Shown here: positions 1 to 64,000 of the stretch, piece by piece
How positions within the stretch are numbered: position 1 is the stretch's first letter
How the letters are laid out: the number at the start of each line of letters is the position of its first letter
IMG/VR virus record: IMGVR_UViG_3300036800_000175
Location: 1 to 64,000 of that record
From: a virus
Strand: one strand, 5' to 3'
DNA length: 64,000 bases
Notes under the pieces: generated by a model
Seen by the model: only the letters and a program-made list of their open reading frames with translations
Database searches by the model: none
What the model was told of the DNA's origin: nothing
Made by a program: the position numbers and the translations under genes

Positions 1-834
1 AAACTGATCTTCCTGTGGTTGCAATACCTTGAGTCGCAGTCGCTGCCCAAGGTGTTCGTGTATGGGCAGGATCAGCGGCAGGCGACCGCGATGGCCGACG
101 ACATCGCCTCAATGCGCGCGTCCGGTATTGCGGCGTTCAAACGGCCGCCGCAGGGTGAGAAAACGTTTGAACTGCTCGAATCGTCCGGGAAGGGCGCCGA
201 CCAGTTCAATGAGGCCCTGTCGTTCCTTGAAACATGGCAGACCAGCAGTGTGCTGGCCGGGTTCATTGGCTTGTCCAGCCTGGCCAGCCTCGGCCGCGGT
301 TCCCTCGCCCTGTCCCAGGATCAGTCGTCGTTCTATTTGAAAAGCCGCCAGGCGGTCAGCGCGGAAATGTGTGAGTCGTTCACCCACCAGGTCATCGCAC
401 CCCTGGTCACCCTGAATTTCGGGCCGGATGCTGCGTATCCGCGGCTGACGTCGGGGCCGCTGACCGACGACAGTGAAGCGTCACTCGTCACCCTGTTCCA
501 GGCTTTGGCGGTCGCGCCGAGCCTGCGGATCCCCGACGGGATCCTTGACCTGATCACCGAACGCCTCGCGTCGGTGCTGAACCTGGACCAGGACCTGGTC
601 ACGCAGATCATCCAGCAGGGCGCGAAGGACCGCGAAACCCAGGCCGTCGCCGCCGCCCCACCGGGCATGCCGAAACAGGCTGCGGCGGGGATCGGGCAGC
701 TCGCGGGTGCGACCGCGGCGGCGACGAAACTGGCCCGGTCCGCAGTGAAGGCGGCTGGTGGTGAGCCGTTGCCGGAGGATCTGAACGCGCCGTACACCCC
801 GCCGCCGCAGTCGGGCACCGGCCCGCCGAAGTGA
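1..834 (+). CDS. Portal protein, Mu gp29/DUF935-like, 5'-truncated by window edge
   Basis: Frame open from base 1; GSLALSQDQ..F and VIAPLVTLNFGPDAAYPRL resemble DUF935 portals; followed by a MuF-like gene. Confidence 0.75.
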   Translation, partial: KLIFLWLQYLESQSLPKVFVYGQDQRQATAMADDIASMRASGIAAFKRPPQGEKTFELLESSGKGADQFNEALSFLETWQTSSVLAGFIGLSSLASLGRGSLALSQDQSSFYLKSRQAVSAEMCESFTHQVIAPLVTLNFGPDAAYPRLTSGPLTDDSEASLVTLFQALAVAPSLRIPDGILDLITERLASVLNLDQDLVTQIIQQGAKDRETQAVAAAPPGMPKQAAAGIGQLAGATAAATKLARSAVKAAGGEPLPEDLNAPYTPPPQSGTGPPK

Positions 835-1025
835 CCGGCCCGGCAGCTACCCTGTACAGCCCGTCGCGGGCGTTGTGGATCACGATCCGGGCCCGGTTCG
901 CGGACTGGCGGCGGCGCACAAGGGCACGGGGGTCCGGTCCGCAGGGCAACCGGGGTAACTGGCCGCCGAGCTGACGCCTGAGAGACGGCCAGCCCCCTTC
1001 GCTGCCCACCGGAGGGAGGTGAGGA

Positions 1026-1184
1026 ATGGGCAACATCACGGTTGGCCGCTATGCGGATCCCGCATCAGCCGGCTATCAGGGGTGGCTGGAACCAGACGGC
1101 AAGTCGTGGATCATGTTCGTTGACCGCGACGGCAGGCCGGTCGTCTTCCTGGATCGCGACCCGGCAACGGGCGCAGTCAGGTAG
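1026..1184 (+). CDS. 52-aa hypothetical protein (MGNITVGRYADP...), below ORF-track cutoff
   Basis: Strong RBS GGAGGTGAGG before ATG; protein-like composition. Confidence 0.65.
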   Translation: MGNITVGRYADPASAGYQGWLEPDGKSWIMFVDRDGRPVVFLDRDPATGAVR

Positions 1185-1245
1185 CCAGTAGCGGGCTGCG
1201 GGATGAGCAGCCCCACCCCTAGACCGTGATCATGGGGGGGCAGTT

Positions 1246-1911
1246 GTGACCACCACTGCCACCGCAACCCAGCCGGCGCAACCCGGGCAGGCTCAGCAGC
1301 CCCCCGACGACAGCCACCTGATCGCTGTCATCGTCTCAGCACTGCTGGCGTACTGGACGGTGGCTGAGGTCACCCGGGCGCTCAGGGCGCCGCTCAAAGC
1401 CGCGGGGATCGGCACCATGGCGATCGCGGCCGCGGCCGGGCTCATGCTGGCGTGGCCGGCGGAGTCGATGGAAGGCACCGGGCCCGCCTCGAGGTGGGTG
1501 GTGCGGCAGAACATGCTCCGCCGCGGCTCGTTTTTCCTCAACGCCGCGAGGCGGACCCAGGTCGCGATCAGCCAGGCGCGTGCGCACGGCCAGCCGGTCA
1601 AAGCCGCAGCCGCGCAGGCGATCGCGAACGAGCGCAGATGGTTCGGGCAGCATGTCGCGGCGTCGGCGGCCCGCGCGCAGGTCGGCTCCGCCGTCGACGG
1701 TATCGCCTCGCAGCACGGTGGCCTGGCCGGCTGGCAGGCAGTCAACGACCGCAAGACGACGGCGGGCTGCCGTCGTGCGTCCGGTAAGAACTTCCGGGCG
1801 GACCGGCCGCCGATCGTGGAAGGCCGGCCGTCGTTCCCGGGCGCGGTGCATGGTGCGACGTGCCGGTGTTACCCGGTGCCGCCGTTCAGGGACGCGCCGG
1901 TGATGGACTAG
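1246..1911 (+). CDS. MuF/SPP1 gp7-like minor head morphogenesis protein
   Basis: WQAVNDRKTTAGC and PGAVHGATCRC (HPxCRC-like); follows portal. Confidence 0.75.
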   Translation: MTTTATATQPAQPGQAQQPPDDSHLIAVIVSALLAYWTVAEVTRALRAPLKAAGIGTMAIAAAAGLMLAWPAESMEGTGPASRWVVRQNMLRRGSFFLNAARRTQVAISQARAHGQPVKAAAAQAIANERRWFGQHVAASAARAQVGSAVDGIASQHGGLAGWQAVNDRKTTAGCRRASGKNFRADRPPIVEGRPSFPGAVHGATCRCYPVPPFRDAPVMD

Positions 1912-2207
1912 GGCGCGGCCCATGTCACGATGAGCGCATACCCAGCTGCCCCGTCGCCCGCCTTGACGTGCCCGAACGCTGCGCCCCGGCCGCCCTGCCC
2001 GATGGTGACCTCTACCCGTTCCGGCAGCTGGCCCGGCTCGAATGAGCCTGAGTGCAGGCCGCCGTCTTCCCCGTCGCGGCCTGTTTCCCCGATGCCTACC
2101 GTGCCGCCTCCGCCGCCTGGGCGGATGAGGTAGTCCACGCGGACCGCGCCCGGCGGCTTGATCCACGTACCGGACTGGGCGAAATACTGGATGTCTGGCT
2201 CACTCAT
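1908..2207 (-). CDS. Stand-alone glycine-rich domain protein
   Basis: YFAQSGTWIKPPGA..GGGGG..VTIGQGG..GAAGYALIV; same pattern as the Gly-rich modules of the tail protein at 34428. Confidence 0.65.
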   Translation of the reverse strand: MSEPDIQYFAQSGTWIKPPGAVRVDYLIRPGGGGGTVGIGETGRDGEDGGLHSGSFEPGQLPERVEVTIGQGGRGAAFGHVKAGDGAAGYALIVTWAAP

Positions 2208-2526
2208 GGCCGCCAGTATCCCGGGTCAGTTCGTCGTCTGGCAGATCATTGCCGGCCGCGGCCGCCGCATCGACCGCGGTGAGCATGAGGATGATGACGG
2301 CGGCGTGGCCGCGGATCACCCGCTGGGCCAGGATGTTCATCACGGCCAGGACGATGACGACGGCGAGGTCGGTGATCAGTTCCAGGCGGTCTAGCGGCGG
2401 CCGGAACGCCAGTTGCCAGACGGCGACACCGGCGCTGAGGGCGATGATCGCGGCGCAGCCGCGGATCACCCACCGGCCCAGCTGGATCGCCCCGGTTGTC
2501 AGGTGCCTGCGGGTAGGTGCGGTCAC
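2200..2526 (-). CDS. Small membrane protein
   Basis: Two or three hydrophobic segments; overlaps next leftward gene. Confidence 0.45.
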   Translation of the reverse strand: MTAPTRRHLTTGAIQLGRWVIRGCAAIIALSAGVAVWQLAFRPPLDRLELITDLAVVIVLAVMNILAQRVIRGHAAVIILMLTAVDAAAAAGNDLPDDELTRDTGGHE

Positions 2527-2527
2527 G

Positions 2528-2887
2528 ATGGGCCATCCTCCCACCACTGCACCTAGCGTGCGTGTACCATCACCGACCGTGAGACTAGGAAGAGGCGGCG
2601 GCAGCGGCCGACACCGCCGCGACCCCATCGACACCCCCGGCGGTGAAGCACCCCGCGGTGTCCGCATCCTGCACCCCGACGGGACCGAATCCGCGTGCGA
2701 CGTGATCCGCGCACCCGAAGACACCCCCGACGGGCTCGCCCTCTGGTACGTCGTCCCACCCGACGGCGTCAAGTTCAACCCTGGCAACGGCGACCGGCTG
2801 GCCGTCGCGGTACTGACACCCCACACCGCGATCGCATTCGACGCGATCGCCGCCCTCGTGACGGCACCACCCGCGGACCTGAACTAG
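2528..2887 (+). CDS. Hypothetical protein (start uncertain)
   Basis: Globular C-terminal part of ORF 2249..2887; abuts next gene. Confidence 0.5.
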   Translation: MGHPPTTAPSVRVPSPTVRLGRGGGSGRHRRDPIDTPGGEAPRGVRILHPDGTESACDVIRAPEDTPDGLALWYVVPPDGVKFNPGNGDRLAVAVLTPHTAIAFDAIAALVTAPPADLN

Positions 2888-3070
2888 ATGAACTGGGCGC
2901 TGTACGCCGTCGCCGGCGTGCTCGCGATCTCAACCCTGATCGTCATCGCGCACACAGGTAAGACACCAGCCGACCCGGCGAAACCCGGCGGCGGCCAGGC
3001 CGCCATGATCACCATCGTGAACGCCGCGATGATCGTCGTCGTGGTCATGGCCGCGATCCGGCTCAGCTGA
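2888..3070 (+). CDS. Small two-TM membrane protein
   Basis: Two hydrophobic helices. Confidence 0.6.
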   Translation: MNWALYAVAGVLAISTLIVIAHTGKTPADPAKPGGGQAAMITIVNAAMIVVVVMAAIRLS

Positions 3071-3074
3071 CCAC

Positions 3075-3332
3075 ATGGCCGATAACGAGACCGGCCGGTT
3101 CTGCACCCTGACCGGGACGACCGATAACGAGATCGACCTGACCGGCGCGATGACGCCCGCGCTAGCGGCCGACGACCTGCTCTACGGCGTGCGCCAGGCG
3201 GCCGAGCACGGTGAGGTCACCTGGGTCAGCAAGGACGGCGAGCGGATCGGCGCGATCGTCCCCGCCGGCGTCGCAGAGTTCGCGCAGGCACCGAACGGCT
3301 GGCACAGCACCCATCGCCGCGGCGAGCACTAA
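3075..3332 (+). CDS. Phd/YefM-like antitoxin-domain protein
   Basis: VRQAAEHGEVTWVSKDGERIGAIVP resembles the Phd core (v.r.e.GE.v.it..G.pvAvlvp). Confidence 0.55.
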   Translation: MADNETGRFCTLTGTTDNEIDLTGAMTPALAADDLLYGVRQAAEHGEVTWVSKDGERIGAIVPAGVAEFAQAPNGWHSTHRRGEH

Positions 3333-3664
3333 CTGACTAGCGGTTCCGTCGCCGCGAGGACCATGCCGGTCAGGATCAGCGCCCACGCGGTCGCCTCATC
3401 CGGCAGTTCATCGGTGCCCGGCGGCAACGCCACCTCCGCAGCCGGGCCGTAGCCCGCCGCGGCGAGCTCACCGATCAGGGCCTGCGGGTCGCTTCCGCAG
3501 CCGACACACGTCCGCCCGGACCCGTACTCACCGGCGAGCGCCGTGTTCCCATCCCGGGCGATGCACGGCGTCATGTCCGATTTGGCGTACGGGCACGCCA
3601 CATGAGCATGGTCGTCGTCGTACCGGCCGAACCCGGCTATCCCTCGCACCATCCGGCTGATCAT
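3329..3664 (-). CDS. Hypothetical Cys/His protein
   Basis: HVACP..C..CVGC. Confidence 0.5.
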   Translation of the reverse strand: MISRMVRGIAGFGRYDDDHAHVACPYAKSDMTPCIARDGNTALAGEYGSGRTCVGCGSDPQALIGELAAAGYGPAAEVALPPGTDELPDEATAWALILTGMVLAATEPLVS

Positions 3665-3681
3665 AGGGCAGGTGGGCCACG

Positions 3682-4092
3682 GTGGGTGACCCGGTCGCTA
3701 CAACCACCCCGCCACCCGCCGCATCCATCGCCGCGAAGGTGCGGGCGCAACTCGCCGGTGACTTCCCACCCGGTGCCCTCGCATGGCTGGACGACCTGAC
3801 ATGGCGCGGGCCCGCGCTGGTGCCGCTCCGCTCACTCGACTACACCAACGCGGGCCGCTGGGCGGCGTCGAAGGACCCGGCGAAACTCGCCCGGTTCGTG
3901 TCCCGGATCCGCGCCGGCTGGCGGAAACCCGCCGTCCTCATCCACACCCCCGACGGCCGGCTGACCCCCGTCGACGGGCACACGAGGCTGCTGGCATGCC
4001 GGCAGCTGCATGTGCCGGTCCCAGCGTGGATCGGCTACGCCAGCGTCAATCACGGTCCGTGGGAACGGGCTCACGCCCGGCAGAATCCCTGA
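3682..4092 (+). CDS. ParB/sulfiredoxin-like N-terminal domain protein
   Basis: KPAVLI..DGRLTPVDGHTRLLA. Confidence 0.75.
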   Translation: MGDPVATTTPPPAASIAAKVRAQLAGDFPPGALAWLDDLTWRGPALVPLRSLDYTNAGRWAASKDPAKLARFVSRIRAGWRKPAVLIHTPDGRLTPVDGHTRLLACRQLHVPVPAWIGYASVNHGPWERAHARQNP

Positions 4093-4381
4093 CCGCCCGG
4101 CGCCGCTGGCCCGTGAGCCATCCGGCGAGCGTGAACCCGCATGAGGATGCCGCGAACCCGAACGAGGCAGCACCCGGTGCGTGCCACATGGCGATCAGGC
4201 CGGCGATGAGCGGCACCACGGCGATCACGGCGCATCGCCACCAGGCGCGGCCGATCACGTACAGCCGTTCCGCCGCTGTGAAGTAGGCGGGCAGAGGCAG
4301 CCACAGGCGGATCACCAGCAGCGCGGCCAGGAACCCGGCGGCCACGGCGGCGAGCTCAACAGCAAACCATCCTCCGGTCAT
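4046..4381 (-). CDS. Membrane protein
   Basis: Three hydrophobic segments. Confidence 0.5.
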   Translation of the reverse strand: MTGGWFAVELAAVAAGFLAALLVIRLWLPLPAYFTAAERLYVIGRAWWRCAVIAVVPLIAGLIAMWHAPGAASFGFAASSCGFTLAGWLTGQRRRAVRDSAGREPVPTDRD

Positions 4382-4411
4382 GATCCGATCTTGCCATTGC
4401 GGAGGGTGATC

Positions 4412-4849
4412 GTGGGTGAACAAGCAGTGCTGTACCAGGCCGCGCCGTTCCCCCACGGCCTCATGCGCCTGACCGAAGCGCTCCGGTACAAAGACGGCTG
4501 GCGGTTCGCCCTGGCCGACATTGACCGCGGCCAAGGCTCCGAGGGGCTGACGCTGGTCATCACGATCACCTGCCCCGACTCCTACCACCCCGACCAGATG
4601 ACGTCGGTCGTGCATTACATGCCGGTCCCGCCCGCCGCGTTCGATGACCGCTCATGGCGCCGCTGGCTGTTCGACCAGATCAGCGACGTTGAGACCCATG
4701 AGCGGTGCGAGTTCTTCCAGATCGACGGTGAGCGTCCCTTTGCTCCGAGCCACGGACACGGCCAAAATCCTTACCTGGTCAGGGAACTGGGCACTGAGGA
4801 AGATCGGCGCATGTCGTTCCGCGGCGAACTGAACCCGGCGCCGGGATGA
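4412..4849 (+). CDS. Hypothetical protein, paralog of 26497..26928
   Basis: RBS GGAGGG; WRRWL..QI..VETHE.CEFFQ.DG.RPF.P.HG shared with the paralog. Confidence 0.75.
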   Translation: MGEQAVLYQAAPFPHGLMRLTEALRYKDGWRFALADIDRGQGSEGLTLVITITCPDSYHPDQMTSVVHYMPVPPAAFDDRSWRRWLFDQISDVETHERCEFFQIDGERPFAPSHGHGQNPYLVRELGTEEDRRMSFRGELNPAPG

Positions 4850-5160
4850 TCGGCCGCCGCGTCCCCACCATCGGCGGGATCGAACAGCCAGGCGACTACT
4901 GCGGCCCCATCACCGGCTACACCGGCGACCTCGAGGCGTGTTTCTTCCTCAAACCCAACGCCCGCGACACCGACGCCACCGCCGGGGCGCGCAGCATCCA
5001 GCATGTCTGTTTCCCCCCGCACACCTACCGGGAATGCGCCGACGGGTCGCTTGAGATACGCCCGTCGATCAGCAACCTGACCGCCGGTGACATGGACGGA
5101 TCCAGCGACGACGGCTGGCACGGCTGGCTGGATGAGGGGCACATCTGGCGGCTCGCGTGA
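4846..5160 (+). CDS. DUF6527-like hypothetical protein
   Basis: DGSLEIRPSI ... WHGWLDEG.W; overlapping start/stop on both sides. Confidence 0.55.
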   Translation: MIGRRVPTIGGIEQPGDYCGPITGYTGDLEACFFLKPNARDTDATAGARSIQHVCFPPHTYRECADGSLEIRPSISNLTAGDMDGSSDDGWHGWLDEGHIWRLA

Positions 5161-7886
5161 GCGCAGTCGCGGGCTGGGAGCATGAGGCGCGCGGGCCGGG
5201 CGGCAAGTGGATAGAGCTGTACCACGGGACGACGTCAGCGAAGGCCGTCAGCATCAAGGCGAGCGGCATGACGGCCAGCAGGTACAGCCACTACAACAGC
5301 ACGCTCACGGTCAGGAAAGACGAAGCGGGCTACTTCGCCGGCGCTCACGGGGCGGTGGTCACCGTGCGGATTCCGGCGGATCAGATGGACGAGTACACCG
5401 AGGGCAACTCACAGGGCCTGGTGTCGCTGCGGAAACCGTTGCCGCCCAGCATGATCCACAAGGTGGACCACATGGATCCGCGCGATGCCAGACTGGCCCG
5501 GCCGGCCTCTCGCCGGATGATTGACCTGGTCGGCCCGCGCGGCTACGTGCATGGCTGGATCAAGGTCGGGGCCGGCGGCGAGCTCCCCCAAGGCCAGCCG
5601 GACGTCCGCGCCGCGAACGCCGCCCTCGCCAAAACCGGGGTACTCAAGAGGGCCACGCGGCAAAACATGAGCGTCGGCGGTGGCCTGGCCGTCGCGGGCG
5701 GCTCGAGCGACACGGAGCGGCCGGTCGCGGACGCCCTGACCGGCGCCACCCAGACCGGCAAGGACCACTACGTCATCCCGACCGCGATGGGCCTGGCCGC
5801 GACCCGGTCCAAGAGCGACACGACGTCAATGTCCGGGTACATCCAGGTCACCCCCGCCGGTGACGTGACGAAGATGGAACGCCCTAGCTTCGGCAAGCCT
5901 GCTGTGCCGGTCGCCCGCCTCTCAGACCACACCGTCGCCAGCGTCCTTGACCGGCAGCTGTCGAAGACGGTGAAAGCGCAGCCGCGCACCACCGCACCCA
6001 AGGCTGCGGTGAAGGATCCGGACGTGGTCCCGCGCAGCGCAGTCGCCCGCCTGGTCAAGGACATGAAGGCCAACCCGGCCCTGCTGACCCCGGAGTACAA
6101 GGCGCGGGCCAAGACGGTCGCGGGGAAGTCCGGCGCATCGGACCTGATTCCGTCGGACTGGGCCGGCGATCAGCCCGCGCTCGAGTTGTCCGCTCAGACC
6201 GCACGGCTGGCCAGCACCCCCGCGCCAGCAGGGAAACCCGGCGGGCCGGGCCTGTACCGCGTCAAAGGCATGGAACTCCCGCCGTACTTCCAGAACGTCC
6301 GGAACGCGCTGATCCGGTCCGGGCATCCGCCCGCGGAGGCGTACCAGATCACTTGGGGTGCGATCCGCCGCTGGGCACGCGGCGGCGGCAAGGCACACCC
6401 CGAAGTCGTCGCGGCCGCGAGGGCTGCGCTCGCCGCGCTGGCCGCTGATTCGGCTCGTGCCCACGCTCACTCCAACCCCGCGCGGGAGGCGATCACGTTG
6501 GCTAAAGTCGCCACCGGCGCGCAGGTGAACATTGCGACGGGCGCGACGGGGCCGCTGTCCCGCCCGCCCTCGAGCGGCGGCAAGGGCGCCGGTGGTGGCG
6601 GGTCGGGGTTCGATTCGCTGCATCCGCGGGTCGGCGCCGGGAACACGGGCGGTGGCCGGTTCGCCAAGAAAGGCTCCGGCACCACCGCAGCGTCCGGGTC
6701 GTCTGCGAAGACAGCCAAGGCCAAGACGGCTGCGAAGCCGAAGGCTGCCGGGAAGACGGCCGCCAAGACTGCGGCAGCACCGGCGGCGGGCAAGGCGACG
6801 ACGCCGAAGATGAACGCCACCCCGGCCAAACCGAAAACCCCGGCGAAGGCGAAGGCTGCACCGAAGCCAGCGCCGAAGCCGACGGGCCGCGCGGCGAAGC
6901 TACAGCAGAAAACCCAACTCCAAACCCAGGCCAGGAACGACCGGGCCAAAGCGAAAGCGATCAACGTCCAGATCGCGCAGCTGACCGCCGCGATCCACAC
7001 CGCCGTCAAAGCCGCCGCCGCATCCACAGCGTCCACCGCAGCCACGAAAACCGCTGCCACCGCCGCGAAAACAGCAGCCGCGACCACCACCGCGGCCGCT
7101 AAAACCGCTGCGACCGCGGCGACGACCACGGCGACGACGACCGCGTCCACGACCGCGAAGACAACATCGTCGGTGCCGGCGATGCGCGCCAAACGCGCCG
7201 GCCTGCGAGTCCAGGCACACACCCTGGTCGTCCGGGCGAACACGCTGGACAAGCAGGCCGCCGCGATCCACCTCACCGCCGCCGGGCCCGCCGCAGCGCT
7301 CGAGCTCGCGGGCGCGGCGCCGTTCCGTGAGGAACTCGCCCGCCGGGTGCCGGCCGGGAAACCGGGTGGTGGCCGGTTCGCTGAGCCGGCTGACCGGCTG
7401 ACCCGGCATGCGACCCCGGATCAGACCGCCGTGGCGGTCAACCGGCTCGCCCCGGATCAGCGTGCGGTGTGCCGGGCGACGGTACTGCCACCACCGGGTT
7501 ATGAGTGGGGCGGCACGGACCGGCTCATCCCCACGTCCGGCGCTGATCTGGCCGGCTCAGCGCGGGCGATCGAGCTGGTCGGCCCAAAAGGCTATATCCA
7601 CGGCTGGATCCGCCCCGGCGGGCCAGCACCGCCGACACCGGCGGCGAAGAAACCCGCGACGGTCGGGCATGTCGTCAAGGCGCACAGCCAGTCCACCGCG
7701 TACACCGACGCGAAGTTCGCTGAGCTGGAAACGCAGATCGGCGCCCTGCACAAGCAGATGGCGGACATGCAAGACAGCAAGGAAACCCACGACGCGAAAC
7801 TGAAAATCGCGTCGCACATCGGGGTGGCCGCTGCTGGCGGGATCCTGTCCTGTCCGTCGGGACTCAGGAAGCCATCGACTTCGTGA
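5157..7886 (+). CDS. 909-aa modular head-associated protein: N-terminal H-type ADP-ribosyltransferase-like domain, GPxGYxHGW motifs, Ala/Lys/Thr-rich linkers
   Basis: ELYHGT..SIKASGM; IDLVGPRGYVHGW and IELVGPKGYIHGW; HPR..GGRF motifs; C-terminus probably frameshifted near 7845. Confidence 0.7.
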   Translation: MSAVAGWEHEARGPGGKWIELYHGTTSAKAVSIKASGMTASRYSHYNSTLTVRKDEAGYFAGAHGAVVTVRIPADQMDEYTEGNSQGLVSLRKPLPPSMIHKVDHMDPRDARLARPASRRMIDLVGPRGYVHGWIKVGAGGELPQGQPDVRAANAALAKTGVLKRATRQNMSVGGGLAVAGGSSDTERPVADALTGATQTGKDHYVIPTAMGLAATRSKSDTTSMSGYIQVTPAGDVTKMERPSFGKPAVPVARLSDHTVASVLDRQLSKTVKAQPRTTAPKAAVKDPDVVPRSAVARLVKDMKANPALLTPEYKARAKTVAGKSGASDLIPSDWAGDQPALELSAQTARLASTPAPAGKPGGPGLYRVKGMELPPYFQNVRNALIRSGHPPAEAYQITWGAIRRWARGGGKAHPEVVAAARAALAALAADSARAHAHSNPAREAITLAKVATGAQVNIATGATGPLSRPPSSGGKGAGGGGSGFDSLHPRVGAGNTGGGRFAKKGSGTTAASGSSAKTAKAKTAAKPKAAGKTAAKTAAAPAAGKATTPKMNATPAKPKTPAKAKAAPKPAPKPTGRAAKLQQKTQLQTQARNDRAKAKAINVQIAQLTAAIHTAVKAAAASTASTAATKTAATAAKTAAATTTAAAKTAATAATTTATTTASTTAKTTSSVPAMRAKRAGLRVQAHTLVVRANTLDKQAAAIHLTAAGPAAALELAGAAPFREELARRVPAGKPGGGRFAEPADRLTRHATPDQTAVAVNRLAPDQRAVCRATVLPPPGYEWGGTDRLIPTSGADLAGSARAIELVGPKGYIHGWIRPGGPAPPTPAAKKPATVGHVVKAHSQSTAYTDAKFAELETQIGALHKQMADMQDSKETHDAKLKIASHIGVAAAGGILSCPSGLRKPSTS

Positions 7887-7896
7887 AGAGGCTGTG

Positions 7897-8094
7897 ATGC
7901 AACCATCTGAGCAGCCGTCTGAGATTTCACCGGACGTGATTAGTGCGGCGGTCGACGCGATGACGCAGGCGTTCATCCAGAACGGCGCTGACCCTGATGA
8001 CGCGAAGGTCGCCGCGGACTATTACGTCCGGGAAGCGATCCGGCAGAACAAGGTCCCCGGTTTCGAGACCGGCACCACCGGCCCGCCCAGCTAG
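7897..8094 (+). CDS. Small acidic protein (possible immunity/partner)
   Basis: TGATG coupling to the alternative C-terminal frame of the upstream gene. Confidence 0.55.
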   Translation: MQPSEQPSEISPDVISAAVDAMTQAFIQNGADPDDAKVAADYYVREAIRQNKVPGFETGTTGPPS

Positions 8095-8111
8095 GGAAGG
8101 CGGGTCGGCCG

Positions 8112-9353
8112 ATGATTGACCTGGTCGGCCCGAAAGGGTATGTCCACAATTGGGTGTTCGTAGGCGTTCCCGGCGCAAAGGCTGCCGCGCCCAAGGCGTC
8201 CGGCCCCGCTGCGGCGAAGGCGTCAGGGTCACTGCTGGACGCGTACAAGGGCTGGCGGGACAGCCTGACACCGGCTGAGTCCAAAGCCATGTCGTTCTAC
8301 CAGTCACCCGGGTTCGCCCTGATGAACGGCCAGTTGCGCGGCGTCGACGGTGGCCATTTGAAGGCCAGTGAGCATGCCACTGATGCGGACCTGGCCCGGG
8401 CGCGGCAGGCAAGCAAAGGCCTCGCCGGGGCCATAGCGAAAGCACCGCCGCTGCCCCGCGACACCACCGTGTACCGGGGGTTCGACGCCGGCCAGTTCGG
8501 TGACCTGACCCCCGGCAAAGTGATCACCGACAAGGGGTTCACGTCGGTGTCGGTGAACAACGACGCCGGCGCGGTCGGCCGCGCCACATCCAAGGCACAA
8601 GCGGTGATCACTCTCCCGGCGGGCACCAGGGCGGCCGCCGGATCGGTGCGTGAGCTCGTGCTGCCACCGGGATCCAGTTTCCGTGTCGTCTCCGCCCAGA
8701 AACGCGGAAAGGTGACGCATGTTCGGCTGGAACTAGTCCCGCGCGGCGGCAAGAAGCTGGCGAACCGCCGCGGCCGCGCGCTCGAGTTGACCGGCCCGAA
8801 AGGCTGGTCACACGGCTGGATCCGCGACGGCGACACGGTCACCTACACCGGCAACCTCGGCGTCGGCCGCGCCGACATGGCCCAACTGTCCGGCACCGTC
8901 GCCGGAAAGTACGTGCCGTCCGCAGCGATGATCCCGAAGTTCATCGCCCACCTGCGTGGCAAAGGCATCACGGTCACCTCGAGGCGCGCGCCGGCCGAGT
9001 CGCTGCGGGCGACGCAGACGACCGGGTCGATGCCGATGATCCGGGGCATCGCGGACGACCTGAAATCCGGCAGGCTGGCCGACACGAAACCGATCGTGAT
9101 CAGCTCTGACAACCGGGTGCTAGACGGGCATCACACCTGGGCTGGGCGGGTCCTGGCCGACTCCGAAGGCGGCCGTCCGGATCTGCCGCCGGGGATGCGG
9201 GTTGTGCAGGTCGGCATGCCGATGGCGGACCTGATCGGTGAGGCACGGCAGTTCGGCCGGGCCAGCGGTATCGCGCAACGCAAACCGGGTGAGATCGGCA
9301 ACCCGGCGTTCATGAAACCGAAGGTAGGACTAGCGGCGCGGGGGGTCGCGTGA
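8112..9353 (+). CDS. VIP2-like (R-S-E) ADP-ribosyltransferase domain fused to a ParB-like domain
   Basis: MNGQLRG, TVYRG, GFTSVS, RELVLPPG; second module PIVISSDNRVLDGHHTW; each module preceded by GPKGxxHxW. Confidence 0.8.
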   Translation: MIDLVGPKGYVHNWVFVGVPGAKAAAPKASGPAAAKASGSLLDAYKGWRDSLTPAESKAMSFYQSPGFALMNGQLRGVDGGHLKASEHATDADLARARQASKGLAGAIAKAPPLPRDTTVYRGFDAGQFGDLTPGKVITDKGFTSVSVNNDAGAVGRATSKAQAVITLPAGTRAAAGSVRELVLPPGSSFRVVSAQKRGKVTHVRLELVPRGGKKLANRRGRALELTGPKGWSHGWIRDGDTVTYTGNLGVGRADMAQLSGTVAGKYVPSAAMIPKFIAHLRGKGITVTSRRAPAESLRATQTTGSMPMIRGIADDLKSGRLADTKPIVISSDNRVLDGHHTWAGRVLADSEGGRPDLPPGMRVVQVGMPMADLIGEARQFGRASGIAQRKPGEIGNPAFMKPKVGLAARGVA

Positions 9354-10159
9354 AGACACCAGGACCGCAGCGTGCGGCCGGCCGCCGCCAACTCGCGGCC
9401 CGGAAGCAGGCCCTGCCGGGCGGGTCGTTCCCGATCCCGGACGTCGCCTATCTCAAGAAAGCGATCCGGTCGGTTGGCCGCGCACCGGCGTCGAAACGCC
9501 CGGCGTTGAAGGCGCTGATCCGCAAACGGGCCCGCGAACTCAAGGCCGCGAACACGCCTGGGGTCAAGGGGACGTGGCCGTTCCAGGCCGCCAACACGCA
9601 CGGGAAGGTGGTTGACCTCGCGATGGCGACGATGACCCGCAAGATGCCGGTGGTCCGCGGTGCCGCGGATGTGCAGCTGACCCGGAGTGGGCCGGGCAAG
9701 GTCACCGTGATGCACAAGTCCACCGGCTTCAAGGTCGGCACCCTCGGCCAGGCGGGGAAGGGCTGGCAGGGTGTCCACGCGTCGGGTGCGAAGACACCGC
9801 CGTCGGGGTCGATGGGCGGTGCGGTCGCCGGCCTGGTCGCGACGCACAACCAGCTCGCCCGGGGGAAGAAACTGCCACCCGCGCAGCAGGACGGTACCGC
9901 CACGTACGCGCATCCGGCGGGTGACGGGATCGACCTGGCTGGTGCGCTGCCCCATTCCACGCCGGCGAGCTCGGCGTCCGACGGGCCGCGCGTCACCACC
10001 GCCGGCGGCAGCGGGCCGGCTGGGCTGACCGGCGAAGCGGCCGCCGTCTACGCGAAGCTGATCAAGAAGGGGCTCAAGCCTGGCCAGGCGGCCGCGCTCG
10101 CCAGACGCGCGGCGGCGATGCACGCGAAGGCGGCAGACCCAAAAGCCTCAGCCGCGTAG
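9350..10159 (+). CDS. Head-associated protein with DUF6582-like N-terminus and a segment resembling the capsid N-terminus
   Basis: ALPGGSFPIPD..LKKAIRSVGRA..LIRKRAREL; TPASSASDGPRVT. Confidence 0.65.
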   Translation: MKTPGPQRAAGRRQLAARKQALPGGSFPIPDVAYLKKAIRSVGRAPASKRPALKALIRKRARELKAANTPGVKGTWPFQAANTHGKVVDLAMATMTRKMPVVRGAADVQLTRSGPGKVTVMHKSTGFKVGTLGQAGKGWQGVHASGAKTPPSGSMGGAVAGLVATHNQLARGKKLPPAQQDGTATYAHPAGDGIDLAGALPHSTPASSASDGPRVTTAGGSGPAGLTGEAAAVYAKLIKKGLKPGQAAALARRAAAMHAKAADPKASAA

Positions 10160-10164
10160 GCGGC
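10138..10164 (+). other. Candidate -1 ribosomal frameshift signal (C CCA AAA plus GCCGC-GTAG-GCGGC hairpin)
   Basis: X XXY YYZ heptamer in the correct phase; hairpin 6 nt downstream; -1 frame continues into the zeta domain with no start codon. Confidence 0.75.
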
Positions 10165-10959
10165 CGGACGGTAGACCTGGTCGGCCCGAAAGGGTATGAG
10201 CATGGCTGGCGGTTCGTCGGGATCCCCGCCGACTCGCTGACCGCGCACACCGACAAGTCCGGGAACCTGACCCCCGCCCGGGCGGCGCTGCATCAGAAAA
10301 TCGTGGCGCGGGCGCTCTCTGGCGCACCGAAGTCGGCTCATCCGGTCGCGACGTTCATGGGTGGCGGTCCCGCGTCCGGGAAATCCGCGATGCTCAAAGC
10401 CTCCGGCAGCCGCGGCCGGCCCGCGGGGGTCACGATCGACGCCGACGCGATCAAAGCGCAGCTACCCGAATACCAGGCGATGACCAGGGCGGGGAACGCC
10501 GGCGCGGCCGCCTATGCGCATGAAGAGTCGTCGGTGATCGCGAAGAAAATCCAGGCCGCCGCCATCAAGGGCGGCCACGACTTCACGTTGGACGGCACCG
10601 GGGATTCCAGCTACGCCAAACTGGCCAGCAAGGTCACCGCGGCGAAAGCGGCCGGGTACAAGGTCCACGGCCAGTACGTGACCGTCGACACCCCCGCCGC
10701 GGTCGAGCGGGCGACCGCCCGGGCGGCGAAAACAGGCCGCATGGTCCCCCCGTCGGTGATCAAGGAAATCCACGCTGGGGTGTCCGGCGCGTTCCGCCAG
10801 GCCGTCGCGAACAACCTGTTCGACACGTCCGAGCTGTGGGACAACAACGGGTCTAGCAGTAATGCGATTAAACTGATAGGGAGCCAGCGTGCAGGCGGCC
10901 AGTTCACGGTCGCTGACCAGGGCGCTTATGCGCGGTTCCTCGCGAAGGAAAACGAATGA
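10144..10959 (+). CDS. Zeta-toxin-like P-loop kinase, probably expressed as a -1 frameshift fusion
   Basis: GGGPASGKS, IDADAIKAQLPEY, HEESS, LDGTG, LWDNN; VDLVGPKGYEHGW lies upstream of the first GTG (10303). Confidence 0.85.
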   Translation, partial: SLSRVGGRTVDLVGPKGYEHGWRFVGIPADSLTAHTDKSGNLTPARAALHQKIVARALSGAPKSAHPVATFMGGGPASGKSAMLKASGSRGRPAGVTIDADAIKAQLPEYQAMTRAGNAGAAAYAHEESSVIAKKIQAAAIKGGHDFTLDGTGDSSYAKLASKVTAAKAAGYKVHGQYVTVDTPAAVERATARAAKTGRMVPPSVIKEIHAGVSGAFRQAVANNLFDTSELWDNNGSSSNAIKLIGSQRAGGQFTVADQGAYARFLAKENE

Positions 10960-11153
10960 TGGCAACGCAGGGCCGGGGTGAGGTCGCGGTCGCGATGGCC
11001 CAGGCCGCCGCGGCCGGTAAAGACTTCGCGGACGCCGGTGTCCCGGACACGGCCGCGAACCGGGCGCTGTACGCCAAGATCGTCTCTGAGGTGGATGCGA
11101 TCGACAAGGCCGGGCAGGTCGCGGAAGTGCCGTTCGACCACGCCCTCATGTGA
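10956..11153 (+). CDS. Small acidic protein, candidate antitoxin/immunity for the zeta-like kinase
   Basis: ATGA overlap with the kinase stop. Confidence 0.55.
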   Translation: MMATQGRGEVAVAMAQAAAAGKDFADAGVPDTAANRALYAKIVSEVDAIDKAGQVAEVPFDHALM

Positions 11154-11208
11154 CAAAAGCCGCTCCCCGCGAGGGGGAGCGGCTCGCGCAGGGCCGCCGG
11201 GCTTGGGT

Positions 11209-11496
11209 TCAGGACAGGAAGCGCAGGCGGATGACGCAACCCTTCGCGGGATGCGGCAGGTCGTACTCAAACGAGTTGGCGTCGATAATGCGGGCATTGC
11301 GGGCCTTCGGCCATGGCTGGCTTAGTTCGGTGCCGTCGTCGTAGCCTTCGGCGTCAGTGGTGAAATACCAGTACGTGGGCGTAGACCTAGTTACGGTCCG
11401 CACGGTGCCGACCAGCACGGGCCGCTTAGTTTGCGCAACCACCTCCAAGCGGGTGCCCTCCGTGGCGCGGCGCTTTATGTCTGCCAGAGTCCTCAT
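11209..11496 (-). CDS. Hypothetical protein
   Basis: RBS GGAAAGGA; globular sequence. Confidence 0.65.
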   Translation of the reverse strand: MRTLADIKRRATEGTRLEVVAQTKRPVLVGTVRTVTRSTPTYWYFTTDAEGYDDGTELSQPWPKARNARIIDANSFEYDLPHPAKGCVIRLRFLS

Positions 11497-11522
11497 GTCG
11501 TAGATCCTTTCCTCAGGCGGGT

Positions 11523-12269
11523 TCAGGTGATCTTGCGGATCGGCACGACCATCGCACGGAACCGGCTGCCGATCTTCACCAGCACGGCCGCTCCGGGCAG
11601 GCCGGCACTGAACTCCACCGACACATGCCGGTCCGACTTCCTCTTCTTGCCGGAGAACACCTCATCGGATTCGACCTTCCCGAACAGGGTCAGCCACTTC
11701 TGGCCGAGGATGAACTCAGCAGGCGGCTCACCCGCCGGGATCTCCGCCATGCTGGGCTGCTTCGCACGCGGCTTGCGGTGGCCGCCGAACAGTGTCTCGC
11801 CCGCCCGCGGGAACTCCCCGGAGGTGAGGACCTCGGCGCGGAGCGTCTGGTCAGGCTCGCATGCCTGCCCGGTGAGGGTGAACGCGGCGTGCCCCTCACC
11901 TTCGACCCACTCGATCACGATCCGGGGCGGCCCGGCGAGCGGTGAGAACTCTTGCAGTGACGCCAGCATTTTCGTGATCTTCACCAGTCCCGTGACGACG
12001 ACCAGGATGTCCAGGTCGGTTTCGGGGACGGGCGGCGGATCGGCGGTGCCCGGCACGGCGATCTGGGCCGGGTCGATCAGGTCCAGGTCCTCGCGGCTGA
12101 TCACGTAACGGTTGGTCGCCTCAAGCAGCAGCCTGCCGGGCTCAGTGCTGGTGAAATGCACGGCGCACAGCGACGGCAGGGTGTCGTCGGTGCAGGCGAA
12201 CAGTGAGGCGTTGAGCACTGCGCGGTAGAACGCGGTGGCGTCCACTGTCGCGGTGTGAGTGTCACTCAT
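11523..12269 (-). CDS. DNA polymerase III beta-clamp-like protein
   Basis: FACTDDTLPSLCAVH, LEATNRY, GEFP, C-terminal FRAMVVPIR match clamp domains 2-3. Confidence 0.7.
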   Translation of the reverse strand: MSDTHTATVDATAFYRAVLNASLFACTDDTLPSLCAVHFTSTEPGRLLLEATNRYVISREDLDLIDPAQIAVPGTADPPPVPETDLDILVVVTGLVKITKMLASLQEFSPLAGPPRIVIEWVEGEGHAAFTLTGQACEPDQTLRAEVLTSGEFPRAGETLFGGHRKPRAKQPSMAEIPAGEPPAEFILGQKWLTLFGKVESDEVFSGKKRKSDRHVSVEFSAGLPGAAVLVKIGSRFRAMVVPIRKIT

Positions 12270-12287
12270 GATCTTCCTTCCTGTAGG

Positions 12288-12530
12288 TCAGGCGGCCAGC
12301 GCCAGCGCGGGCCGGGTCGTGGGGCGGATGACGGTCACTTCGCGCATTGGCACGCCGGCGGCGGCCAGAGCCTCAGGTGTCCGGGCGAACGCCATGACCT
12401 TGCCGTCCAGCCGGGCGCAGATCTGCGGGCCGTCTCCGACGGGATCCAGTGGCGTGCCGGCCGGGTTGAACCGGCGTGGCGGCCGGGTGAATTCCAGATC
12501 CATCACCTCAGCCGTCCACCCGGAAGTCAT
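12288..12530 (-). CDS. Hypothetical protein
   Basis: Coupled within leftward operon. Confidence 0.55.
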   Translation of the reverse strand: MTSGWTAEVMDLEFTRPPRRFNPAGTPLDPVGDGPQICARLDGKVMAFARTPEALAAAGVPMREVTVIRPTTRPALALAA

Positions 12531-12814
12531 GACTGCGCCTCAGCGGCCAGCCGGCCGTTCAGCAGCCCGGCGGGACGCGGGCCGGTCGCGACACGGCTCG
12601 TGCCGTACGCGTACCAGAACGCCCGGTCGTTCGCGGCCTTGGCCAGCCTGCGGCCATCCTCAACACGGGCCAGCGCCTCACCGTGGGAGTCGTAGGGGCC
12701 CAGCAGCCGGCCGGTCCGGCCGCCGTCCTTGACGGTGACGTAGAACCCGCCGGGGTCGCCGTTGTCATGCGAGCCGGCTGGGCAGCCGCACGGCTCAGCC
12801 GTGGTGGTGGTCAT
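12527..12814 (-). CDS. Hypothetical protein
   Basis: RBS GAAGGAG; FYVTVKDGGRTGRLLGPY. Confidence 0.65.
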   Translation of the reverse strand: MTTTTAEPCGCPAGSHDNGDPGGFYVTVKDGGRTGRLLGPYDSHGEALARVEDGRRLAKAANDRAFWYAYGTSRVATGPRPAGLLNGRLAAEAQS

Positions 12815-12834
12815 CGTTGCTCCTTCGGTGGCCA

Positions 12835-13203
12835 TCAGGCGGCCAGGCACATTGCGCGGCGGTTGGAAGCGATTTGCGTGGTGGCCGTGGCCATGCCCGA
12901 CGCGGCCGCCTCAGTCAGTGACCCGGCCTGGTCCTGCCACCGTGAACTGCCGTACACCTCGCCTTTTTCGGGGCTGCCGGTCTGCCAGTTCCGCCGCGAC
13001 GCGCGGCCCACGGCCAGGACCCCGCCGGCCAGGACCTCGCCGGGCTCCGGCTCATCGGGGTGCACCCACCATGCGTTGGACAGGCCGTTGCCGGTGGGGG
13101 CGCCGGACCAGACGGTGCCTATCCGGTCGTACGGCTCGCGATCGGCGCTGTAGTGGCGCCAGACCATCACGTCGCCGGCCTGGACAGGCTTGGCGGTCGT
13201 CAT
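12835..13203 (-). CDS. Hypothetical protein
   Basis: First gene after promoter 13247-13275; RBS GGAAGGA. Confidence 0.65.
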   Translation of the reverse strand: MTTAKPVQAGDVMVWRHYSADREPYDRIGTVWSGAPTGNGLSNAWWVHPDEPEPGEVLAGGVLAVGRASRRNWQTGSPEKGEVYGSSRWQDQAGSLTEAAASGMATATTQIASNRRAMCLAA

Positions 13204-13246
13204 CGGGGTTCCTTCCCGCGGGGGGATCCGTTCCCCTCACAACTAC

Positions 13247-13275
13247 ATTTTACCCGGTCAAGTAGACCACGTCAA
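13247..13275 (-). promoter_or_regulatory. Repeated promoter/operator copy 1 (TTGACG-17-TAAAAT)
   Basis: Sigma70-type boxes; spacer contains the GTCWA-N-TTGAC palindrome. Confidence 0.85.
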
Positions 13276-13306
13276 ATAAAACGAGCCGCCCCGGACGGGA
13301 CGGCTC
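13276..13306 (-). terminator. Intrinsic terminator
   Basis: GAGCCG..CGGCTC hairpin followed by a T-tract on the minus strand. Confidence 0.6.
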
Positions 13307-13443
13307 AGAGGTTTCCGCAGGTCAACGGCGGCGCCTCGCCCTGCTGCGGGCCGCCCGCCAGACCGCGACGACAGCCACCGGGCAGGTGACAGCAGCAGCC
13401 GCCTCGAGCGGGTGGGAGCCGGTCAGCCAGCCGGCGACGGCGG

Positions 13444-13704
13444 TCACGCCTGCACCTCCGCCTGCGGCTTCGGCGCCGGGTAGGTGCTGTGAGCCAGGAT
13501 GACGTGATCCCGGTACTCCGGACCCGGTCCCTGCTTGACCCACTCCTGCTCATAGGTGCGGCCGGCGTAGATGCTGCCGTCCTGCGGCCAGGTGGCTTGC
13601 TCATAGATGGTGACGCCGTAGTCGGTGCCAGCCGGGGTGGATCCGTTCGGTGCGGGCGGCCGCAGGGTTTCCCACTCCACTCGCCGCACTTCCTGCCAGT
13701 CCAC
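13444..13704 (-). CDS. Hypothetical protein
   Basis: Downstream of promoter copy 2; RBS GGAG. Confidence 0.6.
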   Translation of the reverse strand: MDWQEVRRVEWETLRPPAPNGSTPAGTDYGVTIYEQATWPQDGSIYAGRTYEQEWVKQGPGPEYRDHVILAHSTYPAPKPQAEVQA

Positions 13705-13748
13705 AGGGGTTCTCCGTCCCGTGAGGGGAACCTCCCCTCACACTCCCT

Positions 13749-13777
13749 ATTTTACCCGGTCAAGTAGACACGGTCAA
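13749..13777 (-). promoter_or_regulatory. Repeated promoter/operator copy 2 (TTGACC-17-TAAAAT)
   Basis: Same 29-bp architecture. Confidence 0.85.
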
Positions 13778-13821
13778 ATAGCAGAACGCCCCCGCGTACC
13801 CCCGCGCCACGAGCACGTCGG

Positions 13822-14037
13822 TCACAGCCGCACCTCACGCTTGAGGACCTCCCGGGCGTACTTGACCACCTCAGGCAGGAGCCACACCTGCATCCGGGCC
13901 AGCTTCTTAGACTTCGGCGCCTCCGGGTGGATGCGCCGGTCCATCAGCTGCCCGGCGCGCTGCTTGGACACGCCGAGCATCTGCCCGATCTCACCCACGC
14001 CCACCACGTCGTCAATGGTCACCTTGCGTGCTGTCAC
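13822..14037 (-). CDS. AlpA/excisionase-like HTH DNA-binding protein
   Basis: VVGVGEIGQMLGVSKQRAGQL..P.P...VW..EV. Confidence 0.8.
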   Translation of the reverse strand: MTARKVTIDDVVGVGEIGQMLGVSKQRAGQLMDRRIHPEAPKSKKLARMQVWLLPEVVKYAREVLKREVRL

Positions 14038-14113
14038 CGGCTCGCTCCAATTCGGCTCACGCCCCCGGCCGTTTGACCGGGGGCAGTTGACGGGGTCAGG
14101 TGGCCCCAGTAAA

Positions 14114-14509
14114 TCAGCCGGCCGCCGTGGCGTCCGTCTCGATGTCCACCTCAGCGGCGAACCGGCCTTCCCAGTAGTCCCGCTGGCCGTCGGAGTTGTC
14201 GTAGTTGTACGCCCACAGGATCGCCTTGAGCGTGTCCTCGATCAGCTGCGCACCCGGGGTGAGCACGGACCGGCCGTAGTCATCGGTGGTGAAATGCTCC
14301 GCGTCGGCCAGGCCGGTCACCGTCACGGTGACCGACTTGCCCCCCGAATACCGTGCGATCCGCACCCCGTAGCCCAGCCCAGGGGGCAGGCCGGGCAGGC
14401 CCAGGGCGGCGGCCAGCCGGGCGGCCTTGATGTCAGCCCGGACCAGCTTCGCCACCTCCGCGATATCCAGGGACTGTGTGTCGTGGTACTTGCTGCCGTA
14501 GGTGCTCAT
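14114..14509 (-). CDS. Large-polyvalent-protein-associated domain (LPD29/LPD25-like) protein
   Basis: AKLVRADIK..VRIARYSGGKSVTV..YNYDNSD..DYW..F. Confidence 0.55.
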   Translation of the reverse strand: MSTYGSKYHDTQSLDIAEVAKLVRADIKAARLAAALGLPGLPPGLGYGVRIARYSGGKSVTVTVTGLADAEHFTTDDYGRSVLTPGAQLIEDTLKAILWAYNYDNSDGQRDYWEGRFAAEVDIETDATAAG

Positions 14510-14859
14510 TCCTTCCTCTCTTCCGGGCCAAGACGGCGCGTTCCGGGCCGCGGGCCCCAGACGCGCTCGATCTCCCGGTTGCAGTCCCAGCGCGGGTTAC
14601 TCGGCGGGTCGCCCTCATGGCAGGGGCATTCGCAGTGGGTGACCTCACAGCCGGGGTTGACCCAGCCGTGGCAATCGGCGTGAGTGCCCGTCCCGGTGCC
14701 GAGGCAGTTGATCGTCGTCTTGCCCTTGCGCAGCCCACGCCGCGACGCGGGCGCGGGCTGCGGGTCGGGCTCGCACATCCGGCAGACGCCGGATGTGCTG
14801 TCGCAGCCGCTGGACCGGCACCAGGTGCCGGACGGCGTGTTGTGCTGGGGGATCTTCAC
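14506..14859 (-). CDS. Cys-rich metal-binding hypothetical protein
   Basis: Multiple Cys/His clusters including CECPCH. Confidence 0.55.
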   Translation of the reverse strand: MKIPQHNTPSGTWCRSSGCDSTSGVCRMCEPDPQPAPASRRGLRKGKTTINCLGTGTGTHADCHGWVNPGCEVTHCECPCHEGDPPSNPRWDCNREIERVWGPRPGTRRLGPEERKE

Positions 14860-16496
14860 GCGGTCTCCTCACCGGCCGCCGCCATGGCGGTCGTCTCATC
14901 GGTGCTGGCCGGGGCCGGGATCACGGCCAGCACCGTGCTGACACTGGTCCCCGACACGGCGAACGACTCATCCGGCAGCCGCTCAATCCACCCGCCGCAA
15001 TCCGCGACCAGCTTGCGGAACCCCTCCGCCGTCTTGTTCTCCCGGGACTGCGCCCCGGCGGACATGACCGCCACCAGCCGGCCACCCGGCTTGACGAACC
15101 CCAGCGCGTGGGTGACATGCGCGATGTCGGCCTGACCGGCGAACGGCGGGTTCATCAGGACCCGGTCGTAATACTCCGCGCCAGCCGGATTGTCCCGGGG
15201 ACCGTATTCCAGGAAATCGGTGCAGACGACCATCCGCGCGAACGGCTCGCCGCGCAGCCGGCCGGCCATCTGGCCGTTCAGCTCCACGCAGTCCACCACC
15301 GCGCCTGCCGCAGCGGCCACCGACGCGATCGCGCCCAGCCCGGCTGAGGGTTCCAGCACCGTCATCCCGGGAGTCAGACCCGCTTCGCTGATCATCTGGT
15401 CAACGACCGCGGCCGGGGTGGGGAAGTAGCCGGTACGGGCGTCCACCCGGATCGGCTCGGGCCGCTCGGCCTGGGCCAGTTCGGGCACGGCGGGTGCCTC
15501 GCGGCGGGTCACCGTCCGCTTGGCCCGCACCACGACCGTCTTATCCTCATGCGGGCAGGTCACCGACTGGATCTGCTCATACGGCAGGACCCGGGGCCAG
15601 GACCGGCGGTCCAGCGAAACACTCTTCGGGTTGACCCGGACCACCGTCGCATCGCTGCCCGGCCGCGTCGACCAGGCCACCGTGTCGCCCTTGTGGACGG
15701 TCTCACGGTTCAGCCGGACGTACCCATTGGCCTCATGTTCGGCCAGCGCGGCCCGGTCCGCGGCCAGGTTGTGTTCCAGCCACGTCCTGCGGGCTTCCAG
15801 GGATTCCCTGTACGTCCCGCCCGCTGGCTGCCGGTCGTACCCGTAGGCGCCGCGCCAGTCGTTCGCCGGCCGCGTCCCGTTCAGGTAGTGGCCGATCTGC
15901 CGCAGTTCCGCCTCCGTCTTGTCGATCCGGCGGATGATCACCGCCGGGCGGTCGCGGTACGCGTCGGCCAGGCCGACCACCGCCGCAGCGGCAGATGCCC
16001 GTTCGGCTTCCCGCTGCGCCTCGCCTGCGGCGCGGTCGTTCTGCTCCATGCGCTCATGATCGCGGCGTGCACGCCGTTCGGAGTGATGGCCGACCAGGAT
16101 CGGCTGACCGCCGGCGAACCGCTCACTGATCGCGTCCGCGGCGGCGTGGCGGGACTGGGCTTCGGCTCCGGCCCGCTGCGCCTTCGCGGTCAGCCGGTCG
16201 TAACGGTCGTCCAGCCGGCCGGCCCGGTCCGCCCTGACCTCGGTCACGGCGCGGGGGGCGTCGTCAATCTCAACCGTCACCTCGTGGCCGGCCGCGCGGA
16301 GCACCTGTTCGGCTGCCTGGATCTGGTGGCGCTTGGCTGGGCGGTCGCGGGACTGGGCGATGCCGATCATCTTGATCGACGGGAAGTACCGGAACCGGGG
16401 CCCGGTCCGGGGGCCGATCAGCTCATACACGCCGTCGCCTTTGCTGGTCCCGTAGACCAGGGTGCCGTCTTCGTGTGTGTGCCGGATGGTGATCAT
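14856..16496 (-). CDS. DUF3560 domain fused to an amino-(N6A/N4C) DNA methyltransferase
   Basis: GQPILVGHHSERRARRD; YFPTP, LEPSAGLG, MNPPF; start reassigned to MITIRH with RBS AAGGA. Confidence 0.85.
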   Translation of the reverse strand: MITIRHTHEDGTLVYGTSKGDGVYELIGPRTGPRFRYFPSIKMIGIAQSRDRPAKRHQIQAAEQVLRAAGHEVTVEIDDAPRAVTEVRADRAGRLDDRYDRLTAKAQRAGAEAQSRHAAADAISERFAGGQPILVGHHSERRARRDHERMEQNDRAAGEAQREAERASAAAAVVGLADAYRDRPAVIIRRIDKTEAELRQIGHYLNGTRPANDWRGAYGYDRQPAGGTYRESLEARRTWLEHNLAADRAALAEHEANGYVRLNRETVHKGDTVAWSTRPGSDATVVRVNPKSVSLDRRSWPRVLPYEQIQSVTCPHEDKTVVVRAKRTVTRREAPAVPELAQAERPEPIRVDARTGYFPTPAAVVDQMISEAGLTPGMTVLEPSAGLGAIASVAAAAGAVVDCVELNGQMAGRLRGEPFARMVVCTDFLEYGPRDNPAGAEYYDRVLMNPPFAGQADIAHVTHALGFVKPGGRLVAVMSAGAQSRENKTAEGFRKLVADCGGWIERLPDESFAVSGTSVSTVLAVIPAPASTDETTAMAAAGEETA

Positions 16497-16654
16497 CGGG
16501 TGTTCCTTACTGCGGGGCGGCCGCGCCGCACCTTGCGGCGGCGGGCTGGGATGACCTTGACGGCCGGCGGGGCCGGGCGCCTGCGCGCCATGATCACGGC
16601 GGCGGCTGCGGCTCCTGCCAGCATCGGTTCCTCCCTCTCTCACCCTGCAATACC

Positions 16655-16699
16655 ATTGTACCCGGTCAACTTGACTAGGTCAAATTGACCGGGTACGTT
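16655..16699. promoter_or_regulatory. Promoter/operator copy 3, bidirectional (minus TTGACC-17-TACAAT; plus TTGACT-17-TACGTT)
   Basis: Extended palindrome GTACCCGGTCAA...TTGACCGGGTAC. Confidence 0.8.
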
Positions 16700-16707
16700 C
16701 CCGCAGG

Positions 16708-16971
16708 TCAGGTAGCGAAACGCGCCGTGATCCTGTACCGGTGGGCCCGGGTGACATGCGGTGCCATCTCCTGCACGTCCACCACCTCGGGCGTCACGCC
16801 GGTCGCGGCACGCAGCAGCGAGGCAATCCACCGCCGGTCGCCGTAGTAGCAGGTCGTGCCGGGCATCGCGATCACCACCGCGCCACGGTGCGCGGGGGAC
16901 GCGGTGGTCGTGATGTTCACGCCCGGGTGCAGGCGGCGCAGTCCGCGGGTCACCTCAGCAGGGGTCAGCAT
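16708..16971 (-). CDS. Hypothetical protein
   Basis: Leftward operon member. Confidence 0.55.
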   Translation of the reverse strand: MLTPAEVTRGLRRLHPGVNITTTASPAHRGAVVIAMPGTTCYYGDRRWIASLLRAATGVTPEVVDVQEMAPHVTRAHRYRITARFAT

Positions 16972-17146
16972 TGGGGGGGCCTTTCTGGTCGTAGTTCACG
17001 GGCGCGTCGGTTTCGATCACGTATGACACGCCGTCGCCGTCGGTGGCGTTCGCCGCCTCTTCATCGGCCTGGTGCCGGTCGCCGTACACGAAACCGGGCA
17101 TATCCGCGAGTCTGTGACTCCCGTAGATGACCTGATAGTTGGGCAT
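16955..17146 (-). CDS. Small acidic hypothetical protein (MPNYQVIYG...)
   Basis: RBS GAAGGGGG; downstream of promoter copy 4. Confidence 0.6.
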   Translation of the reverse strand: MPNYQVIYGSHRLADMPGFVYGDRHQADEEAANATDGDGVSYVIETDAPVNYDQKGPPNADPC

Positions 17147-17188
17147 CGGATGTCCCCCTTCCGTAGGGCCTCGCGGGCTTACAACCTG

Positions 17189-17217
17189 ATTGTACGCGGT
17201 CAAGTTGACCCGGTCAA
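17189..17217 (-). promoter_or_regulatory. Promoter/operator copy 4 (TTGACC-17-TACAAT)
   Basis: Contains perfect GGTCAA-G-TTGACC palindrome. Confidence 0.85.
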
Positions 17218-17443
17218 ACCTCACGGAGCACGGCGAGGTAATCCTCACCGTCGACGGTGAGGCACAGGCAGTCGCTGTATTCCGGGTCGGTGGCCAGGTG
17301 GCCACGCCGCACGGCACGGCACGCTGCCGCGCGGGCCGCCCGGCCTGCTGGTCGATCCTGGTGGCCGTGCACGGGCGTACCTGCTCAGCCAGACTCAGCG
17401 CGACCCGGTCTCTCATCTCAGCCGCCGTCAGACTGCGGGCCAT
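17214..17443 (-). pseudogene. Apparently frameshifted small gene (MARSLTAAEM... / ...LCLTVDGEDYLAVLREV)
   Basis: N- and C-terminal protein-like halves are in different frames; RBS GGAGGT. Confidence 0.4.
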
Positions 17444-17484
17444 CGCTAGCGGTCACCTCCGCGATCTGCTCCACCCTGCACTTC

Positions 17485-17513
17485 ATTGTACCTGGTCAAC
17501 TTGACGCGGTCAA
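17485..17513 (-). promoter_or_regulatory. Promoter/operator copy 5 (TTGACC-17-TACAAT)
   Basis: Same architecture. Confidence 0.85.
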
Positions 17514-17533
17514 AGGTGCGGGGGTGTTACGCA

Positions 17534-18181
17534 GTGCCGGACGCGTGGCGCCACACCCTCGGCCTGGACACCGCCGGCCTCCGCGCCTACGGGCGGTTGC
17601 GCGCCCGTGGCGTCGGTCACGGCCACGCTGTAAAAACGGCCCGCCGCACCGTCACCCTCGGCCATACGTGGGCCGCCATTGAGCTGGTCGGCCCGCACGG
17701 CTATGAGCACAACTGGATCTTCGTCGGCGTCCCAGCGGACAAGGTCGGTCATGTCACAACCCTGAAAGGTGATCAGCAGTTCTACCATGTGACCAGGAGA
17801 GATCCTGAGCAGGCGATCAGGAACGGCCTGCCCCCATCGCAGGCTGGTGAGAGCGGCCCCGGCGTCTATCTAGCGGCTGACCGGCAGTACGCCTCAAGCA
17901 TGACGCGCTGGGACAACTCAATGAAGACGCTGGGCGTGACAGTTCACGCCGGCAACGGACTGCACCTACTCGACAGGACTAAGCCCGGCGGGGAAGCCGA
18001 ATACCGCCGCATCCAGATGTATGAGAACGGCAACAAAAACGTCGGCATGGACAAGGCGCTAGCCGCCAACGGCTACCACGGCGTGCGGTACCTCTCACCG
18101 GGCAACAAATACGCAGAGACGGTCATCCACGACCCGGGCAAGCTGACAGTGCATGGCGTTGTCAGTCCCGGGGCGGCGTAG
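17534..18181 (+). CDS. GPxGYxHxW-tagged H-Y-E type ADP-ribosyltransferase-fold protein
   Basis: IELVGPHGYEHNWIFVGVP, then FYHVT, GPGVYLA, GYHGVRY, ETVIHDP; visibly lower GC. Confidence 0.75.
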   Translation: MPDAWRHTLGLDTAGLRAYGRLRARGVGHGHAVKTARRTVTLGHTWAAIELVGPHGYEHNWIFVGVPADKVGHVTTLKGDQQFYHVTRRDPEQAIRNGLPPSQAGESGPGVYLAADRQYASSMTRWDNSMKTLGVTVHAGNGLHLLDRTKPGGEAEYRRIQMYENGNKNVGMDKALAANGYHGVRYLSPGNKYAETVIHDPGKLTVHGVVSPGAA

Positions 18182-18464
18182 CGGCCTCCGCCAAAGCGTC
18201 CCAGTGGTCAAGCTGATCGGCGGGGACATCAGGGTCATCCCAATGACACAGGATGAGTTTGCAAAGATCCCGCAACGGCTGCGGTAGGCGACCTTCGCTG
18301 ATCATCCCCGCATGGGATCGGGGAACCATTGAGGGGGCTTTGCGGCAACGGGCGCACTGATCCGGGTCAAGCTGATCGGGGTGTCCCCATGCTGCCGGCA
18401 GCGCGTGCAGCTCACTCGCGGGCGATCTCAGCGGCCAGATCGTGACCATCGCCGGCTCAGCCAT
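18162..18464 (-). CDS. Hypothetical protein
   Basis: Last gene of leftward operon, convergent on the ART gene. Confidence 0.4.
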   Translation of the reverse strand: MAEPAMVTIWPLRSPASELHALPAAWGHPDQLDPDQCARCRKAPSMVPRSHAGMISEGRLPQPLRDLCKLILCHWDDPDVPADQLDHWDALAEAATPPRD

Positions 18465-18678
18465 CGCGCAGCACCTCCGCGATCTGCTTATCGGTGGCAC
18501 CAGTGGCCTTCGCCAGCCGGATGGCCAGCGGTCGCGGCAGATCATCACGCCAGACCGCGACGTCGGGTTGCGGGTACGTGCCCGCTTCCAGCTCCGCGAT
18601 GACGCTGAGCAGCTGCGGGCACTTATCGAGGATGAGCACCGGGTGCGGTAGGGAACGGGCCCAAGGCTGCGGTTTCAT
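18457..18678 (-). CDS. Hypothetical protein
   Basis: ATGA coupling; RBS GGAAGGA. Confidence 0.55.
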   Translation of the reverse strand: MKPQPWARSLPHPVLILDKCPQLLSVIAELEAGTYPQPDVAVWRDDLPRPLAIRLAKATGATDKQIAEVLRDG

Positions 18679-18929
18679 GCGGATCGTCCTTCCGGGTTGA
18701 GGTGGGTGCGGCCAGCGAGCATGTCGCGGACGGCCTCGGCCCGGCTGGGCCGGAACTCGGTCCACGCGTTCGCACCGTCGCCCAGGGCGGCCCAGCCGCC
18801 GGGGCCCGGCCCGAACCCTGAGACCCAGCCGGCGACCTTCCAGCGGCCGCGTGGCTTGGCTTGGGTCAGGACCGTGTAGTCCCGGGGCGTCATGTGCTCG
18901 CCCTTGCGCTTCCGGAAACGGGTGCGCAT
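18675..18929 (-). CDS. Hypothetical protein
   Basis: Coupled in operon. Confidence 0.5.
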   Translation of the reverse strand: MRTRFRKRKGEHMTPRDYTVLTQAKPRGRWKVAGWVSGFGPGPGGWAALGDGANAWTEFRPSRAEAVRDMLAGRTHLNPEGRSA

Positions 18930-19144
18930 CACTTGCCCCCTCCCGCCCATTGGGCGACTTGCAGCCGGAACCCTTCCGGCGCCGAGCCGGCCGGGTAGAC
19001 CGCGCATTTGAAGCCCTCGGCTTCGTATGCGCGGTGCCGGGCGTTGCAGTGGCCGCGCCGGCCGCCGCTCAGCTTGATGGGCAGGCCCAGCGGGCAGTAC
19101 GACGGCTTCCAGCCCCACAGCACGAACTCAGTGGCGGCCATCAC
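18929..19144 (-). CDS. Hypothetical protein
   Basis: Coupled in operon. Confidence 0.55.
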   Translation of the reverse strand: MMAATEFVLWGWKPSYCPLGLPIKLSGGRRGHCNARHRAYEAEGFKCAVYPAGSAPEGFRLQVAQWAGGGK

Positions 19145-19449
19145 GCACCTTCCAATGCGGCGTCCATCGCGGCGTACCAGTCCTCATCGGACTCGAACAC
19201 GCGGTCGCAGCCGCCGGTGCCTTCGGTACACCGGGACTGGCCCGGCTTCAAGCCAGCCTGTTCCGGGTAGCAGGCCGGCACCCGGTAGCCCACCACGGAT
19301 CCGTGCGTGCAGATCCCGCGCTTCTGCGCGCGGTGCATCGCGTTGCCCACGCGGGCCAGTTCGGCCATCTGTATGTCGGCGTCGAAACGCTCGGCTTCCA
19401 GGGCTTCCACGTCGGCCCAGGGGTCCTCATCGAACGCGGCGTAGCTCAT
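19141..19449 (-). CDS. Hypothetical protein
   Basis: Coupled in operon; CTH..C..C. Confidence 0.65.
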   Translation of the reverse strand: MSYAAFDEDPWADVEALEAERFDADIQMAELARVGNAMHRAQKRGICTHGSVVGYRVPACYPEQAGLKPGQSRCTEGTGGCDRVFESDEDWYAAMDAALEGA

Positions 19450-19772
19450 CGGGTGCCTGCTCTCTCATAGTTGATGGGGACGTGGACGCCGGTGAACCGG
19501 GAGGCCAGGGTGCGGCGGGCGCATTCCTGGGGGGTCAGCCGGCCGTCGCGGGCGGTGATCCGCTCGGAGACGGGGTCGGCGGCTGAGATCCAGCCGCCGC
19601 CGGCGGCGCGGATGCCGGGGGTGACGGTGACGTGCAGCCGCCATCCGGTTCCGGTGGTCTCGCACAGGACCAGGATCATCGCCTCACCGGCGTCGATCTC
19701 GGCGCCGGCTTCGGGGTAGGCCCGGTTGTACTCGCGGGCCGCTTCCCTGATCCCTGCCTCTGTCATCTCCAC
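19446..19772 (-). CDS. Hypothetical protein, possibly leaderless
   Basis: Start lies ~7 nt from the -10 box of promoter copy 6. Confidence 0.6.
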   Translation of the reverse strand: MEMTEAGIREAAREYNRAYPEAGAEIDAGEAMILVLCETTGTGWRLHVTVTPGIRAAGGGWISAADPVSERITARDGRLTPQECARRTLASRFTGVHVPINYERAGTR

Positions 19773-19778
19773 AACTAC

Positions 19779-19807
19779 AGTTTACCCGGTCAACTAGACA
19801 GGGTCAA
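19779..19807 (-). promoter_or_regulatory. Promoter/operator copy 6 (TTGACC-17-TAAACT)
   Basis: Same architecture. Confidence 0.85.
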
Positions 19808-20164
19808 ATCTGAGAAGTACCGTTCACCATCACCCGTGCAGGTCACACCCGCATCGACCATGTCGCCCAGCAGACCCGCGAACCGCCACGCAGACAGCCC
19901 GTTGATCTGCTGCGCCAGCGTCCCGGAGATCCGGAACCCCCGGACGTGCTTCTCATAGGACAGCGCCGCACCGAACCCCGGCCGCAGCGCCGCCTCCGTC
20001 CCCTCCGTGAAGTAGCCGGGGTACTGGGCGGCGTTGATCAGGGCTTCGGCCATGTCGGTATGCAGGTCCTGCCGGCCGTCCCGGCCGAGCCGGTAACGGC
20101 GCGTCCGGGTGCCCAGTGAGAAGTACCGGCGCAGCGCAGCGGCCAGATCCTGACCCGCGGTCAC
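19790..20164 (-). CDS. Hypothetical protein
   Basis: GTGA coupling. Confidence 0.6.
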   Translation of the reverse strand: MTAGQDLAAALRRYFSLGTRTRRYRLGRDGRQDLHTDMAEALINAAQYPGYFTEGTEAALRPGFGAALSYEKHVRGFRISGTLAQQINGLSAWRFAGLLGDMVDAGVTCTGDGERYFSDLTLSS

Positions 20165-20661
20165 GGCTCACTCCGGTCGCAGTTGACGACGGTGCCGTCC
20201 TTGCGGACGTCGATCCAGTCGTGGATGTCCAGGTCATCGCCGCAGTGGCCGCAGCTGGGCGGGATGCCGGGCATCTCGGCGCGCATCTTGTCGGTGATGA
20301 TGACCCGGCGCATGGCCACCATGCGGCCGGCCGCGACGTCGGGCACCATGCGCGGCTGCCCATCCGGCCGGTACGGGCTCGCCGCGACCTCCGCAGCGGT
20401 AGCCGGCCGCAGTTTGGTCACGTTGACCTGGAATGAGCACGGGCCGCCTGTGCCGGTCGGGCTCTTGGGCTGCAAGGTCGCCGGCTCAAATTCCACGGAC
20501 GCCCAGGTGACGGGAGTGGCGCGGGGCACCGATTCGCCGGTAGCGGTCAGCCTGTGGGTGTCGAACTCCAGCCGGCGGACCGGGCCGGTGAAGATCCGGT
20601 TGAAGCGGTCGGGGCCGGTCACCATCTCACCGACGCGGTACGTGTGCTTGGCCTTGGCCAT
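20161..20661 (-). CDS. Hypothetical protein with C-terminal CxxC
   Basis: RBS GGAAGGA; start MAKAKH after promoter copy 7. Confidence 0.65.
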   Translation of the reverse strand: MAKAKHTYRVGEMVTGPDRFNRIFTGPVRRLEFDTHRLTATGESVPRATPVTWASVEFEPATLQPKSPTGTGGPCSFQVNVTKLRPATAAEVAASPYRPDGQPRMVPDVAAGRMVAMRRVIITDKMRAEMPGIPPSCGHCGDDLDIHDWIDVRKDGTVVNCDRSEP

Positions 20662-20703
20662 GCCGTGAATCCTTCCCGCGGGGGCACTTCCCCCTACAAC
20701 CCC

Positions 20704-20732
20704 ACTATACGCGGTCAACTTGACCGGGTCAA
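20704..20732 (-). promoter_or_regulatory. Promoter/operator copy 7 (TTGACC-17-TATAGT)
   Basis: Perfect GGTCAA-C-TTGACC palindrome. Confidence 0.85.
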
Positions 20733-20752
20733 AACGAAGCGGAGGGGAGGGC

Positions 20753-21028
20753 GTGGTGACCCACACGCAGACGTACGTGTACCCGCGGACGTTCACCGGC
20801 TGGCGGCCACGCCCACCCGCCGAATACCGGGACAAGGCGATCACCAACGCTGGCCGGGAACCCGACTACGAAGGCGTCATATTCAGTGACGGCACCGTCG
20901 TCATCCGGTGGGCCACCCAGTACAAGTCGCATTCGGTGTGGGCGTGCTGGGACGACTTCCTGCACGTCCACGGCCACCCGGAGTACGGAACCGTCATCGA
21001 GTGGGCCGACGGCGGTGACCCGCCCTAA
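20753..21028 (+). CDS. Phage hypothetical protein (EGVxFSDGTVVIRW..HGH type)
   Basis: Strong RBS GGAGGGGAGG. Confidence 0.7.
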   Translation: MVTHTQTYVYPRTFTGWRPRPPAEYRDKAITNAGREPDYEGVIFSDGTVVIRWATQYKSHSVWACWDDFLHVHGHPEYGTVIEWADGGDPP

Positions 21029-21222
21029 CCGGGCGTGGCCTTACCCCGCCCCATCAGATACGCCTCAGCCTCAGCCTTGGTTATCTGCCCACGCTCAAAC
21101 CGGCAGAGCGCGCAGGCATCCTTACTGCCGGACGGCTGACCGATGAACGCGGCCGTCGCGTCGTGGCCGAGCACCGAATGCAGCGTGCCGATAAACCACC
21201 CGACCGGATCGACAGCCATCAC
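21025..21222 (-). CDS. Hypothetical protein
   Basis: CALC; coupled to upstream leftward ORF 21219..21425. Confidence 0.5.
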   Translation of the reverse strand: MMAVDPVGWFIGTLHSVLGHDATAAFIGQPSGSKDACALCRFERGQITKAEAEAYLMGRGKATPG

Positions 21223-21506
21223 GCCTCACCCGGATGACCGCCATCGTCGTGCGGCTCGATGTAGATCCCGAACAAGGTTTCCGCCACCCCCGGCAGCCGC
21301 ACCACCCGGATCCGCGCGCCATGCGTGCCCGCCCGCTTAGCGGCCCGCAGCCGGCCCGCCCAGAACGCGCGCCGCGCCACCGCCGCCGGATACGACCCGG
21401 CGAGCTCTACCCGCCGCCGGCACATAAGCGTGCCCCCTGACGCAGCCACCCGCACCCCCCCAAACGTAACCGCAGTCACCCAATCGCAGAACGTTACCCG
21501 GGGAGC

Positions 21507-22775
21507 GTGGCCCAGTTGACCGCTTTGCTCACACCCGTCGACGCCGGAACCGCCCGCCGCGCAGGCCGGCACCTGTGGCGGAAGCAACTGCTGCCCAAGG
21601 CGACGATCACGTACAAGGGCCGGCAGATCACGTTCGATGACGCCTACCTGGCCGACCTCGCCGCCGCGTTCAACAACCGCGCCTACGACCAGGTCCCGTT
21701 CCAGCTCGCGGACAAAGACAACGCCCACACCAACGACCCGGAACGGTTCCGCGGCGAAGTTGAAGCGCTCGAGGTGACCGCGGACGGCCTCGACATGGTC
21801 GTCTCGGCCAGCGAGGAAGGCTCCAAGGTCCTCGCCTCCAACCCCGGCCTCGGTGTGTCCGCCCGCATCACCGAGGGCTACGAACGGGCCGACGGGCAGG
21901 CGTTCCCCGTCGCCATCCAGCACGTCCTCGGCACTTTGGATCCGCGGATCACCGGGATGCGCCCGTGGCAGGCCATCAACGCCGCCAACGACACGGACTC
22001 CGGTCAGGTGACCGACCTGACCGGCTGCACCTACGACCTGGCCAGCGACCAGGCACCCCAACCGCCGGCACCAGCACCCAAGGAGACAGGTATGGCCCTG
22101 ACCGCAGAGCAGGAGGCCCGGTTGGGCCAGCTGCTGGATCTGCCCGATGACCAGTTCGCCGCGCTGCTCACCCCCGCCGCCGACGCAGGCGACGGTGCCG
22201 GCGGCGACGGCACCGATGAGCTGTCCGATGAGGAACTGCAAGCGCTCCTCGACTCGCTCCCCGACGACGACGCCGACAACGATGAGGGTGACGGTGACGG
22301 CGATGAGGGCGACACCGGCGACGCCGGCCAGGCGGCGGATGACAAGGTCCCGGCCGGTGCCGGGGCGGAACTGTCCGCCGACGCGCAGGCCGCGATCGAC
22401 CTGGCCAACGCCCGCGCGGAGGAACTCGAAGCCGGGTACACGCGGATGCGCCGCGAACTGGACGCCGCGACGTATGAGCGCGAGCGGGACACGTTCGCCC
22501 GCCAGCACGGCATCCCCCCCAGGATTTTCGACCTGGCCCGCCCCGTCCTCGAGGGTGAGGGCCGGGTCGTGGACCTGGCCAACGGGAAGCAGGCCGACGC
22601 CGGGCAGATCGTCCGCCGGGTCCTGACCGAGATCGGGAAGACGGTCAAGATGCTTGACCTGTCCGCCGAGCTCGGCAACCCCGACGGCGCCGACCAGGCC
22701 GCCACGGCCGCGCAGCAGGCCGCGGATGAGCGCGGCGAGATCGTCAAGGGCTTCCGCGCCCTGACCGGCGTCTGA
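21507..22775 (+). CDS. Mu I-like prohead protease fused to scaffold
   Basis: VPFQLAD..HT..GEV, GVSARI, HVLGTLDPRITGM; acidic coiled-coil C-terminus with internal RBS/ATG (22092); precedes decoration and capsid genes. Confidence 0.8.
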   Translation: MAQLTALLTPVDAGTARRAGRHLWRKQLLPKATITYKGRQITFDDAYLADLAAAFNNRAYDQVPFQLADKDNAHTNDPERFRGEVEALEVTADGLDMVVSASEEGSKVLASNPGLGVSARITEGYERADGQAFPVAIQHVLGTLDPRITGMRPWQAINAANDTDSGQVTDLTGCTYDLASDQAPQPPAPAPKETGMALTAEQEARLGQLLDLPDDQFAALLTPAADAGDGAGGDGTDELSDEELQALLDSLPDDDADNDEGDGDGDEGDTGDAGQAADDKVPAGAGAELSADAQAAIDLANARAEELEAGYTRMRRELDAATYERERDTFARQHGIPPRIFDLARPVLEGEGRVVDLANGKQADAGQIVRRVLTEIGKTVKMLDLSAELGNPDGADQAATAAQQAADERGEIVKGFRALTGV

Positions 22776-22777
22776 CC

Positions 22778-22948
22778 GTGGCCCGCCACGTCGTCACCGC
22801 CACCGTGGCGGCCACGGCCAGCACCCCGGCGATCGTCAAGGGCACCACGGTCGAACTGACCGCCGCCCAGGAAACCGCCCTGTCCGCGTCCCTGCGTGCC
22901 ATCACGCAGCGCGACGTCGCAGGCGAGTCCGTCGGCGTGTCCAACTAG
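22778..22948 (+). CDS. 56-aa hypothetical virion protein
   Basis: Fills the gap after the scaffold. Confidence 0.55.
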   Translation: MARHVVTATVAATASTPAIVKGTTVELTAAQETALSASLRAITQRDVAGESVGVSN

Positions 22949-23042
22949 CCCCACTCCCGGGCCCGGCACGCGCAACCCCCCCTTTCACACCCGCATCTGC
23001 CCCGGTGGCGGGTGCTTTCACCAACCCCGAAAGGAACCCGCC

Positions 23043-23495
23043 ATGCCGGGAGCACTTCCGCACCTCAAGCACGGCCCGGACAGCTACCAGGTATCCGCGC
23101 AGGTCCTCGGCGGGCAGCTGGTCGTCGCTGACGGCTCATCCGCCACCACCGTGTCCGTCGCCGGCGCAGGCGCGGCCAACGTCCTCGGCGTCGCCGGTGC
23201 GGACGCCGCCCCGGTCGTCTCCCAGGCCGGCAACGTCACCGGCTACGGGCAGCCCGTCGTGGACATCTCCGTCCTGCCCGACTACGTCCCCGTCTACCAC
23301 GGCGCGGACATGCACGTCACTTACGCCGCGACCGCCACATTCGGGGCGCTGCTCAAGTCCGCGGCCACCGGCCAGGTCACGCCCTGGGTGTCCGGCACCG
23401 ACGCGGCCGGCCTGATCGTCGGCCGCTGCACCCAGCCCGGCGGTGTCGCCGTCTCTGCCGGCGGCGTCGTCGGCCGAGCCCGGATATTCGGCTGA
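23043..23495 (+). CDS. Head decoration/cement protein
   Basis: Position, size, G/A/V-rich beta composition; RBS AAGGA. Confidence 0.7.
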   Translation: MPGALPHLKHGPDSYQVSAQVLGGQLVVADGSSATTVSVAGAGAANVLGVAGADAAPVVSQAGNVTGYGQPVVDISVLPDYVPVYHGADMHVTYAATATFGALLKSAATGQVTPWVSGTDAAGLIVGRCTQPGGVAVSAGGVVGRARIFG

Positions 23496-23533
23496 GCCGG
23501 ATCCCGGTCCACGAGGAATAAGGAGAAAACCCC

Positions 23534-24445
23534 GTGCCTACCCCGGCATACAGCAGCCTTGACGGCCCCCGGATCACAGTCGACGCGCTGCTCAAGGATC
23601 CGCTGGTCATCCCGGCGCTGATCCTGGACATGACCCAGAACGAGTTCATCGTTGACGCGGTCCTCCGCGCCGGCGGGCTCGCCACCAGCGGCGCCGTGCG
23701 TTACGCCGAATCGACGCCGCTGTACGCGGACGACACCCCGGAAATCCGGGCTGAGTTCGCGGAAGTGCCCGTCGTCCCGACGTCGATCGGCACGCCCCGC
23801 GTCGTGTTCACCCACGAACGCGCCATGGCGATCATGGTGTCCGACGAAATGCGGCGCCGGCAGATGATCGACCCGGTCACCCGCCAGTTGCAGCAGGTCC
23901 GCAACACGATGGTCTACTCATGGAACACCGCGTTCTACTCGGCGGTGGTCGCCAACGCGGGTATCCAGACCCTCGCCGTGTCCAACCCGTGGGCCAGCTC
24001 CAATGCCACGATCCGCGGTGACATCGCCAACGCCGTGTACCTGATCGAAAACGCGCAGATCACGTCCAGCCTGGGGTTCAACCAGTTCCTCGGGTTCGAG
24101 GCGGACACGATGCTGATCAACCATGCGACGAAGAACACGCTGCTGCAATCCAGCAGTTTCGCCGCACCGTACATCGGTGACATCGCGTCGGAAAACTTGC
24201 AGTACACCGGCGTCCTCCCGAACCGGATCTTCAACCTGGACGTCATGGTGTCCCGGCAGGTCCCCACCGGCAACGCGATCATCATGCAGCGCAACCGCGC
24301 CGGGTTCATCGCAGACGAACTCCCCTTCCAGGCCTCACCCCTTTACCGGGACGAACCCAGGAAGGTGAGCAGGTCAGATGTGCAGCGGTCGTCCGCGATC
24401 GGCCTGGACCAGCCGCTCGCGCTCGTGCTGGTGTCCGGCATCTGA
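23534..24445 (+). CDS. Major capsid protein (HK97 fold)
   Basis: 303 aa, strong RBS AAGGAG, synteny, terminator downstream. Confidence 0.85.
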   Translation: MPTPAYSSLDGPRITVDALLKDPLVIPALILDMTQNEFIVDAVLRAGGLATSGAVRYAESTPLYADDTPEIRAEFAEVPVVPTSIGTPRVVFTHERAMAIMVSDEMRRRQMIDPVTRQLQQVRNTMVYSWNTAFYSAVVANAGIQTLAVSNPWASSNATIRGDIANAVYLIENAQITSSLGFNQFLGFEADTMLINHATKNTLLQSSSFAAPYIGDIASENLQYTGVLPNRIFNLDVMVSRQVPTGNAIIMQRNRAGFIADELPFQASPLYRDEPRKVSRSDVQRSSAIGLDQPLALVLVSGI

Positions 24446-24469
24446 CCCACCCGCAACCCCGCATGTCCG

Positions 24470-24499
24470 CCCGCCCTGGTGGCGGGTTTTTTCATGCCC
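24470..24499 (+). terminator. Terminator CCCGCC-loop-GGCGGG-T6-CATGCCC
   Basis: Hairpin plus T tract; near-identical copies at 28716 and 29553. Confidence 0.75.
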
Positions 24500-24520
24500 G
24501 CCACACAGGAAGGACCCATC

Positions 24521-24970
24521 ATGGCCGCACCGACCAGGCCGGCGACGTCGCCGGCTGCCCAGCCCGACCCCGCTGACGCCAAATCCAAGACGTCCCGGTG
24601 GGAGGCTCTGACGAACCTGTCCATCGGCCGGCGGGACGACAAGGAAAAGCTGGCTGACATCGTCCACAAGGGCGAGATCGTCACCCTGACCGAGGAAGTC
24701 GCACAGGGGTTCCTGCGCCGGCACCGCCGGCCGGTGATCCGCCCGGCCGCCGACCAGAACACCCCCGCCCCGGCGATCCACGCGAAGGACCTGTTCGGCC
24801 CGCAGCCCGCCGCGGAACAGTTCGGCGCCCGCCCCGACCCGCCCGGCGCGAGCACGGTCACCGTCACCCCGGATCCCGGGGCGCATCCAGCGGACCCGCG
24901 GAACGCCCCGGAGGCGCACGACCCGCAGACCGACCTGTCCGTCGACCCGGACGCGGGCAAGGACAAGTAG
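24521..24970 (+). CDS. Hypothetical head-module protein
   Basis: RBS GGAAGGA. Confidence 0.65.
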   Translation: MAAPTRPATSPAAQPDPADAKSKTSRWEALTNLSIGRRDDKEKLADIVHKGEIVTLTEEVAQGFLRRHRRPVIRPAADQNTPAPAIHAKDLFGPQPAAEQFGARPDPPGASTVTVTPDPGAHPADPRNAPEAHDPQTDLSVDPDAGKDK

Positions 24971-24972
24971 CG

Positions 24973-25155
24973 GTGGCGGCCGTGGCCACGGCCGGCCTGA
25001 TGTGCATGGTGTGCGGCGGCGGGCCGGTGAAGGCCCGCCGCCGGTGCCGGACCTGCTACGACGCGTGGCGGACCGCGACGAACCCGTACAAGAAACGCGG
25101 CCGCCCCGACCCGGTCCGGGCGATCCGCGCCGTGCTCGCGCAGCAGAAAAACTGA
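24973..25155 (+). CDS. Small zinc-finger protein
   Basis: CMVC...CRTCY. Confidence 0.55.
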   Translation: MAAVATAGLMCMVCGGGPVKARRRCRTCYDAWRTATNPYKKRGRPDPVRAIRAVLAQQKN

Positions 25156-25169
25156 AAGGCGGGACGGTC

Positions 25170-25682
25170 GTGGCGGTCACCTGGTGTGTCCCGGATGACA
25201 TCCGGCAGAACGTCGCCGGCACCGACCAGGGCACCGGCACCTGCGCAACCCTCACCGACGACCAGCTCACCGCCGCGATCACCCAGGCGGCGAGCAAGGT
25301 GGCCGCCTACACCGGGACGGACTGGGAACCCGACGCGACTGACCCGGTGATCACCCCGCCGGGGATCGTGAAAACATGCACAGTGCAGCTGGCCACGTTC
25401 TACGCCACCCTGGTCTACAGGAAAGGCAAGGATCTGTCGCAGTTCGACCCTGTCTACCTCGGTTACCAGGATGCGATGCGGACGCTGACGGACATCATCT
25501 CCGGGAAGATCGAGGTCGCGCCGTCCACACCTGGTGAGCCAGCCGACGATCGCGGCTATGTGCGGAACACTGTGCCGGCGACGTTCGACCACCTCGACAC
25601 CGGGACGCGGATCAACCCGCTGACCCGCCGCGTCGAACCCGACTTCGGGCCCGGGCAAGGCTGGGGACGGGGCAGCTGGTGA
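25170..25682 (+). CDS. Head-to-tail adaptor, Mu gp36/DUF1320-like
   Basis: AITQAASKV..Y, VKTCTVQLA.FY, YQDAMRTL.DI.SG. Confidence 0.75.
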   Translation: MAVTWCVPDDIRQNVAGTDQGTGTCATLTDDQLTAAITQAASKVAAYTGTDWEPDATDPVITPPGIVKTCTVQLATFYATLVYRKGKDLSQFDPVYLGYQDAMRTLTDIISGKIEVAPSTPGEPADDRGYVRNTVPATFDHLDTGTRINPLTRRVEPDFGPGQGWGRGSW

Positions 25683-26011
25683 TGCGTCCCCCCGGGCCGT
25701 TCCCGCGACTTGCGCCGCACCGGCCGCCTGATCCGGGCGGCTCGTGCCCCGCGCAGTATCGAAGTCCCTAGCCAGTCCGCCGGGCCCGGCTCGCTGACCC
25801 GCTTGCGCGCCCGGGGGGCGTCCCAGAGTCTACGCACGCCGCGCACGGCCCGCACATCGCCAGAGTGGGCGTGGCCAGCACAGTAGGCCACCCGCTGCAC
25901 CGGCCGTGCTCCGTGCCCGCGTGACGCTGGGGGCACCCGCACAGCGCGGTCGTGGCACCGGACAGCGCGACAGCGAGCGCAGCGGAAGCCCGGGCGGAGG
26001 GGTCGGTACTC

Positions 26012-26497
26012 ATGGCATCCACCTTCGGGGACCGGATCGACATCCTCAAGGAACTGGCCGGCTCCGGTGACCTGGACGGTGCCGTCGTGGTCGACCAAAT
26101 CTATGCACGGGCGCAGCACGAGGGTTTGGATTTCCGGCATCCGCGCGGCGGGCAGGCGCTGTACCTGCAAGAGCCGATGATGGACCATTTCCGCGATTAC
26201 CTCGGCCGGTACGCCAGCACGGTGCTGGACGACGGTGGTGTCCCCGCGATGATCGACGCGATGGAAGCCCTGGCCGAGGAAGACGGCGTCGCCCTGCACG
26301 CCCCGGTGCTGTACGCGAACCTGCGGGCGTCGGGGCATCCGATCGTCACCGACGACGGGCATGTTGTCTACGACAGGGCCCCGCGGCAGCACCGCCTGTC
26401 TGAGGAGGAACTCAAGGCGATCTACCGGGAACACAACCCGGTCCCGTCGATCTACAGCCTCCGCGAGTTGCGGTTCCTCTGGTCCCGCGGCATCTGA
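26012..26497 (+). CDS. Neck/tail-completion protein (HK97 gp10-like, tentative)
   Basis: YARAQHE..F.HPRGGQALYL..P; synteny. Confidence 0.6.
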   Translation: MASTFGDRIDILKELAGSGDLDGAVVVDQIYARAQHEGLDFRHPRGGQALYLQEPMMDHFRDYLGRYASTVLDDGGVPAMIDAMEALAEEDGVALHAPVLYANLRASGHPIVTDDGHVVYDRAPRQHRLSEEELKAIYREHNPVPSIYSLRELRFLWSRGI

Positions 26498-26928
26498 TGA
26501 GCCACGCCGAGTTGCAGCAGCTGGTCGCCGGCGTGGCCTACAAACCGGGGTGGGCGTTCGCGGTCGTCGGTGGCTGGACGTTCTCCGCTGGCCCGGTCAT
26601 GCAGACCACCGTGCTGCCCGGCCAGCCGGTCAACACCGGCAGCGCTGCGGGCGGCACGTATGCGTGGCCGGATGGTGAGTTGCTGACCCTGGTCATTGAG
26701 ATCGTCACCCCGGACAGTGGCGACCCGTCCCGCACGGTCCTGGTGCAGCACAGGTTCCCCGCCCCACCCGCCCCGCCAGCCGGCGGGTGGCGGCGGTGGC
26801 TACTCGCCCAGATCCTGGCCGTCGAAACCCATGAGGCGTGCGAGTTCTTCCAGCTAGACGGCGGCCGGCCGTTCTACCCGCAGCACGGTCCCGACGCCGA
26901 CCTGTACGCGATCCGCGAGCGGGCCTAA
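26497..26928 (+). CDS. Hypothetical protein, paralog of 4412..4849
   Basis: Shared VETHExCEFF motif. Confidence 0.7.
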   Translation: MSHAELQQLVAGVAYKPGWAFAVVGGWTFSAGPVMQTTVLPGQPVNTGSAAGGTYAWPDGELLTLVIEIVTPDSGDPSRTVLVQHRFPAPPAPPAGGWRRWLLAQILAVETHEACEFFQLDGGRPFYPQHGPDADLYAIRERA

Positions 26929-26961
26929 CCAGCTATCTAGTCCGGGTGGGCGGGTGAGCCG

Positions 26962-27375
26962 GTGGGTCTGACCACGACGGATCTCATCGACTGGCTTACC
27001 GGGCTCGGCTGGGACACCCAGCAGGAAGCCGGCGCGCCGATCCTGATGGGCCCCTACATCCCGCCGACCCCGGACCGGATCGTCGTGATCACCCCCACCG
27101 CGGGCCCGGGGATCGTCCTCGAGGGCGCCGCGGACGCGGGCGCGTTCCAGGCGCGGGTGCGTGGCGGGCAGAACAACCAGGCCGACGCTGAGCAGCTCGC
27201 TGGCCTGCTGGACACCCTGATCCTCAACGCCCCGTTCCCCGTGGTCGTCCCGTCGGGGACGGTGCTGATCCACGCCCACCGGCTCGGGTCCGGGCCGTCA
27301 CCACTGTCCGCGGATCCCGACGACGCCGAGCGGTTCGACTACGTCACCCAATACCTGGCCGTCGCCAGCATCTGA
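26962..27375 (+). CDS. Tail terminator-like protein
   Basis: P.TPDRIVVIT..G, FQARVRG; synteny. Confidence 0.7.
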   Translation: MGLTTTDLIDWLTGLGWDTQQEAGAPILMGPYIPPTPDRIVVITPTAGPGIVLEGAADAGAFQARVRGGQNNQADAEQLAGLLDTLILNAPFPVVVPSGTVLIHAHRLGSGPSPLSADPDDAERFDYVTQYLAVASI

Positions 27376-27432
27376 CCCACCCCGCCGCCCGCTGGCGTGC
27401 CGGGACTTTTTTCCGAATCGGAAGGCAGATCA

Positions 27433-27891
27433 ATGGGCTACGAAACCGACACGCTGAACCTGGCCACCGCGCTCGCCTGCACCGGCACCACCACGCCGGG
27501 CATCTTCACGCCCGGGACAGCCTCGTTCGGGGGCAGCGATTTCGTCCGCGGGGTGATGCGGGTCAAGTTCGCCGCAGTGACCACCGCGCCGACGGCGCTG
27601 TGGCTGCTGCTACAGCACACCGACGGGACCGACTGGTACCCGAACCCGGCCGCCGCGCAGCTGGCCGCGTTCGTGACGGCGCTGTCCGCGAAGGACCCGA
27701 ACAACCCGCCGATCGTCGGCGGTCAGGTGCTGCTGACGGCCGCGCCGGCGACGACCGACCGTTACTCCGTGCCGTTCACCGGGTTCCCGGGCAGCAACTT
27801 CCGGCTGGGTGTCCTCGCGATCGGCGCATCGGCGGCTTTCACGCTGACCGTCCAGGCCGACCTGCAAAAGTACGTCCCCGACAACACCTGA
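27433..27891 (+). CDS. Hypothetical virion protein
   Basis: RBS GGAAGG; beta-rich. Confidence 0.6.
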   Translation: MGYETDTLNLATALACTGTTTPGIFTPGTASFGGSDFVRGVMRVKFAAVTTAPTALWLLLQHTDGTDWYPNPAAAQLAAFVTALSAKDPNNPPIVGGQVLLTAAPATTDRYSVPFTGFPGSNFRLGVLAIGASAAFTLTVQADLQKYVPDNT

Positions 27892-27931
27892 GCCTGCCTG
27901 CCCCTCACCCTGAGAGAAAGGCGGCCCTGCC

Positions 27932-28303
27932 GTGTCCCGTCTTGCCCTGACCGGCCCGATCGTGCTGCCCGGCCCGCAAGGCATCATCCTGCCCGCCGCC
28001 GGGGTGCAGACCGTCGGCGCGAACACTGGTATCAGCTGGGCCGGTAACAACGGCCTCATGTACATCGCCCTGTATATCCCGGCCTCATACACCGGGAACC
28101 TCGTGCAGAACCTCGGCCGGAAAGTCGGCGGGCAGCTGCCCGTCCCGATCACCGTCGCGCTGACCGCGTCCACGAACTACCTGTTCGGGCCGTGGGACGC
28201 CAACGACTACACGCAGCAGGACGGCACCGGGCTCACCAACTTCGACCTGTCCGGCACCAACACCAGCGTCACGGTCACCCTGTATGAGCTCATCCCGGCC
28301 TAG
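27932..28303 (+). CDS. Hypothetical virion protein
   Basis: Beta-rich, in structural operon. Confidence 0.6.
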   Translation: MSRLALTGPIVLPGPQGIILPAAGVQTVGANTGISWAGNNGLMYIALYIPASYTGNLVQNLGRKVGGQLPVPITVALTASTNYLFGPWDANDYTQQDGTGLTNFDLSGTNTSVTVTLYELIPA

Positions 28304-28315
28304 GAGGACCCCGGC

Positions 28316-28675
28316 ATGACCAGTTACAGCATGGCATCGGATCCCGCCTCTGAGGGTGAGGATCAGTCGCAGGCACCGCTGTCCACCCCGGCACCCGCCG
28401 CCGGGGTTGTGCAGCCTGAGCCGGCGACCGGCCCGGCCGCGGCCGCGCCGGCGGCCCCCGCGCCGAAGCCGCCGCCCCACCCGGCGCACGACCCGGGCGA
28501 CCAGGTCACCCTGTACGCCGTCCCGCCGATGGGCACCATGACCGTCCCGCCCCTCGAGGACGACGACAGTGACCCGGTGGTGATCACCCGGTACGGCACC
28601 CAGGTCGACGGTGCCACCGCCGACCGCGCCCACGAGGCGGCGGCGCTCGCCGGGTTCACCCTCCGCGAGGAATAA
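28316..28675 (+). CDS. Hypothetical protein
   Basis: RBS AGGAGG. Confidence 0.6.
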   Translation: MTSYSMASDPASEGEDQSQAPLSTPAPAAGVVQPEPATGPAAAAPAAPAPKPPPHPAHDPGDQVTLYAVPPMGTMTVPPLEDDDSDPVVITRYGTQVDGATADRAHEAAALAGFTLREE

Positions 28676-28715
28676 CCGCCCCCGCACCCCCCTGACCGTC
28701 TGTCTGCCCCTCTCG

Positions 28716-28745
28716 GCCCGCCACCGGCGGGCTTTTTTCATGCCC
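28716..28745 (+). terminator. Terminator-like repeat copy 2
   Basis: GCCCGCC-ACC-GGCGGGC-T6-CATGCCC. Confidence 0.7.
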
Positions 28746-28764
28746 CGGCGAAGGAGACCCACCG

Positions 28765-29373
28765 ATGACAGGCGCACCGCTGCTCTACACCCCGCCGGCG
28801 TACACCGCCGGGAACGTCCTGTACGGCATCGGGGTCCTGTTCACCGCCCCCGTCGGCACCGCCCTCCCGTCGGATCAGAACCTGGGTGTCGGAGCGTCGT
28901 GGATTTCCGGCGGCTGGTCCTACGTCGGCGCCACTGAGCAGGGCGTCAGCCTCAACTACAACCCCAGCACCACCGACATCAAGGTAGAGGAACAGCAGAC
29001 CCCGGTGGCCGCGATCGTGGATGCGGTCACCCTGCAAATCACCACATCGCTGTCTGAGGAAACCCTCGCCAACATCAACCTCAGCTACGGCAACAGCGGC
29101 ACGGTCGCCGTGACCGCCCCCGGCGCGTCGCAGCCCGGCAAGAGCGTGCTGACCCTGTCAACCAACTTCACCAGCCTCGCCGCGGCGATCGTCGGGAAAA
29201 ACCAGCTCGGCTTCGCCCGGGTGCTGTCCGTCCCGATCATCATGTCCGCCGGGGCGGTCAAGACGGACTACCGCAGGGCTGCGAACGCGAGGCTGTATCC
29301 GCTGACGCTGAACGCGATCTGCCCCCTGAGCAGCATCGCTTTCACCGACCTGACCGCGATCGCGACCAGCTGA
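28765..29373 (+). CDS. Major tail tube protein
   Basis: APVGTALP, W.YVGATEQGV, LSEETLANI; precedes chaperone and tape measure. Confidence 0.8.
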   Translation: MTGAPLLYTPPAYTAGNVLYGIGVLFTAPVGTALPSDQNLGVGASWISGGWSYVGATEQGVSLNYNPSTTDIKVEEQQTPVAAIVDAVTLQITTSLSEETLANINLSYGNSGTVAVTAPGASQPGKSVLTLSTNFTSLAAAIVGKNQLGFARVLSVPIIMSAGAVKTDYRRAANARLYPLTLNAICPLSSIAFTDLTAIATS

Positions 29374-29552
29374 CCTCGAGGGAGCCCGCATGTCCAGTCC
29401 GGCTGTGCCCGGCGACACCACACCCAACCCGGCTGCGTCCGTGCCCAAGGTCACGGTCATGGGCCGGTGCCCGCGGTGCGAACGGTGGCCGTGGGAGATC
29501 CCGTGCTCCGGCGTCGCCGGCGGCACCTACTGACCCGGTCCTGACCATCCTG

Positions 29553-29581
29553 GCCCGCCACGGCGGGCTTTTCTCATGCCC
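29553..29581 (+). terminator. Terminator-like repeat copy 3
   Basis: GCCCGCC-AC-GGCGGGC-TTTTCTCATGCCC. Confidence 0.65.
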
Positions 29582-29598
29582 TGACCGAGGGGAATGTC

Positions 29599-30296
29599 AT
29601 GCCTGAGTTCAACGCGCTCGCGGTCGTTGAGCCGCTCAAGTTCGATTTCAACCCGTACTACGACCTGGAAGGCACCATCCCCGAACCGACCGAGGAACAG
29701 CTCGGCCAGTTTTTCACCGACATCATGGCGGTGCAGCAGGCCTCCGCGAAGTCGATGAAGGGGATCGACCCGGCGGCGTCGCCGGAGAAGATGATGGCGG
29801 CGCTGGCGAAACTGCCCGACGGGTCGCTGGCCGCGATGCTGAAACGGATGAACAAACCGTATGCCGCGCTGTGCAGCGGGTTCCCGTCGGAGGAAGACAT
29901 CGGGAAGCTGCCGCCGCGGGTGCGGCTGGCGTTCTTCACCTGGCTCGGCGGTGAGCTCAACCCGGAACACTCCGGCGCCGGTTTGATTCCGGCGCCGACG
30001 ACCGTCAGCTAGCCAACAACCGGCTCATCCTGTACCTGGCCCGCAGCCGCCTGTTCTACGGGCCGGATGAGTGGGGGAGGCTGTCGTGGGCGATGCAACG
30101 CACCTACGTTGAAGGGTTCTACACCGAGGGGCTGCTCGAGCGGCCCGAACCGGAACCCTTCACCGGCGGGGACATGAGCGTCCCCGACGATATCCGCGGG
30201 CTGGCTGGTGAGGGTGGCGGGGAGTACCGCACGGTGACCGCGCCTGAGGTGATCGACATCGACGCGCTGGTCGCGGAACTGGAAGGCCGCCGCTGA
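29599..30296 (+). CDS. Tail assembly chaperone G (29599..30012) with probable -1 frameshift GT extension to 30296
   Basis: -1 frame open from 29955 and protein-like (RLILYLARSRLFYGPDEW) before its first ATG; candidate slip site C CCG GAA at 29961-29967. Confidence 0.7.
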
Positions 30297-30306
30297 AACC
30301 GGCGGC

Positions 30307-30341
30307 CCGGCCCGTCCCTCTTTCCCACAGGGACGGGCCGG
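30307..30341. terminator. Strong hairpin between convergent genes
   Basis: CCGGCCCGTCCCT / AGGGACGGGCCGG 13-bp stem. Confidence 0.6.
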
Positions 30342-30389
30342 GCCGGGACCGGCCGGTGCAACCCGGGTGCCTGGGAGCGTAGCAAAAAA

Positions 30390-30728
30390 TCAGCGGGCGA
30401 GTTCCGCGAGGCCTTGCGCGACGGCGCACGGGGCGCACAACGGCACGTCGACGGGCCCGGTCGCGGGTGAGGTGAACCGGCGGGTCGTGACCGCCTCAAA
30501 CGCCTCGCAGATACCCCGGTCGGCCGGGTGCATCTTCCCGCACCAGCAGTTGCACGGGCGGACGTCCCGCTGCGCCGCAAGCGCGGCGCGCACTGCCGGG
30601 TCGGCCACCGCCCGGGACAGCGCCTCAAACGCCGGGCGCATCCGCTCCGCCCAGTCGGTCATCGCCTGCCCGAACGCGGCCATCAACTGCCGCAGCCCGT
30701 CGGTGGCCGGGCCGTCCGCCTCGCTCAT
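30390..30728 (-). CDS. Cys-rich moron-like protein
   Basis: CNCWC..H..C..CAPC; reverse orientation between chaperone and tape measure. Confidence 0.6.
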   Translation of the reverse strand: MSEADGPATDGLRQLMAAFGQAMTDWAERMRPAFEALSRAVADPAVRAALAAQRDVRPCNCWCGKMHPADRGICEAFEAVTTRRFTSPATGPVDVPLCAPCAVAQGLAELAR

Positions 30729-30769
30729 GCCCTGATCATCCCACGTCAGCGTGAAGGCGGTGAGCCGCT

Positions 30770-33700
30770 GTGGCGTTCGACGCGGGCAGTATCGAAGCTC
30801 ATCTCACCGTCAACCGGGACGACTTCGACCGCACCCTAACCCAGGCGAAAGCCGACGCGGACAGGTGGGCACGCGACCCGGTCACCGTCAAGATCGACGC
30901 GGACGACGACCCGGCCAAAGCCGTTTTCGACGCGGTGGACAAGCGGAAAGCCACCACCGGCAAAGATGTCGCGTTCAAGATCGGCGCTGACGGCGGGCAG
31001 GCCACCACCGAAGCGGACAGGATCCAGGCGAGGAAAGACAAACTCGCCGCGGACGTCAACTTCAAAGTCAGGGCAGACACCGCTGAGGCGACCGGCGACC
31101 TGGTGAAGTTGCAGGCCGAGAAAGACAAGGCTGGCACCGACACCAGTTTCAAGGTCAAAGCCGACGTGGACACGTCCGGGCTGGACGACATCCGCAAAAA
31201 GGTCACGGAACTGTCAGCCGGGCCGTTTGGCCTGCTGAAAACCGCGATCGTCGGGCTCGGCCCCGCCGCAGTTCCGGTCGCGGGGGCGGTCATAGCCGCG
31301 TTCGCGCCGCTGGCACCCGCGATCGGGTCAGCTGCGGTGGGGCTTGAGGCGTTCGGGCAGATCGCCAAACTGGCGCTCACCCCCGCCGCGACCGCCGCGA
31401 CCGCCGTGTATAAGGCGCAGAACACCTACAACACGGCCGTCGCGTCCGGCACGAAACAGGCCACCGCGTACGCGACTGAGCAGAAAGCCATCGCCACCGC
31501 CTACGCCGGCATGTCGGCGCAGCAGATCACCCTGTCCAAGCAGGTCGGTGTTCTGGAAGCCGGGTGGCGGAGCACCCTGAAAGCTGTCACGCCGCTGGTG
31601 TCGTCCGCGCTGACGCCGTGGCTGAAAGACGTGCAGGGGCTGCTTGGCTATATCAAGCCGCTGATCGCCCCCATCGCCACCGATTTCCAGGCGTGGGGTG
31701 TGCAACTCGGCCGGGCGCTGGACGGCAACCAGGCCAAGATCAAGTCGTTTATTGACCTGTTCGCGGCCCGGTCCGCCGGCAACATCGCCTCCTTTGGTGA
31801 CGCCCTGATCTCGTTCGCGAAGGGCGCCGGGGCGCTGATCCACGACATTGCCCCGGAGCTGGGCGGGGCGGCGAACGGGATAGCCGGCCTGGCGGCGTCG
31901 TTCGACGGGTGGGCGTCCAGCCAGAAAGCCGCCGACGACATCAAAGGGTTTTTCACCTGGGCCCGGGCTGAAACACCTCTCGTCAGGCAGTTCCTCGACG
32001 CCCTCACCGGGTCGGTCGGGAACCTGCTCAAGGCACTGGCTTTCTCTGGTGGCGGGGATCTGCGGGTCCTGACAACCGCGTTGCAGGCCATCTCAGCCCT
32101 GCCACCCGGCGCGATCGTCGCGATCGCGGACGCCTACCTGGCCATCAGCGTCGGCCTCCGCGCCGCGACCCTGGCCATGGGCGCGTGGAACATCGCGTCC
32201 ACCATCGCCAAAGGCATCCAGGCGGCCCTGTCCGATGAGATCAAGGTAACCGGCGCGGCGCTGGTCATCCAGAAGATCGCGACCCTGGCCATAGCCGCCG
32301 CTGACGCCGTGGTGGACGCCGCGGAAACCATTTACATCGCCCTCATGCTCGTCGCGGACGCCGTGTCCCTGCCCCTGATCGCGGTCATCGGCGCGATCGT
32401 CCTGGCCGCCGCCGCCCTGGCGTTCGGGATCTATGAGCTGGTCACCCACTGGACCACCGTGTGGCACGCCATCCTCGCCGTGACCCAGGTCGTGTGGAAC
32501 TGGATCAAGGGGAACTGGCCGCTGCTGGTCGGGATCCTGCTGGGGCCGGTCGCCACGGCCGCTGTCCTGATTTACCAGCACTGGAACACGATCAAAAACG
32601 ACGCGATCGACGTGTGGGATGCGATCAAGTCGTTCTTCACCGGCTGGTGGTCCGGTGAGGTCGCGTCCTGGAAATCCACCCTCAACACGGTCACCGGGAT
32701 TTTCCGGAGCGCCTGGAACACGGTCTCCTCGGATGCCAGGTCGGTTTGGAATGCCATCAAATCGTTCTTCACCGGCTGGTGGTCGGCGGAGGTCTCCGGG
32801 TGGAAGACGATCATCTCCCAGTTCACCGGGTTCTTCCGGGCGGCATGGAACACGGTGAAGTCCGACGCCCAGTCCATCTGGAACGCCATCAAAAGCTTTT
32901 TCTCCGGCTGGTGGACCACTGAGGTCGCGGGCTGGCGGGCCACGATCGCGACGGTAACCGGCATTTTCCGCAACGCGTGGAACGCCATTTACAGCGACAT
33001 CAAATCGTCGTGGGGCCAGATCAAATCGTGGTTCGGGTCGTTCTGGTCAAGCCTCGAATCCGGGTTCAACACCGTCGTCGGCCGGATCAAAACCATCTGG
33101 AAAGGTTTTCAGACCGACATTTCCGCGCCCGTCAACTGGGTGATCAGCAACGTGTACGACAAGTACATTGTCCGGTTCTGGAACGACGTCGCCGGGGCGG
33201 TCGGCCTGCCGAAGTTGAAGGGCCTCGCGGAAGGCGGCATCGTTCCCGGCGGGTACAGCCGGTCCGACAACCAGCTCATGTGGATGCGGTCCGGGGAAGG
33301 CGTGTTGCAGCCCGGTGCGGTCGACGCGCTCGGCGGCCCGGGGTTCATCCACTGGGCCAACGCCAAATACGGGGACCTGGGTGCCGGGCAGAACGCCCCC
33401 GGGCATTTCCAGTTCGGCGGGATCTTCCACGACATCGGCAGTCTCCTGTCCAGCCCCATCCGCGAAGTGCTGTCCATCGGGAAAACCCTTGAGCACGCGG
33501 TCGATGACGGGGTCCTCGCCCCGTTTAAGGCCATCACCAGGATCATGGTCAACGACCTGGCGAAAATTCCTGGGCCCAAGGGTGACGGCATGGTCGGCAT
33601 CATGCAGAAGATGCCGCTGAAAATGTGGGACGGGTTCGTCAGCTGGGTCGGGAACCATCTCCCGTTCGCCAGTAGCGGCAGTGGTGGCGCGTCCGGGCCC

Positions 33701-34345
33701 GGGTCGGCTAAAGGCAACGCCATCACCGATTTCGCGGAACGATACCTCGGCACGCCGTATGTGTGGGGCGGGACGAGTCCCAGCGGCTGGGACTGCTCGG
33801 GGTTCACAGAGTTCGTGTATGACCATTTCGGGTGGACCCCGCCGCGGACATCAGAGGAACAGTTCGGCTGGGTGAAACGCATCGCCGCGCCGGTGCCTGG
33901 TGCTTTGGCGTTTTTCGCCGGGTCACCCATCGACCCGCCGCCCGGGCATGTGGGGATTGTCACCAGCCCCAACACGATGATCGACGCCTATGGCACGGGT
34001 TACGGCACGATCTACAACACGATCAACGGCAGTTCCGGCACGGTGATGGGGTTCGGCATCCCGCCGTCCGGATTCAAGTTCGATGACGGCGGGTGGCTGC
34101 AACCCGGCGCGAGCCTGGTGGTCAACACCACGGGCCGGCCAGAGCCGGTACTGACGGGTGAGCAGTGGGGCGCGGTCATCGGCGGCGGCCCGGCGACTGA
34201 GCGGCTGGACGCGATCATCGCCCACCTGGGGGCCCTGGTCAACGCGACCGCAGCAGGGCCGTCCGCGACCGCGGGCGGCCTGGGCCAGGTGCTGAACAGC
34301 ACCGCCCGCAACGCAGCGTTCCGCAACCGCTACCGCACCCGCTAG
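30770..34345 (+). CDS. Tape measure protein with C-terminal NlpC/P60 peptidase
   Basis: 1191 aa, Trp-periodic repeats; YLGTPYVWGG..DCSGF..GHVGI. Confidence 0.9.
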   Translation: MAFDAGSIEAHLTVNRDDFDRTLTQAKADADRWARDPVTVKIDADDDPAKAVFDAVDKRKATTGKDVAFKIGADGGQATTEADRIQARKDKLAADVNFKVRADTAEATGDLVKLQAEKDKAGTDTSFKVKADVDTSGLDDIRKKVTELSAGPFGLLKTAIVGLGPAAVPVAGAVIAAFAPLAPAIGSAAVGLEAFGQIAKLALTPAATAATAVYKAQNTYNTAVASGTKQATAYATEQKAIATAYAGMSAQQITLSKQVGVLEAGWRSTLKAVTPLVSSALTPWLKDVQGLLGYIKPLIAPIATDFQAWGVQLGRALDGNQAKIKSFIDLFAARSAGNIASFGDALISFAKGAGALIHDIAPELGGAANGIAGLAASFDGWASSQKAADDIKGFFTWARAETPLVRQFLDALTGSVGNLLKALAFSGGGDLRVLTTALQAISALPPGAIVAIADAYLAISVGLRAATLAMGAWNIASTIAKGIQAALSDEIKVTGAALVIQKIATLAIAAADAVVDAAETIYIALMLVADAVSLPLIAVIGAIVLAAAALAFGIYELVTHWTTVWHAILAVTQVVWNWIKGNWPLLVGILLGPVATAAVLIYQHWNTIKNDAIDVWDAIKSFFTGWWSGEVASWKSTLNTVTGIFRSAWNTVSSDARSVWNAIKSFFTGWWSAEVSGWKTIISQFTGFFRAAWNTVKSDAQSIWNAIKSFFSGWWTTEVAGWRATIATVTGIFRNAWNAIYSDIKSSWGQIKSWFGSFWSSLESGFNTVVGRIKTIWKGFQTDISAPVNWVISNVYDKYIVRFWNDVAGAVGLPKLKGLAEGGIVPGGYSRSDNQLMWMRSGEGVLQPGAVDALGGPGFIHWANAKYGDLGAGQNAPGHFQFGGIFHDIGSLLSSPIREVLSIGKTLEHAVDDGVLAPFKAITRIMVNDLAKIPGPKGDGMVGIMQKMPLKMWDGFVSWVGNHLPFASSGSGGASGPGSAKGNAITDFAERYLGTPYVWGGTSPSGWDCSGFTEFVYDHFGWTPPRTSEEQFGWVKRIAAPVPGALAFFAGSPIDPPPGHVGIVTSPNTMIDAYGTGYGTIYNTINGSSGTVMGFGIPPSGFKFDDGGWLQPGASLVVNTTGRPEPVLTGEQWGAVIGGGPATERLDAIIAHLGALVNATAAGPSATAGGLGQVLNSTARNAAFRNRYRTR
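32582..32977 (+). repeat. Three 132-bp (44-aa) tandem repeats in tape measure
   Basis: WNT...WxAIKSFFxGWW units starting at 32582, 32714, 32846. Confidence 0.85.
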
Positions 34346-34427
34346 CCCTCAGCCGGGCCGGGCAACCGCCTGCCAGCTCGCCAGCCATCCGCTCTCCCTT
34401 CCCTAGACCCAAAACCCGGGGGGGCGT

Positions 34428-37400
34428 GTGGCCGACAGCCTGGTGATCGCCAACGCGATCGAACTGCTCGGCCACCAGGCCGTGTCGGCCAACCCGCGGT
34501 GCGCCGGTGCGCAATTCATGCTGCAACCCGGGTTCTCGCTGGGGGCGCCGCAGCCCACCACAGATTTCGTGGCGTCGCTGATCCTCGATGGGGAACGGCC
34601 CTACGGGCAGCGGTCATCCAACCGCACCATCTCCCTGCCCATCTGGATCAAGGCACCCAACAGGTACATCCTCGCCGCGGCCCGCGAGGTCCTCGAAGAG
34701 GCGATCAACCAGCAGACGTGGACGCTGGCTTGGACACGCGACCCCGGGGCGGGCGGGACGCCGCTGACATTGCTGCTGGACTGTTTCCGCGCCCAGCCGT
34801 CCGTCCCGACGTACAACACGTCGGCGGAAAAACAAGGCGGGGTCCTCGGCTCCCAGATCACGATCCAGTTTGAGGCGCTGCCGTTCGGCCGGTCCGACAC
34901 CCAAACCCAGGTCGCGTTCGCCGCGCCCGTCCCCACCGCGCCGCCGCCACCGCCGGCGCCGGTGGTGCTGGACAACTACTCCACGATCAGCACCCCCACC
35001 TTTTCCCAGTCCACGCAGTGCATCGTCGGCCCGAACTCCGGCTGCTGGGATCCGGACTCGTTCGGTGACCCGGGCGGGCAGGTCAGCCCCCTGGCGTACA
35101 GCGCCATGTTCGGCACCCCGCTGAACCTCACCGGGATGACGTCGGTGCAGGGATATGTGGGGCTCGGTTCCCGGTACTGGTGGGCGCTCGAGCACAGCGG
35201 GAAGACGCGGATCCGCGTCGATATGACGCTGACCGACACCAACGGGCAGACGCTGTCGTTTTCGAGGTCGAACCTGCTCATCCCGGTGTCGCCGGTCTAC
35301 TCAGTCCCGGTGTTCTCCCGGGTCACCCTGTTCATCCCCCAGGGCAGCACGACGTTCCTGTACGGCTCGGTCGCCTCATACTCCCTCAAGATCACGAACC
35401 GGGCGTATCCGGCTGACCGTTTCGCGTGGACCACCGCCTACCTCGATGCGCTGACCGCCTACCCGGCGTCCCAGACCGCCGCGCCGGTGACCCGCGGGAA
35501 CGTTTACACCCTGTACGGGGTCGTCGGCACCGCGCGGGCCCCCGCGTCGCTGTCTTTCCAGCAGGCACCCACCCCGGGGACGCCGACCACGATCACCACG
35601 GCCGGTGCCGGGACGTACACCGTCCCCGCGGGCACCGTCTACCTCAAAGTTGAGGCCATCGGTGGTGGTGGTGCCGGGGCGAGCCAGGCCGTCGCTGGTG
35701 TCGGCGGCGGTGGTGGCGGTGGTGAGGACGCCCAGGAACCCGTGTTCGCCGCGGTCCCCGCCCAGGTCATCCCCTACCTAGTCGGCGCCGGTGGCACATC
35801 GGGTGCGACCCCGGTCAACGGGCAGCCCACCGTGTTCGGGCCCGGGCCGTCCAGCTCCCTCGCGGTGGTCGCCAACGGTGGCCAGTCCGCTGCGCAGAAC
35901 TCGATCACGGCCGGGCCCGGCGGATCCGGGTCCGGAAACCTGACCCACTTCCCCGGCGGCCCCGGCCGCACCGCCTCCGGTTCCGTCGGTGGTGGTGGCG
36001 GGAGCTCGGCGGGGAGCCTGCTGCCCGGTAACACGCCGACCGGGACCGCGAACGTCACCCTGACCGGCTCAGGGAACTGGACGGTCCCGCTCGGTGTCAC
36101 CCAGGTCACCGTGACCGCGATCGGCGCGGGCGGCGGGGCGGGGACCGGCGGGGCAGGCAACGGCGCGGGGGGTGGTGGCGGGGAATCCGCCATCGAGACG
36201 TTCACCGTCACCCCCGGGGCCAGCATCCCCTACTCCTGCGGGGCCGGTGGCACCCCCGGTGCGACGTCGGGGGACCTGCCGGGCAGCGCGGGCGGGAACA
36301 CCACCTTCGGGCCGGTCAGCTCGGTCACCCTCACCGCGCATGGTGGCAGCGGCGGCCCGTCGTCCACGCATTCGGTGTCCGGCGGGCCCGGTGGCACCGG
36401 GTCGGCCGCGCCCGTGCACTTCAACGGCGGGCAGGGCGGCACGAACAACCCCTACACCGGGGGTGGCGGATCGTCAGCCGGGCCGGCGTCTGCGGGGAAC
36501 GCAGGCAACGGGTACGCCGGCGCGGGGGTCGCGCCCTCCGGTGGCGGCGCGGGCGGCGCGGGGTCGGGAAGCCGCTCCGGCACAGGTGCGTCCGGGTCGC
36601 TGCCCGGTGGTGGTGGTGGTGGTACCTGGTCGTCGGGGTTCACCGCCGGGACGGGCGGCGCCGGGCAGATCGTCATCGCCTACCCGGGTGGCGCACCCAC
36701 GAACAACGGTGCTGCCGCGCCAGCTGGCGGCGGCGCTGGTGGTGCGGGCGGCGCGAGCGCCAACACTGCGGGGACGGCCGGGACGGCACCCGGTGGTGGT
36801 GGCGGCGGCGCCGATTCGACCGGCACCAGTGAGGCGGGCGGCGCGGGCGCGGCCGGGAAACTGATCATCACCCCGTACACCAACCCGGCGTTCAAAACGC
36901 TGATCGTGCACCGGCCGCCGCTCGGCACCCCCAAAACCTTCCAGCCCCTCGTCAGTGTGGGTGGCGGGACAGGTGTGCCGAACGGCGGGACGCAGTACAC
37001 CATGCCGCAGCCCATCACCGGGGTCTCCGCCGATTTTTCCGGCACCTACACCCTGTACCTGGTCAACGCGTCATGGAACGGCAGCACCTCGCGGACGATC
37101 ACGGTCACGGTCACCCAATGGGACGTGACCGGCGGCACCTCCAACGCAGTGTCCACCACCCCGATCACGATCACGCCCGCGCAGATCACCAACGGGATCG
37201 TGACCGCCGGGGTCCTCACATTGCCGCAACGAAGGGTCGCCGCCGACAACACCGGCGGTTTCTACACCGTGTCGGTGACCGACACCAACACCAGCGACCG
37301 TTTCTATGACCTGATTTTCCTCGACACGATGGGCCAGACCGCCGTCATCAACGAGCCGACAACGGGCTATTCCACCTACTGGATTGATGAGCCGGACGCG

Positions 37401-37607
37401 CTCACTGATCTGGGCCTGCACCTGGGTTCCAACTCCGGGCGGCCCAACGCGATTTCGGTGATGGACGCGTGCCCGTCGCTGTCCGGCGGGCCGATCACCC
37501 TGGAACCCGCCGACGGGGATAACCAGCTGTTCGCGTACTGCCTTGAGGGCGCCCCGTCCATCGGCCTCACGTACTACGCCAGATGGTTCTTCGACCGCCT
37601 GTTCTGA
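34428..37607 (+). CDS. Minor tail protein (Dit-like position) with nested glycine-rich domains
   Basis: Follows tape measure; two G.yTVP.G..GGGG modules. Confidence 0.75.
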   Translation: MADSLVIANAIELLGHQAVSANPRCAGAQFMLQPGFSLGAPQPTTDFVASLILDGERPYGQRSSNRTISLPIWIKAPNRYILAAAREVLEEAINQQTWTLAWTRDPGAGGTPLTLLLDCFRAQPSVPTYNTSAEKQGGVLGSQITIQFEALPFGRSDTQTQVAFAAPVPTAPPPPPAPVVLDNYSTISTPTFSQSTQCIVGPNSGCWDPDSFGDPGGQVSPLAYSAMFGTPLNLTGMTSVQGYVGLGSRYWWALEHSGKTRIRVDMTLTDTNGQTLSFSRSNLLIPVSPVYSVPVFSRVTLFIPQGSTTFLYGSVASYSLKITNRAYPADRFAWTTAYLDALTAYPASQTAAPVTRGNVYTLYGVVGTARAPASLSFQQAPTPGTPTTITTAGAGTYTVPAGTVYLKVEAIGGGGAGASQAVAGVGGGGGGGEDAQEPVFAAVPAQVIPYLVGAGGTSGATPVNGQPTVFGPGPSSSLAVVANGGQSAAQNSITAGPGGSGSGNLTHFPGGPGRTASGSVGGGGGSSAGSLLPGNTPTGTANVTLTGSGNWTVPLGVTQVTVTAIGAGGGAGTGGAGNGAGGGGGESAIETFTVTPGASIPYSCGAGGTPGATSGDLPGSAGGNTTFGPVSSVTLTAHGGSGGPSSTHSVSGGPGGTGSAAPVHFNGGQGGTNNPYTGGGGSSAGPASAGNAGNGYAGAGVAPSGGGAGGAGSGSRSGTGASGSLPGGGGGGTWSSGFTAGTGGAGQIVIAYPGGAPTNNGAAAPAGGGAGGAGGASANTAGTAGTAPGGGGGGADSTGTSEAGGAGAAGKLIITPYTNPAFKTLIVHRPPLGTPKTFQPLVSVGGGTGVPNGGTQYTMPQPITGVSADFSGTYTLYLVNASWNGSTSRTITVTVTQWDVTGGTSNAVSTTPITITPAQITNGIVTAGVLTLPQRRVAADNTGGFYTVSVTDTNTSDRFYDLIFLDTMGQTAVINEPTTGYSTYWIDEPDALTDLGLHLGSNSGRPNAISVMDACPSLSGGPITLEPADGDNQLFAYCLEGAPSIGLTYYARWFFDRLF

Positions 37608-37630
37608 CCATTCAACGGAGGGGGACTGCC

Positions 37631-38353
37631 GTGTTCCTGCTGTCGCGCCGTCAGGCGCACGCCGCGCTCGCCGGCGCGGGGACTGCGCTGGCGTATCTCG
37701 CCGCCGCTGAGGTCGGCTCTAAAAAGCCGGTCCGGGCCGGCAGCCTGTTCGTGCTGTCCAGCATGGCTCTCGCTGGCCTGATGACCGCCAAGTCATCGGT
37801 GAAAGCCCGCGGCACCGAAGCCCGGCTCAACCATTTCTTCAACAACGGCGGGTCGGTCGGCGGCGACTTCGTCGTGAACGGGAACCACACTGTCACCGGG
37901 GATATCAGTGGCGGCGGCCACATGCAGGTCCCGGGGAACATTTCTAACGCCATCGCCGGCGGAACCGGGAACATCAACACCAACGGCGACATCAACGGCA
38001 CAGGGAGCATCGGCGGCAGTGGGGCGCAGTTCACCGGAGGCGGCGTCACCACGACCGGGGGGGCGACGATCGGCGGGGCTGTATCGGCAGGCGGCAACCT
38101 GAACATGAACGGCAACAACGTCAACTCGGCGGGAACGCTCAACGCTGGCGGCCTTAACACTTCGGGTGGTGCGACTGTTGGCGGGGCGCTATCCGCAGGC
38201 GGCAACGTGAACATGAACGGCAACAACATTAATGACATCGGCAGCCTGGGCGGGAACGGCGGGAACATCGGCACGACCAACGGCATCGCCGTAGGCGGAA
38301 ACATTAGCATGGGCGGCAATATCAATATGAACGGGCACACGGTTAACCCGTAA
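37631..38353 (+). CDS. Gly/Asn-rich beta-helix-like tail protein
   Basis: RBS GGAGGGGG; repeated GGNxNMNGNN; 108-bp internal repeat (38072/38180). Confidence 0.65.
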   Translation: MFLLSRRQAHAALAGAGTALAYLAAAEVGSKKPVRAGSLFVLSSMALAGLMTAKSSVKARGTEARLNHFFNNGGSVGGDFVVNGNHTVTGDISGGGHMQVPGNISNAIAGGTGNINTNGDINGTGSIGGSGAQFTGGGVTTTGGATIGGAVSAGGNLNMNGNNVNSAGTLNAGGLNTSGGATVGGALSAGGNVNMNGNNINDIGSLGGNGGNIGTTNGIAVGGNISMGGNINMNGHTVNP

Positions 38354-38354
38354 A

Positions 38355-39494
38355 ATGACGACGTACAGCGTCCCGAATGCCAGCCAGGTATCGGTCACCG
38401 CCCCCGGGTCGTCATCGCCGCAGTGGTTCGGTGCGTTCGGGCACGTCACCGGCCTGTCCTACGCCTACGCGTGCCCCGGCGGGTGCGACAAAGCGTCATG
38501 GACGTTGCAGGTGCCCCCCGGGTACCGCAACCAGGCGATGAACCCCGGCGGGAACGTGTCGATCCACCGCGGCGGCCACGTCGTGTGGAACGGGAAACTT
38601 GATGAGCCGGTAGCCACCCCCACCGGGTGGACGATGACCGCGATCGGCACCGGGAACCTCGGCACCGACTACCTCGCCCTGTACACGGGGACCTGGCCCA
38701 CCGGGCTGCCCGACAGCGCGGTCAACGCGGCGATCACCCGGGGGCTGCCGTGGGCCAACCCGGGCATCGGCACCCCGACGGGGATATGGCTGGGCCAGGA
38801 AATCGACTCCGGCGCGCAGACCGTCACCGACCTGCTCACCCTCGTGACCAGCCGCGGCGGCCTGACCTGGTATGTGAACAGCCAGCCCGGCGGGCTGCCC
38901 GGCAACGACCTGAGCGTCTTTGCCCTGCCGACCGTGCCGAACCGGCTGCTGGTGTGCAACACGCCCGTCCCGCGGACCCTGGGCGGGGATATCAACACGA
39001 TCTATCTGCGCTACATGGTGACCGCCGACAACGCCACCACCGGCGCGGCCGCGGCATATGCGACGACCAGCGTGGCCAACGCCGCATCGGTCACCGCTCA
39101 CGGCGTGATCGAAACGTACATCGACCTGTCCGACGTCGGCGTGCAGACCGCCACCGCCGCGCAGGCCGTCGGGAACTATGTTCTGTCGATCTACCAGCGG
39201 GCCAGTTTCGCCGGCCCGTTCACCGTCTCCCCGGGGCAGCTGCTGACCACCGGGGGGCAGCCCGTCGATCTGGGCACCGACCAGGCGGGCACCGTCTGCC
39301 GGCTCATATTGACCGACTACGGCTACGGCGGCGAGGTCACACCGGGCCCGGTCACGTTCATCACCGGCGCGTACGTGTACGACGACCAGGCGCAGACCGC
39401 GCAGATCACCCCGTACCAGTCGCTGGATGAGTCCCTGACGGGGCTGCTGAGCATGGAAAACACGATTCTCACCCCCATCGCCGCAGCGTCCTGA
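38355..39494 (+). CDS. Minor tail (hub/Tal-like) protein
   Basis: PGGC..ASW.L, VWNGKL; synteny. Confidence 0.65.
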   Translation: MTTYSVPNASQVSVTAPGSSSPQWFGAFGHVTGLSYAYACPGGCDKASWTLQVPPGYRNQAMNPGGNVSIHRGGHVVWNGKLDEPVATPTGWTMTAIGTGNLGTDYLALYTGTWPTGLPDSAVNAAITRGLPWANPGIGTPTGIWLGQEIDSGAQTVTDLLTLVTSRGGLTWYVNSQPGGLPGNDLSVFALPTVPNRLLVCNTPVPRTLGGDINTIYLRYMVTADNATTGAAAAYATTSVANAASVTAHGVIETYIDLSDVGVQTATAAQAVGNYVLSIYQRASFAGPFTVSPGQLLTTGGQPVDLGTDQAGTVCRLILTDYGYGGEVTPGPVTFITGAYVYDDQAQTAQITPYQSLDESLTGLLSMENTILTPIAAAS

Positions 39495-39527
39495 CCCGCC
39501 ATCCCCACCGCCGCGAGAGAGGCACCC

Positions 39528-39872
39528 ATGCCAGACACGTACGTCTATGAGCATCCGGAAAGGCTGGGCCTCGGCCAGCATCACACCAGCGAGGACCTGG
39601 CTGGCCGGCCGGCGCAGCCACCGGAAGCTGCCGCGGCGCTGCGGGCCGCCATGGAAGCCATCGAGCCGACCCCTGAGCAGCGGGCGAAGATGGACGCCCT
39701 GCTGGGCCAGACCATGGCCGACCTCGACATGCCCCACGGCACCCAGGCCGGGTTCGTGGCCACCGACGAAGCCACCGGCCATCACATCGTCAGCTGGACG
39801 GACAAGGCGGGGACGGCGCGGTACACGTCGGTCAGCCCGGAACTGTTCGCCCAGTTTTTCCGGGAGGCGTGA
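39528..39872 (+). CDS. Hypothetical protein
   Basis: RBS GAGG. Confidence 0.6.
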   Translation: MPDTYVYEHPERLGLGQHHTSEDLAGRPAQPPEAAAALRAAMEAIEPTPEQRAKMDALLGQTMADLDMPHGTQAGFVATDEATGHHIVSWTDKAGTARYTSVSPELFAQFFREA

Positions 39873-39875
39873 CCC

Positions 39876-40328
39876 ATGGCCACCATCAGTGCCGGGCAGT
39901 TCATGGAATCCGGTGAGATCGCCGCCGTCTACGCCGCGGTCGGCAAGGGCGGCACGGCGACCCCGTACACCACGACCTATATGGCGCTGGCGCAGAACGC
40001 GGCGTCGGGCAGCATTGACGACACCTGGGTCCTGATGTCGTCGGGGGTCACTGAGCAGTCCGGTGACGGGTACGCCCGGCAGCCGATCACCACCTCATCA
40101 GGCTGGTCGACACCCACGTCGGCGTCACCGTCGGTGATTTCCAACGCGGCGGTGCTCTCATGGGGGCCGGTGGTCACCGCCAACTGGACTCAGGTCAACT
40201 GGGGGATGCTGGCCAGCGCCCTGACCGCCGGGATCCCGCTCATCGCCTACCTGCTGACCACACCCCGGACCGCGCTGATCGGTGACACCGTCGCCGGCGC
40301 GATCGGGGCGTTCACCGCGCAGGTCTGA
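39876..40328 (+). CDS. Minor tail/fibre-base protein
   Basis: YMAL, E.SG.GYARQ, NAA..WG, resembling actinophage tail proteins. Confidence 0.7.
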   Translation: MATISAGQFMESGEIAAVYAAVGKGGTATPYTTTYMALAQNAASGSIDDTWVLMSSGVTEQSGDGYARQPITTSSGWSTPTSASPSVISNAAVLSWGPVVTANWTQVNWGMLASALTAGIPLIAYLLTTPRTALIGDTVAGAIGAFTAQV

Positions 40329-40332
40329 CCCG

Positions 40333-40647
40333 GTGGCCGTCCATCTGGTCACGCCGGTCCGGCATGTGGTGCCCGACCTCAAGGTGCCCCGCATGTGGCC
40401 GTGTGAGGCGTCCGGGACCGGGCTGGCCGCCCGCAAATGCGGGGCGACCCCGGCCAGCCTGTGGCGGCGGTCCTGCCGCAACGGCCATTCGCGGGACGTG
40501 CGGCTATGCCCGTCGCACGCCCAGCTGATCACCTCAGGGCTGGGTGCCTGCGCGGAGTGCGCTGACCGGGGCGCTGCTGCTGCCGCGTTCCTGGCCCCGG
40601 TGGACCTGGTGTTCGTCCCGGGCACACGGGCAGGCGACCGGAGGTAA
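40333..40647 (+). CDS. Cys-rich zinc-binding protein
   Basis: CRNGHSR..LC..H..CAEC. Confidence 0.6.
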   Translation: MAVHLVTPVRHVVPDLKVPRMWPCEASGTGLAARKCGATPASLWRRSCRNGHSRDVRLCPSHAQLITSGLGACAECADRGAAAAAFLAPVDLVFVPGTRAGDRR

Positions 40648-40650
40648 ATC

Positions 40651-43233
40651 GTGGCCGGCGCACGAGTCCAGTCCTGCGTCGCGTCCGCCGCCGGGGTCAC
40701 GACGATAACGGCGACGTTCACCGTGCAGAACGTGGTGACGGGTAACAAGTATGTCGTCTGCGTCGGCTGCAACTCCGCGACGCTGACCAGTGTCAAAAAC
40801 GGTGCCGGGACCTCACTGACCGCTCTCGCGAGCAAGCTGAACAGCACTAACGGTGTCTACACCTACCTGTACGGCCTGGACATCCCGTCCGGTGACGGCG
40901 GTACGAAGTCGCACATCACGGTTGTCTTCCCGGGATCGACGTTCGGCGGGATGGTCGTCCAGGAAGTTTCCGGGCTGCTGGCCGGTAACACGACCGCGAT
41001 GATCGACGGCGCGGCGGGCAACTCGAGCGGCAGCGCCGCGACCACGGCCAACCCGGCGTACACCGCGGCTGTGGCGGGCGAGTATCTCGTCACGCTGCTC
41101 GGCGCGAACGGTGGCACCCCGACGACCCCGTCCGGGTTCACCGCCGACGCGAACAACACGACCGCCGAAGGTCCGTCCGAGATCTTCTATAAGGCGTCTA
41201 CCGGCAGCGCTGAGTCCGCCGCGATCACCCTCGGCGCAACCGCCGGCTATGCGCAGCTGATGGTTGCGTTCAAGCTGTCATCGACCGCGTGGGCTGCTGC
41301 CGGGACCGCCCCGGGCACCTCTGCCGCGTCGGGGGCTTTCACCCCGGCCGGCGTCGCCGGGACTGCTGACTCCACCGCGGCGGACCAGGCCAGCGGCACG
41401 ATCACCCTCACCCCCGCCGCCGTCGCCGGGACCGCCGCAGGCACCTCAGCCGCGTCGGCTGGTTTCACCCCGGCCGGTGTCACCGGGACAGCCGCAGCCA
41501 CCAGCCATGCGGCGGGGGCGTTCCTCCCGGCCGCGGCAGCCGGGATCGCGGCGGGCAGCAGCGCCGCATCCGGCACCCTGGCACCCGCCGTCATTGCCGG
41601 GACAGCCACCGCCGCGAGCTCGGCGGCCGGGGCGTTCACGCCAGCCGGCGTCGCGGGTTCCGCGGCGGCGGGCAGCCTCACGTCAGCGGCCCTGACGCTC
41701 ACCGCCGGCGTCGCCGGGACGGCCGCAGCCGCCAGCCATGCGGCCGGGGTGTTCCTCCCGGCCGCGGTCGCGGGCACCGCGGCGGCCCGCAGCGGCGGCG
41801 CAGGTGCGTTCACCGCCGCACCACTGGCCGGGGCGTCGGCCGCCTCGAGTTCCGCGGCGGGTGCGTTCACCCCGGCCGCGGCCACCGGCACCTCCGCAGC
41901 GTTCAGCGCTGCGGCCGGGACGGTCACGCTTACCCCGGCCGCTGCGGCCGGGACAGCGGCCGGGCTGAGCGCCGCTGCGGGCGTGTTCCGGCCCGCGCCG
42001 CTCACCGGGACCGCGGCGTCTCACCCTGCCGCGGCCGGGGCGTTCCTGGGTGCCGCCCTGGCTGGCACCTCGCAGACCTCGAGCGCCGCGGCGGGCGTCA
42101 CTACCCTCACCCCCGCCGCGGTCACAGGGGCAGCAGCCGGCCACAGCGCAGCAGCCGCCGCGCTACTCCCCGCAGCGGCCGCGGGGACCGCATCATCGGC
42201 CAGTTCCGCGGCCGGGGCGTTCCAGGCGGCACCCGTCGCGGGCACCGTAGCCCAGGCTTCCAGCGCGGCCGGGACGCTCACCTTCGCCCCCGCGGTCATC
42301 GCGGGCACCGCCGCGACGCTCAGCGGAGCCGGCGGGGCGTTCGCGACCACATGGACCGGCGCCGGGACCGCGGTGGCAGGCTCCGCCGCCGCGGGCGCCT
42401 TCCAGGCCGCGCCGCTCACCGGGACCGCATCATCGGCCAGTTCCGCGGCCGGGGCGTTCCGGCCCGCGACGATGGCCGGGGCAGCAGCCGGTCACAGCGC
42501 GGCGTCCGGCGCGTTCACCCCGGCGGCGCTCACCGGGACAGCGGCGGCAGCCACTGCCGCATCCGCAGTGTTCCTCCCGGCCCCGCTCGCCGGGACCGCG
42601 GTCACCCACGCTGCGGCCAGTGGCACGTTCACGCCTGCGGCCCTGGCTGGCGCCGCGCAGGCCCACAGTGCGGCGGCCGGTGCTTTCACCCCGGCACCCG
42701 CCGCGGGGACGGCGGCCGCGGCCAGTTCCGCGGCCGGGGCGTTCACCCCCGCGCCGATCGCGGGCACCGCGTTCACGCACACCACGACGGCCGCCCTGCT
42801 GGCCCTCGCCCAGGCTGAGGCCGGGACCGCGCTGGCCCGCAGCCTCGCATCGGGTTCGCTCACCCCGGCCGCGGCCGCGGGCACGGCGGCAGGTGCCAGC
42901 GGTGCGTCCGGCGGGTTCCTGGCCGCACCCATGGCCGGGGCCGCCGCCACCGCCGCCGGGGCGGCCGGGACGCTCACGGCCGCGATGGTTCTCAGCGGGC
43001 ACGCCGTCACCGTGGCGGCGGCCACGGGAATACTGCTGGACATCCCCGCGGTGCAGCTGGCCACGGTCACCTTGTCCGGCACCGTGCTGATCCCCGGCCT
43101 GGCCGGTCTCCCGTCTGTGCCCGGCGCCGGGGGAGCCGCCGGCCGGCCGCAGCTCGCCGGGACGGCCAGCAGCAGCAGCATGGGCGGGATGGTGACGCAA
43201 ACCCCCGCTGGCGGGACCGCGGCAGGCACTTAG
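40651..43233 (+). CDS. Ala/Gly/Thr-rich repetitive tail fibre-like protein
   Basis: N-terminal beta domain, then ~20-aa repeats (AGTAAxxSxAAGAFxPA) over ~41290-43040. Confidence 0.75.
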   Translation: MAGARVQSCVASAAGVTTITATFTVQNVVTGNKYVVCVGCNSATLTSVKNGAGTSLTALASKLNSTNGVYTYLYGLDIPSGDGGTKSHITVVFPGSTFGGMVVQEVSGLLAGNTTAMIDGAAGNSSGSAATTANPAYTAAVAGEYLVTLLGANGGTPTTPSGFTADANNTTAEGPSEIFYKASTGSAESAAITLGATAGYAQLMVAFKLSSTAWAAAGTAPGTSAASGAFTPAGVAGTADSTAADQASGTITLTPAAVAGTAAGTSAASAGFTPAGVTGTAAATSHAAGAFLPAAAAGIAAGSSAASGTLAPAVIAGTATAASSAAGAFTPAGVAGSAAAGSLTSAALTLTAGVAGTAAAASHAAGVFLPAAVAGTAAARSGGAGAFTAAPLAGASAASSSAAGAFTPAAATGTSAAFSAAAGTVTLTPAAAAGTAAGLSAAAGVFRPAPLTGTAASHPAAAGAFLGAALAGTSQTSSAAAGVTTLTPAAVTGAAAGHSAAAAALLPAAAAGTASSASSAAGAFQAAPVAGTVAQASSAAGTLTFAPAVIAGTAATLSGAGGAFATTWTGAGTAVAGSAAAGAFQAAPLTGTASSASSAAGAFRPATMAGAAAGHSAASGAFTPAALTGTAAAATAASAVFLPAPLAGTAVTHAAASGTFTPAALAGAAQAHSAAAGAFTPAPAAGTAAAASSAAGAFTPAPIAGTAFTHTTTAALLALAQAEAGTALARSLASGSLTPAAAAGTAAGASGASGGFLAAPMAGAAATAAGAAGTLTAAMVLSGHAVTVAAATGILLDIPAVQLATVTLSGTVLIPGLAGLPSVPGAGGAAGRPQLAGTASSSSMGGMVTQTPAGGTAAGT

Positions 43234-43478
43234 CCGGGTAGCGGCACTTCGGTGACAGGCCCCAGCGGGCAGTCATGGCCGTCCGTGTCGTGGCATTTCT
43301 TGCAGAACCGGCCTTTCATGACCGGCGCGGTGGCGCAGACCGGGCACAGTAACCCCAGGCGCGTATGCCCGCACCCGCATTCCGCCTCATACAGGCCCTC
43401 CGCCGGCTGCGGGCACGGCACGAGGGGTGCGCTCTCCGCCGCCTGCCAGTAGCCCGTGCACGGTACACCGAACCCCAT
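43230..43478 (-). CDS. Cys-rich zinc-binding protein similar to 40333..40647
   Basis: CGCGHTR..LCPVC..CKKC. Confidence 0.55.
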   Translation of the reverse strand: MGFGVPCTGYWQAAESAPLVPCPQPAEGLYEAECGCGHTRLGLLCPVCATAPVMKGRFCKKCHDTDGHDCPLGPVTEVPLPG

Positions 43479-43510
43479 GCCCGTGATCTTCCCAGACCGG
43501 AGGCACGCGC

Positions 43511-43852
43511 GTGTTGCAGTCCAACATTGTCCTCGGCCAGAACAACGATGAGGCGATCAACCTCGCGATCACCTCCGCCGGGGCGGCGCAGGATCTGACC
43601 GGCGCGACCGTTGAGGTGGTCGTCAAACCGCGGGCATCTGCCGCTGACACCGACCCGGCGGCGATCAGCGCCAGCGTCACCATCACCGACCCGCTGAACG
43701 GGCTGGCCACCGCCACGATCACCGCGGCGCAGCTCGCCACGGCGGGCCGCTGGTACTGGCATTGCGACGTCATCGCACGCGACGGGGAACGGAAAACCGC
43801 CCTGTACGGGGATGTGCTGATCATCCCGGTCGCGGCCGCGCTGGGGGGATGA
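43511..43852 (+). CDS. BppU-N-like virion protein
   Basis: DLTGATV..K, ITDPLNG.A, G.WYW. Confidence 0.65.
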   Translation: MLQSNIVLGQNNDEAINLAITSAGAAQDLTGATVEVVVKPRASAADTDPAAISASVTITDPLNGLATATITAAQLATAGRWYWHCDVIARDGERKTALYGDVLIIPVAAALGG

Positions 43853-44272
43853 GTGGTACGGACCCGCAGGGCGGTGGACTGGCTGACCCGGGCGGGCCGG
43901 CTGGACCTGTCCGTGATGGCCACCGCGTTCGTGATTTTCGGTGTGTCCCTGGCCGCCCAGCCGCACCGCTGGGCATCCACACCCGCGTACCACATTCTGC
44001 TGCTGATCTTCTCCGCGCGGGCGTGGGGCGGCCTGTTCCTGCTGGGCGGCGCGGTGATGGGGGCAGCGGCGTGGCAGTTTGAGCGGCGCCGCTGGGTGTT
44101 GGTCACGGCGCTGACACTGGCGTTCACCCTGACGACCGGGTGGATGCTGGCGTTCGTCGTCCGCTATGTGTCCTCCCCGAACACCACCCCGGAAACGTGG
44201 GTCAGCTGGATGGTGTTCGATTACCTGCTGCTGAAAGTGTCGGCCAGCCTTGACCGTTCCCCGCCGCCATGA
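43853..44272 (+). CDS. Four-TM membrane protein
   Basis: Hydrophobic helices; lysis region. Confidence 0.65.
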   Translation: MVRTRRAVDWLTRAGRLDLSVMATAFVIFGVSLAAQPHRWASTPAYHILLLIFSARAWGGLFLLGGAVMGAAAWQFERRRWVLVTALTLAFTLTTGWMLAFVVRYVSSPNTTPETWVSWMVFDYLLLKVSASLDRSPPP

Positions 44273-44619
44273 CCGGCCTGGCCGACGCCGCCGGCGGGGG
44301 TGGCGTGAACACGGTCACCCTGATCACCGGGATCCTGCTGGCCCTCGCCGCGGTCGTGTCGTCGCTCACGCCGATCGTGATAGCCCGCCGGCGGTCACGC
44401 AAGGAAGCGGCCGCTGCGACCGCCGCCGCGGCGGTGGCTGGCAGTGACCTGACCCTGGCCGGGTGGACCCAGCTGAACGCCGCGCTGCAACAGGAAATCG
44501 CGCGGCTGCAAAAGGTCACTGAGCGGATGCAGTCCCGCATTGATGATCTCGAAGGGGAGATCGCGGAGCTGCAAAAACTGGCCATCAGGTTGCAGCAGAA
44601 AGGCAGCGGCGGTGCCTGA
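44269..44619 (+). CDS. One-TM plus coiled-coil membrane protein
   Basis: N-terminal TM, heptad C-terminus. Confidence 0.65.
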   Translation: MTGLADAAGGGGVNTVTLITGILLALAAVVSSLTPIVIARRRSRKEAAAATAAAAVAGSDLTLAGWTQLNAALQQEIARLQKVTERMQSRIDDLEGEIAELQKLAIRLQQKGSGGA

Positions 44620-44938
44620 CCTGGTGGTCATGTTCCTCATCGTGTCGTGCGTGTCGTGGATGTTCCAGCTGCTCGCGTTCATCCGCATCGCCGCACGGCG
44701 GGCCACGACACCCACGGAGGAACTGGTCGGCGGGGGGTACCTGCGGACCGTCGCGTGCCGGGTGCTGGCCGCCACCATCTATGTCGTCGTCGCCGCGACC
44801 CAGCTAGCCGGGTCGGGAACCCTGACCGCTGAGGCGCTGGTTGTTTTCGGTGCCGTGCAGCTGATCTGGCAGGTGAACTCCGTGATGGATGTCCGGATCA
44901 GGCGCAGCCTCAGCCAGCGCCCGGGGGATCCGCCCTGA
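44612..44938 (+). CDS. Three-TM membrane protein
   Basis: Hydrophobic segments; overlapping start. Confidence 0.6.
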   Translation: MPDLVVMFLIVSCVSWMFQLLAFIRIAARRATTPTEELVGGGYLRTVACRVLAATIYVVVAATQLAGSGTLTAEALVVFGAVQLIWQVNSVMDVRIRRSLSQRPGDPP

Positions 44939-45117
44939 TGCCGCAGCCGCCGGATGACGTCCCCCATGAGGAGGCGCAGCAGCTGGCCCGCATCGCCGCG
45001 GTGACCGATGACCTGGACAGAACCCTGGACGAACTGTTCGTGATCGCGGCTGAGCTGAAAACCATCCTGGCCCGCACAGAGCCTGGCCCTCCCGGCCCAC
45101 TCAAGGAGGCGCCGTGA
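44938..45117 (+). CDS. 59-aa helical hypothetical protein
   Basis: TGATG and GTGA coupling. Confidence 0.55.
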   Translation: MPQPPDDVPHEEAQQLARIAAVTDDLDRTLDELFVIAAELKTILARTEPGPPGPLKEAP

Positions 45118-45587
45118 GCGAGCCAGACCATGACGCGGTCACGGCCGCTGAGGGGCTCACCGTCGCACTCCGGGGGATCCGGGAGGATCTGGCGGGGCTG
45201 CGCGGCGACCTGGAAGCCGCGCGGGTGGCCAGCGAGAAACGGGACGCCCGGCTGGCGAAGGACGCGCGGCGCAGCAGGAACGTCGTCACCGGCCTGATCG
45301 CCTCGTTCTGCGTGGACCTGGCTGTCACCGGCCTGGTCGGCTGGAACACGATCCGGGTCAACGACAGCCAGGACGCAAGCCACGCCAGCGAAATATCGGT
45401 GTGCCGGCAGGCCAACGTGAACCGGCGGGAGGACATCGCGATCTGGAATCGGTTTCTCGATGACATCGCGCCGCCGGACGCGAAGACGACACCGAAGGTG
45501 CGGGTGGAACTGGCGGGGCTCAACCGCCTCATCCGGCTCAAAGACACGCCACGCAACTGTGTGGCCCTGTACAGCAACGGCCCCTGA
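45114..45587 (+). CDS. Single-TM protein
   Basis: RBS AAGGAGG; central TM; two extracytoplasmic Cys. Confidence 0.65.
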   Translation: MSEPDHDAVTAAEGLTVALRGIREDLAGLRGDLEAARVASEKRDARLAKDARRSRNVVTGLIASFCVDLAVTGLVGWNTIRVNDSQDASHASEISVCRQANVNRREDIAIWNRFLDDIAPPDAKTTPKVRVELAGLNRLIRLKDTPRNCVALYSNGP

Positions 45588-45670
45588 CGGTGGCCGGGGA
45601 CTACATGAGCCGGCGGCCTGACTGGCGTGACCGGCTCGACAGTCAACTCACAACGGGGGGAATCGCCGTC

Positions 45671-46039
45671 ATGAACATCATCCGCCGGGAACCGGCTCTG
45701 GTGTGGTCCGGGATGCTGTCCGCCGCCGCGGCGCTGGCCGTGTACTTCACGACCGGGCTGACCCAGGCGCAGCACGCGTCGATCGTCACCGTCGCGGTCG
45801 CGCTCGGCGCCGCGATCGTCGCGATCGACTCCCGGCCGGTGCAGGTACCCATCCTGACCGGGATCATCGGCACGATCCTGGCTGCGCTCGGCGCGTTCGG
45901 GTTGCACATGGACGCCCACATGCAGGCGGAGTTCCTCACCGGCATCGGGATCGTGCTCGGCCTGGTCCTGCGGCTGCACCAGACCCCCGTCACCCCACCG
46001 GCCGTCACCCCACCGGCGGCGGCGCACGCGGCCGGGTGA
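45671..46039 (+). CDS. Holin candidate
   Basis: REPALV..; four short TMs; C-terminal TPV; upstream of endolysin. Confidence 0.7.
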   Translation: MNIIRREPALVWSGMLSAAAALAVYFTTGLTQAQHASIVTVAVALGAAIVAIDSRPVQVPILTGIIGTILAALGAFGLHMDAHMQAEFLTGIGIVLGLVLRLHQTPVTPPAVTPPAAAHAAG

Positions 46040-46344
46040 CCGGCTGGCTGGGGCACTGGCTCGGCCTCGACAACGTCGCGGGCCAAATCTACGCCTGGTG
46101 GTCCGGCAGCGGGTCGGTGATCCTCCCGTGGATCCTGAACTCCCTCACGGTCGCGGCCCTGTTCTGGTGGCACCACCAGTGCCACGTCTCCGGGTGCTGG
46201 TGGTATGCCCGCCGCACCACGGCGGCCGGTGAACGCGCCTGCTGGCGCCACCATCCCCATCCGCGGCGGACCGCCGCGGATCTGCTCACCGCGCATCACG
46301 CCGCTATCCGCGCCGGCACCAACACGAACGGAGGCGCACCGTGA
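46036..46344 (+). CDS. Membrane protein with Cys/His cluster
   Basis: YAWWSG.GS, HQCHVSGCW, CWRHHP. Confidence 0.65.
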   Translation: MTGWLGHWLGLDNVAGQIYAWWSGSGSVILPWILNSLTVAALFWWHHQCHVSGCWWYARRTTAAGERACWRHHPHPRRTAADLLTAHHAAIRAGTNTNGGAP

Positions 46345-47189
46345 CCCTTGCAGGTGTTGACGTGGCGGTCTACCAGGGGACACCCGGCAGCTGGCGGGCG
46401 GAGGCAGGCGCGATCGCGTGGGCCGGGGTGAAGATCAGCGAACTGTCATCCGCCGGGCCCTACATTTCCCCGGACGCCGCGGCGGACTGGGCGTATCTCA
46501 AGGCCCACGGCAAAGGCCGGGTCGGCTACCTGTTCGGTCACCCCGCCACCGGCCCGGCGGCGACGGTCAGCCTGTTCGCGGATGAGCTCGCCCGCCTCGG
46601 CCTGGACGACGGCGACGGCATCGCGCTGGACCTCGAGCAATCCGACGGGCTGCCGCCCGGCCATGTGGCCACCTGGGCGGGGCAGGTCATGGCACAGCTT
46701 GAGCATGTGCTGCACCGGACCCCGCTGCTGTACACCTTCCTCAGCTTCGCCCAGGGCGGGAACTGTGCCGGGCTCGGCCGGTACCCGCTGTGGATCGCGG
46801 ACCCGTCCAGCCCGGCCGGCCACCCGCGGGTACCGGGCCCGTGGTCGGGGTGGGCGATCCACCAGCATTCGATCACCGGCAGCATCGACCGGGACGTCGC
46901 CGCCTGGGCCACGATGGCCGCGATGCGCGGCGAGCTCGGGAAGAAAGGAACCGCCGTGGCAGGGCAGACGATCGACTGGAAGGCTGCGGGCAGCAGCAAG
47001 ACGCTCGCGGAGCTGGCCGCGGACCGGAAGGTGGGGCCGTCCACGATCCTGCGGCTGACAGCGCAGCACGGGGCGGGGGGGAAGTTCCCCGGCCCGGTCG
47101 CGGCGTGGCTGGACGCGGTATTCACTGGGACGACGGCACCGTCGGCGCCGATCCCCGCGGATGTGGTGCTGCGGGTGCCTGCCAGCTGA
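46341..47189 (+). CDS. Endolysin, GH25 muramidase
   Basis: GVDVAVYQG, GYLF, ALDLE, PLWIA, W.IHQ, IDRD. Confidence 0.9.
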   Translation: MTLAGVDVAVYQGTPGSWRAEAGAIAWAGVKISELSSAGPYISPDAAADWAYLKAHGKGRVGYLFGHPATGPAATVSLFADELARLGLDDGDGIALDLEQSDGLPPGHVATWAGQVMAQLEHVLHRTPLLYTFLSFAQGGNCAGLGRYPLWIADPSSPAGHPRVPGPWSGWAIHQHSITGSIDRDVAAWATMAAMRGELGKKGTAVAGQTIDWKAAGSSKTLAELAADRKVGPSTILRLTAQHGAGGKFPGPVAAWLDAVFTGTTAPSAPIPADVVLRVPAS

Positions 47190-47328
47190 AACGCGCGGTG
47201 GGCGGCGTGCGGGGCCTTGCGCGACGGAACTCGGCAGCCGGCTTCACCAGGCTCCGACGAACAACCCTTGCTCCCCGCACGCCGCTTCGGGACAGTCTGG
47301 CCCGTCTCGTCCGCATTGTCTACCTGGT

Positions 47329-47345
47329 CTGTGACTAACGGTCAC
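47329..47345. promoter_or_regulatory. Palindrome TGTGAC-N5-GTCACA upstream of the GntR gene (candidate operator)
   Basis: Perfect inverted repeat in AT-richer intergenic DNA. Confidence 0.45.
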
Positions 47346-47416
47346 AATGGTATGTGTGGCTGATACGGGTGATACCCGGGGTACAGGTGTGACGGGCCCG
47401 GTCGTAACGTTGGGTC

Positions 47417-47668
47417 ATGTCCGGGGAGATCGACCGTTGGAGCGAGACGCCCTACAAGGAGCAGCTCGCCGGGTTCATCCGCGCCCAGATCCAGGCCGGT
47501 GACCTGCAACCGGGCCAGCAACTCCCCAGCGAACAGCACCTCATGGCCACCTACCAGCTATCCCGGTCCACCGTCCGCGGTGCCCTTGAGCTACTCCGCG
47601 GCGGCGGATGGATCGAAACCCACCGTCGGCGCGGGTCACGCGTCAGCCAGAACCCGCCGCCCCGCTAG
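47417..47668 (+). CDS. GntR-family winged-HTH regulator, DNA-binding domain only
   Basis: PYKEQLA..IR..I..G.L.PG..LPSE..L...SRSTVR.AL; TAACGT 5 nt before ATG suggests a leaderless mRNA. Confidence 0.9.
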   Translation: MSGEIDRWSETPYKEQLAGFIRAQIQAGDLQPGQQLPSEQHLMATYQLSRSTVRGALELLRGGGWIETHRRRGSRVSQNPPPR

Positions 47669-47675
47669 CGGCCGC

Positions 47676-47727
47676 AAAAGCAAAGAGCCCCCGGCAGCGT
47701 TCGCGCTGCCGGGGGCTCCCCTTTTTG
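47676..47727. terminator. Bidirectional intrinsic terminator
   Basis: 15-bp stem GAGCCCCCGGCAGCG-TTCG-CGCTGCCGGGGGCTC flanked by A and T tracts. Confidence 0.85.
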
Positions 47728-47739
47728 CATGTGCTGGGG

Positions 47740-47919
47740 TCAGCCGTGGAACATGTCCGGGGACGCCCCGTGGTACATGTCCGGGGACGCCGCCGCCACG
47801 ACCGGGGCGGAGTTCGCGGTGGCGACGATCGACGGGACCGCCACGGCGGCACCGGAACTGATGGTGCCGGCCACGATCATTGTGGCGGCGAACTTTCTCG
47901 GGATGCGGGTGATTCTCAT
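47740..47919 (-). CDS. 59-aa secreted peptide precursor with tandem C-terminal cores ASPDMYHG-ASPDMFHG
   Basis: Manual translation MRITRIPRKFAATMIVAGTISSGAAVAVPSIVATANSAPVVAAASPDMYHGASPDMFHG*; RBS GGAAGGA; terminator follows. Confidence 0.8.
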   Translation of the reverse strand: MRITRIPRKFAATMIVAGTISSGAAVAVPSIVATANSAPVVAAASPDMYHGASPDMFHG

Positions 47920-47962
47920 CGGGCGGGTTTCCTTCCATCGGGGGGGCCTTCAACGTCGGGGA

Positions 47963-48343
47963 TCATGAGACGGGCCACTGCGGTTCCACCAGCGCAGCCA
48001 GCTGGGTGAGCCTGCTGCGGCCCATGAGCGACGGCAGCCCGGTGCCCTCAGCGCGGCATGAGTTGGTGGTGATCTGCCAGGTGCTGCCGAGGTACTCACC
48101 GTCGGCTTTGCTCACCGCGGCAACCCCCGCCTCAGGGGCCAGTTCCCGGGCGATGCTCAGCAGGTCAAGGCCCTTGTCGCGGTCACCGAAAATCAGGGTG
48201 AGGATGTCACCCTTGCCGTCGTTGAAATTGATCGCGGCCACATCAATAGGCCGCTCAGCGGTCTCCGACCACCACAGCGGGCAGACACGCGCCAGACGCG
48301 TAAGGGTGCGGTAGACGCTTGCGTCAGCGTCCTGAAAAAGCAT
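47963..48343 (-). CDS. Hypothetical cytoplasmic protein upstream of the peptide gene
   Basis: RBS GGGGAG; promoter-like TAGACG-18-TAGGGT at ~48380-48409. Confidence 0.7.
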   Translation of the reverse strand: MLFQDADASVYRTLTRLARVCPLWWSETAERPIDVAAINFNDGKGDILTLIFGDRDKGLDLLSIARELAPEAGVAAVSKADGEYLGSTWQITTNSCRAEGTGLPSLMGRSRLTQLAALVEPQWPVS

Positions 48344-48557
48344 CGGCTTCTCCCCGTTGCTCCTGTGTGTCTGGCTGGTACCCTACGTCTGCTTAGTACG
48401 ATCCGTCTAGGTCCCCGGCGGGTACCGCAGGCTGGCTTCCGGAACGTGACCGCGGAGGTGGGGGGGGGCCAGCTGAATCCGGTTACCCGCCGGGTTGCTT
48501 AGCGGGTTAGCGTGAAGCAACGGCTTGACCTGAGTCGTTGTTCAAGGGATTGCGCAG

Positions 48558-48600
48558 GAACGCCGCCCGGCCCCCGCAGCGGGGGGCCGGGCGGCGTTCT
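48558..48600. terminator. Long GC hairpin ending a leftward operon
   Basis: GAACGCCGCCCGGCCCCC / GGGGGCCGGGCGGCGTTC. Confidence 0.7.
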
Positions 48601-48604
48601 TCTG

Positions 48605-48832
48605 CTATGCGCGGGGTACGGCGCCGGGGAGGGCGAGCGCGGCGCGGATCAGCGCCCACGGGCCGTCGCCGTAGCGGTGCCACACGGTGCCGACATCGGT
48701 CGTGTCCCGGGTGACCAGGTACGTGCTGACCGTGCCGGGCGGCAGGCCACTGGTTTCGGTGTTGCTGGTCCGGCGGATCACCAGCGTGCCGATCCGCTCA
48801 TCGTTGACCATGAGCGGGAACCACAGGCTCAC
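48605..48832 (-). CDS. Hypothetical protein
   Basis: Coupled in operon. Confidence 0.6.
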   Translation of the reverse strand: MSLWFPLMVNDERIGTLVIRRTSNTETSGLPPGTVSTYLVTRDTTDVGTVWHRYGDGPWALIRAALALPGAVPRA

Positions 48833-49293
48833 GGGGAGTCCTGGTCGCTGGTTTCCGGCGTGGCCCCCGATTCCGCGCCGGAAACCAGCTGATCCCAGTC
48901 CACCACCACCGCTGGATCCAGGTCCGGCACCTCACCGGCGATGACGTCGCGGGCCGCGCCGGGGCCGAGCCGCTCGAGCACGGCGGCGAGCGCCCGGTCA
49001 TGCCCGGCGTTCGCAGCCGCTACGGTGGCGTACCGCTCCTGATAGTCGTCCAGGTCGTCATCGCCGCCGATGTGGACGTCACCGGGCGCGAAGATCATCG
49101 TCTCAAAGATGATCGGCACGGTGGATCCCCAGCCGTGGTCGATGCCGAGCCACACGGTAGAGATCGTCCAGCCGCGCACATGATGGACCGCGACCCGCAG
49201 ATACTCAAGATCCCCATGCTTGACCGCCCATTCCTCGGGCTCAATGGGCTGCCCATCGCGGTCGTAGAACAGGTGGTACCGGCCGTAGAACAC
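48829..49293 (-). CDS. Phage hypothetical protein (STVWLGIDH..FETMIF type)
   Basis: Motif recognisable from other phages. Confidence 0.7.
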   Translation of the reverse strand: MFYGRYHLFYDRDGQPIEPEEWAVKHGDLEYLRVAVHHVRGWTISTVWLGIDHGWGSTVPIIFETMIFAPGDVHIGGDDDLDDYQERYATVAAANAGHDRALAAVLERLGPGAARDVIAGEVPDLDPAVVVDWDQLVSGAESGATPETSDQDSP

Positions 49294-49299
49294 GGGAGG

Positions 49300-49797
49300 T
49301 CAGCCGACCGTGGCCACGGCCGCCGCGAGCGTGGCGAGCGTGGCGCAGGTGCTCTTGACGTAGCCGGCGTCCCGGTACGCCTCGCCGCCCATCCGGATCG
49401 GCTCCCAGCCGTACTCGGCTGCGTCGTGGGCATCCTGGCCGGGCATGACGTCCCAGGTGCCGGCGCAATGGAATCCCAGCCACCACACCCGGTCGGGCTC
49501 GCCCGGGCCGGGGACGTGGCAGATGGTGCGGTCCTCCGGGCCCGGCTCGCACAACCCGGAATAGGTCAGTTCCCGGTCGCCGGCCCACAGGGGAATTGAG
49601 TCGCAGGGCGCCTCAAACCAGGGGTGGCCTTCGGGGACGCCGACGTAGCCGCACAGCGCACCGGACCGGGGGTTGCGTTTCAGCAGGCACGGCAGGCCGG
49701 TGGACTCATCGGCCCACTGTTCCTTGTCGGGCTCACCCATCCACGGGCCGGGTGCCCAGCTGGTTTTGTCGATCGTGGTCCACGTCCGGTTATCCAC
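49300..49797 (-). CDS. Phage hypothetical protein (CGYVGVPxGHP..LTY..WWLGFxC type)
   Basis: Motif recognisable from other phages. Confidence 0.75.
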   Translation of the reverse strand: MDNRTWTTIDKTSWAPGPWMGEPDKEQWADESTGLPCLLKRNPRSGALCGYVGVPEGHPWFEAPCDSIPLWAGDRELTYSGLCEPGPEDRTICHVPGPGEPDRVWWLGFHCAGTWDVMPGQDAHDAAEYGWEPIRMGGEAYRDAGYVKSTCATLATLAAAVATVG

Positions 49798-49934
49798 CGC
49801 CGGAGCCTCCCCCCGTCTGCGGCGTCTGGCGGAGCCTGCCTACGGGAAAGTCAGCGATGAAGTTACCCGCAGGCAGGTCCGGTTAACTCAATGTAGCGGG
49901 AGGGTGGGGGGCGTGCCCAGCGGAAACGCCAACG

Positions 49935-50153
49935 TCAGCGACGGCGGGCGCGGCGGCGGCGATCCGTCTCAGCGTGCGCGGCCAGCAGGCCGTACACGGC
50001 CAGGAAGACGATCAGCGCGGCCAGGACGGTGATGAGGACGCCCAGCCACAGGGCGGCGATCCACGCCCAGGTGACGCCACCGGCGGCGAAGATGATCAGG
50101 TACAGCCAGCCCGCGCCGGCGACGCGGCGGCGGCGGCGGATGCATGCTCTCAC
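49935..50153 (-). CDS. Small two-TM protein, possibly leaderless
   Basis: Hydrophobic; GTG ~8 nt from the -10 of promoter copy 8. Confidence 0.55.
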   Translation of the reverse strand: MRACIRRRRRVAGAGWLYLIIFAAGGVTWAWIAALWLGVLITVLAALIVFLAVYGLLAAHAETDRRRRARRR

Positions 50154-50160
50154 AGCCCCC

Positions 50161-50189
50161 ACTATACCCGGTCAAGTTGACCACGTCTA
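50161..50189 (-). promoter_or_regulatory. Promoter/operator copy 8 (TAGACG-17-TATAGT)
   Basis: Perfect GGTCAA-G-TTGACC palindrome. Confidence 0.8.
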
Positions 50190-50390
50190 AAACGGCCAAC
50201 ACGGCAACCGGGCGGGCGGACATATCCGAAAATACAGGAGGGGCCAGGGCGGCGGATGCGCATATCCGTCTTCGCCCGCCCTGGCCCCGCCTGCCCCCCC
50301 CGATCAGGACGCACCACCCCGTGCCCGGGTAATGCGACGCCCAGCGTACGGCAAACGATTACATCCCGCGCCCCTGAGATTACGGATCCT

Positions 50391-51011
50391 TTAACGTGAC
50401 GGCCTGCCGCGCACCCCGGCCGTATCGCGGCGGCCACCACCGCCGAACCCGGCGGGCAGCGGCGCGCTGCGGGACACCACCGCCCGGAACATCGTCATCA
50501 GGGCATCCGGGACGTCACCTTCCAGGCCTTCGACGCGCTGCGTGTCGATCCTGTCCTGGCCGCGGGTCTGGAACGCGGTGAACATGCCCATGCGGGTCAT
50601 CGCCCACACGGTCCGCTGCTCAACCCGGCCCGGGTGAGCGTACAACCTGCGGCGGTGGGCGGCGCGCTGCGCCCGCCGGACCGCGGCCTCATCGCTGACC
50701 GGGGTGGCGACCGTCCATGTTTCGCAGCGGAACACCACGCCGTGGAACGATTCCGGGGCGAGGGCGACCAGCGCCTCACGGTACGGCGGTTCAGTCATGT
50801 TCCGGGCCAGGCCGGCCAGCACCTGCGCCGGCGGCCCTGACGCCCACACGCACTCCGGGACCAGCGACCGCCCGGAAATCCGGATCCGGCTGCCGTCGTC
50901 GTTGTACATGAAATGCAGGGCGGGTGGCTCATCCCACGCGCGGCGGGCCCGCAGCAGGTCCGCGAGCGCCATGCTGGTCAGGTCGGCCAGCGCCTGGCGG
51001 GACAGTTCCAT
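50391..51011 (-). CDS. Hypothetical protein, distant paralog of 55879..56415
   Basis: WDxP, E.W/H.V, R.L/F...P...E..W pattern. Confidence 0.65.
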   Translation of the reverse strand: MELSRQALADLTSMALADLLRARRAWDEPPALHFMYNDDGSRIRISGRSLVPECVWASGPPAQVLAGLARNMTEPPYREALVALAPESFHGVVFRCETWTVATPVSDEAAVRRAQRAAHRRRLYAHPGRVEQRTVWAMTRMGMFTAFQTRGQDRIDTQRVEGLEGDVPDALMTMFRAVVSRSAPLPAGFGGGGRRDTAGVRGRPSR

Positions 51012-51012
51012 G

Positions 51013-51276
51013 TCAGCCGATGCTCCCCGTGCACGGCTGGGCGGCGAGCTGCTCACTGTAGGCCTGCTCACATTTGAAACAGCCGGTCCCGCCGAAACCG
51101 ATCATGTTTTCCACGTCCAGCAGCATCGACGTGTCGTCCCGGGTGCGCGGGTCGGGGATCCGCCACACGGCGGTCACGCACCACAGATGCTCAGCAGGCC
51201 CGTCCGCGACGGCCAGCCGGGCCAGCAGCGTGCCCCCGTCGGGCGGGTTGTAGGTGCTGTCCAGCCCCCTGATCAT
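51013..51276 (-). CDS. Hypothetical protein
   Basis: HLW..CFKCE..C. Confidence 0.6.
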   Translation of the reverse strand: MIRGLDSTYNPPDGGTLLARLAVADGPAEHLWCVTAVWRIPDPRTRDDTSMLLDVENMIGFGGTGCFKCEQAYSEQLAAQPCTGSIG

Positions 51277-51592
51277 GTGGCGTCGTCCCACGCCTGCATG
51301 GCGTCTTTCAGGCTGTCCGCGATGCGCCGGCCGCCGCTCGAGCGGAGCCGCAACGCGAACACCGGGCACAGTTGCGCGGCGAGATCCTTCCCCGCGTACG
51401 TCATCGCGGTCACCAGCGTCGCGACCGGCATGGCGTCGTCTGAGCGCTGGATCCCGAACGCCGGCACGCTGGACTCGCGGAGCCGGGCGGGGACACGCAC
51501 ATCCGGTCCCAAGGGCAGGTCGTGCAGAGCATGGCCGGGTCGGAGCCTTCGGCCAGTGCCTTCGACGCCGCCTCATAGTTACCCACACACAC
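51273..51592 (-). pseudogene. Apparently frameshifted gene
   Basis: N-half (..LCTTCPWDRMCVSPP) and C-half (..MPVATLVTAMTYAGKD..LCPVFALRL) are in different frames near 51485. Confidence 0.5.
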
Positions 51593-51614
51593 CCCCAGTT
51601 ACGTTAAGCGAGGG

Positions 51615-51893
51615 CTATGTTACCGCGCGTCCCTCCCCGGCCGCGGGATCTCCGGTCAGCGACTTGAGCAGCACCCGGAACCCGTCGCTCTTGGCCTGGC
51701 ACGCCAGATGCCAGCCGCAGCGGCCCCGGGTCGCAGCCCGGCACGCGTCGCAGGTCAGGGCTTCCTGCGTGGTGTCCCACGTTGCGATGGATTCCTCAAG
51801 GGATTCCAGGACCTGCGGGAGGGCGTCCCCGGCGACGATGATCGGCACGTTGCGGCCGCGGACGATGACCGTCTGCTCGATGACTGCGGTCAC
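51615..51893 (-). CDS. Hypothetical protein
   Basis: RBS GGGAG; CDAC..CGWH. Confidence 0.6.
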   Translation of the reverse strand: MTAVIEQTVIVRGRNVPIIVAGDALPQVLESLEESIATWDTTQEALTCDACRAATRGRCGWHLACQAKSDGFRVLLKSLTGDPAAGEGRAVT

Positions 51894-52258
51894 GGCGTTT
51901 CTCCCTACGGCGGGGGGGACTGCGTTTCCAACGATGCCGTAAATGGGCGAAACCGGCCAGCGACACGCTCTGAACAGGGACGGTGCCGGCGTGTCATGCA
52001 GGTATCCGCAGGCACCTTAGGCTAGGCGACACGCCGCAACGGCGGACACACTGCACGCAACGGTGCCGGCGATGGCAGGATGACCGGTCAAACCCGGCTG
52101 CCAACCTGGCGAACGAACACCGGAGGTTACCCAGGAAAAAAACAAGGCCCGCACGAGGCGGGCCCACACACAACTCCACACAGATCCGGGATCCAGCTAG
52201 CTAGTTAGCTTGGCGGCGACGACCTAGCAGGAACCCATCCGAGCAACCGAGGGCTACT

Positions 52259-53179
52259 ATACGCGAAGCCGACTCGGCTGGTAGCCCTGCGCCCGATTTT
52301 CAGCGTGTCGGTTCCCGGCCGGGCACCCCTGTTCCTGCAACCTCCCAGGCCAGATGGCTGCGCCTGGCGGAGGCCTTCGCCGGCGACGCCCGCGCCGAGC
52401 TCCGCGCCGACGCAGCCGCGAACCTGCTGCGCGTCGCCCGGGCGGTCGGGTGGGCCGCCGACTGGCAGACCCTCCGGACCCGGCCGACGCTCGCCGCGCT
52501 GACCGGACGCACGGGGCTCGCCCGGCGCACCGTGCAACGGTGGCTCCGCGTCCTCGAGGACGCCGGGCTGCTCGAGGTCCTCGAACCCGGCACCACTCCC
52601 CGATTCCGGCCCGCGATCCTGCACCGCGGCGAACCAAACCTCGCGCGGGAGTGGGTTCTCACCGACCCGGATGCTGAGCCTGTGGACGGATCTGGCACCC
52701 CCTCGGGTCCTGTTACCTGTAACAGGACCCAGGGAATCGCCCCTACGCAGGCGCGCGAGGCCGGGGACACTGCGAAACCCGGAAAATCGCGCCAGCGGCG
52801 CGGGTGGCTGACGATCTGCCAGACGCTGCGGGCTCAGAATCCGAACCTGCGGCGCATCCCCGTGCTGCTGCTGCGGCACATCCTGCGGCCGTGGCTCACC
52901 GCCGGGTACACCGCGGGCGATGTGGTGCACGCCCTGGACTGGCGGGCCGACGGCGGCGAGCATTTCTGCACCGACCGGGTCCGGTTCCCGGCCGGGTGGC
53001 TCCGGTCCCGGATGGCCTGCTGGGCTGGCCCCGACGGGGCACCGCTCCCCCCGTGGTCGGCTGTGCTGGCCAGCCGGCACGCCACTGAGCGGGCGCAGGT
53101 GTACCGGGCTCCGGCCGGGCGTGGCAGCGAGCCTCCGGCCGCCTGGCACGCCGCCCGTGCAGCCATGGGTGCCCGGTGA
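52259..53179 (+). CDS. Plasmid-type replication initiator (wHTH RepA-like), probable non-canonical ATA start
   Basis: ADWQTLRTRPTLAALTGRTGLARRTVQRWLRVLEDAGLL HTH extends upstream of the first GTG (52532); PW..AG.T..DV.HALD, VRFPAGWL..R. Confidence 0.7.
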   Translation: MREADSAGSPAPDFQRVGSRPGTPVPATSQARWLRLAEAFAGDARAELRADAAANLLRVARAVGWAADWQTLRTRPTLAALTGRTGLARRTVQRWLRVLEDAGLLEVLEPGTTPRFRPAILHRGEPNLAREWVLTDPDAEPVDGSGTPSGPVTCNRTQGIAPTQAREAGDTAKPGKSRQRRGWLTICQTLRAQNPNLRRIPVLLLRHILRPWLTAGYTAGDVVHALDWRADGGEHFCTDRVRFPAGWLRSRMACWAGPDGAPLPPWSAVLASRHATERAQVYRAPAGRGSEPPAAWHAARAAMGAR

Positions 53180-53334
53180 CCCGCCCGGCCAGGCCCGGAA
53201 GGGAGCGTGCCCGGGCGGGCGCGCGGGCACGCGCCCGCGCGTATACATCCCCGCGCACCCAGGCGCAAGGGCGCGGGGCATGTCGCGGACGGGCCCCCGC
53301 ACGCACAGGAATGCGGGGGCCCGTGCTGGCGCGC

Positions 53335-53760
53335 TCATCCCCCAGCGGGATCGCGCGGCGGGACGTCCACGTCCGCGTCAGCGGCCGCGGCCGTCAGCAG
53401 GCGCTCACCTGCGCCCGCTGCCCGTGCGTCCGCGCATAGGCGCACCCATTCGGCGGTGGCCGCTTCCGCGCGGTCCCGTGCGGCGGCGGCGGCCCGCGCT
53501 GTCGTGCCGAGCTCCCGGCGCCAGCGCCGCTCTAGGCGCTCATCCATGCGGGCGGGGGCCGGTGGGGGAGTGGGCGCGGGAACGGCCGCGAGCGGCGGCG
53601 CTGTAGCGGCTGCGGGCGCTGCGGGCTGATCTGGTGCGGTAGCAGGGGGGTGGCTGCCCGGCGCGGCAGGGGCCGCCTCAGCGCCGTCGCCCAGCTTGGC
53701 GGTGCCGATCTTCCCGAACGCTGCCTCTGCGGCCGCACCGGCGCGCTGGCGGGCCATCAC
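53335..53760 (-). CDS. Putative partition adaptor (ParA partner)
   Basis: Coupled directly downstream of parA; flexible N-terminus, helical C-terminus. Confidence 0.5.
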   Translation of the reverse strand: MMARQRAGAAAEAAFGKIGTAKLGDGAEAAPAAPGSHPPATAPDQPAAPAAATAPPLAAVPAPTPPPAPARMDERLERRWRRELGTTARAAAAARDRAEAATAEWVRLCADARAAGAGERLLTAAAADADVDVPPRDPAGG

Positions 53761-54365
53761 GCGGCCGCCGCGTCGCTGGCCAGTTCCTCGAGCACGCCTG
53801 CGTACTCGCCCAGGTCGGCGGGCACCGTGCCGTAACCGAGGGGGTACCGCTCGAGGTTGTGCACCTCAGCGGCCATGACCTTGAGGTTGTGGTCGGTCAG
53901 CCACGCGCGGGCTAGCCGGCTGCTGCGGGTGCCGGCGCGGATCTTGACCAGCAGCACCTGGGGGTACACCGGGGACACGGCGTCGATCTCGGCGGCCAGG
54001 GCGAACGTGTCGGGCAGCTGCTCAAGTTCCATGGGGCTCGGGGCGACCGGGATGAGCAGCTCGTCGGTGATCATCAGTGCTTTGCGCAGCAACAGGTCGT
54101 CGTGGGGGCTGGTGTCGATGAGGATGTCATCGAAGTCGCCGGCGATGGCCTGGATGCTGCGGACCAGGTCGTCCCCGAACGCGAGCACGGTGACTGACCC
54201 GGGCCAGTCTGGGGCCAGGGCTTTCCATTTCAGGCAGGTTTTGTTGGTGGTGTCCTCATCCACGATGAGGACCCTCCGCCCTTGCCGGGCGAGGGCGAGC
54301 GCGAGGTACACGGTGGTCGTGGATTTCGCCACGCCACCTTTCAGATTGCCTATGGTTGCCTTCAT
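53757..54365 (-). CDS. parA: ParA-family partition ATPase (short, type Ib-like)
   Basis: NLKGGVAKST, LIVDED, ILIDTSP, LIPVAPS. Confidence 0.9.
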   Translation of the reverse strand: MKATIGNLKGGVAKSTTTVYLALALARQGRRVLIVDEDTTNKTCLKWKALAPDWPGSVTVLAFGDDLVRSIQAIAGDFDDILIDTSPHDDLLLRKALMITDELLIPVAPSPMELEQLPDTFALAAEIDAVSPVYPQVLLVKIRAGTRSSRLARAWLTDHNLKVMAAEVHNLERYPLGYGTVPADLGEYAGVLEELASDAAAA

Positions 54366-54458
54366 GTGGGGTAAAGTACCGCGCCCAATCCTGCGGAGCG
54401 CGGACACGCCGGGCGACACACACGAAAAACGACCTAGCCCCATCGTAGAGTTCTGACT

Positions 54459-54764
54459 ATGGCCCCCCAGGCGCGCATGACGCTGCCGACCGCGCTGGTG
54501 CTCGCCCGGCTCGCGACGGCCGCGCCCGGCGAGCTGTACGGGCGGCAGATCATGACCATGACCGGGCTCCGCGGCGGCACCATTTACCCGCTGCTGGCCC
54601 GCCTCGAAAGCAGGGGCCTGGTCGAATCGCGGCGCGAGACAATCAACCCGGCGAGGGAAGGGCGGCCGCCGCGCCTGTTCTACCGGCTCACCGACGCCGG
54701 GAAGGCTGAGGCGCAGGCCCACGCCACCCGGTACAGCGCCACCTTCACCCCTGGGGAGGGATGA
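54459..54764 (+). CDS. PadR-family regulator
   Basis: YG..I...GL..GTIYPLLARLE..GLV, RPPRLFYRLT..G. Confidence 0.9.
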   Translation: MAPQARMTLPTALVLARLATAAPGELYGRQIMTMTGLRGGTIYPLLARLESRGLVESRRETINPAREGRPPRLFYRLTDAGKAEAQAHATRYSATFTPGEG

Positions 54765-54767
54765 GTC

Positions 54768-55244
54768 TTGGATGCAGCAGCGATCGGTGAGGCAGCCGAC
54801 CAGGCGTTCCGGGCCGCGTTCAACGGCGACCGGGAAACAGTCGCGGACCGGCTGGGCGACATTGCGGAGCGCTGGGGACCGCCCGGGATCCACGCCGCGG
54901 TCATGGGCTGGTCCGCGATCACCCTCAAAGCCATGACCGGCGACGGGTTCAATGACCGGGCCGAGTTCTACGCCCTTGAGGTGACCGAGAACGCCACAGG
55001 CAAGACGACCAGCGTCGACCAGATGTACTCCGGGCCCGAACAGCAGGCGATCCAGATGGTCACCCTGTACGGCAACCGCGACGACGCCACCTCGATCGCG
55101 ATGATCAAAACGGCATGCGCGGGCCCGGACTATGGCGCGGGCCTGATGGTCGCATCGGTCACCCTCGCTGCGGAATCTGCCCGCAGCCACCTTGAGCAGC
55201 ACGCCGCGACCTGCCGCGGATGCAATAAGGATCACCCCGCATGA
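54768..55244 (+). CDS. Hypothetical protein
   Basis: Operon with the PadR gene. Confidence 0.6.
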   Translation: MDAAAIGEAADQAFRAAFNGDRETVADRLGDIAERWGPPGIHAAVMGWSAITLKAMTGDGFNDRAEFYALEVTENATGKTTSVDQMYSGPEQQAIQMVTLYGNRDDATSIAMIKTACAGPDYGAGLMVASVTLAAESARSHLEQHAATCRGCNKDHPA

Positions 55245-55492
55245 CTGACCGCGATCCGGTTCCGTACCAGGTGACCCGCGTGTGGACGGTCCTGGCCACC
55301 GACGGGCAAGACGCGTTGGACAAGGCCCGGCCGGGGGAGCATCACGACGTGGTCGTCCGACCGATGCCATGCGGTGACTGGCCGTTGCCGTGCACCCACA
55401 ACCCGCAGCACGTCCGCCCCGCCGGTGAGCGCGAGGCGCGGCGCGAGCAAATCCGGCGGGACTTCGCCCCACCGCGCGAGTCTCCGTCATGA
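55241..55492 (+). CDS. Hypothetical protein
   Basis: ATGA coupling. Confidence 0.55.
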   Translation: MTDRDPVPYQVTRVWTVLATDGQDALDKARPGEHHDVVVRPMPCGDWPLPCTHNPQHVRPAGEREARREQIRRDFAPPRESPS

Positions 55493-55656
55493 TCCACGTC
55501 ACCTACGACGGCGACACCTACTGGCTGCAATGCTTCGCGGACGACCCGGACGCTGAGCACGGCGAGATCATTCACCCGATAGACGCGGGTGACAGCTGGG
55601 ATGAGATGGCGGCGAAGGTGGCCGGGCACCGGGCCGAGCACGGGTGCCAATTGTGA
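55489..55656 (+). CDS. 55-aa hypothetical protein
   Basis: ATGA coupling; MIHVTYDGDTYWLQC.. Confidence 0.55.
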   Translation: MIHVTYDGDTYWLQCFADDPDAEHGEIIHPIDAGDSWDEMAAKVAGHRAEHGCQL

Positions 55657-55898
55657 CGGCCGGCACCGGCTGGGCGGATCTGTGCCCGGCGACCCGCGGC
55701 ACCGGCCCCTGCATCTGCGCGCCGGGGCCGCCGCTGACCCACTACTGGCACTGCTGGCGTAACCCCGGCCATCACGCGTGCGCCGTGGCACTGATCGAAC
55801 GGCAGGCCGCTGAGAATCAGCAACTGACCGGCCAGGTGGCCGCGCTTGAGCGCGCGGCCCGCGACGACAAGGAGACTCATGCTGACGCCGCCGAATGA
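55644..55898 (+). CDS. Cys/His-rich plus coiled-coil protein
   Basis: TH..HCW...HHACA. Confidence 0.55.
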   Translation: MPIVTAGTGWADLCPATRGTGPCICAPGPPLTHYWHCWRNPGHHACAVALIERQAAENQQLTGQVAALERAARDDKETHADAAE

Positions 55899-56415
55899 GG
55901 TGCTCGCCCGCGAGACACGCCGCCTGGTCACGGACATGCACGTTGAGTGGGACGCCCCGCACCAGTTCGTCACCCTCCACTGGGACGGGAACAAGATCAG
56001 TTACGGCGTGGTGGCGTGCATCATGACCGACATCCACCCCACCCAGTACCCGCAGCTCATGGCCGGTTTCGTACGTGAGCAGTCCCGCCGCCGCGACCTG
56101 CCGCCGATGTGCGCCTGCGCCGTCCAGGTCGAATCCCACGGCGTCACAGAGCCCGGCCCGGACGCCAGCGTCGCTGAGCGTCTCGCGTATGACCGTGACC
56201 GGGTCGGCCGGACGTTTCACCAGCGACCCGACGCCATCGAATCAGCCGACGCCTGGTGCGCCGACTCATACGGGTTCCTGTGGGCCGCCGCCAAACGCCG
56301 CGACGATCCGCGCACCATCGTTGAACGGTTCTACAAACCCGGCACTGCGCCAGGTGGCCATCTGATCGCCGCGGTGCTCGCGGCTGCCCGCCTGCCCGTC
56401 GTGGCAGGCAACTAA
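55879..56415 (+). CDS. Hypothetical protein
   Basis: RBS AAGGAG. Confidence 0.7.
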   Translation: MLTPPNEVLARETRRLVTDMHVEWDAPHQFVTLHWDGNKISYGVVACIMTDIHPTQYPQLMAGFVREQSRRRDLPPMCACAVQVESHGVTEPGPDASVAERLAYDRDRVGRTFHQRPDAIESADAWCADSYGFLWAAAKRRDDPRTIVERFYKPGTAPGGHLIAAVLAAARLPVVAGN

Positions 56416-56653
56416 CCCCCCCACGGAAGGAAGGACCCCCGATGCTCCGTGTCGTGTCCGCAGTCTTCGTTGCAGGCTTCATGATCGCCGCGATTGTGTG
56501 CGTGATCGCGGGCCGCTGGCCGGAGGGCTTCCTGTTCGCGGCGGTGGGGCTACTCCCGGCAGCCCTGTTCGTTGTCCAGACGCGTCAATGACCGCCCGCC
56601 TGCCCGTCGTGGCAGGCAACTAACCCCCCCACGGAAGGAAGGACCCCCGATGC
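56386..56653 (+). repeat. Perfect 60-bp direct repeat (56386-56445 and 56594-56653) flanking a 49-aa membrane ORF (56442..56591)
   Basis: Identical copies, each with hairpin, stop, RBS GGAAGGAAGGA and ATG. Confidence 0.9.
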
Positions 56654-57144
56654 CCCGGTTCCGAAGGACCGCCCCGATGGCCCAGTTCCGCCGCCGCCCG
56701 GTTCCCCCAGCCCGGCTAGGCCCCCCGGTGCTGTACGCGGTGCCGATCGACCAGTCTGAGGCGCACCTATTAGTGATCGCGCTACGCACCCACGACCGGA
56801 TGCAGCGCGAACTGTACTGGACACCCGGCAGCGGTCCCTCACACTCCGCCGGGATGGCGGACCGGATCCTGAAAACTGCGGGGACAGCGGCCTGCTACGG
56901 CCAGCAGGCCATCCCGCTCGAGGTGGCCGACCTCGACTCGCTCCGGTACACGCTGGCCTACTTGCAGGAACAGCAGCCGACCCAGCCGACCCACGCGCTG
57001 GCGCAGCTGCTGAACATGCTGCACGCCCGGTCCGGCATGGCCAGACTCCGCCAGTGGCGGGTCACCTGGTCCGATGAGGCCGGGACCATGTGGTGGGAAG
57101 GCACCCCGCCGCAGCCCGCGCCAGCAGATGGGATCAGCGGATGA
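56650..57144 (+). CDS. Hypothetical protein
   Basis: Starts at ATG of repeat copy 2. Confidence 0.6.
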   Translation: MPRFRRTAPMAQFRRRPVPPARLGPPVLYAVPIDQSEAHLLVIALRTHDRMQRELYWTPGSGPSHSAGMADRILKTAGTAACYGQQAIPLEVADLDSLRYTLAYLQEQQPTQPTHALAQLLNMLHARSGMARLRQWRVTWSDEAGTMWWEGTPPQPAPADGISG

Positions 57145-57890
57145 CCCAGACCACATGGCCGTACAGGGTCGTGGATGCCGACAATCAGGGCTGGTACCTC
57201 ACCCACGACGCCGGCCCGGGCCGGCGCGAAATCTACAGCGCCGGGTACCGGCGCCAGGACCTGCCCGCCCGGAGCGGGGATGAGCTCGCCGCGACCCGCG
57301 GGCCGCTCCGCCCGGTCCTGCCGATCACCGATGAGGATGAGCAGCGGATGCGGGAACTGTTCGCTGAGGCTGGCCGTAAGGCGGTCGCGACGCTCGCGGC
57401 CGCGCTGGACACCGTGTTTGAGCAGCTCCGCGACTCCCGCGGTGGCCTGGGTCACGCCGGCGACTCCTACGCGTACGCGATGCGGACGATGAAAGCCGGG
57501 CGGGAAGGATCCTGGGAAGCTGAGGCGCTGGACAACGTCATCTACTTCGGCAACGAACTGAACCTCACCCCGGCCAGCGGCAAACGCGGGCGTGGTTTCC
57601 GGGACGCTGCCACCCTCCGCGCGGCCGGCCCGTCGAAACGCGTCAACATGGCCGTCCACCATGAGTTGACCGCGATGCTGACCCGGTGGGTCACCGGCCC
57701 GGACAGGTACACCGAAGTCGCGGAAACCCTCGCCGCGGTGGTGTCCAGCTACGCCGACGACGCACCGGCTGGCTGGTACGACGTGGCGGATCAGTGGCTG
57801 CAACCCGGCGGGCTGGCCCGTGACTCGTTCGTCAACTGCTACCGGCTGCTGTACTCCCGCAGCCCGCTCCTGGACACGAGCCTGCTATGA
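57141..57890 (+). CDS. Hypothetical protein
   Basis: ATGA coupling; globular. Confidence 0.7.
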   Translation: MTQTTWPYRVVDADNQGWYLTHDAGPGRREIYSAGYRRQDLPARSGDELAATRGPLRPVLPITDEDEQRMRELFAEAGRKAVATLAAALDTVFEQLRDSRGGLGHAGDSYAYAMRTMKAGREGSWEAEALDNVIYFGNELNLTPASGKRGRGFRDAATLRAAGPSKRVNMAVHHELTAMLTRWVTGPDRYTEVAETLAAVVSSYADDAPAGWYDVADQWLQPGGLARDSFVNCYRLLYSRSPLLDTSLL

Positions 57891-58147
57891 GCGGCTGGGA
57901 TTGTGAGGCCTACGGCCCGGAAATCGCCCACACCGGCGCCGTGTGTTTCATCGCCGGGGAGCTCGGCAAGCGGGTCTGCGCCAGCCAGGACGCGTGCCAC
58001 GAGGTGATAACTGCTGAACGGCAGCGCGTTTACAGCCGGATCAGCGAGCTGGCCGCCCACGGCGACCCGGTGATGGAAGACGTGGCGGGCGCCATTGGCA
58101 GCCCCGGCCAGATTCTCGGTGGCGGGGACGATGGGGATGAGCGGTGA
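57887..58147 (+). CDS. Hypothetical protein
   Basis: Coupled. Confidence 0.6.
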   Translation: MSGWDCEAYGPEIAHTGAVCFIAGELGKRVCASQDACHEVITAERQRVYSRISELAAHGDPVMEDVAGAIGSPGQILGGGDDGDER

Positions 58148-58530
58148 TGGCCAGATTCAAGCGGCTCACCGACGCGGAAGCACGCACGCTTACCCGGTCC
58201 GAGATTCTGGACCGCGTCGAAGCTGAACAGCAGTATTGGATCCGCAAGCACAGGCGCGGCATGACCGAAGAGGACGTGACGGCCGAGCGGGAGTTCAACC
58301 GGATCATGTACGCCTACCTGGATCCGATGGCGGGACTAGATGCGCTCCGGGACACGCTGGAAGGCCGCCGGTCGGACTACTGGGAGTCGAGACCGGGGGA
58401 GGAATCAGCGCCGCCACGCGGCGATATCACCCTCGAAGGCGGCCTCGTCATGGATGAGGGACAGCAGGCCGCCCTGCGTTACGGGTTGCGTGAAGCGGCG
58501 AAGATGGACGCCCGGGAGCGGGACTCCTGA
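58144..58530 (+). CDS. Hypothetical protein
   Basis: Coupled. Confidence 0.6.
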   Translation: MMARFKRLTDAEARTLTRSEILDRVEAEQQYWIRKHRRGMTEEDVTAEREFNRIMYAYLDPMAGLDALRDTLEGRRSDYWESRPGEESAPPRGDITLEGGLVMDEGQQAALRYGLREAAKMDARERDS

Positions 58531-58643
58531 TGGCATACAGCGTCGTGGTAGCCGACCTGATGCGCCGCGCCGGCCGGGCCCTTGACGCCGCGATACGCGC
58601 TGCAAGCTGAGGCGGCGCGCTATGAGGCGTATCTGAGGCAGTC

Positions 58644-59084
58644 ATGAGAACCGACCCGGCGCTCGCCCCGGCCGTCACCGCTGACCCGCCCCTCGCGGCG
58701 CGGCGGGACGCGTCCTGGTGGAACAGCCCGGGTACCGCGTACGTCTACCACGTCGCCACGACGGACATGGCAGCGTGCTGTTTCCGGGATCAGCCGCTGG
58801 CCGAGTTCACCAGCCAGGACGCCGCCAAAGTTCCCGCCGCCCAGCGCTGCCGCCGGCGAGGCTGCGCCACCCGGTGGCCGGCGGACCCGGGTCCGCTCAA
58901 GACGTTCCCGATCCAGATCGCCGTGTTCTGCGACGTGTGCGGCACCGAGGTTGTGCATGACTACGTGGTCCACGATCTTATGACCCGTGACCAGAGGCTC
59001 GGTGTGGCTCGCACGCACCTGACCCGCAATGAAGGCTGGTCATGCACTCTGGCCGGTGACCTTTGCCCGGGGTGCGCAACATGA
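58644..59084 (+). CDS. Cys-rich hypothetical protein
   Basis: CRRRGC, CDVC, CPGC. Confidence 0.6.
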   Translation: MRTDPALAPAVTADPPLAARRDASWWNSPGTAYVYHVATTDMAACCFRDQPLAEFTSQDAAKVPAAQRCRRRGCATRWPADPGPLKTFPIQIAVFCDVCGTEVVHDYVVHDLMTRDQRLGVARTHLTRNEGWSCTLAGDLCPGCAT

Positions 59085-59110
59085 GCAGGTCAGCGGTGGT
59101 GGGGGAGTGG

Positions 59111-59374
59111 TCAGTCGGCAGGAGCCAGGTCGCGGGCCGGGCGGATGAACACCGCGAGATAGGCGCCGTCGTCGTCGGACAGGAAGTCATCGAACTCGCC
59201 GGCCTTGGCGCCGTCGATGAATGCGGCCAGTTCAGCGCGGGTGTATCGCAGCTGCGGGCCGTCCGGGTCGCGGCTGTTGCGCATCGCGATGTTCCCGTCA
59301 GGCAGTTCGGCCACCTCAACGCAGTTGCCGTTGTGGGCGCTCCAGCTGGACTTGCGCCAGGAAAGATCATCCAC
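59111..59374 (-). CDS. DUF397 (BldB/AbaA-like) protein
   Basis: WRKSSWS..NGNCVEVA..RNSRDPDGP.L..T..E..AF..G.K.GEFD. Confidence 0.9.
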   Translation of the reverse strand: MDDLSWRKSSWSAHNGNCVEVAELPDGNIAMRNSRDPDGPQLRYTRAELAAFIDGAKAGEFDDFLSDDDGAYLAVFIRPARDLAPAD

Positions 59375-59752
59375 GGGTTGGTGTCTCCGTCCGTACGCCC
59401 GGCGGGTGGCCACCCCGGAGTCCCCAGTGTCCCGTTCAGCCGCCTGCGGGGTGGCCCCCCAGGGTGCCGTAGCGGGATCAACCTACCGGCTCTGCGGGGC
59501 GGGTTGCAGGCGGTTGGCTGCATGTACGGGAAGGTACCTTACGCGCTACGCCCGGCGGGGGACAACCCCTCCCGGACCAGGGCAAAAACCGCTAGCTTTA
59601 CATAATCAACGTTATCGGCGTAAGACAAAGGGGGGCAAACCGGGCACGTCTCGTCTCACCGAACATGTCGTTTGCCAGCCATCATGTCGCTGTCAGCGCC
59701 GTCCCATAGGCTCGCAGGCACCACGTTTGGCCTACGTTTCGGAGACCCCCCC

Positions 59753-60148
59753 ATGGCCACCCTGATGCTCCCCCTCGAGGTACACGAGCACACCGTCAAA
59801 TGCGGCACCTGCGGCGGTACCGGCGTCACCGGCGACCGCTACGACATGGAAGCGGGCGAGCACACCCTCACGCTCGAGGTGATCTGCCCGCAGTGCGGCG
59901 GGTGCGGCAACGGCGACCCCGGCCACCGTGACTGCATCGCGGACTGGCACGCCTACCCCGAAGACGTCCTCGGCATCGACGGACTGGAACCCCTGATGGA
60001 CGTCGATGAGATGCCCTGCCCGTCGTGCCAGTCCGGCCGCGGCTGGTACCCGGTGCAGGGTTTCACCGGCGAGGGTGACGACGCGGAAATACACATCCTG
60101 CGGACGCTGTGCGGATGCTCCACGGACCGCCTGGTGCCCGCTGAGTGA
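59753..60148 (+). CDS. CxxCxGxG zinc-finger protein
   Basis: CGTCGGTG, CPQCGGCG, CPSC. Confidence 0.65.
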   Translation: MATLMLPLEVHEHTVKCGTCGGTGVTGDRYDMEAGEHTLTLEVICPQCGGCGNGDPGHRDCIADWHAYPEDVLGIDGLEPLMDVDEMPCPSCQSGRGWYPVQGFTGEGDDAEIHILRTLCGCSTDRLVPAE

Positions 60149-60405
60149 ACCTGGCCCTCCCCCGCGCCGACCCGGCCACCGCGGCCAAAGGCAGCACCAG
60201 GCGGCCGCGTGTGCGGCCCGCGCTGGTCACGGTCGCCCTGGACGACGGCACCTGGGCTGAGGGTGAGGTGATCGCCGTCGCGAAGGACCTGGCCAGCCGC
60301 CGTTGGCGGCTCCTGATCCGCTGGTATGACCCCGGCCCGCCCAGGTCGATGCGGGACGACTGGGTCATGCACGACCCGCCGCTGATCCGCGACCTGGCCG
60401 TGTAG
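60145..60405 (+). CDS. Hypothetical protein
   Basis: GTGA coupling. Confidence 0.55.
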   Translation: MNLALPRADPATAAKGSTRRPRVRPALVTVALDDGTWAEGEVIAVAKDLASRRWRLLIRWYDPGPPRSMRDDWVMHDPPLIRDLAV

Positions 60406-60613
60406 CGGATCACTACACGCTTACTTCCGCAGGTCAGCGAGTCGTCGAATAGGTCGGCTACCGATCTATCCCGGGTGGCGCGCGTCGTCAGCGCGTTTGC
60501 CTGTGGCAGCCGCGGCGTTGTGCGCCGCCATGACGTCGTCCCACGCGACATCCTCCCCGCGCATGAACGCATCCCACAGATGGTCAGCGATGAGCCATGC
60601 CGCGGCTTCCTCG

Positions 60614-60874
60614 CTAGCCTCCGGAGACATTCCCGCCCGCCTGGTCACGGGCCGGCTGGACGTCGACGCCGTGGGCGGCGAACTCATCCAGGATGTCCCG
60701 CTCAGTGTCGCCGTAATGGATGACGATCATGACTTCCGGGCAACCCAGCTGCGCCAGCTCCCGCGGGGAGATCGCGACCGGCTGCCCCGCGGTCAGCCGG
60801 TCGATGTTCTCCCGGGTAAGGCCGAGGATCACGATCGGCTCACCGAGCCCCGTCCGGCCCGCCAGTTTGATCAT
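60614..60874 (-). CDS. Hypothetical protein (ILGLTRENIDRL..GQP type)
   Basis: RBS AGGGGAG. Confidence 0.65.
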   Translation of the reverse strand: MIKLAGRTGLGEPIVILGLTRENIDRLTAGQPVAISPRELAQLGCPEVMIVIHYGDTERDILDEFAAHGVDVQPARDQAGGNVSGG

Positions 60875-61085
60875 CGCTGCAACTCCCCTGGGATAAGCCG
60901 GTAGTCCGGGCGGTGCGGCGGCAGACCCGGCCGTTGCGTCCGGTACCACCGTTCGTAGACCGCGCGCCTGCCGTCGCTGACACCAACCTCGCGGGCCGCG
61001 TCGACGGGGAGCGCACCCCCGTCGCGGAGCGCCGCATAGGCGGCCAGGCGCAGATCCCGGGCGGCGGGAGCTGGTGAGAGGCGGG

Positions 61086-61712
61086 TCACTGCGGCGCCCG
61101 GATCCGGGCACCGCAGTTCCCGCACACCCCGCCGGCTGGCAGGCCGGCCGCAGGCTTGGCCAGCAGGAACCCGCACGACGGGCACGGGAACTCATCCAGC
61201 TTGGGCCGGAACCCCGGCGGGAGGTTGTGGCGGGCCCGCAGGCCCACACCACCCCGGCCGGCGGCCATGACCCGCTGCATGTGCGCGCGGGCCGCCGGTG
61301 GCAGGCTCGCGATGTCACGCTCCCGGGCCACGCCGTGGCCACCGGCCCGGTCCGCTTCGGCCAGCAGGTGCCAGCCCTGCTCATCGGTGAGGAACCCGCC
61401 CTGAGGGACACAGCCGCGGGGGCATTTCATGCCTTCCACGGCGCCCCACACGCGGCAGATCATCGGGCGGAGCTCATAGACGGCGCATCTGTGGCCCTCG
61501 GTCAGCGCCTCACACCAGTACGTGTCGGCCTGCATCCGCGCCCGCTCGCTGGGCGTGATCTTGTAGCCGGCGTCGCGGAGCCGCTGCCGTTCCCGGTCAG
61601 CCATCTCAACCGGGCCGCAGGAAATCCAGCACGACCCGTCGCAGTCGGGGATCTCAGGGACCTGGTCATACAGGTCCTGTAGTTCGGCGTCGATCTGGCT
61701 GCGGCGGCCCAT
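61086..61712 (-). CDS. YkgJ-like CxxCxxCC Fe-S/Zn cluster protein
   Basis: CDGSCWISCG, C.AL...RCAVYELRPMICR. Confidence 0.8.
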   Translation of the reverse strand: MGRRSQIDAELQDLYDQVPEIPDCDGSCWISCGPVEMADRERQRLRDAGYKITPSERARMQADTYWCEALTEGHRCAVYELRPMICRVWGAVEGMKCPRGCVPQGGFLTDEQGWHLLAEADRAGGHGVARERDIASLPPAARAHMQRVMAAGRGGVGLRARHNLPPGFRPKLDEFPCPSCGFLLAKPAAGLPAGGVCGNCGARIRAPQ

Positions 61713-61999
61713 CAGTTCGGGCCCGCGCCGAGACTGTCCCCGCTCAGGAACGTCACCGTCTTGCCGTGCGCCGCGAACAAGCCTTGCAGGTGCTGGGCCA
61801 GGTCCACGAGTGCGTCGGGGCCGTCTTCCTCGTCGTAGCCGAAGACGGCGATGCCGCTGCGGGTGCCCGCGACCAGCATGATGATGCCCCGGACGTCGTC
61901 ACCGTTCTCCGGGTGTCCGTTGATGCCGTCGACCGCGGCATCGGCCAGCCGGGTGAGCCGTTCCTGCGGCGTCTCCGTCCGCTCAACGTCGCCGGTCAT
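61712..61999 (-). CDS. Hypothetical protein
   Basis: Coupled. Confidence 0.55.
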   Translation of the reverse strand: MTGDVERTETPQERLTRLADAAVDGINGHPENGDDVRGIIMLVAGTRSGIAVFGYDEEDGPDALVDLAQHLQGLFAAHGKTVTFLSGDSLGAGPN

Positions 62000-62526
62000 G
62001 CGTCGTCCCGTAGTTGCCGCAGCCGGGTGAACAGCCGTTCGGTGAGCGCCGGGTCGGCGGACGGGAACTCTTCGAGCGCCCGCACGACCAGCCGGTCCGA
62101 TTCGGTGGCCTCCGCCGCGGCGAACCACGCCCCCGCCATCTCCCTCGCCGCAGCCGGGGACACGACCCCTTCCCACTCCGCCATGGGGCCGCGGCGCAGC
62201 AGGACGACCGCCTCACCGCGTTTGGTGGATCCGGCGGGCAGCAGATCCAGAGTGGCCGGGGTGCCGAACCGGGTCCGGCCGGACGTGGCCAGCAGGTCGG
62301 TGGTGAACCCGGCGGCCGTCTGCGCGGGCAGTTTCAGCTTGACGGCGAGCTGCATCATCATTTCCGCGTAGGCGGCGCAGGTGACCAGGTCGATCGCGGT
62401 GCTGCGGATATCGGCCACCGGCGCGTGCCAGCGCTGTGTGCCCCATGTGAGCTCACATGCCGGGTCCGGGCCGCCGCGGGTGGATGTCACCCAGATCGTG
62501 CCGTCATCGTCGTTGTCGCTGGCCAA
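61996..62526 (-). CDS. Hypothetical protein
   Basis: RBS GGAGGG. Confidence 0.65.
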   Translation of the reverse strand: MASDNDDDGTIWVTSTRGGPDPACELTWGTQRWHAPVADIRSTAIDLVTCAAYAEMMMQLAVKLKLPAQTAAGFTTDLLATSGRTRFGTPATLDLLPAGSTKRGEAVVLLRRGPMAEWEGVVSPAAAREMAGAWFAAAEATESDRLVVRALEEFPSADPALTERLFTRLRQLRDDA

Positions 62527-62700
62527 CGCGTGGCCCTCCCCCCAAGGCTGGCTGAATCGCGACAGCAGGTTAGCACCATGTAACTGCGGGTACCTTGCCT
62601 TCTGCGGTCAGCCGCGTACCGTCAGGAATCAAGTAGGCACCTCCCGGACGGCTGACCGCCGCGCGCTGAGGTGCCTCCCGGGCCGTGCCAGGCGGTTTCC

Positions 62701-62991
62701 CTACAGCGCCCCGCCGGCACGGCCCGGCTCTGCGCGGGCTCCCGGTTCCGGGGACAAGGCCTCCGTCGCCTCCCCGTCGGGGAACGTCAGCCGGATGATT
62801 ACCTGCTGCGCGTCGTTCACCTCATCCGCTCCCGGCATCCGGCACACCCCCGGGCCTGTGATCTCCGCCGACCAGCATTCGCGGCGCGTCGCGGCGTCCA
62901 GCATCTGGATCCGGAGGGGGAAGTCGTCCGGACCCAGGTCGTGGAACACCATCTGCTCAGGCCGGGCCGCGTGCGGCTGCGGCTGCACCAT
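62701..62991 (-). CDS. Hypothetical protein
   Basis: Operon member. Confidence 0.55.
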   Translation of the reverse strand: MVQPQPHAARPEQMVFHDLGPDDFPLRIQMLDAATRRECWSAEITGPGVCRMPGADEVNDAQQVIIRLTFPDGEATEALSPEPGARAEPGRAGGAL

Positions 62992-63391
62992 GGGTTCTCA
63001 CCCACTCCCAAACGCGGATCGCTTCCTCCCGCGCCGTCAGGCCCGGCGTCTCGTTACTGCCGCCGTAGCAGTGGCAGCGGCCCTCGAGGTGGGCCAGGGA
63101 GCCGATGACACTGCGGAGCGAGCATTCCCGGTGGGCGTGGCGGATCTCCGACCGGCCGGCCGCCAGGATGCACGGCATGGCCTGCCCGGAATCCCCCGCA
63201 GCCTGGTCGAACACCTCGCCGCAGTGCAGGCACGACTCCCCCACCGGGAACGCCTTGCGCATGTCGGTGAGCAGCTGGCCGTCTTCGCCGTAACAGATGA
63301 ACGACCACCACGGTTCCCCGAACCATCCCCAGTTTTCCCGCCGCACCTCGATCGGCAGTTCGTCGTACGGCGTGCTGATCATCATGGGCAC
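62957..63391 (-). CDS. Hypothetical Cys/His protein
   Basis: CLHC, HREC, HL...C.C. Confidence 0.65.
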   Translation of the reverse strand: MPMMISTPYDELPIEVRRENWGWFGEPWWSFICYGEDGQLLTDMRKAFPVGESCLHCGEVFDQAAGDSGQAMPCILAAGRSEIRHAHRECSLRSVIGSLAHLEGRCHCYGGSNETPGLTAREEAIRVWEWVRTHGAAAAARGPA

Positions 63392-63560
63392 CGGACCCCT
63401 CTCCCCCGTCGGTGCTGGTCAGGCCGCACCAGCCTAGGGCAGGCACGGCGGGTACCCGCAGTAGAGTTAGGTTACGTGCCGGTATGCCTGATTCGCGGCC
63501 CCGGTCCGTGATAGCCAAGAGGGCGTAGGCCCTCAGGTTCGGACTGGTAAAGGGACCAGC

Positions 63561-64000: not shown

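Follow-up and report, generated by a model that had tools for sequence, protein, structure and literature searches.

Encapsulin cargo-loading peptides are short and portable, and load diverse enzymes into an HK97-fold shell; they are usually C-terminal and belong to bacterial compartments. The MuF polymorphic toxins of temperate phages, reportedly described by Jamet et al. in 2017, consist of a head protein carrying a variable C-terminal toxin. The capsid targeting sequence (CTS) of T4 is a short peptide common to the internal proteins IPI-III and Alt, which are unrelated, fast-evolving anti-host proteins; it is N-terminal and linked to the prohead protease, and the proteins bearing it are carried in the head and injected (PMC3012670). 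Phage polyvalent proteins and portal- or MuF-fused effectors were described by Iyer, Burroughs, Anand, de Souza, and Aravind in 2017 (PMC5512222; see also PMC9503650). They abound in ARTs, 2H, Nudix, kinases, and ParB-like domains, and their packaging and injection are predicted. PMC5512222 proposes zincin-like metallopeptidase domains for autoprocessing; the word "linker" is absent from its text, and term searches of it brought up no junction tag of the kind described below. The prohead protease of the giant phages SPN3US and phiKZ cleaves many proteins inside the head at a short consensus, and these are ejected later (PMC7411985, PMC10052503).

Here we consider a peptide tag encoded repeatedly in a 64-kb stretch of a soil actinophage genome (the window). 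Like the T4 CTS, it is found on otherwise unrelated proteins and is N-terminal on stand-alone ones. Unlike the CTS, it also occurs within proteins, both where modules meet and behind portal and MuF; its conserved part would remain on the cargo, whereas the CTS is removed; and its bearers are siphovirus-like actinophages with Mu-like or HK97-like heads, in which targeting is putative. The T4 site consensus, L/I-x-E, differs from that of the tag. As with the polyvalent proteins, multi-domain effectors are encoded together with portal and MuF genes, and tag-bearing relatives join ART-PolyVal, portal, and MuF in one chain; unlike them, the window's cargo proteins have no peptidase domain detectable with Pfam. 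ART homologues fused to MuF exist, as in the MuF polymorphic toxins, but the MuF of the window is free of toxin and the payloads are separate genes or tagged multi-module proteins. The ejection proteins of SPN3US and phiKZ involve another protease family and another site, and we know of no report there of a constant tag behind the cut. Encapsulin peptides share with the tag their shortness and portability; their sequence differs, and binding of the tag to a capsid protein is hypothetical.

The motif

A six-frame scan with the pattern [IVLM][DE]L[VTIA]GP[KRH]G[YWF].H[GN]W found exactly six copies in the window, all on the plus strand, starting at 5520, 7569, 8115, 8781, 10171, and 17678. These are the six sites listed in the earlier note. 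A degenerate DNA pattern of the tag core recovered the same six, and found none in 100 dinucleotide shuffles. The virus record is 109,876 bp long; its 46 kb outside the window hold no copy, and a reversed-pattern control was empty too. Conservation extends beyond the 12 or so residues claimed before, to about 19: h-x-[L/K]-V-G-P-K-G-Y-x-H-G-W-[IV]-x-V-G. Columns outside the search pattern are conserved as well, with V/I/L at -4 (98/102), L or K at -2 (94/102), V at -1 (88/102), and further on I/V at +9, V at +11, and G at +12. The aromatic residues of Y-x-H-x-W, read from the sequence, are constant.

The earlier note had also pointed to 21 identical nucleotides at 5517 and 8112 and suggested a possible recombination handle, in which the DNA repeat provides short homology for exchanging payload cassettes. 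The identity is real, and payloads clearly are shuffled among phages. However, this pair shares 7 codons where 7.2 are expected from codon usage, all pairs of the six copies together share 124 against about 96 expected, and no identity between copies extends past the tag. In genomes ranging from 51% to 73% GC, the peptide stays the same and its synonymous positions change freely. Conservation therefore acts on the protein. A DNA-level handle is thus weakly refuted as the reason for conservation, and we give it almost no credence; recombination at the tag may occur as a by-product.

Tagged proteins of the window

The first tagged gene (5157..7886, plus strand; translation and motif coordinates) encodes a 909-aa multi-module cargo protein with two internal tags, as previously described, at residues 122 and 805. 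It begins with an HE.RG..G.W motif (5172-5210) and a small KptA/ART-like domain (residues 20-79; NCBIfam RNA 2'-phosphotransferase, E 0.0075). Tag 1 (IDLVGPRGYVHGWIKVG, 5520..5576, plus strand, preceded by a Met at 5517) comes after this domain rather than before an enzyme. There follow a long Ala/Thr/Lys-rich region with a recurrent helical module of about 100 aa (about 6249-6470), for which local blastp finds counterparts in more than 45 tag-bearing proteins (45-60% identity); HPR..GGRF (6618-6662); a half site, LELAG (7299); GKPGGGRF (7356-7379); tag 2 (IELVGPKGYIHGWIRPG, 7569..7625, plus strand); and a coiled-coil tail. Between this gene and the next, the translation reveals a 65-aa acidic ORF (7897..8094, plus strand) that has no NCBIfam match, a candidate immunity protein or chaperone.

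The 413-aa protein of that next gene (8112..9353, plus strand; PF03496, phrog_3895, phrog_2859) carries two tags. Tag 3 (IDLVGPKGYVHNWVFVGVP, 8115..8171, plus strand) stands immediately 3' of the start codon, at residue 2. Behind it lies a VIP2/C3-like ADP-ribosyltransferase (residues ~42-210; Pfam PF03496, E 2e-9), for which Foldseek matches include VIP2, C3, Certhrax, and CDTa (E 1e-12 to 1e-9). Tag 4 (LELTGPKGWSHGWIRDG, 8781..8837, plus strand, six-frame regex) follows at residue 224, and precedes a second module of tentative family (phrog_2859).

Local blastp and translations show that the next product, of 269 aa (9350..10159, plus strand), belongs to a family found as the C-terminal portion of numerous proteins with an N-terminal tag; in relatives, proteins with this C-terminus usually are encoded immediately upstream of a gpI-like gene. 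Here the full tag of relatives is replaced by a degenerate remnant, FQAAN..VVDLAMAT (9581-9631). The protein also has a half site, IDLAG, after which the sequence resembles the N-termini of the capsid and decoration proteins (9929-9997). A heptamer read from the sequence, C.CCA.AAA (10138..10144, plus strand), lies 13 nt upstream of the stop codon of this ORF. It is a candidate -1 frameshift site, at which a slip would join the ORF to the frame encoding tag 5 and a zeta module; that frame has no ATG, GTG, or TTG before 10303. The hairpin 3' of the heptamer is weak (5 bp, z -1.2). Tag 5 (VDLVGPKGYEHGWRFVGIP, 10171..10227, plus strand, six-frame regex) directly precedes the zeta-toxin-type kinase module (10228..10959, plus strand; PF06414, E 1.8e-28), which also matches phrog_16619, "minor head protein" (E 2e-46), and whose homologues by local blastp are tag-x-tag-zeta proteins.

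The cargo region then is interrupted by a minus-strand gene block (11523..17452; GC3 frame analysis, Pfam, PHROGs), which encodes a RusA-like protein and a 595-aa protein with DUF3560 and a DNA methyltransferase, and which also contains small ORFs and five sigma-70-like promoters that are nearly identical. All tags do fall within 5157-18181, the span first given for the system, but the block from 11.5 to 17.5 kb does not belong to that system. Beyond the block, a stand-alone tagged protein (17534..18181, plus strand; gene call P0291, 215 aa) could start at 17486, 17534, or 17597, which places tag 6 (IELVGPHGYEHNWIFVGVP, 17678..17734, plus strand, six-frame regex) 27-64 residues in. The module it carries may be a polyvalent-protein-type ART, judging from an ESM Atlas cluster with ART-PolyVal in 20% of members. 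A homologue, P0292, has WQHELRGPSGEW where the tag would be. The gene diverges from the early-type minus-strand block, and may be expressed apart from the head genes.

In the earlier note, tags directly precede four distinct enzyme domains. Two of these, the VIP2-like ART (PF03496) and the zeta kinase (PF06414), are borne out; the "ParB-like" module drew no confirming match in Pfam, NCBIfam, or PDB sequence searches, and the H-Y-E ART stands as a lead.

Linkage to head genes

The window opens within a Mu-type portal gene that runs off its start (3' part, 1..834, plus strand; PF06074 Portal_Mu, E 1.6e-15; phrog_113) and whose product has no tag at its C-terminus. A small stand-alone MuF-like head protein follows (1246..1911, plus strand; PF04233, E 4.4e-5, with 24.6 bits under the cut-off of 29.6); relatives encode MuF proteins of 223-290 aa at the same place. 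Neither Pfam nor the translation indicates a toxin domain in it, as the earlier note had said. Downstream of the cargo genes lie a 422-aa Mu gpI-like protein (21507..22775, plus strand), a small head protein starting MPGALPH (23043..23495, plus strand; phrog_673, "head scaffolding"), and the major capsid protein (23534..24445, plus strand; PF25209; phrog_1650, E 4.7e-72 over its whole length). The gpI-like protein is the presumed head protease/scaffold from one ESM Atlas lead (0.95 to Mu-like prophage I protein clusters); it has no Pfam match, and PF10123 and PF04586 both are negative.

All six tags of the window lie between the MuF and gpI-like genes. Linkage to head modules in other genomes, whose absence the earlier note had named as grounds for refutation, was tight in the IMG/VR loci: all 77 tags are on the same strand as the nearest portal or MuF gene, and 66 of the 77 lie 0-10 kb downstream of it (random placement: mean 17, maximum 29). 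Among 17 records of the window's lineage, 29 of 29 tags lie between the MuF and gpI-like genes, where 3.3 are expected. In 66 cases examined, what precedes the first tag is 12 times a portal, 4 times MuF, and once an S78 protease.

Position and portability

In 233 tag-bearing proteins, the tag never lies fewer than 83 residues from the C-terminus, tags are spaced by at least 80 residues, and 50 proteins have the tag inside the first 30 residues. The best start codons are 1-10 residues before the tag; giant proteins have 2-4 copies, at module boundaries. This arrangement suggests that the tag belongs to the module after it: it starts stand-alone proteins or joins modules, and is never C-terminal. 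The portability proposed earlier is evident, with at least 10 unrelated Pfam families after the tag. Modules in this position include ADPrib_exo_Tox, Arr-ms, ART, ART-PolyVal, zeta, PI3/4-kinase, 2H/LigT, AAA_33, MuF, and S78. Conversely, orthologues of the same ART bear this tag in some phages, and in others a different N-terminal tag (HPR..G.[FW] or PYPGQxWKHGW) or a MuF domain fused to them directly. Processing would not be universal, as five MuF-ART fusions lack a tag where the two domains meet.

In AF2 models, the tag has low confidence beside both the ART domain (tag pLDDT about 50-57; ART domain above 90) and MuF (tag about 30-42), whereas the flanking domains across both models reach 80-97; no docking of the tag in cis on MuF is predicted. 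Such low confidence fits a linear motif read in trans, but equally is expected from a meaningless linker.

A proposed bipartite signal

Residue -2 differs with head type. Every tag in records that encode a gpI-like protein has L/F there (33/33); where the record has an HK97-type portal or S78 protease, the residue is always K/R (39/39). The HK97 gp4 site, K103|S104, likewise has Lys before the cut, in agreement with the Lys lineage; the capsid of one genome (G033) has a K-SLG look-alike. gpI-like homologues occur in 22 of 45 tag-bearing records, and alignment places h-h-D-L-[ST] at the boundary of the N-terminal domain in all 22. In the window this site is VTDLTG..YDLAS (22008-22046), and another homologue (L081) has a full tag and an insert at the same boundary. 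Moreover, tag-bearing proteins contain 28 half sites of the form h-[DE]-L-[AVT]-G that continue differently from the tag, as against 1-3 occurrences for reversed or most permuted patterns. The match with head type separates two phage lineages, and may reflect a single evolutionary event; it could be plain lineage divergence.

These features point to a model, which we consider somewhat better than an even call, in which the tag is a bipartite signal. The first half (a hydrophobic residue; any residue; Leu or, in the other lineage, Lys; then Val/Ala/Thr-Gly) would be recognized by the head-maturation protease that the phage itself encodes, with the cut after the Leu or Lys. The second half, (V)GPKGYxHGW[IV]xVG, constant across lineages, would remain on the following module as its new N-terminus and act as a cargo label, either binding in trans to a conserved component of the head or functioning at ejection. 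From multi-module proteins, portal-tag-X, MuF-tag-X, and stand-alone M-(1-10 aa)-tag-X alike, the outcome then would be a free enzyme module with a constant N-terminal peptide, held inside the head and ejected into the host together with the DNA. Thirteen near-invariant residues follow the proposed cut, in large excess of what a protease site requires; any function assigned to them is a guess.

As a pure packaging address, the reading of the earlier note, the whole 19-residue peptide would dock, uncut, on the scaffold, MuF, portal, or inner capsid wall and load the protein that follows, resembling an encapsulin peptide or a T4 CTS without removal. An address is plausible for an N-terminal label that is head-linked, portable between payloads, interchangeable with MuF fusion, and endowed with a constant aromatic face (Y-x-H-x-W) resembling a binding surface. 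An address alone is unlikely, however: the tag is kept right after portal and MuF, already head proteins; AF2 shows no cis docking on MuF; and neither the 2-4 copies at module boundaries of giant proteins nor the behavior of residue -2 and the D-L site is explained. Because residue -2 tracks protease type and a D-L site lies in the protease/scaffold, a processing role is at least as likely as a pure address. If the motif only told the head protease where to cut polyproteins, loading would fall to other elements, such as covalent fusion to portal or MuF, the helical module that recurs, or the HPR motifs; such other modules could do so, and the match of residue -2 with protease type, the D-L site of gpI-like proteins, and the tags at module boundaries agree. 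Yet roughly one-fifth to one-third of tags are extreme N-terminal, with only 1-10 residues to remove, and the most conserved part is the 13 residues after the cut, identical despite different proteases and needless for a cut site, which makes processing alone improbable.

The constant half might instead act after injection, binding a conserved host protein or nucleic acid to place the effector, with head linkage merely marking where injected effectors are encoded. Constancy across lineages with different head proteins, and attachment to enzymes that must act in the host, would fit. We think this quite improbable, as the tag also precedes MuF, an S78 protease, and non-enzymatic low-complexity segments, lies inside a gpI-like scaffold protein, and came with no pointer to a host partner in these analyses. 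Least convincing among the protein-level accounts is that the tag forms the first strands of a small folded domain, without a signalling role. Many proteins of the Lys lineage do have a conserved segment of about 45 residues after the tag, V.HP.HG.GTV..V.FDSG..FEH, with the look of a small beta domain; elsewhere the sequence after the tag is mostly unrelated or of low complexity, AF2 confidence for the tag is low, and no Pfam or PDB match covers it. A very small chance is left to this view.

Distribution

A profile search of 1.84 billion representatives from public metagenomes identified at least 555 tag-marked protein clusters, and IMG/VR holds about 100 copies in 77 loci. The same DNA pattern gave 7 matches in 596 Gb of bacterial genomes, only 2 of them with the conserved flanks. 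None of the cultured phages in INPHARED has the tag, and searches of Pfam, PDB, and the literature returned no match to it. In this actinophage and in hundreds of uncultured relatives, the tag probably marks proteins that the head protease cuts and that travel inside the capsid, to be injected along with the DNA.

Distribution of the tag

The six copies of the GPKGYxHGW motif described by the earlier note were re-found at 5520, 7569, 8115, 8781, 10171 and 17678, all on the + strand. A degenerate DNA pattern for the core returns the same six sites and nothing else in the 110-kb genome, with no match in 100 shuffles and none for the reversed pattern. The conserved element is longer than the roughly 12 residues first proposed: in 102 distinct copies from other phages it spans about 19 residues, h-x-[L/K]-V-G-P-K-G-Y-x-H-G-W-[IV]-x-V-G, and columns outside the search pattern are conserved as well. 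Position -4 is V, I or L (98/102) and -1 is V (88/102); residue -2, just before V-G-P, is L (50) or K (44); downstream, +9 is I or V, +11 is V in 75 copies, and +12 is G in 86.

The core pattern identified 77 loci in IMG/VR, many with two to four copies, on contigs of 51-73% GC. The tags at these loci are all in frame, within long ORFs. Bacterial and archaeal genomes (596 Gb) gave seven matches: five without the flanking residues; one in a short Streptosporangiaceae MAG contig; and one in a Mycobacterium MAG. Streptosporangiaceae and Mycobacterium are candidate hosts of tag-bearing phages. This sets the chance rate, and the element is therefore essentially viral. A tag profile retrieved 132 proteins from a word-indexed collection and, among 1.84 billion representatives, 555 clusters at E <= 1e-3 (114 at E <= 1e-10). 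Tag-bearing proteins reach 2951 residues and hold up to four copies. None of the 50,697 cultured phage records in INPHARED carries the tag by tblastn with a 30-aa query, and 20 kb of the window has no megablast match to cultured phages. From the PDB the tag profile drew only chance half-matches (E >= 0.4); no Pfam family covers the tag, whether in the proteins of the window or in 110 segments that follow a tag; and a literature search for the literal motif found it absent from phage papers.

The head module and the tag-bearing interval

The window is the opening 64 kb of a virus record that measures 109,876 bp and is rated complete by CheckV; it has a GC content of about 69%. Family matches and ESM Atlas comparisons describe a Mu-like head module, all on the + strand: a Mu-type portal (PF06074, ending at 834); a small MuF-like gene (1246-1911, 221 aa); a gpI-like protein, the presumed head protease/scaffold (21507-22775, 422 aa), 19.6 kb beyond MuF; a small head protein that starts MPGALPH (23043-23495); and the major capsid protein (23534-24445; phrog_1650, E 4.7e-72). 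The gpI-like protein adjoins "Mu-like prophage I protein" clusters in the ESM Atlas (score 0.95) and is not recognized by Pfam; searches of the genome with PF10123 and PF04586 found no protease. The MuF ORF stops directly after the MuF domain and, in agreement with the earlier note, has no C-terminal toxin fused to it. In this the window differs from the MuF polymorphic toxins and from some relatives, in which the fusion is present.

The tag system occupies the interval that runs from MuF to the gpI-like gene, which measures 5.9-13.9 kb in relatives. In the window this cargo interval, within the late head region, is interrupted by a minus-strand block (11523-17513). The block contains five near-identical sigma-70-like promoter sites (TTGACC-17 nt-TACAAT or TAAAAT), where 1.3 would be expected, and encodes a 595-aa protein with DUF3560 and DNA methyltransferase domains, plus a RusA-like protein. 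The system had been given the span 5157-18181; the stretch from 11.5 to 17.5 kb, on the - strand with its own five promoter-like sites, lies outside it.

The earlier note named a lack of linkage to head modules in other genomes as a refutation; the linkage is borne out there. Each of 45 records that are 15 kb or longer has all of its tags on one strand. Where a record has a portal (PF04860) or MuF (PF04233) match, the tags share that gene's strand (77/77) and mostly lie 0-10 kb downstream of it (66/77; random placement puts 17 there on average and 29 at most). In the 17 records with both MuF and a gpI-like gene, every tag (29/29) falls between these genes and on the correct strand, where 3.3 would be expected; in the window, all six do.

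Position within proteins

Of 66 segments that precede a first tag, 12 are portals, four are MuF, and one each is an S78 protease and a Nudix domain; in those chains the tag directly follows the domain. Segments behind the tag match ADPrib_exo_Tox, Arr-ms, ART, ART-PolyVal, zeta, PI3/4-kinase, 2H/LigT, AAA_33, MuF and S78, whereas about 80 of 110 have no known family. At least 10 unrelated Pfam families thus stand behind the tag, and the window alone has six copies in four proteins. Among 233 tag-bearing proteins, every tag is at least 83 residues from the C-terminus, and at least 80 residues (median 196) separate one tag from the next. The tag falls within the first 30 residues in 50 proteins and within the first 60 in 95. 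It is N-terminal in about a fifth to a third of proteins; the others have it internally, at module junctions. Where a stop codon lies nearby upstream, the start codon with the best Shine-Dalgarno sequence is 1-10 residues before the tag, as at 8112. Since the tag is never C-terminal, is often N-terminal, and has start codons just before it, it belongs to the module that follows. Stand-alone proteins always retain the four residues preceding G-P.

Not every tag directly precedes an enzyme: tag 1 stands behind a small KptA/ART-like domain (NCBIfam, E 0.0075), and tags 1 and 2 bracket a long low-complexity region. Many proteins of the K lineage, with K or R at residue -2, have behind the tag a conserved segment of about 45 residues, V.HP.HG.GTV....V.FDSG...FEH, that looks like a small beta domain (for example at 2757-2915 and 5811-5936 of two relatives' loci, L009 and L059).

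Payloads and alternative tags

Assignments for the window payloads fared unevenly. The VIP2-like ART domain is confirmed by family search, AF2 model and structure comparison, and the zeta kinase by family search. The "ParB-like" module finds no support in Pfam, NCBIfam or PDB sequence searches. The ART assignment behind tag 6 (protein at 17534-18181) has an ESM Atlas lead in its favour, while Pfam, NCBIfam and PDB sequence searches return no match. Against cultured phages, the window ART module gives weak matches to ART or MuF-ART proteins of Microbacterium and Gordonia phages, beginning after the tag.

Orthologues of the ART module (50-75% identical) open in four ways: with this tag; with HPR..G.[FW] (about 20 proteins, one from Streptosporangium roseum); with PHPYPGQxWKHGW[IV]P (nine proteins); or fused behind MuF, untagged (five proteins). 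The alternative N-terminal motifs occur among the ART homologues P0128-P0175. (PHPYPGQxWKHGW[IV]P has an x-H-G-W-[IV] core in common with the tag.) The closest homologue of the tag 6 payload, P0292, has WQHELRGPSGEW in place of the tag, and a motif of this kind opens the window's 909-aa protein (5157-7886) at 5172-5210. Because the ART and tag 6 payloads carry alternative N-terminal motifs, the idea of a portable tag is strengthened: a single payload comes with several tags, and a single tag with many payloads. By sequence, the HPR, HE.RG and PYPGQ-type motifs look like a family of interchangeable cargo tags together with the GPKGY tag. Short motifs of the HPR..G.[FW] and HE.RG..G.W kinds occur in the 909-aa protein at 5172-5210, 6618-6662 and 7356-7379.

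The same protein also has a helical module (..LPPYF..RRWA.GGG..HPEV..) at about 6249-6470, residues ~365-438. This module, about 100 residues long, is shared at 45-60% identity by more than 45 tag-bearing proteins from other phages, and is a second candidate for a head-binding element. Directly upstream of the ART gene lies a 65-aa acidic ORF (7897-8094) without a family match, which could encode an immunity protein or chaperone for the ART.

Expression of the zeta module may be unusual in the window. The zero frame of ORF 9350-10159 holds the heptamer C.CCA.AAA (10138-10144), 13 nt ahead of its stop codon. By reading of the sequence, a -1 slip there would lead directly into the frame of tag 5 and the zeta kinase, which lacks an ATG, GTG or TTG before 10303. 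The downstream hairpin, GCCGC-GUAG-GCGGC, is weak and no better than shuffles (z -1.2). Relatives have ordinary tag-x-tag-zeta ORFs.

Residue -2, head type and half sites

Tag-bearing records fall into two groups by head type. Of 45 records, 22 encode a gpI-like homologue (41-62% identity), and 18 others an HK97-type portal (PF04860), an S78 protease, or both. Residue -2 is L or F in 33/33 tags from records with the gpI-like homologue. It is K or R in 39/39 tags from records with the PF04860 portal or S78. The GPKGYxHGW core is the same in both. A serious reservation is that the two groups are two lineages, so this perfect match may reflect a single historical event.

The 22 gpI-like proteins in the alignment all share h-h-D-L-[ST] where the conserved N-terminal domain ends (22008-22046 in the window), before the variable, acidic, scaffold-like part. 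Self-cleavage of a protease/scaffold protein would be expected at this boundary. In one relative (L081:5036-6745, - strand), a full tag plus a 150-residue insert occupies that very boundary within the gpI-like protein.

Moreover, the half site h-[DE]-L-[AVT]-G occurs 28 times in tag-bearing proteins, compared with one to three for reversed or most permuted patterns. Some of these sites are variants of the tag; others run on into GTAAGAA.D.RTP.G or G[AS]LP..S.AS..DGP, the latter resembling the N-terminus of the window capsid protein. Occurring without the GPKGY half, the upstream half of the tag is thus a separate unit.

In the window, ORF 9350-10159 has (at 9929-9997), after the half site IDLA, the reading GALPH..TPASSASDGPRVT. 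This stretch is similar to the N-terminal sequences of the small head protein (MPGALPH, 23043) and the capsid protein (TPAYSSLDGPRIT, 23534), and homologues of the ORF in other phages keep VDLAG[AS]LP.TSNAS..DGP. A small + strand ORF upstream of the cargo genes (3033-3332) has a half site, NEIDLTGAM, and no tag.

A lysine ahead of the proposed cut agrees with HK97 gp4, which is cleaved at K103|S104. Among three K-lineage capsids examined (of 20 records), one has K-SLG at the expected place, too few to count. A paper on the Mu-like phage JBD30 gives no protease site.

A proposed bipartite signal and its alternatives

These observations suggest a model in which the tag is a bipartite signal, combining a head-protease site with a constant cargo tag; on balance, we lean toward it. 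The upstream residues would be a site for the phage's own head protease, cutting after residue -2, and the constant 13-15 residues would stay as the new N-terminus of each module, serving as its cargo tag. Portal-tag-X, MuF-tag-X, X-tag-Y and M-leader-tag-X would then all yield one kind of product. The bipartite model accounts for several features at once: retention of the tag behind proteins that are already in the head; retention of the four residues before G-P in stand-alone proteins; the absence of C-terminal tags; and the way residue -2 follows the protease.

A tag that acts as an address alone would suit its presence before many unrelated payloads; the covariation of residue -2 with head type counts against it, and it is unlikely. 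Slightly less likely still is a cut site alone, which would fit the junctional position of internal copies and leaves aside the core shared by both head types. A motif directed at the host is improbable: it would fit the enzymatic payloads, but MuF and an S78 protease also stand behind the tag. That the tag is part of a folded domain is quite improbable. AF2 gives the tag two short strands, but with pLDDT of about 50-57 beside ART and 30-42 beside MuF, whereas the ART domain itself exceeds 90 and MuF reaches 80-95. The tag is therefore not predicted to pack on neighbouring domains. (Docking on MuF in cis found no support: at a natural MuF-tag junction, the modelled tag stays below pLDDT 50.) Such low confidence fits a linear motif read in trans; a linker would look alike.

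The suggestion that the tag DNA is a recombination handle drew on 21 identical bases shared by two copies, and is hardly tenable. It fails because codon sharing is close to what codon usage predicts: 124 shared codons among the six copies against about 96 expected, and seven in the identical pair against 7.2. Synonymous sites, moreover, vary freely between genomes.

The bipartite model admits a bolder extension, which is possible but doubtful: that the constant half is a general cargo-loading peptide for tailed phages with Mu-like and HK97-like heads, exposed by the protease, docking on a conserved head component, and enough for loading any protein into the capsid and so delivering it to the host.

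Relation to known systems

The proteins that a phage packages in its head and injects are its opening move against host defences. To our knowledge, the carried proteins and their selection are mostly unknown outside T4, P1, P22, N4 and the giant phages. The tag consensus probably differs from that of the T4 capsid targeting sequence, which the tag would resemble in its way of working. That sequence is the only conserved part of diverse injected defence proteins (PMC3012670). The tag is likewise a short peptide common to unrelated proteins, but it also has internal copies, and its conserved part would meet a different fate.

The window cargo also resembles the phage-type polyvalent proteins, as described in PMC5512222, in architecture and in head-gene context (portal, MuF). 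Its chains combine at least two domains: ART and a second module in the 413-aa protein (8112-9353); several modules in the 909-aa protein. That paper proposes a zincin-like metallopeptidase domain, frequent but not obligatory, for autoprocessing; the window cargo proteins, in contrast, match no peptidase family at E <= 0.01. The word "linker" is absent from the paper, and a term search of it met no junction element like the tag. To the polyvalent-protein picture the tag adds a proposal: modules separated without a peptidase domain of their own.

A 19-residue signal at module starts in at least 555 clusters, always lying in a head-gene interval, would give a sequence rule for the injected effectors of uncultured actinophages, most of whose tagged modules belong to no known family. 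It would tie cargo choice to head-protease specificity, and would provide a means of bringing proteins into phage capsids. If the cargo-loading reading is true, the sequence would reveal which effectors a phage injects, and proteins of choice could be placed in actinophage capsids.

Follow-up and report, generated by a model that had tools for sequence, protein, structure and literature searches.

A look-alike of the capsid N-terminal arm in the linker of a phage head-module protein

P0001, a head-module protein of an uncultured actinobacterial phage, carries in its linker a segment that appears from sequence to be a conserved, in-register mimic of the N-terminal arm of the capsid protein. The likeness to the capsid arm, and more weakly to the arm of the cement protein, suggests that a protein fragment may be anchored to the shell in a way that is new. 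The window analyzed is the whole stretch from position 1 to 64,000 of IMG/VR record IMGVR_UViG_3300036800_000175 (64,000 nucleotides). A preliminary description of this DNA proposed that cleavage exposes an arm mimic that docks in the capsid lattice and tethers the downstream part of the protein, including a frameshifted zeta kinase; our analysis supports this in part, in that conservation and register are consistent with a mimic, whereas the cement-like GALPH taken alone is within chance and the tethering of the kinase is doubtful.

The head-module protein P0001

The sequences that the preliminary description gave for its "cargo protein" are borne out, as 9350-10159 translates to ...GDGIDLAGALPHSTPASSASDGPRVTTAGG... 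The gene and the parts of its product are as follows.

9350-10159, + strand: P0001 gene, 269-aa head-module protein (open reading frame and translation)
9374-9538, + strand: N-terminal helical domain, residues 9-63 (AF2 model)
9647-9865, + strand: compact beta/alpha domain, residues 100-172 (AF2 pLDDT >90)
9929-9940, + strand: IDLA junction, with a putative prohead-protease cut between L196 (9935-9937) and A197 (9938-9940)
9941-9955, + strand: GALPH, a look-alike of the cement N-terminus; an optional insert of 5-6 residues, present in part of the family only
9956-9997, + strand: STPASSASDGPRVT, a look-alike of the capsid N-terminal arm, with a conserved core DGPRVT at 9980-9997
10031-10135, + strand: C-terminal basic helical hairpin, residues 228-262 of the 228-267 in the model

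As modeled, P0001 starts with a helical domain, which is followed by a small beta/alpha domain, a linker predicted to be disordered and, as the fourth part, a basic hairpin at the C-terminus. The hairpin (AF2 pLDDT about 90, rich in K and R) is the best-conserved module in alignments and occurs in all clades. The N-terminal helical domain is the most widely shared; loci L028-L059 match residues 1-85 only, and in two distant relatives (L029 and L030) a domain of this type heads long polyproteins. No match to the P0001 model was found in the PDB with Foldseek at E <= 0.001, and a wide VIA-align search returned generic helical hairpins only (Z <= 6.6). The structural neighbors of the hairpin at 228-267 are likewise generic hairpins (Z up to 5.4), and the beta/alpha domain has no convincing structural neighbor by Foldseek or VIA-align. 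Searches of Pfam, PHROGs and NCBIfam gave no family match to P0001 even at E <= 5, and tblastn against 50,697 phage records (isolated phages) gave no match.

P0001 has about 120 homologues, and in relatives its gene lies directly upstream of the genes for a protease/scaffold protein, the cement protein and the capsid protein. These sequence data are best explained if P0001 serves in head assembly and is conserved in a large group of uncultured actinobacterial phages.

The capsid arm and its look-alike

Both proteins that supply the arms for comparison are encoded in the window.

23043-23495, + strand: cement/decoration protein, 149 aa, with the N-terminal arm PGALPHLKHGP at 23046-23078
23534-24445, + strand: major capsid protein (phrog_1650, PF25209), with the N-terminal arm PTPAYSSLDGPRIT at 23537-23578

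The capsid gene starts with GTG at 23534, the first start after an in-frame TAA, behind an AAGGAG site, and reads M-PTPAYSSLDGPRIT. The product of 23534-24445 has the full-length profile match expected of an HK97-fold major capsid protein, with phrog_1650 at E 4.7e-72 over residues 4-303 and PF25209 at 33 bits (cut-off 27); NCBIfam capsid_Caudo_1 was matched at E 3e-25, below its curated cut-off. The nearest capsid protein among the 50,697 phage records is 40% identical. When PDB sequences were searched with the capsid profile, no close structure came up and the best match was the HFTV1 capsid (E 0.034); the HFTV1 paper describes no arm contacts that apply here. D10, G11 and T15 of the capsid protein are invariant.

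The cement gene starts with ATG at 23043 behind a ribosome-binding site, GAAAGGAA, and reads M-PGALPH. Foldseek matched its AF2 model (one of five models was confident) to cement, decoration and turret-base proteins of capsids (E 3e-5 to 2e-3, all with prob 1.0), namely the HFTV1 turret base 8qsy (E 3e-5, TM 0.63-0.71), the phi29 gp8.5 base, Sf11, Pam3 and TW1 (5wk1_K). The N-terminal arm is predicted to be flexible (residues 1-8 at pLDDT <50, first strand at 12-16); P1, G2, P5, G10 and P11 are invariant. In distant actinophages the cement and capsid N-termini resemble each other, and in Rhodococcus phage Mbo4 both have G10-P11-R12-T13.

Residues 194-216 of P0001 read IDLA-GALPH-STPASSASDGPRVT and lie in the linker that the AF2 model predicts to be disordered. 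The identity of 9 in 13 positions between this segment and the capsid N-terminus, as first described, is correct. The best ungapped 13-mer between P0001 and the capsid N-terminus has a BLOSUM62 score of 49; shuffles of the whole of P0001 gave 18.9±3.8 (maximum 38) and shuffles of the 50-residue linker alone 15.3±4.5 (maximum 41), with none of 5000 and none of 20,000, respectively, reaching the observed score. When the capsid N-terminus was compared with all 639 six-frame stop-to-stop segments of the window (87,193 aa), the P0001 segment came first and the runner-up scored 31. The likeness to the capsid arm goes far beyond what chance would give, and the window has no second one.

GALPH is identical to the corresponding part of the cement N-terminus (MPGALPH), as had been noted, but its score of 28 stands against 27 and 26 for unrelated segments. 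It falls within the six-frame background and was therefore rejected as independent evidence; its weight comes from conservation and register only.

At the DNA level the two pairs of look-alikes are identical at 22 of 42 and 11 of 18 positions. Because the likeness is at the protein level and most synonymous codons differ (DNA identity just 52%), recent gene conversion between the 5' end of the capsid gene and the linker was rejected as its cause. An internal translation start at the junction was also rejected; none of ATG, GTG and TTG occurs there in frame, and in relatives it is frequently Phe that stands at the junction.

The motif is kept in more than 100 P0001 homologues, as the mimicry proposal had required. 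In an alignment of 37 homologues (mean column identity 52%), D211, G212 and P213 are invariant, while the rest of the disordered linker varies; D195, A197 and T216 are nearly invariant. The motif is kept between clades that differ in synonymous codons and have capsid proteins of only about 80% identity. The core of the capsid arm itself varies (DAP, DSP, DGQ), and P0001 mostly retains DGP. In some relatives an acidic stretch takes the place of the arm, which is therefore dispensable.

The spacing of the motif matches that of the free N-termini, provided that P0001 is cut exactly between [L/F] and A and that the initiator Met is removed from the capsid and cement proteins. Exactly eight residues separate Met from D in 43 of 44 unique capsid N-termini, and 74 of 78 unique cement N-termini have G-P at positions 10-11. 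In the short form of the motif, exactly eight residues separate the [L/F]|A junction from D; the long form is the short form plus six cement-like residues (A-G-A-L-P-H in the window). The junction-to-D spacing among P0001 homologues is accordingly bimodal, at 8-10 and 12-14, with 8 and 14 (six cement-like plus eight capsid-like residues) the commonest; spacings of 9, 10, 12 and 13 also occur. GALPH keeps a register of its own, A1-G2-x-L4-P5-x6 after the junction as against x1-G2-x-L4-P5-H6 in the cement protein. In a second clade the capsid N-terminus is MPTGARGYSD[A/G/S]PRIT and the junction reads ..AL|ATP.. or ..GF|ATP.., and the eight-residue spacing is kept.

A segment with no specific function, either a low-complexity by-product rich in S, T, A, P and G or the relic of an old duplication of the 5' end of the capsid gene, is very unlikely. 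Both the P0001 segment and the capsid N-terminus are indeed rich in these residues, the GALPH part is within chance and some relatives do without the arm; against this, shuffling the linker alone never reproduced the observed score, D-G-P is invariant amid freely varying neighbors, the motif persists across the diverged clades, and its spacing is conserved.

Across genomes the motif loosely follows the capsid N-terminus. Same-genome identity averaged 7.09 of 14 positions in 45 unique genome pairs, as against 6.45 in pairs permuted overall and 6.62 in pairs permuted within clades, and neither set of 10,000 permutations reached 7.09; at position -3, 67% of same-genome pairs agree, compared with 28% of random pairs. 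These capsid/P0001 pairs leave out P0010, P0024, P0053 and P0058 (large contigs), and a search for P0113-type proteins paired with capsid genes added no clade to those sampled before. The tracking is not significant when relatedness is taken into account: on a tree there are one or two independent pairs of changes on supported branches, always in the same direction but far from significance. The preliminary description had held that mimicry should be given up if the segment were either not conserved or not tracking the capsid; since it is conserved and loosely tracks the capsid N-terminus, the proposal stands on this point.

Putative processing and the kinase of the -1 frame

The P0001 junction is probably cut by the prohead protease, since the same type of junction recurs in the scaffold and in effector polyproteins. 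The features that bear on processing and on the kinase are the following.

21507-22775, + strand: protease/scaffold-like protein, 422 aa, with an acidic middle (identity from synteny and motifs only)
22392-22409, + strand: junction-type site AIDLAN in the 422-aa protein
22566-22583, + strand: junction-type site VVDLAN in the same protein
22650-22667, + strand: junction-type site MLDLSA in the same protein
10138-10144, + strand: slippery heptamer C CCA AAA for a predicted -1 frameshift, four codons before the TAG stop
10144-10959, + strand: -1 frame with a linker, a VDL|VG site, a PKGYEHGW tag and a zeta-toxin-like kinase (PF06414, E 6e-29)

A putative code, hydrophobic-[D/E]-L|[A/S/T/V]-[G/N], recurs in the scaffold, at conserved positions, and in head proteins where domains meet; instances are IDLAG in P0001 and [I/V/L]-[D/E]-L-[V/T]-G before each GPKGY tag. 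The AIDLAN, VVDLAN and MLDLSA sites are conserved in relatives of both clades. The P0001 junction of the second clade lacks the acidic residue of the code, which makes cleavage there less certain; the scaffold of that clade retains it. No family in Pfam, PHROGs or NCBIfam matched the 422-aa protein even at E <= 5.

The S-x-D-G-P-R-[I/V]-T core might itself be a processing determinant, an exosite or cut site of the prohead protease in both the capsid protein and P0001, although we consider this quite unlikely. There is a precedent in Staphylococcus phage 80alpha, whose capsid and scaffold proteins reportedly have a common N-terminal motif that is cleaved off; the motif of P0001 adjoins a putative cut site, and the protease/scaffold protein has a conserved LGTLDPRITGM block (21927-21959) that resembles SLDGPRITV. 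This block has no G, however, and probably forms part of the structure of the enzyme. The recurrent junction code is not DGPR, a cut site does not need exactly eight residues before D, and the cement protein, with G10-P11 in register, is external and late-binding and hence an unlikely protease substrate.

The end of the P0001 frame has the features of a programmed -1 frameshift, as judged from sequence: a zero-frame X XXY YYZ heptamer and an open, conserved -1 frame. The -1 frame at 10144-10959 has no canonical start before 10303, and it encodes a conserved ..KS[L/M]SR.. junction followed by DLVGPKGY. In two distant relatives (L031 and L032) the corresponding position is G GGA AAA, and their -1 frame likewise runs through this junction into the DLVGPKGY tag. 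An inverted repeat, GCCGC-GTAG-GCGGC, lies downstream of C CCA AAA. The frameshift fusion would make P0001 a carrier of the zeta kinase into the head.

That the arm tethers the kinase is doubtful, as relatives without a kinase conserve the arm as well, and another cut-like site (VDL|VG), which comes after the helical hairpin and before the kinase, separates the kinase from the arm. Nor can an arm that appears only once the protease has acted be the signal by which the protein is loaded into the procapsid; loading of the kinase would most likely depend on the rest of P0001. This bears on the possibility that the motif is a signal for a shared partner, binding whatever in the procapsid holds the capsid N-arm (the scaffold/protease protein) and so co-assembling P0001 and its fusions, rather than binding the mature lattice. 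Loading of the predicted frameshift fusion would be easier to explain by such a role than by an arm exposed after cleavage; in the uncut protein the motif already lies in an accessible linker predicted to be disordered, the P0001 gene adjoins the scaffold gene in all relatives, and in the well-studied phages P22 and phi29 the scaffold is said to grip the capsid N-arm during assembly. It leaves unexplained why the distance from the junction reproduces the register of a free N-terminus and why the motif resembles the start of the cement protein, which is external; on balance we think it unlikely, if less so than a processing determinant.

Docking to the shell and comparison with known systems

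Docking of the exposed arm to the shell is, tentatively, the best reading, and we give it somewhat less than an even chance. The C-terminal fragment freed by cleavage would be about 70 residues long and would carry a copy of the capsid arm at its new N-terminus. In the short form this N-terminus, A1-x7-D9-G10-P11-R12-V13-T14, would have the register of the mature capsid N-terminus; in the long form of the window, A-G-A-L-P-H would precede the capsid-like part. The arm may then dock on the shell at the kind of site used by the capsid and cement arms, which would hold the basic hairpin at the inside of the capsid wall, where it may meet the DNA. Since the cement protein is on the outer face of the shell, it is not obvious where a cement-like arm on an internal fragment would bind. 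A complex prediction for the capsid protein with P0001 residues 185-269, run without controls, gave no answer (score 0.00) and so weighs neither for nor against docking.

A broader proposal, which is possible but doubtful, is that the capsid protein, the cement protein and the protease-released P0001 fragment use one in-register arm code (eight variable residues, then [D/x]-G-P) for the same kind of lattice site, the fragment being an internal anchor or inner cement exposed by maturation. To our knowledge, docking by maturation-timed self-mimicry is undescribed for tailed phages.

The ways in which non-shell proteins, which include enzymes injected into the host, are fixed in tailed-phage heads are known in detail for few systems, among them the T4 CTS, P22 ejection and P1 Dar. 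Like the P0001 motif, the T4 CTS is a short peptide on a non-shell head protein, coupled to processing by the prohead protease, and its carrier can take unrelated enzymes into the head. The CTS is N-terminal, aimed at the scaffolding core and removed by the protease, whereas the P0001 motif is internal (residues 198-216 of 269, after two folded domains) and downstream of the putative cut; it would be exposed and retained, and it copies the capsid's own N-terminus. In 80alpha, too, two different head proteins have the same short terminal sequence, but there the common peptide is removed by a host protease, whereas that of P0001 would stay at the new N-terminus.

Encapsulin cargo-loading peptides are short and disordered and dock cargo inside an HK97-fold shell. 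They are terminal, bind a defined pocket and involve neither mimicry of a shell arm nor a protease; the P0001 motif, which is internal, has a consensus unlike theirs, [S/T]-[S/A]-x-D-G-P-R-V-T. The P22 scaffold is a non-shell assembly protein with a basic C-terminal helical hairpin that binds the coat N-arm, and the predicted basic hairpin that ends P0001 may be comparable. The P22 scaffold has no arm mimic, and P0001 is not the main scaffold, since a separate 422-aa protein is present.

In the solved capsids of lambda-like phages and P74-26, the capsid arm binds the E-loop sheet of a neighbor from the inside, and in lambda, TW1 and P74-26 the decoration arm and the capsid N-arm pair with the E-loop (PMC6775164). 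The cement protein of the window is in the same fold class. Because both arms augment the same neighbor's E-loop sheet, cement and capsid N-termini could come to resemble each other and be copied. Only shell and decoration proteins supply arms in those phages, and a copy of the arm on a third protein is undescribed. The DarA-Hdf helix bundles of P1 are anchored to the inner capsid surface and touch DNA (PMC12810830). They are internal and protease-processed and meet DNA with a positive face, which is comparable to the basic hairpin that ends P0001; they have no relation to P0001 in sequence or fold, anchor by helix bundles at penton-hexon junctions, and are described with no mimic of a capsid arm (PMC12810830).

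If docking of the arm to the shell is true, the arm would be a simple tag that could be moved to other proteins in order to load them into HK97-fold shells or anchor them there, and the pairing of arm and E-loop would be open to borrowing by third proteins. It would also provide a way into the study of a very large group of uncultured actinobacterial phages from soil, whose head modules carry effectors of the ADP-ribosyltransferase, ParB-like and zeta-kinase types.

Head module and look-alike segments

The virus record that contains the window (109,876 bp) represents a phage of high GC content whose head module is Mu-like; the following features were identified:

end at 834: portal gene (PF06074)
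1246-1911: MuF-like gene
3′ of the MuF-like gene: effector-type genes (a 909-aa protein; an ADP-ribosyltransferase/ParB-like protein; P0001; a zeta-toxin-like kinase)
9350-10159, plus strand: P0001, 269 aa
10138-10144: putative -1 frameshift heptamer C CCA AAA (P0001 frame; the TAG stop lies four codons further on)
10144-10959: -1 frame with the kinase
11500-20850, mostly minus strand: block of about 10 kb that follows the effector genes and precedes the protease/scaffold gene, an insertion relative to relatives
21507-22775, plus strand: protease/scaffold-like protein, 422 aa
23043-23495, plus strand: 149-aa protein
23534-24445, plus strand: major capsid protein (phrog_1650, E 5e-72)

Some 25 related viral contigs share the order P0001 homologue, protease/scaffold, 149-aa protein and capsid protein within 3-8 kb; P0001 is therefore a core gene of the head module, and what this phage has in addition is the kinase and the 10-kb block. 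The block encodes a beta-clamp-like protein and a methyltransferase-like protein of 595 aa; a plus-strand 231-aa gene inside it (17486-18181) bears the tag IELVGPHGYEHNW. Contigs from actinobacterial metagenome bins (Mycobacterium, Actinospica, Streptosporangiaceae and Kineosporiaceae) encode capsid proteins 76-81% identical.

Residues 194-216 of P0001 (nt 9929-9997) read IDLA-GALPH-STPASSASDGPRVT, resembling the N-termini of the 149-aa protein (M-PGALPH; start ATG 23043, with GAAAGGAA upstream) and of the capsid protein (M-PTPAYSSLDGPRIT; start GTG 23534, with AAGGAG before it and fixed by an in-frame TAA that lies five codons upstream). This likeness, reported in the preliminary description, holds for the capsid segment: its ungapped 13-mer BLOSUM62 score is 49, compared with 18.9±3.8 for whole-protein shuffles of P0001 (at least 49 in 0/5000), 15.3±4.5 for shuffles restricted to the 50-residue linker (maximum 41; at least 49 in 0/20000) and 31 for the second-best match to the capsid N-terminus among 639 six-frame segments of the window. 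GALPH does match the decoration N-terminus, but its score of 28 is not significant alone against 27 and 26 for unrelated six-frame segments. At the DNA level the look-alikes agree at just 22/42 and 11/18 positions, with different synonymous codons for most of the shared residues; the likeness is therefore maintained at the protein level.

Register of the arm and the putative cleavage site

The strongest new result, at the level of sequence, is a shared register between the capsid-like segment (the arm) and the mature capsid N-terminus. Methionine aminopeptidase cleaves off an initiator Met that is followed by P, S, T or A. The register comparison assumes this removal and a cut between [L/F] and A of the junction, the exact position of which is itself an assumption. 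Exactly eight residues lie between Met and the conserved D in 43/44 unique capsid N-termini, and G-P occupies positions 10-11 after Met in 74/78 unique N-termini of the 149-aa protein and its homologues. Under these assumptions the short form of P0001 (for example, ..VDL|ATPAASAS-DGPRVT, giving A1...D9-G10-P11-R12) has the register of the mature capsid protein, P1...D9-G10-P11-R12. The long form found in the window has six residues (A1-G2-A3-L4-P5-H6) in register with x1-G2-x3-L4-P5-H6 of the 149-aa protein, followed by eight capsid-like residues. A second large clade (capsid identity about 80%, capsid N-terminus MPTGARGYSD[A/G/S]PRIT) has a different junction, ..IRAL|ATP.. or ..SAGF|ATP.., and the same eight-residue spacing.

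Residues before D in P0001 homologues (number of sequences in brackets)
First set: 8 (15 unique), 9 (6), 10 (7), 12 (4), 13 (22), 14 (42)
Larger locus set: 8 (27), 9 (6), 10 (3), 12 (1), 13 (10), 14 (9)

Conserved positions of the protease/scaffold protein show the junction pattern, hydrophobic-[D/E]-L-[A/S/T/V]-[G/N], again (AIDLAN, VVDLAN and MLDLSA in the window; relatives of both clades are alike), and the pattern precedes each of six GPKGYxHGW tags in the window. P0110, a 325-aa metagenome homologue, holds the junction-arm-hairpin unit twice in tandem (..LL|ATPAASASDGPRVT, then ..VEL|AAGNSVSGPALN with a degenerate arm). These observations fit a putative prohead-protease code, and the tandem units show that arm and hairpin behave as a duplicable module.

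The protease/scaffold protein contains a strongly conserved block, LGTLDPRITGM (21927-21959; DP[R/H/K]I in relatives), resembling the arm core SLDGPRITV minus G; it could have arisen by coincidence, belong to the structure of the protease, or be a site for autoprocessing or product binding. This curious resemblance would fit a DGPR core that serves as a protease recognition element common to P0001 and the capsid protein, an explanation we consider improbable. Somewhat less unlikely is binding of the motif to the scaffold/protease, in the way that the capsid arm binds it in the procapsid.

Conservation, the cement protein and tracking

About 120 P0001 homologues are present in public metagenomes. 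Among 37 full-length homologues (mean column identity 52%), D211, G212 and P213 are invariant and D195, A197 and T216 at least 90% conserved, while the remaining linker is free to vary. The AF2 model contains helices (residues 9-63), a beta/alpha region (100-172, pLDDT above 90), a disordered stretch (174-223) and a helical hairpin (228-267, pLDDT about 90). Since the conserved residues sit in a varying, model-disordered linker, the segment behaves as a short linear motif; that it lacks a function seems quite remote. The GALP-type insert is optional and absent from many homologues. In five related loci (L159, L163, L172, L031 and L032) an acidic DPDNDGDDD-type stretch lies between junction and C-terminal hairpin in place of the arm; P0113, P0118, L118 and L137 have both. 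The two elements seem to be linker modules that can either replace or supplement each other.

The AF2 model of the 149-aa protein (mean pLDDT 77, confident in only 1/5 models) matches the HFTV1 turret base (8qsy, E 3e-5), the phi29 head-fibre base, capsid-associated chains of Sf11 and Pam3, and the TW1 capsid-stabilising protein, all at probability 1.0. Because of these matches it is an external cement or decoration protein, and the scaffold identity in PHROG and GenBank labels of homologues was rejected; the "scaffolding" label of phrog_673 is probably wrong. Residues 1-8 are disordered in the model, and P1, G2, P5, G10 and P11 are invariant. Isolated actinophages encode a homologous ~150-aa protein with a capsid-like N-terminus in register (G10-P11); cement and capsid N-termini are alike in distant actinophages, as in Rhodococcus phage Mbo4 (SGVTQVTKTGPRTYV and VTSIVSVTDGPRTTV, G10-P11-R12-T13 in register). 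This protein lies upstream of the capsid gene in Mbo4 (4920-5369 and 5401-6330; L095) and in L096 and L097, annotated "scaffolding protein" or "minor capsid protein." For a third, similar arm a receptor is plausible.

The preliminary description looked to relatives for conservation of the segment and covariation with capsid N-termini; the invariant D-G-P bears out the former, and the latter is suggestive. In the first clade (21 pairs), same-genome identity is 8.81 over 18 aligned positions, versus 7.96±0.19 for random pairing (0/20000). Across both clades (45 unique pairs) it is 7.09 of 14, versus 6.45±0.12 when all pairs are permuted and 6.62±0.09 within clades (reached in 0/10000 either way). 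Position -3 contributes the largest part of the signal (shared S, T or G in 67% of same-genome and 28% of random pairs), and -5 and -7 add some; in one sub-clade both proteins are altered together (capsid PVSSITSM, P0001 SVPSVTSS). State changes occur several times on capsid-body trees and always have the same direction, but the sign test cannot reach significance because well-supported branches hold only 1-2 independent pairs. There are also counter-examples: the capsid core varies (DAP, DSP, DGQ) where P0001 is mostly DGP, and some relatives have swapped the arm for the acidic stretch.

The probable frameshift, the kinase and a possible anchoring role

The open stretch of the kinase frame begins before 10060, its first start codon lies only at 10303, and it encodes ..KSLSRVGGRTVDLVGPKGYEHGW... 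Distant relatives L031 (2270-2300) and L032 (4795-4815) have G GGA AAA in the equivalent position; in all three the stop codon of the P0001 homologue comes 1-4 codons after the heptamer, and the -1 frame reads ..KS[L/M]SR.. then [I/V]DLVGPKGY. Because heptamer, open frame and tag junction recur, a conserved -1 frameshift likely extends P0001 with a tagged effector. The frameshift does not help the earlier proposal that the arm tethers the zeta kinase, which we regard as doubtful: close relatives without any kinase keep the arm, and another cut-like site (VDL|VG) lies between hairpin and kinase. Moreover, the arm cannot serve as a loading signal if it becomes exposed only once the protease is active.

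We tentatively favor P0001 as a carrier and anchor protein. A cut at [L/F]|A would present the in-register capsid-arm copy (in the window's sub-clade, a copy of the cement arm as well), which would dock on the lattice and pin the basic hairpin to the shell. This anchoring would be comparable to that of P1 DarA-Hdf at the inner capsid surface (PMC12810830). Capsid-targeting peptides and inner-surface anchors are already known kinds. Our literature search found no described case in which a third head protein has a protease-exposed copy of the N-terminus of the capsid protein itself; if true, this would be a new version of these kinds. Among solved capsids none was close enough for reading the arm position; the arm copy is well supported as a sequence regularity, and the mechanism is proposed.

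Both conserved ends of P0001 may be carrier parts for variable cargo. In distant relatives L029 (1236-3668) and L030 (9935-12058), the P0001 N-domain and a C-terminal hairpin flank polyproteins that measure 700-800 aa and bear several ELVGPKGYxHGW tags.

Follow-up and report, generated by a model that had tools for sequence, protein, structure and literature searches.

The plus-strand gene at positions 9350 to 10159 in the genome of an uncultured soil phage of 110 kb and the kinase-encoding frame that overlaps its end (10144 to 10959) probably constitute a single gene that is recoded by a programmed -1 ribosomal frameshift; all coordinates refer to the window, i.e., the entire analysed stretch of 64,000 nucleotides (positions 1 to 64,000 of IMG/VR record IMGVR_UViG_3300036800_000175). 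Judging from the organization of the sequence, slippage at the heptamer C CCA AAA is very probably the sole route to the kinase, which would be made as a tail on the protein encoded upstream (hereinafter, the carrier). Most ribosomes would stop at the TAG codon at 10157 and release the 269-aa carrier, and some would slip back by one base, with tRNA-Pro moving from CCA to CCC and tRNA-Lys from AAA to AAA, to yield a 536-aa fusion of carrier, linker, tag and kinase. A frameshift of this kind had been proposed in a preliminary description of this DNA, and is now supported by the conservation of nine such junctions and by payloads that lack start codons.

The heptamer (10138 to 10144, plus strand) has the canonical form X XXY YYZ and is in phase with the carrier gene, close to its end, as had been noted and as the layout of the open reading frames (ORFs) confirms. 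It is followed by a 6-nt spacer, GCCUCA (10145 to 10150), and, four codons past the heptamer, by the zero-frame stop codon TAG (10157 to 10159), which lies within a hairpin loop, so that the carrier ends with AMHAKAADPKASAA, i.e., A-D-P-K-A-S-A-A-TAG. The same heptamer followed by a stem-loop is reportedly the -1 site in the structural genes of Lactobacillus phage A2. An open -1 frame spans 9925 to 10959, and its translation from 10144, which begins with SLSRVGGRTVDLVGPKGYEHGW, is an extension of 271 aa that consists of the linker SLSRVGGRT, the tag and the kinase; added to 265 aa of the carrier, this gives 536 aa, the approximate length that had been predicted for the fusion. A scan of the kinase frame bore out the claim that it contains no ATG, GTG or TTG codon upstream of 10303: none is present from 9925 to 10302, which leaves 53 start-free codons after the heptamer, and the first canonical start is a GTG (10303 to 10305, plus strand) located 19 codons before the P-loop. 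The arrangement at the junction exceeds chance, given that XXXAAAZ occurs in phase only twice in the 5410 codons of the large genes of the window and that CCA accounts for only 4.9% of the proline codons; GGA, at 2.4% of the glycine codons, is rare as well. Several sequence features indicate that the region from 10144 to 10303 is translated, namely, the GC content of third codon positions (GC3), which from about 10150 climbs to 0.83-0.93 in the kinase frame and drops in the carrier frame, as expected of a frame switch at the heptamer, the in-frame presence of the encoded peptide in the protein P0004, the conserved segment DSL..HT..LH..I, and the N-terminal lengths of the kinase homologs. Neither a promoter nor a terminator was found between the carrier frame and the kinase frame.

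Such an offset between two frames could, in principle, arise if an A had been lost from the A run during sequencing or assembly (A4 for A5), the true gene being one continuous ORF; homopolymers are error-prone on some platforms, and one added A yields exactly the predicted fusion. The probability of this explanation is negligible: a Logan contig, assembled independently from the source sample, shows 0 differences and 0 gaps, the -1 arrangement is kept in relatives from other soil studies and in at least eight other contigs, and a stop codon, TAG or, in a relative from run X7, TGA, is retained in the zero frame. The gap-free contig and the retention of the frame relation in relatives speak strongly against the indel that the preliminary description had named as the finding that would contradict it. 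Transcriptional slippage was rejected as well, since it requires a longer stretch than the four A residues present here.

The payload of the -1 frame is a zeta-toxin-like kinase. The ORF matches the Pfam family Zeta_toxin (PF06414) over residues 61-236 of 271 (E 1e-28; 100.6 bits, with a cut-off of 22.3), and the domain (10324 to 10851, plus strand) contains the P-loop GGGPASGKS along with IDAD and DGTGD motifs. In the alignment to the zeta toxin 1GVN, GGGPASGKS corresponds to GGQPGSGKT, and TIDADAIK to VIDNDTFK; both the P-loop and the segment with the catalytic Asp (I-D-x-D) are invariant in the alignment of the kinase family. Zeta toxin kinases are characterized by phosphorylation of UDP-N-acetylglucosamine and by toxicity, which this kinase may or may not share. 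The kinase also matches phrog_16619, 'minor head protein', and its domain is present in a 'minor head protein' of cyanophage PSS2 and, in other proteins, is joined to a domain resembling a prohead protease (P0018) or to MuF (P0067, PF04233). Upstream of the domain, the extension carries the tag VDLVGPKGYEHGWRFVG (10171 to 10221, plus strand), a motif that also heads or joins other cargo modules of the window at 5520, 7569, 8115, 8781 and 17678. The protein P0004 contains, in frame, the same linker as the window, ASLSRSGRATIDLVGPKGF, and the stretch SLSR...VDLVGPKGYEHGWRFVGIPADSLTAHT, with 66% identity. Among GTDB genomes, the tag was detected in just two contigs, from Streptosporangiaceae MAGs, neither of which has a frameshift junction. 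The phage probably infects a member of the Streptosporangiaceae.

We consider it unlikely that the kinase is made alone, starting from the GTG at 10303 or from a near-cognate ACG (10168) or CTG (10177), perhaps by re-initiation after 10157, with the heptamer being incidental. Several observations are compatible with such independent synthesis: the GTG is present, and the product delineated by the gene caller (P0001), a truncated kinase of 189 aa, starts even later; the paralogous module at 8112 has ATG where the kinase module has ACG, the next 24 nt being identical; and in two relatives (L002 and L004) GTG occupies the position of the ACG. However, the GTG at 10303 sits inside the conserved DSL..HT..LH..I segment, so that initiation there, the other outcome that had been set against the proposed fusion, would remove the tag along with a part that is conserved across the kinase family. 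In every IMG/VR kinase homolog with a resolvable start, at least 89 residues precede the P-loop, compared to 19 counted from 10303; no such homolog is so short. Nor is any of the three candidate starts (10303, 10168 and 10177) preceded by a Shine-Dalgarno-like GGAGG, and initiation at ACG or CTG is very rare in bacteria. Finally, independent synthesis leaves unexplained the in-phase heptamers made of rare codons that occur, in two versions, at nine junctions.

These nine distinct junctions, from related soil-phage contigs, have sequences related by descent and hence are not independent cases; at each, an in-phase X XXA AAA is located 1-5 codons before the carrier stop and is followed by an open -1 frame. 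The heptamer is CCCAAAA at seven junctions and GGGAAAA at two (L145 and L173). The payloads differ, being a zeta kinase, a ParB-like domain plus kinase, an ADP-ribosyltransferase (L004), or a protein without an assigned domain, so that the suggested check, conservation of the heptamer ahead of different downstream payloads, came out positive, with two heptamer versions. The payload of L070 is 1367 aa long, and L242 joins a Portal_Mu/MuF-like carrier to a ParB-like domain plus zeta kinase. In the window, L002, L139 and L155, the carriers end with PKASAA(A) before the stop, and CCCAAAA is followed by a long -1 frame, whereas all 25 carrier homologs without the heptamer, which end with AKAA and similar sequences, lack a tagged -1 frame downstream. 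The closest relative of the carrier (P0122; 88% identity) ends with GGSTASAA and appears to have no heptamer. P0252 provides a natural example in which carrier and payload are joined in frame at the position of the junction (..RRADPKALSGQPRHVIELVGPKGF..). No start codon is present between the heptamer and the tag in the window, L139, L155 and L173; in a scan of IMG/VR for the tag, by comparison, a start lies within 12 codons in 15 of the 15 tagged modules that open their own gene and lack a heptamer, and four more tagged modules have one 16-75 codons upstream. For the control frame relation (+1), zero in-phase heptamers were detected. At four of the junctions, the frameshift is not strictly needed because the payload has a possible start of its own, namely, a GTG that precedes IDL/IEL (L002 and L004) or an ATG (L145 and L242). 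An initial DNA pattern scan, with a 15-mer, was dominated by chance matches and by an unrelated group with a GC content of about 52%.

The conservation of 15-20 nt at the junctions could in part reflect double coding or cassette exchange. Under an extreme version of the latter, the junction is a recombination seam for cargo cassettes and the frame offset has no translational role, the kinase module having lost its start (ATG to ACG) and being silent or decaying. Payloads and carriers are clearly shuffled among the relatives, and loci with carriers of only about 55% identity have almost the same DNA at the junction, as would be expected of a seam. This scenario appears quite improbable nonetheless, given that the offset is always -1 and the heptamer always in phase; that in L145 the heptamer has switched to GGGAAAA, with a different following sequence, and is still slippery; that the kinase ORF remains uninterrupted through its 271 codons, lacks none of the motifs and keeps a conserved partner gene; and that three other payloads similarly lack a start.

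A candidate stimulator of the frameshift, the hairpin GCCGC-GUAG-GCGGC (10151 to 10164, plus strand; arms 10151-55 and 10160-64, with outer pairs that extend it to 10145-10172), begins 6 nt past the heptamer, belongs to the minimum-energy fold and would probably assist the slip. The layout originally described, with the stop codon enclosed by the hairpin, holds, and the GCCGC(G) arm pairs with GCGGC at a varying distance, in GC stems of 5-6 bp, at five of eight junctions (background 4.1%, P ~6e-6), i.e., L004, L139, L155 and L173 besides the window. Against this, the hairpin (-14.9 kcal/mol) is not significantly more stable than shuffled sequences (z -1.85 for a segment of 31 nt and z -0.5 for one of 56 nt), and it is absent at L002 and L070. 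Downstream windows of 56-116 nt are no more stable than shuffled sequence either (z -0.5 to -0.8). L145 has a separate 9-bp hairpin (z -2.9). The RNAalifold consensus of the junctions contains no compensatory pair changes, and the Rfam search returned no match. Taken together, these observations provide moderate support for the hairpin as part of the signal.

The carrier is an uncharacterised conserved protein encoded in the head-morphogenesis region, with more than 120 homologs, mostly of 260-290 aa; in relatives, its gene directly precedes a protease-like gene. The AlphaFold model comprises three small domains, with ordered segments at 9-63, 108-170 and 228-262 separated by disordered linkers (pLDDT < 50). 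The carrier has no match in Pfam or PHROGs, the Foldseek comparison of its structure with BFVD yielded nothing at E <= 0.001, and the leads from the ESM Atlas were weak (DUF6582 at 0.78). Cultured phages (INPHARED) yielded no relative of either the carrier or the tag, GTDB genomes yielded none of the carrier, and a megablast search with the region produced no match. The surroundings include a Mu-type portal (1-834) and the major head protein (23534-24445); a weak MuF-like gene in the window is a separate ORF (1246-1911). Of the earlier claim that the kinase is fused onto a head protein, then, the kinase and the fusion by frameshifting are supported, and it is gene order that suggests a head protein as the carrier. 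The neighbouring ORF (8112-9353) encodes an ADP-ribosyltransferase plus a ParB-like domain. We rejected a second frameshift, from this ORF into the carrier, since the boundary contains no in-phase heptamer and a GTG start for the carrier is present within a GTGA overlap of the two ORFs.

Immediately downstream, a 65-aa ORF (10956 to 11153, plus strand) that overlaps the kinase stop (ATGA) is a candidate gene for an immunity protein or kinase inhibitor. Its GC3 is 0.88, and it is present at the same position in three relatives, with 60-65% identity. In the predicted complex with the kinase, the ipSAE is 0.77, compared to 0.00 for the best control, although part of this value may reflect likeness to the zeta-epsilon complex, the structure of which is already solved; the corresponding mark is reached by 58 of 80 solved complexes and by 2 of 110 mismatched pairs. 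The three modelling runs agree in at least 95% of the contacts, the pLDDT of the partner is at least 84, and the interface lies over the P-loop and the catalytic motifs. The model thus supports binding of the 65-aa protein over the active site of the kinase, and the predicted inhibitor gene lends indirect support to the toxicity of the kinase.

With the carrier encoded in a Mu-like head-morphogenesis region, the fusion would bring sub-stoichiometric amounts of the kinase into the assembling head. We infer that the slip occurs at some rate, that the fusion is packaged, perhaps with cleavage at the tag, and that the frameshift sets a low copy number of toxic cargo per head, as proposed in the preliminary description. 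The kinase would then be delivered together with the DNA, and the 65-aa product would protect the producing cell. If so, it would be clear how the phage can produce a harmful kinase at a late stage of infection: at a low level, and attached to the head. More generally, and tentatively, the junction, i.e., X XXA AAA, a short double-coding stretch, a zero-frame stop and a GC hairpin, might be a portable recoding cassette that travels with the cargo. With it, soil actinophages could attach any effector (kinase, ADP-ribosyltransferase, ParB-like nuclease or large proteins without an assigned domain), in a fixed and low proportion, to any carrier of the head module, be it portal/MuF or a member of the 269-aa family; this would be a polymorphic-toxin-like system coupled by frameshifting rather than by gene fusion, comparable to Gag/Gag-Pol. 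We regard this generalization as a close call that leans slightly to the doubtful side. If the proposed mechanism is correct, enzyme cargo can be added to the roles already known for frameshifting in the structural genes of phages, which would extend from structural variants (capsid extensions, tail chaperones and the like) to a measured dose of an enzyme or toxin in the virion. It would also define a new, widely conserved class of recoding sites in high-GC genomes. Cargo genes that seem to lack a start codon would be easily mis-annotated, as in the 189-aa kinase call. The shared tag and the candidate immunity gene offer direct handles on protein delivery by actinophages.

The proposed arrangement shares features with several known systems. 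Frameshifting at -1 extends structural proteins of phages, such as the major head and tail proteins of Lactobacillus phage A2, gene 10A/10B of T3 and T7, and proteins with Ig-like additions (Atkins et al. 2016, PMC5009743). In those cases, as proposed here, some ribosomes slip shortly before the 3' end of a gene in the virion module, which adds a C-terminal extension and gives two products in a fixed ratio; however, a major capsid or tail protein receives a structural or Ig-like extension, whereas here an accessory carrier would receive an enzyme, the toxin-like kinase, which has its own tag and is followed by a candidate immunity gene. Frameshifts between MuF-like and VIP2 ADP-ribosyltransferase genes have been predicted by PRFect in SEA-PHAGES genomes (McNair et al. 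2024, PMC10885494), and it was similarly conjectured that carrier and toxin genes, fused in some phages, might be joined by frameshifting where the frames differ; unlike the present case, this was a one-sentence conjecture on calls counted as false positives, and it involved no site, conservation analysis or kinase. With zeta/PezT and epsilon/PezA, the junction shares the kinase fold and motifs (PF06414, 1GVN) and a small partner predicted to lie over the nucleotide-binding site; in contrast to those systems, the partner gene is downstream rather than upstream and its product has no sequence likeness to epsilon, and the kinase, instead of serving as a plasmid addiction toxin, would form the C-terminal part of a protein from the virion module. 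Phage-type polyvalent proteins, whose genes lie in late or head neighbourhoods and for which packaging, with delivery upon infection, has been predicted, draw on the same set of effectors, namely, ADP-ribosyltransferase, DdrB-like ParB, kinases and MuF (Iyer, Burroughs, Anand, de Souza, Aravind 2017, PMC5512222; frameshifting is not mentioned). Those are single long polypeptides with two or more unrelated effector domains, often self-processed by a peptidase domain, whereas here the domains are spread over several ORFs connected by the shared tag and, at this junction, by the probable frameshift; the fusion polypeptide would contain the carrier plus one enzyme domain. Finally, the MuF polymorphic toxins of temperate phages have a variable C-terminal toxin domain joined to a head-associated carrier, and packaging of the toxin, followed by its injection along with the DNA, has been proposed (Jamet et al. 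2017, PMC5576092, a paper without mention of zeta kinases or frameshifting). The joining of carrier and toxin, the variable C-terminal payload swapped among relatives and the small downstream ORF, here a candidate immunity gene, are shared with those toxins; they differ in being in-frame fusions to an N-terminal MuF domain, whereas the present carrier has no MuF match and would be linked to its payload by recoding. Among the relatives, L242 has a portal/MuF-like carrier.

The gene upstream of the kinase (the carrier; 9350-10159, 269 aa) ends in ..A-D-P-K-A-S-A-A-TAG, and positions 9925-10959 form an open -1 frame; 3' of the heptamer C CCA AAA (10138-10144) this frame reads SLSRVGGRTVDLVGPKGYEHGWRFVGIPADSLTAHT.., followed by a Zeta_toxin domain (PF06414, E 1e-28), with an [IV][DE]LVGPKG[YF].HGW-type motif (the tag; 10171-10221) between linker and kinase. 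All features of the layout described previously at 10138-10959 are found in the sequence: the heptamer is in phase with the carrier gene, the first ATG, GTG or TTG of the kinase frame is GTG 10303, the hairpin GCCGC-GUAG-GCGGC begins 6 nt 3' of the heptamer and holds the zero-frame stop in its loop, and slipping would yield a fusion of 265 + 271 = 536 aa. On the plus strand between the carrier and kinase frames, no promoter-like or terminator-like site was detected. Given the conservation across nine junctions and the lack of an upstream start, we consider it quite likely that a programmed -1 frameshift at C CCA AAA fuses the kinase onto the carrier, as originally proposed.

An assembly error, in particular an indel splitting one continuous ORF, is excluded by an independent contig and by relatives that keep the frame relation: over 9800-10500, the window is matched without a difference by a 12.9-kb Logan contig from the run that is probably its source, and the frame relation is retained by relatives from three other soil studies, one of which has TGA in place of the window's TAG.

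GC3 and sequence comparisons argue for translation of the region from the heptamer to 10303. The GC3 peak (0.83-0.93) stays in the carrier frame until ~10140 and is in the kinase frame from ~10150, 150 nt ahead of GTG 10303. The peptide encoded in this stretch is conserved in P0004, a protein sharing linker and tag (66% identical), which carries ..ASLSRSGRATIDLVGPKGFEHGWRFVGLPADSLTAHT.. in frame after a ParB-like domain. Initiation solely at 10303, the other explanation raised in the preliminary description, is unlikely on two counts: it would remove DSL..HT..G.L.P.R..LH..I, part of the kinase family consensus, and leave just 19 residues ahead of the P-loop, compared with at least 89, mostly 130-900, in the same ORF in all kinase loci with a resolvable start (80 IMG/VR loci examined). 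Among these 80 loci, only the window and L246 lack a start upstream of the DSL..HT..LH..I segment. In L246 (2068-2308), the kinase module (..FNPDQPRDDHGRW..) lies in the +1 frame 3' of a MuF-like carrier (..LRCRGTVIAVW..), and neither a start codon nor a slippery heptamer is present; decay, a +1 shift or an indel from assembly could account for this arrangement.

The preliminary description suggested looking for the heptamer ahead of differing payloads, the C-terminal cargo domains reached via the -1 frame, and it is indeed kept in relatives, in phase, with different payloads. The carrier has more than 120 homologs, mostly of 260-290 aa, with the C-terminus ..AMHAKAAAKAA-stop or similar. Comparison of the DNA of ~30 distinct C-termini identified four that end in ..PKASAA(A)-stop (window, L002, L139 and L155); exactly these contain in-phase C CCA AAA GCC UCA GCS GCG.., and their long open -1 frame reads PK-SLSR/G..[IV][DE]L[VA]GPKG[YF].HGW. 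The remaining 25 have no heptamer and no tagged -1 frame. Further junctions differ in the carrier: of the carrier family, L004 retains only the N-terminal domain, its zero frame ending in ..GPKA-stop and its -1 frame encoding PKSLSRAGGGSVIELVGPKGY.. together with an ADP-ribosyltransferase (PF03496); L145 and L173 have a variant carrier and the heptamer G GGA AAA, reading GKSMSR.. and GKSLSRVNRGAIDLVGPKGY..; L070 combines a 366-aa carrier with a 1367-aa payload; and in L242 a Portal_Mu/MuF-like protein ending in ..SRPKAGAS-stop is followed in the -1 frame by a ParB-like domain and a zeta kinase. At every junction, the shift is -1 and the zero-frame stop lies 1-5 codons 3' of the heptamer; the control frame relation yields zero in-phase heptamers. 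Both heptamers use rare codons (CCA, 4.9% of Pro codons; GGA, 2.4% of Gly codons), and in-phase XXXAAAZ is seen just twice among 5410 codons. Between heptamer and tag, the window, L139, L155 and L173 lack a start codon. Scanning IMG/VR for the tag gave 15 tagged modules that open their own gene and have no heptamer; each of them has a start no more than 12 codons away, usually one residue ahead of I-D/E-L, as at 8112 and 5517 in the window; in four more tagged loci the closest start is 16-75 codons upstream. A hard-wired, in-frame form of the carrier-payload junction is found in P0252 (..RRADPKALSGQPRHVIELVGPKGF..).

The closest relative of the carrier, P0122 (88% identity), ends in ..GGSTASAA-stop, coded by GGCGGTTCTACAGCCTCGGCCGCGTAG, apparently without a slippery heptamer; its -1 frame nevertheless reads ..SLGRVG... 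The observation also covers the loose end, at 10134, of a contig from sequencing run X3. The 15-mer CCCAAAAGCCTGAGC also occurs in L006, L009, L010, L012 and ~25 other IMG/VR loci (~52% GC), where it marks a zero frame reading ..EPIDPKA-stop and a -1 frame reading PKSLSAELRKDNWLMLQFG..; these loci come from phages of an unrelated group, and their layout resembles a frameshift of the tail-assembly-chaperone type.

The hairpin is a likely candidate for a frameshift stimulator. Long-window folds do not outperform shuffled sequence (z -0.5 to -0.8); in 31-nt windows, a local GC hairpin starts 4-6 nt past the heptamer in six of the eight junctions (z -0.8 to -2.9), being absent from L002 and L070. 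Its 5' arm, GCCGC(G), is set by double coding, and in the window, L004, L139, L155 and L173 the partner GCGGC lies within the variable linker at varying distance. Only 4.1% of GCCGC in these genomes are followed by GCGGC at a loop length of 3-9, such that this pairing in at least five of eight junctions has P ~6e-6, relatedness ignored. No compensatory changes were detected among the junctions.

No family assignment was obtained for the carrier; its AlphaFold model consists of three small ordered domains with disordered linkers between them. The label "head protein" rests on gene order, because in relatives the carrier adjoins, directly 5', a protease-like gene (M..LLTPYDKG..WRKQLLPVGTIDYKGRKI). 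Extra tagged modules in P0127, P0144, P0190 and P0248 sit exactly in the disordered linkers; among these homologs and P0249, the tagged inserts occupy the carrier's two linkers, each insert having [IV][DE]L[AV]G-like repeats at either end (e.g. ..ESVELAG...QSVDLAG..), as if this motif were a cassette-insertion unit or a cleavage site. The kinase can be aligned with zeta toxin 1GVN across both the P-loop and the I-D-x-D segment. Elsewhere, its domain is fused to a prohead-protease-like domain (P0018) and to MuF (P0067), and cyanophage PSS2 has it in its "minor head protein"; this distribution fits packaged cargo.

The tag heads or joins six modules in the window ([IV][DE]LVGP[KRH]G[YW].H[GN]W at 5520, 7569, 8115, 8781, 10171 and 17678, plus strand); it either opens a gene, as M-I-D-L.. 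does at 5517 and 8112, or links domains within an ORF, and is a candidate for head targeting, a cleavage site, or both. At 8118 and 10174, the same 24 nt (GACCTGGTCGGCCCGAAAGGGTAT) are present. In P0007, P0017, P0024, P0246 and L242:1727-1830, a second junction motif, W/F-N/D-x-x-L/Q-H/P-P-R-x-x-x-G-x-W/F..GGG, substitutes interchangeably for the GPKGY tag ahead of the same payloads. A second in-phase C CCA AAA at 7583-7589 (plus strand), within the GPK codons of the tag in a 909-aa ORF, is probably incidental; its -1 frame is open for just 46 codons of arginine-rich junk.

A 65-aa ORF (10956-11153, plus strand; GC3 0.88) overlaps the kinase stop (ATGA), and ORFs with 60-65% identity occupy the same place directly 3' of the kinase in L235, L236 and L237. 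The predicted complex with the kinase has an ipSAE of 0.77 (best control, 0.00; 58 of 80 solved complexes reach the mark, as do 2 of 110 mismatched pairs), with at least 95% of contacts agreeing between runs and partner pLDDT of at least 84. The model lends support to, but does not establish, binding of the 65-aa protein across the P-loop and the catalytic motifs, making this protein a candidate immunity protein or antitoxin. Part of the score may reflect likeness to zeta-epsilon, because the structure of that complex has been solved; the ORF itself has no likeness to epsilon.

Under the proposed mechanism, most ribosomes would terminate at 10157 and produce the carrier, and a fraction would slip -1 on C CCA AAA to produce carrier-tag-kinase; the fusion would enter the prohead along with the carrier, and the kinase would be delivered along with the DNA to the next host. 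In the producing cell, the 65-aa protein would neutralize it. What the comparisons establish of this scheme is the signal and its conservation only; we infer how efficient the slip is, as well as packaging, toxicity and cleavage. It is well established that frameshifting can extend capsid and tail proteins (Atkins et al. 2016, PMC5009743). MuF toxins (PMC5576092) and polyvalent proteins (PMC5512222) are described as in-frame fusions, with frameshifting unmentioned, in contrast to the predicted frameshift linking carrier and kinase here; a one-sentence conjecture in PRFect holds that MuF-like/VIP2 gene pairs are perhaps joined through frameshifting (PMC10885494). We found no account in the literature of a conserved frameshift attaching enzyme cargo.

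The window covers the first 64 kb of an IMG/VR virus record 109,876 bp long (complete by CheckV estimate; G+C ~69%). A Mu-like head region, with a Mu-type portal (1-834; PF06074) and a weak MuF-like gene (1246-1911), occupies the left end and is followed by a plus-strand run of cargo-like genes (5157-11153); the major head protein is at 23534-24445 (phrog_1650, E 5e-72). Interrupting the head region, a ~9-kb minus-strand block (11523-20865), encoding a RusA-like protein and a 595-aa DUF3560 plus DNA methyltransferase protein, separates the cargo genes from the protease and capsid genes; it contains a single plus-strand tagged ORF (17486-18181).
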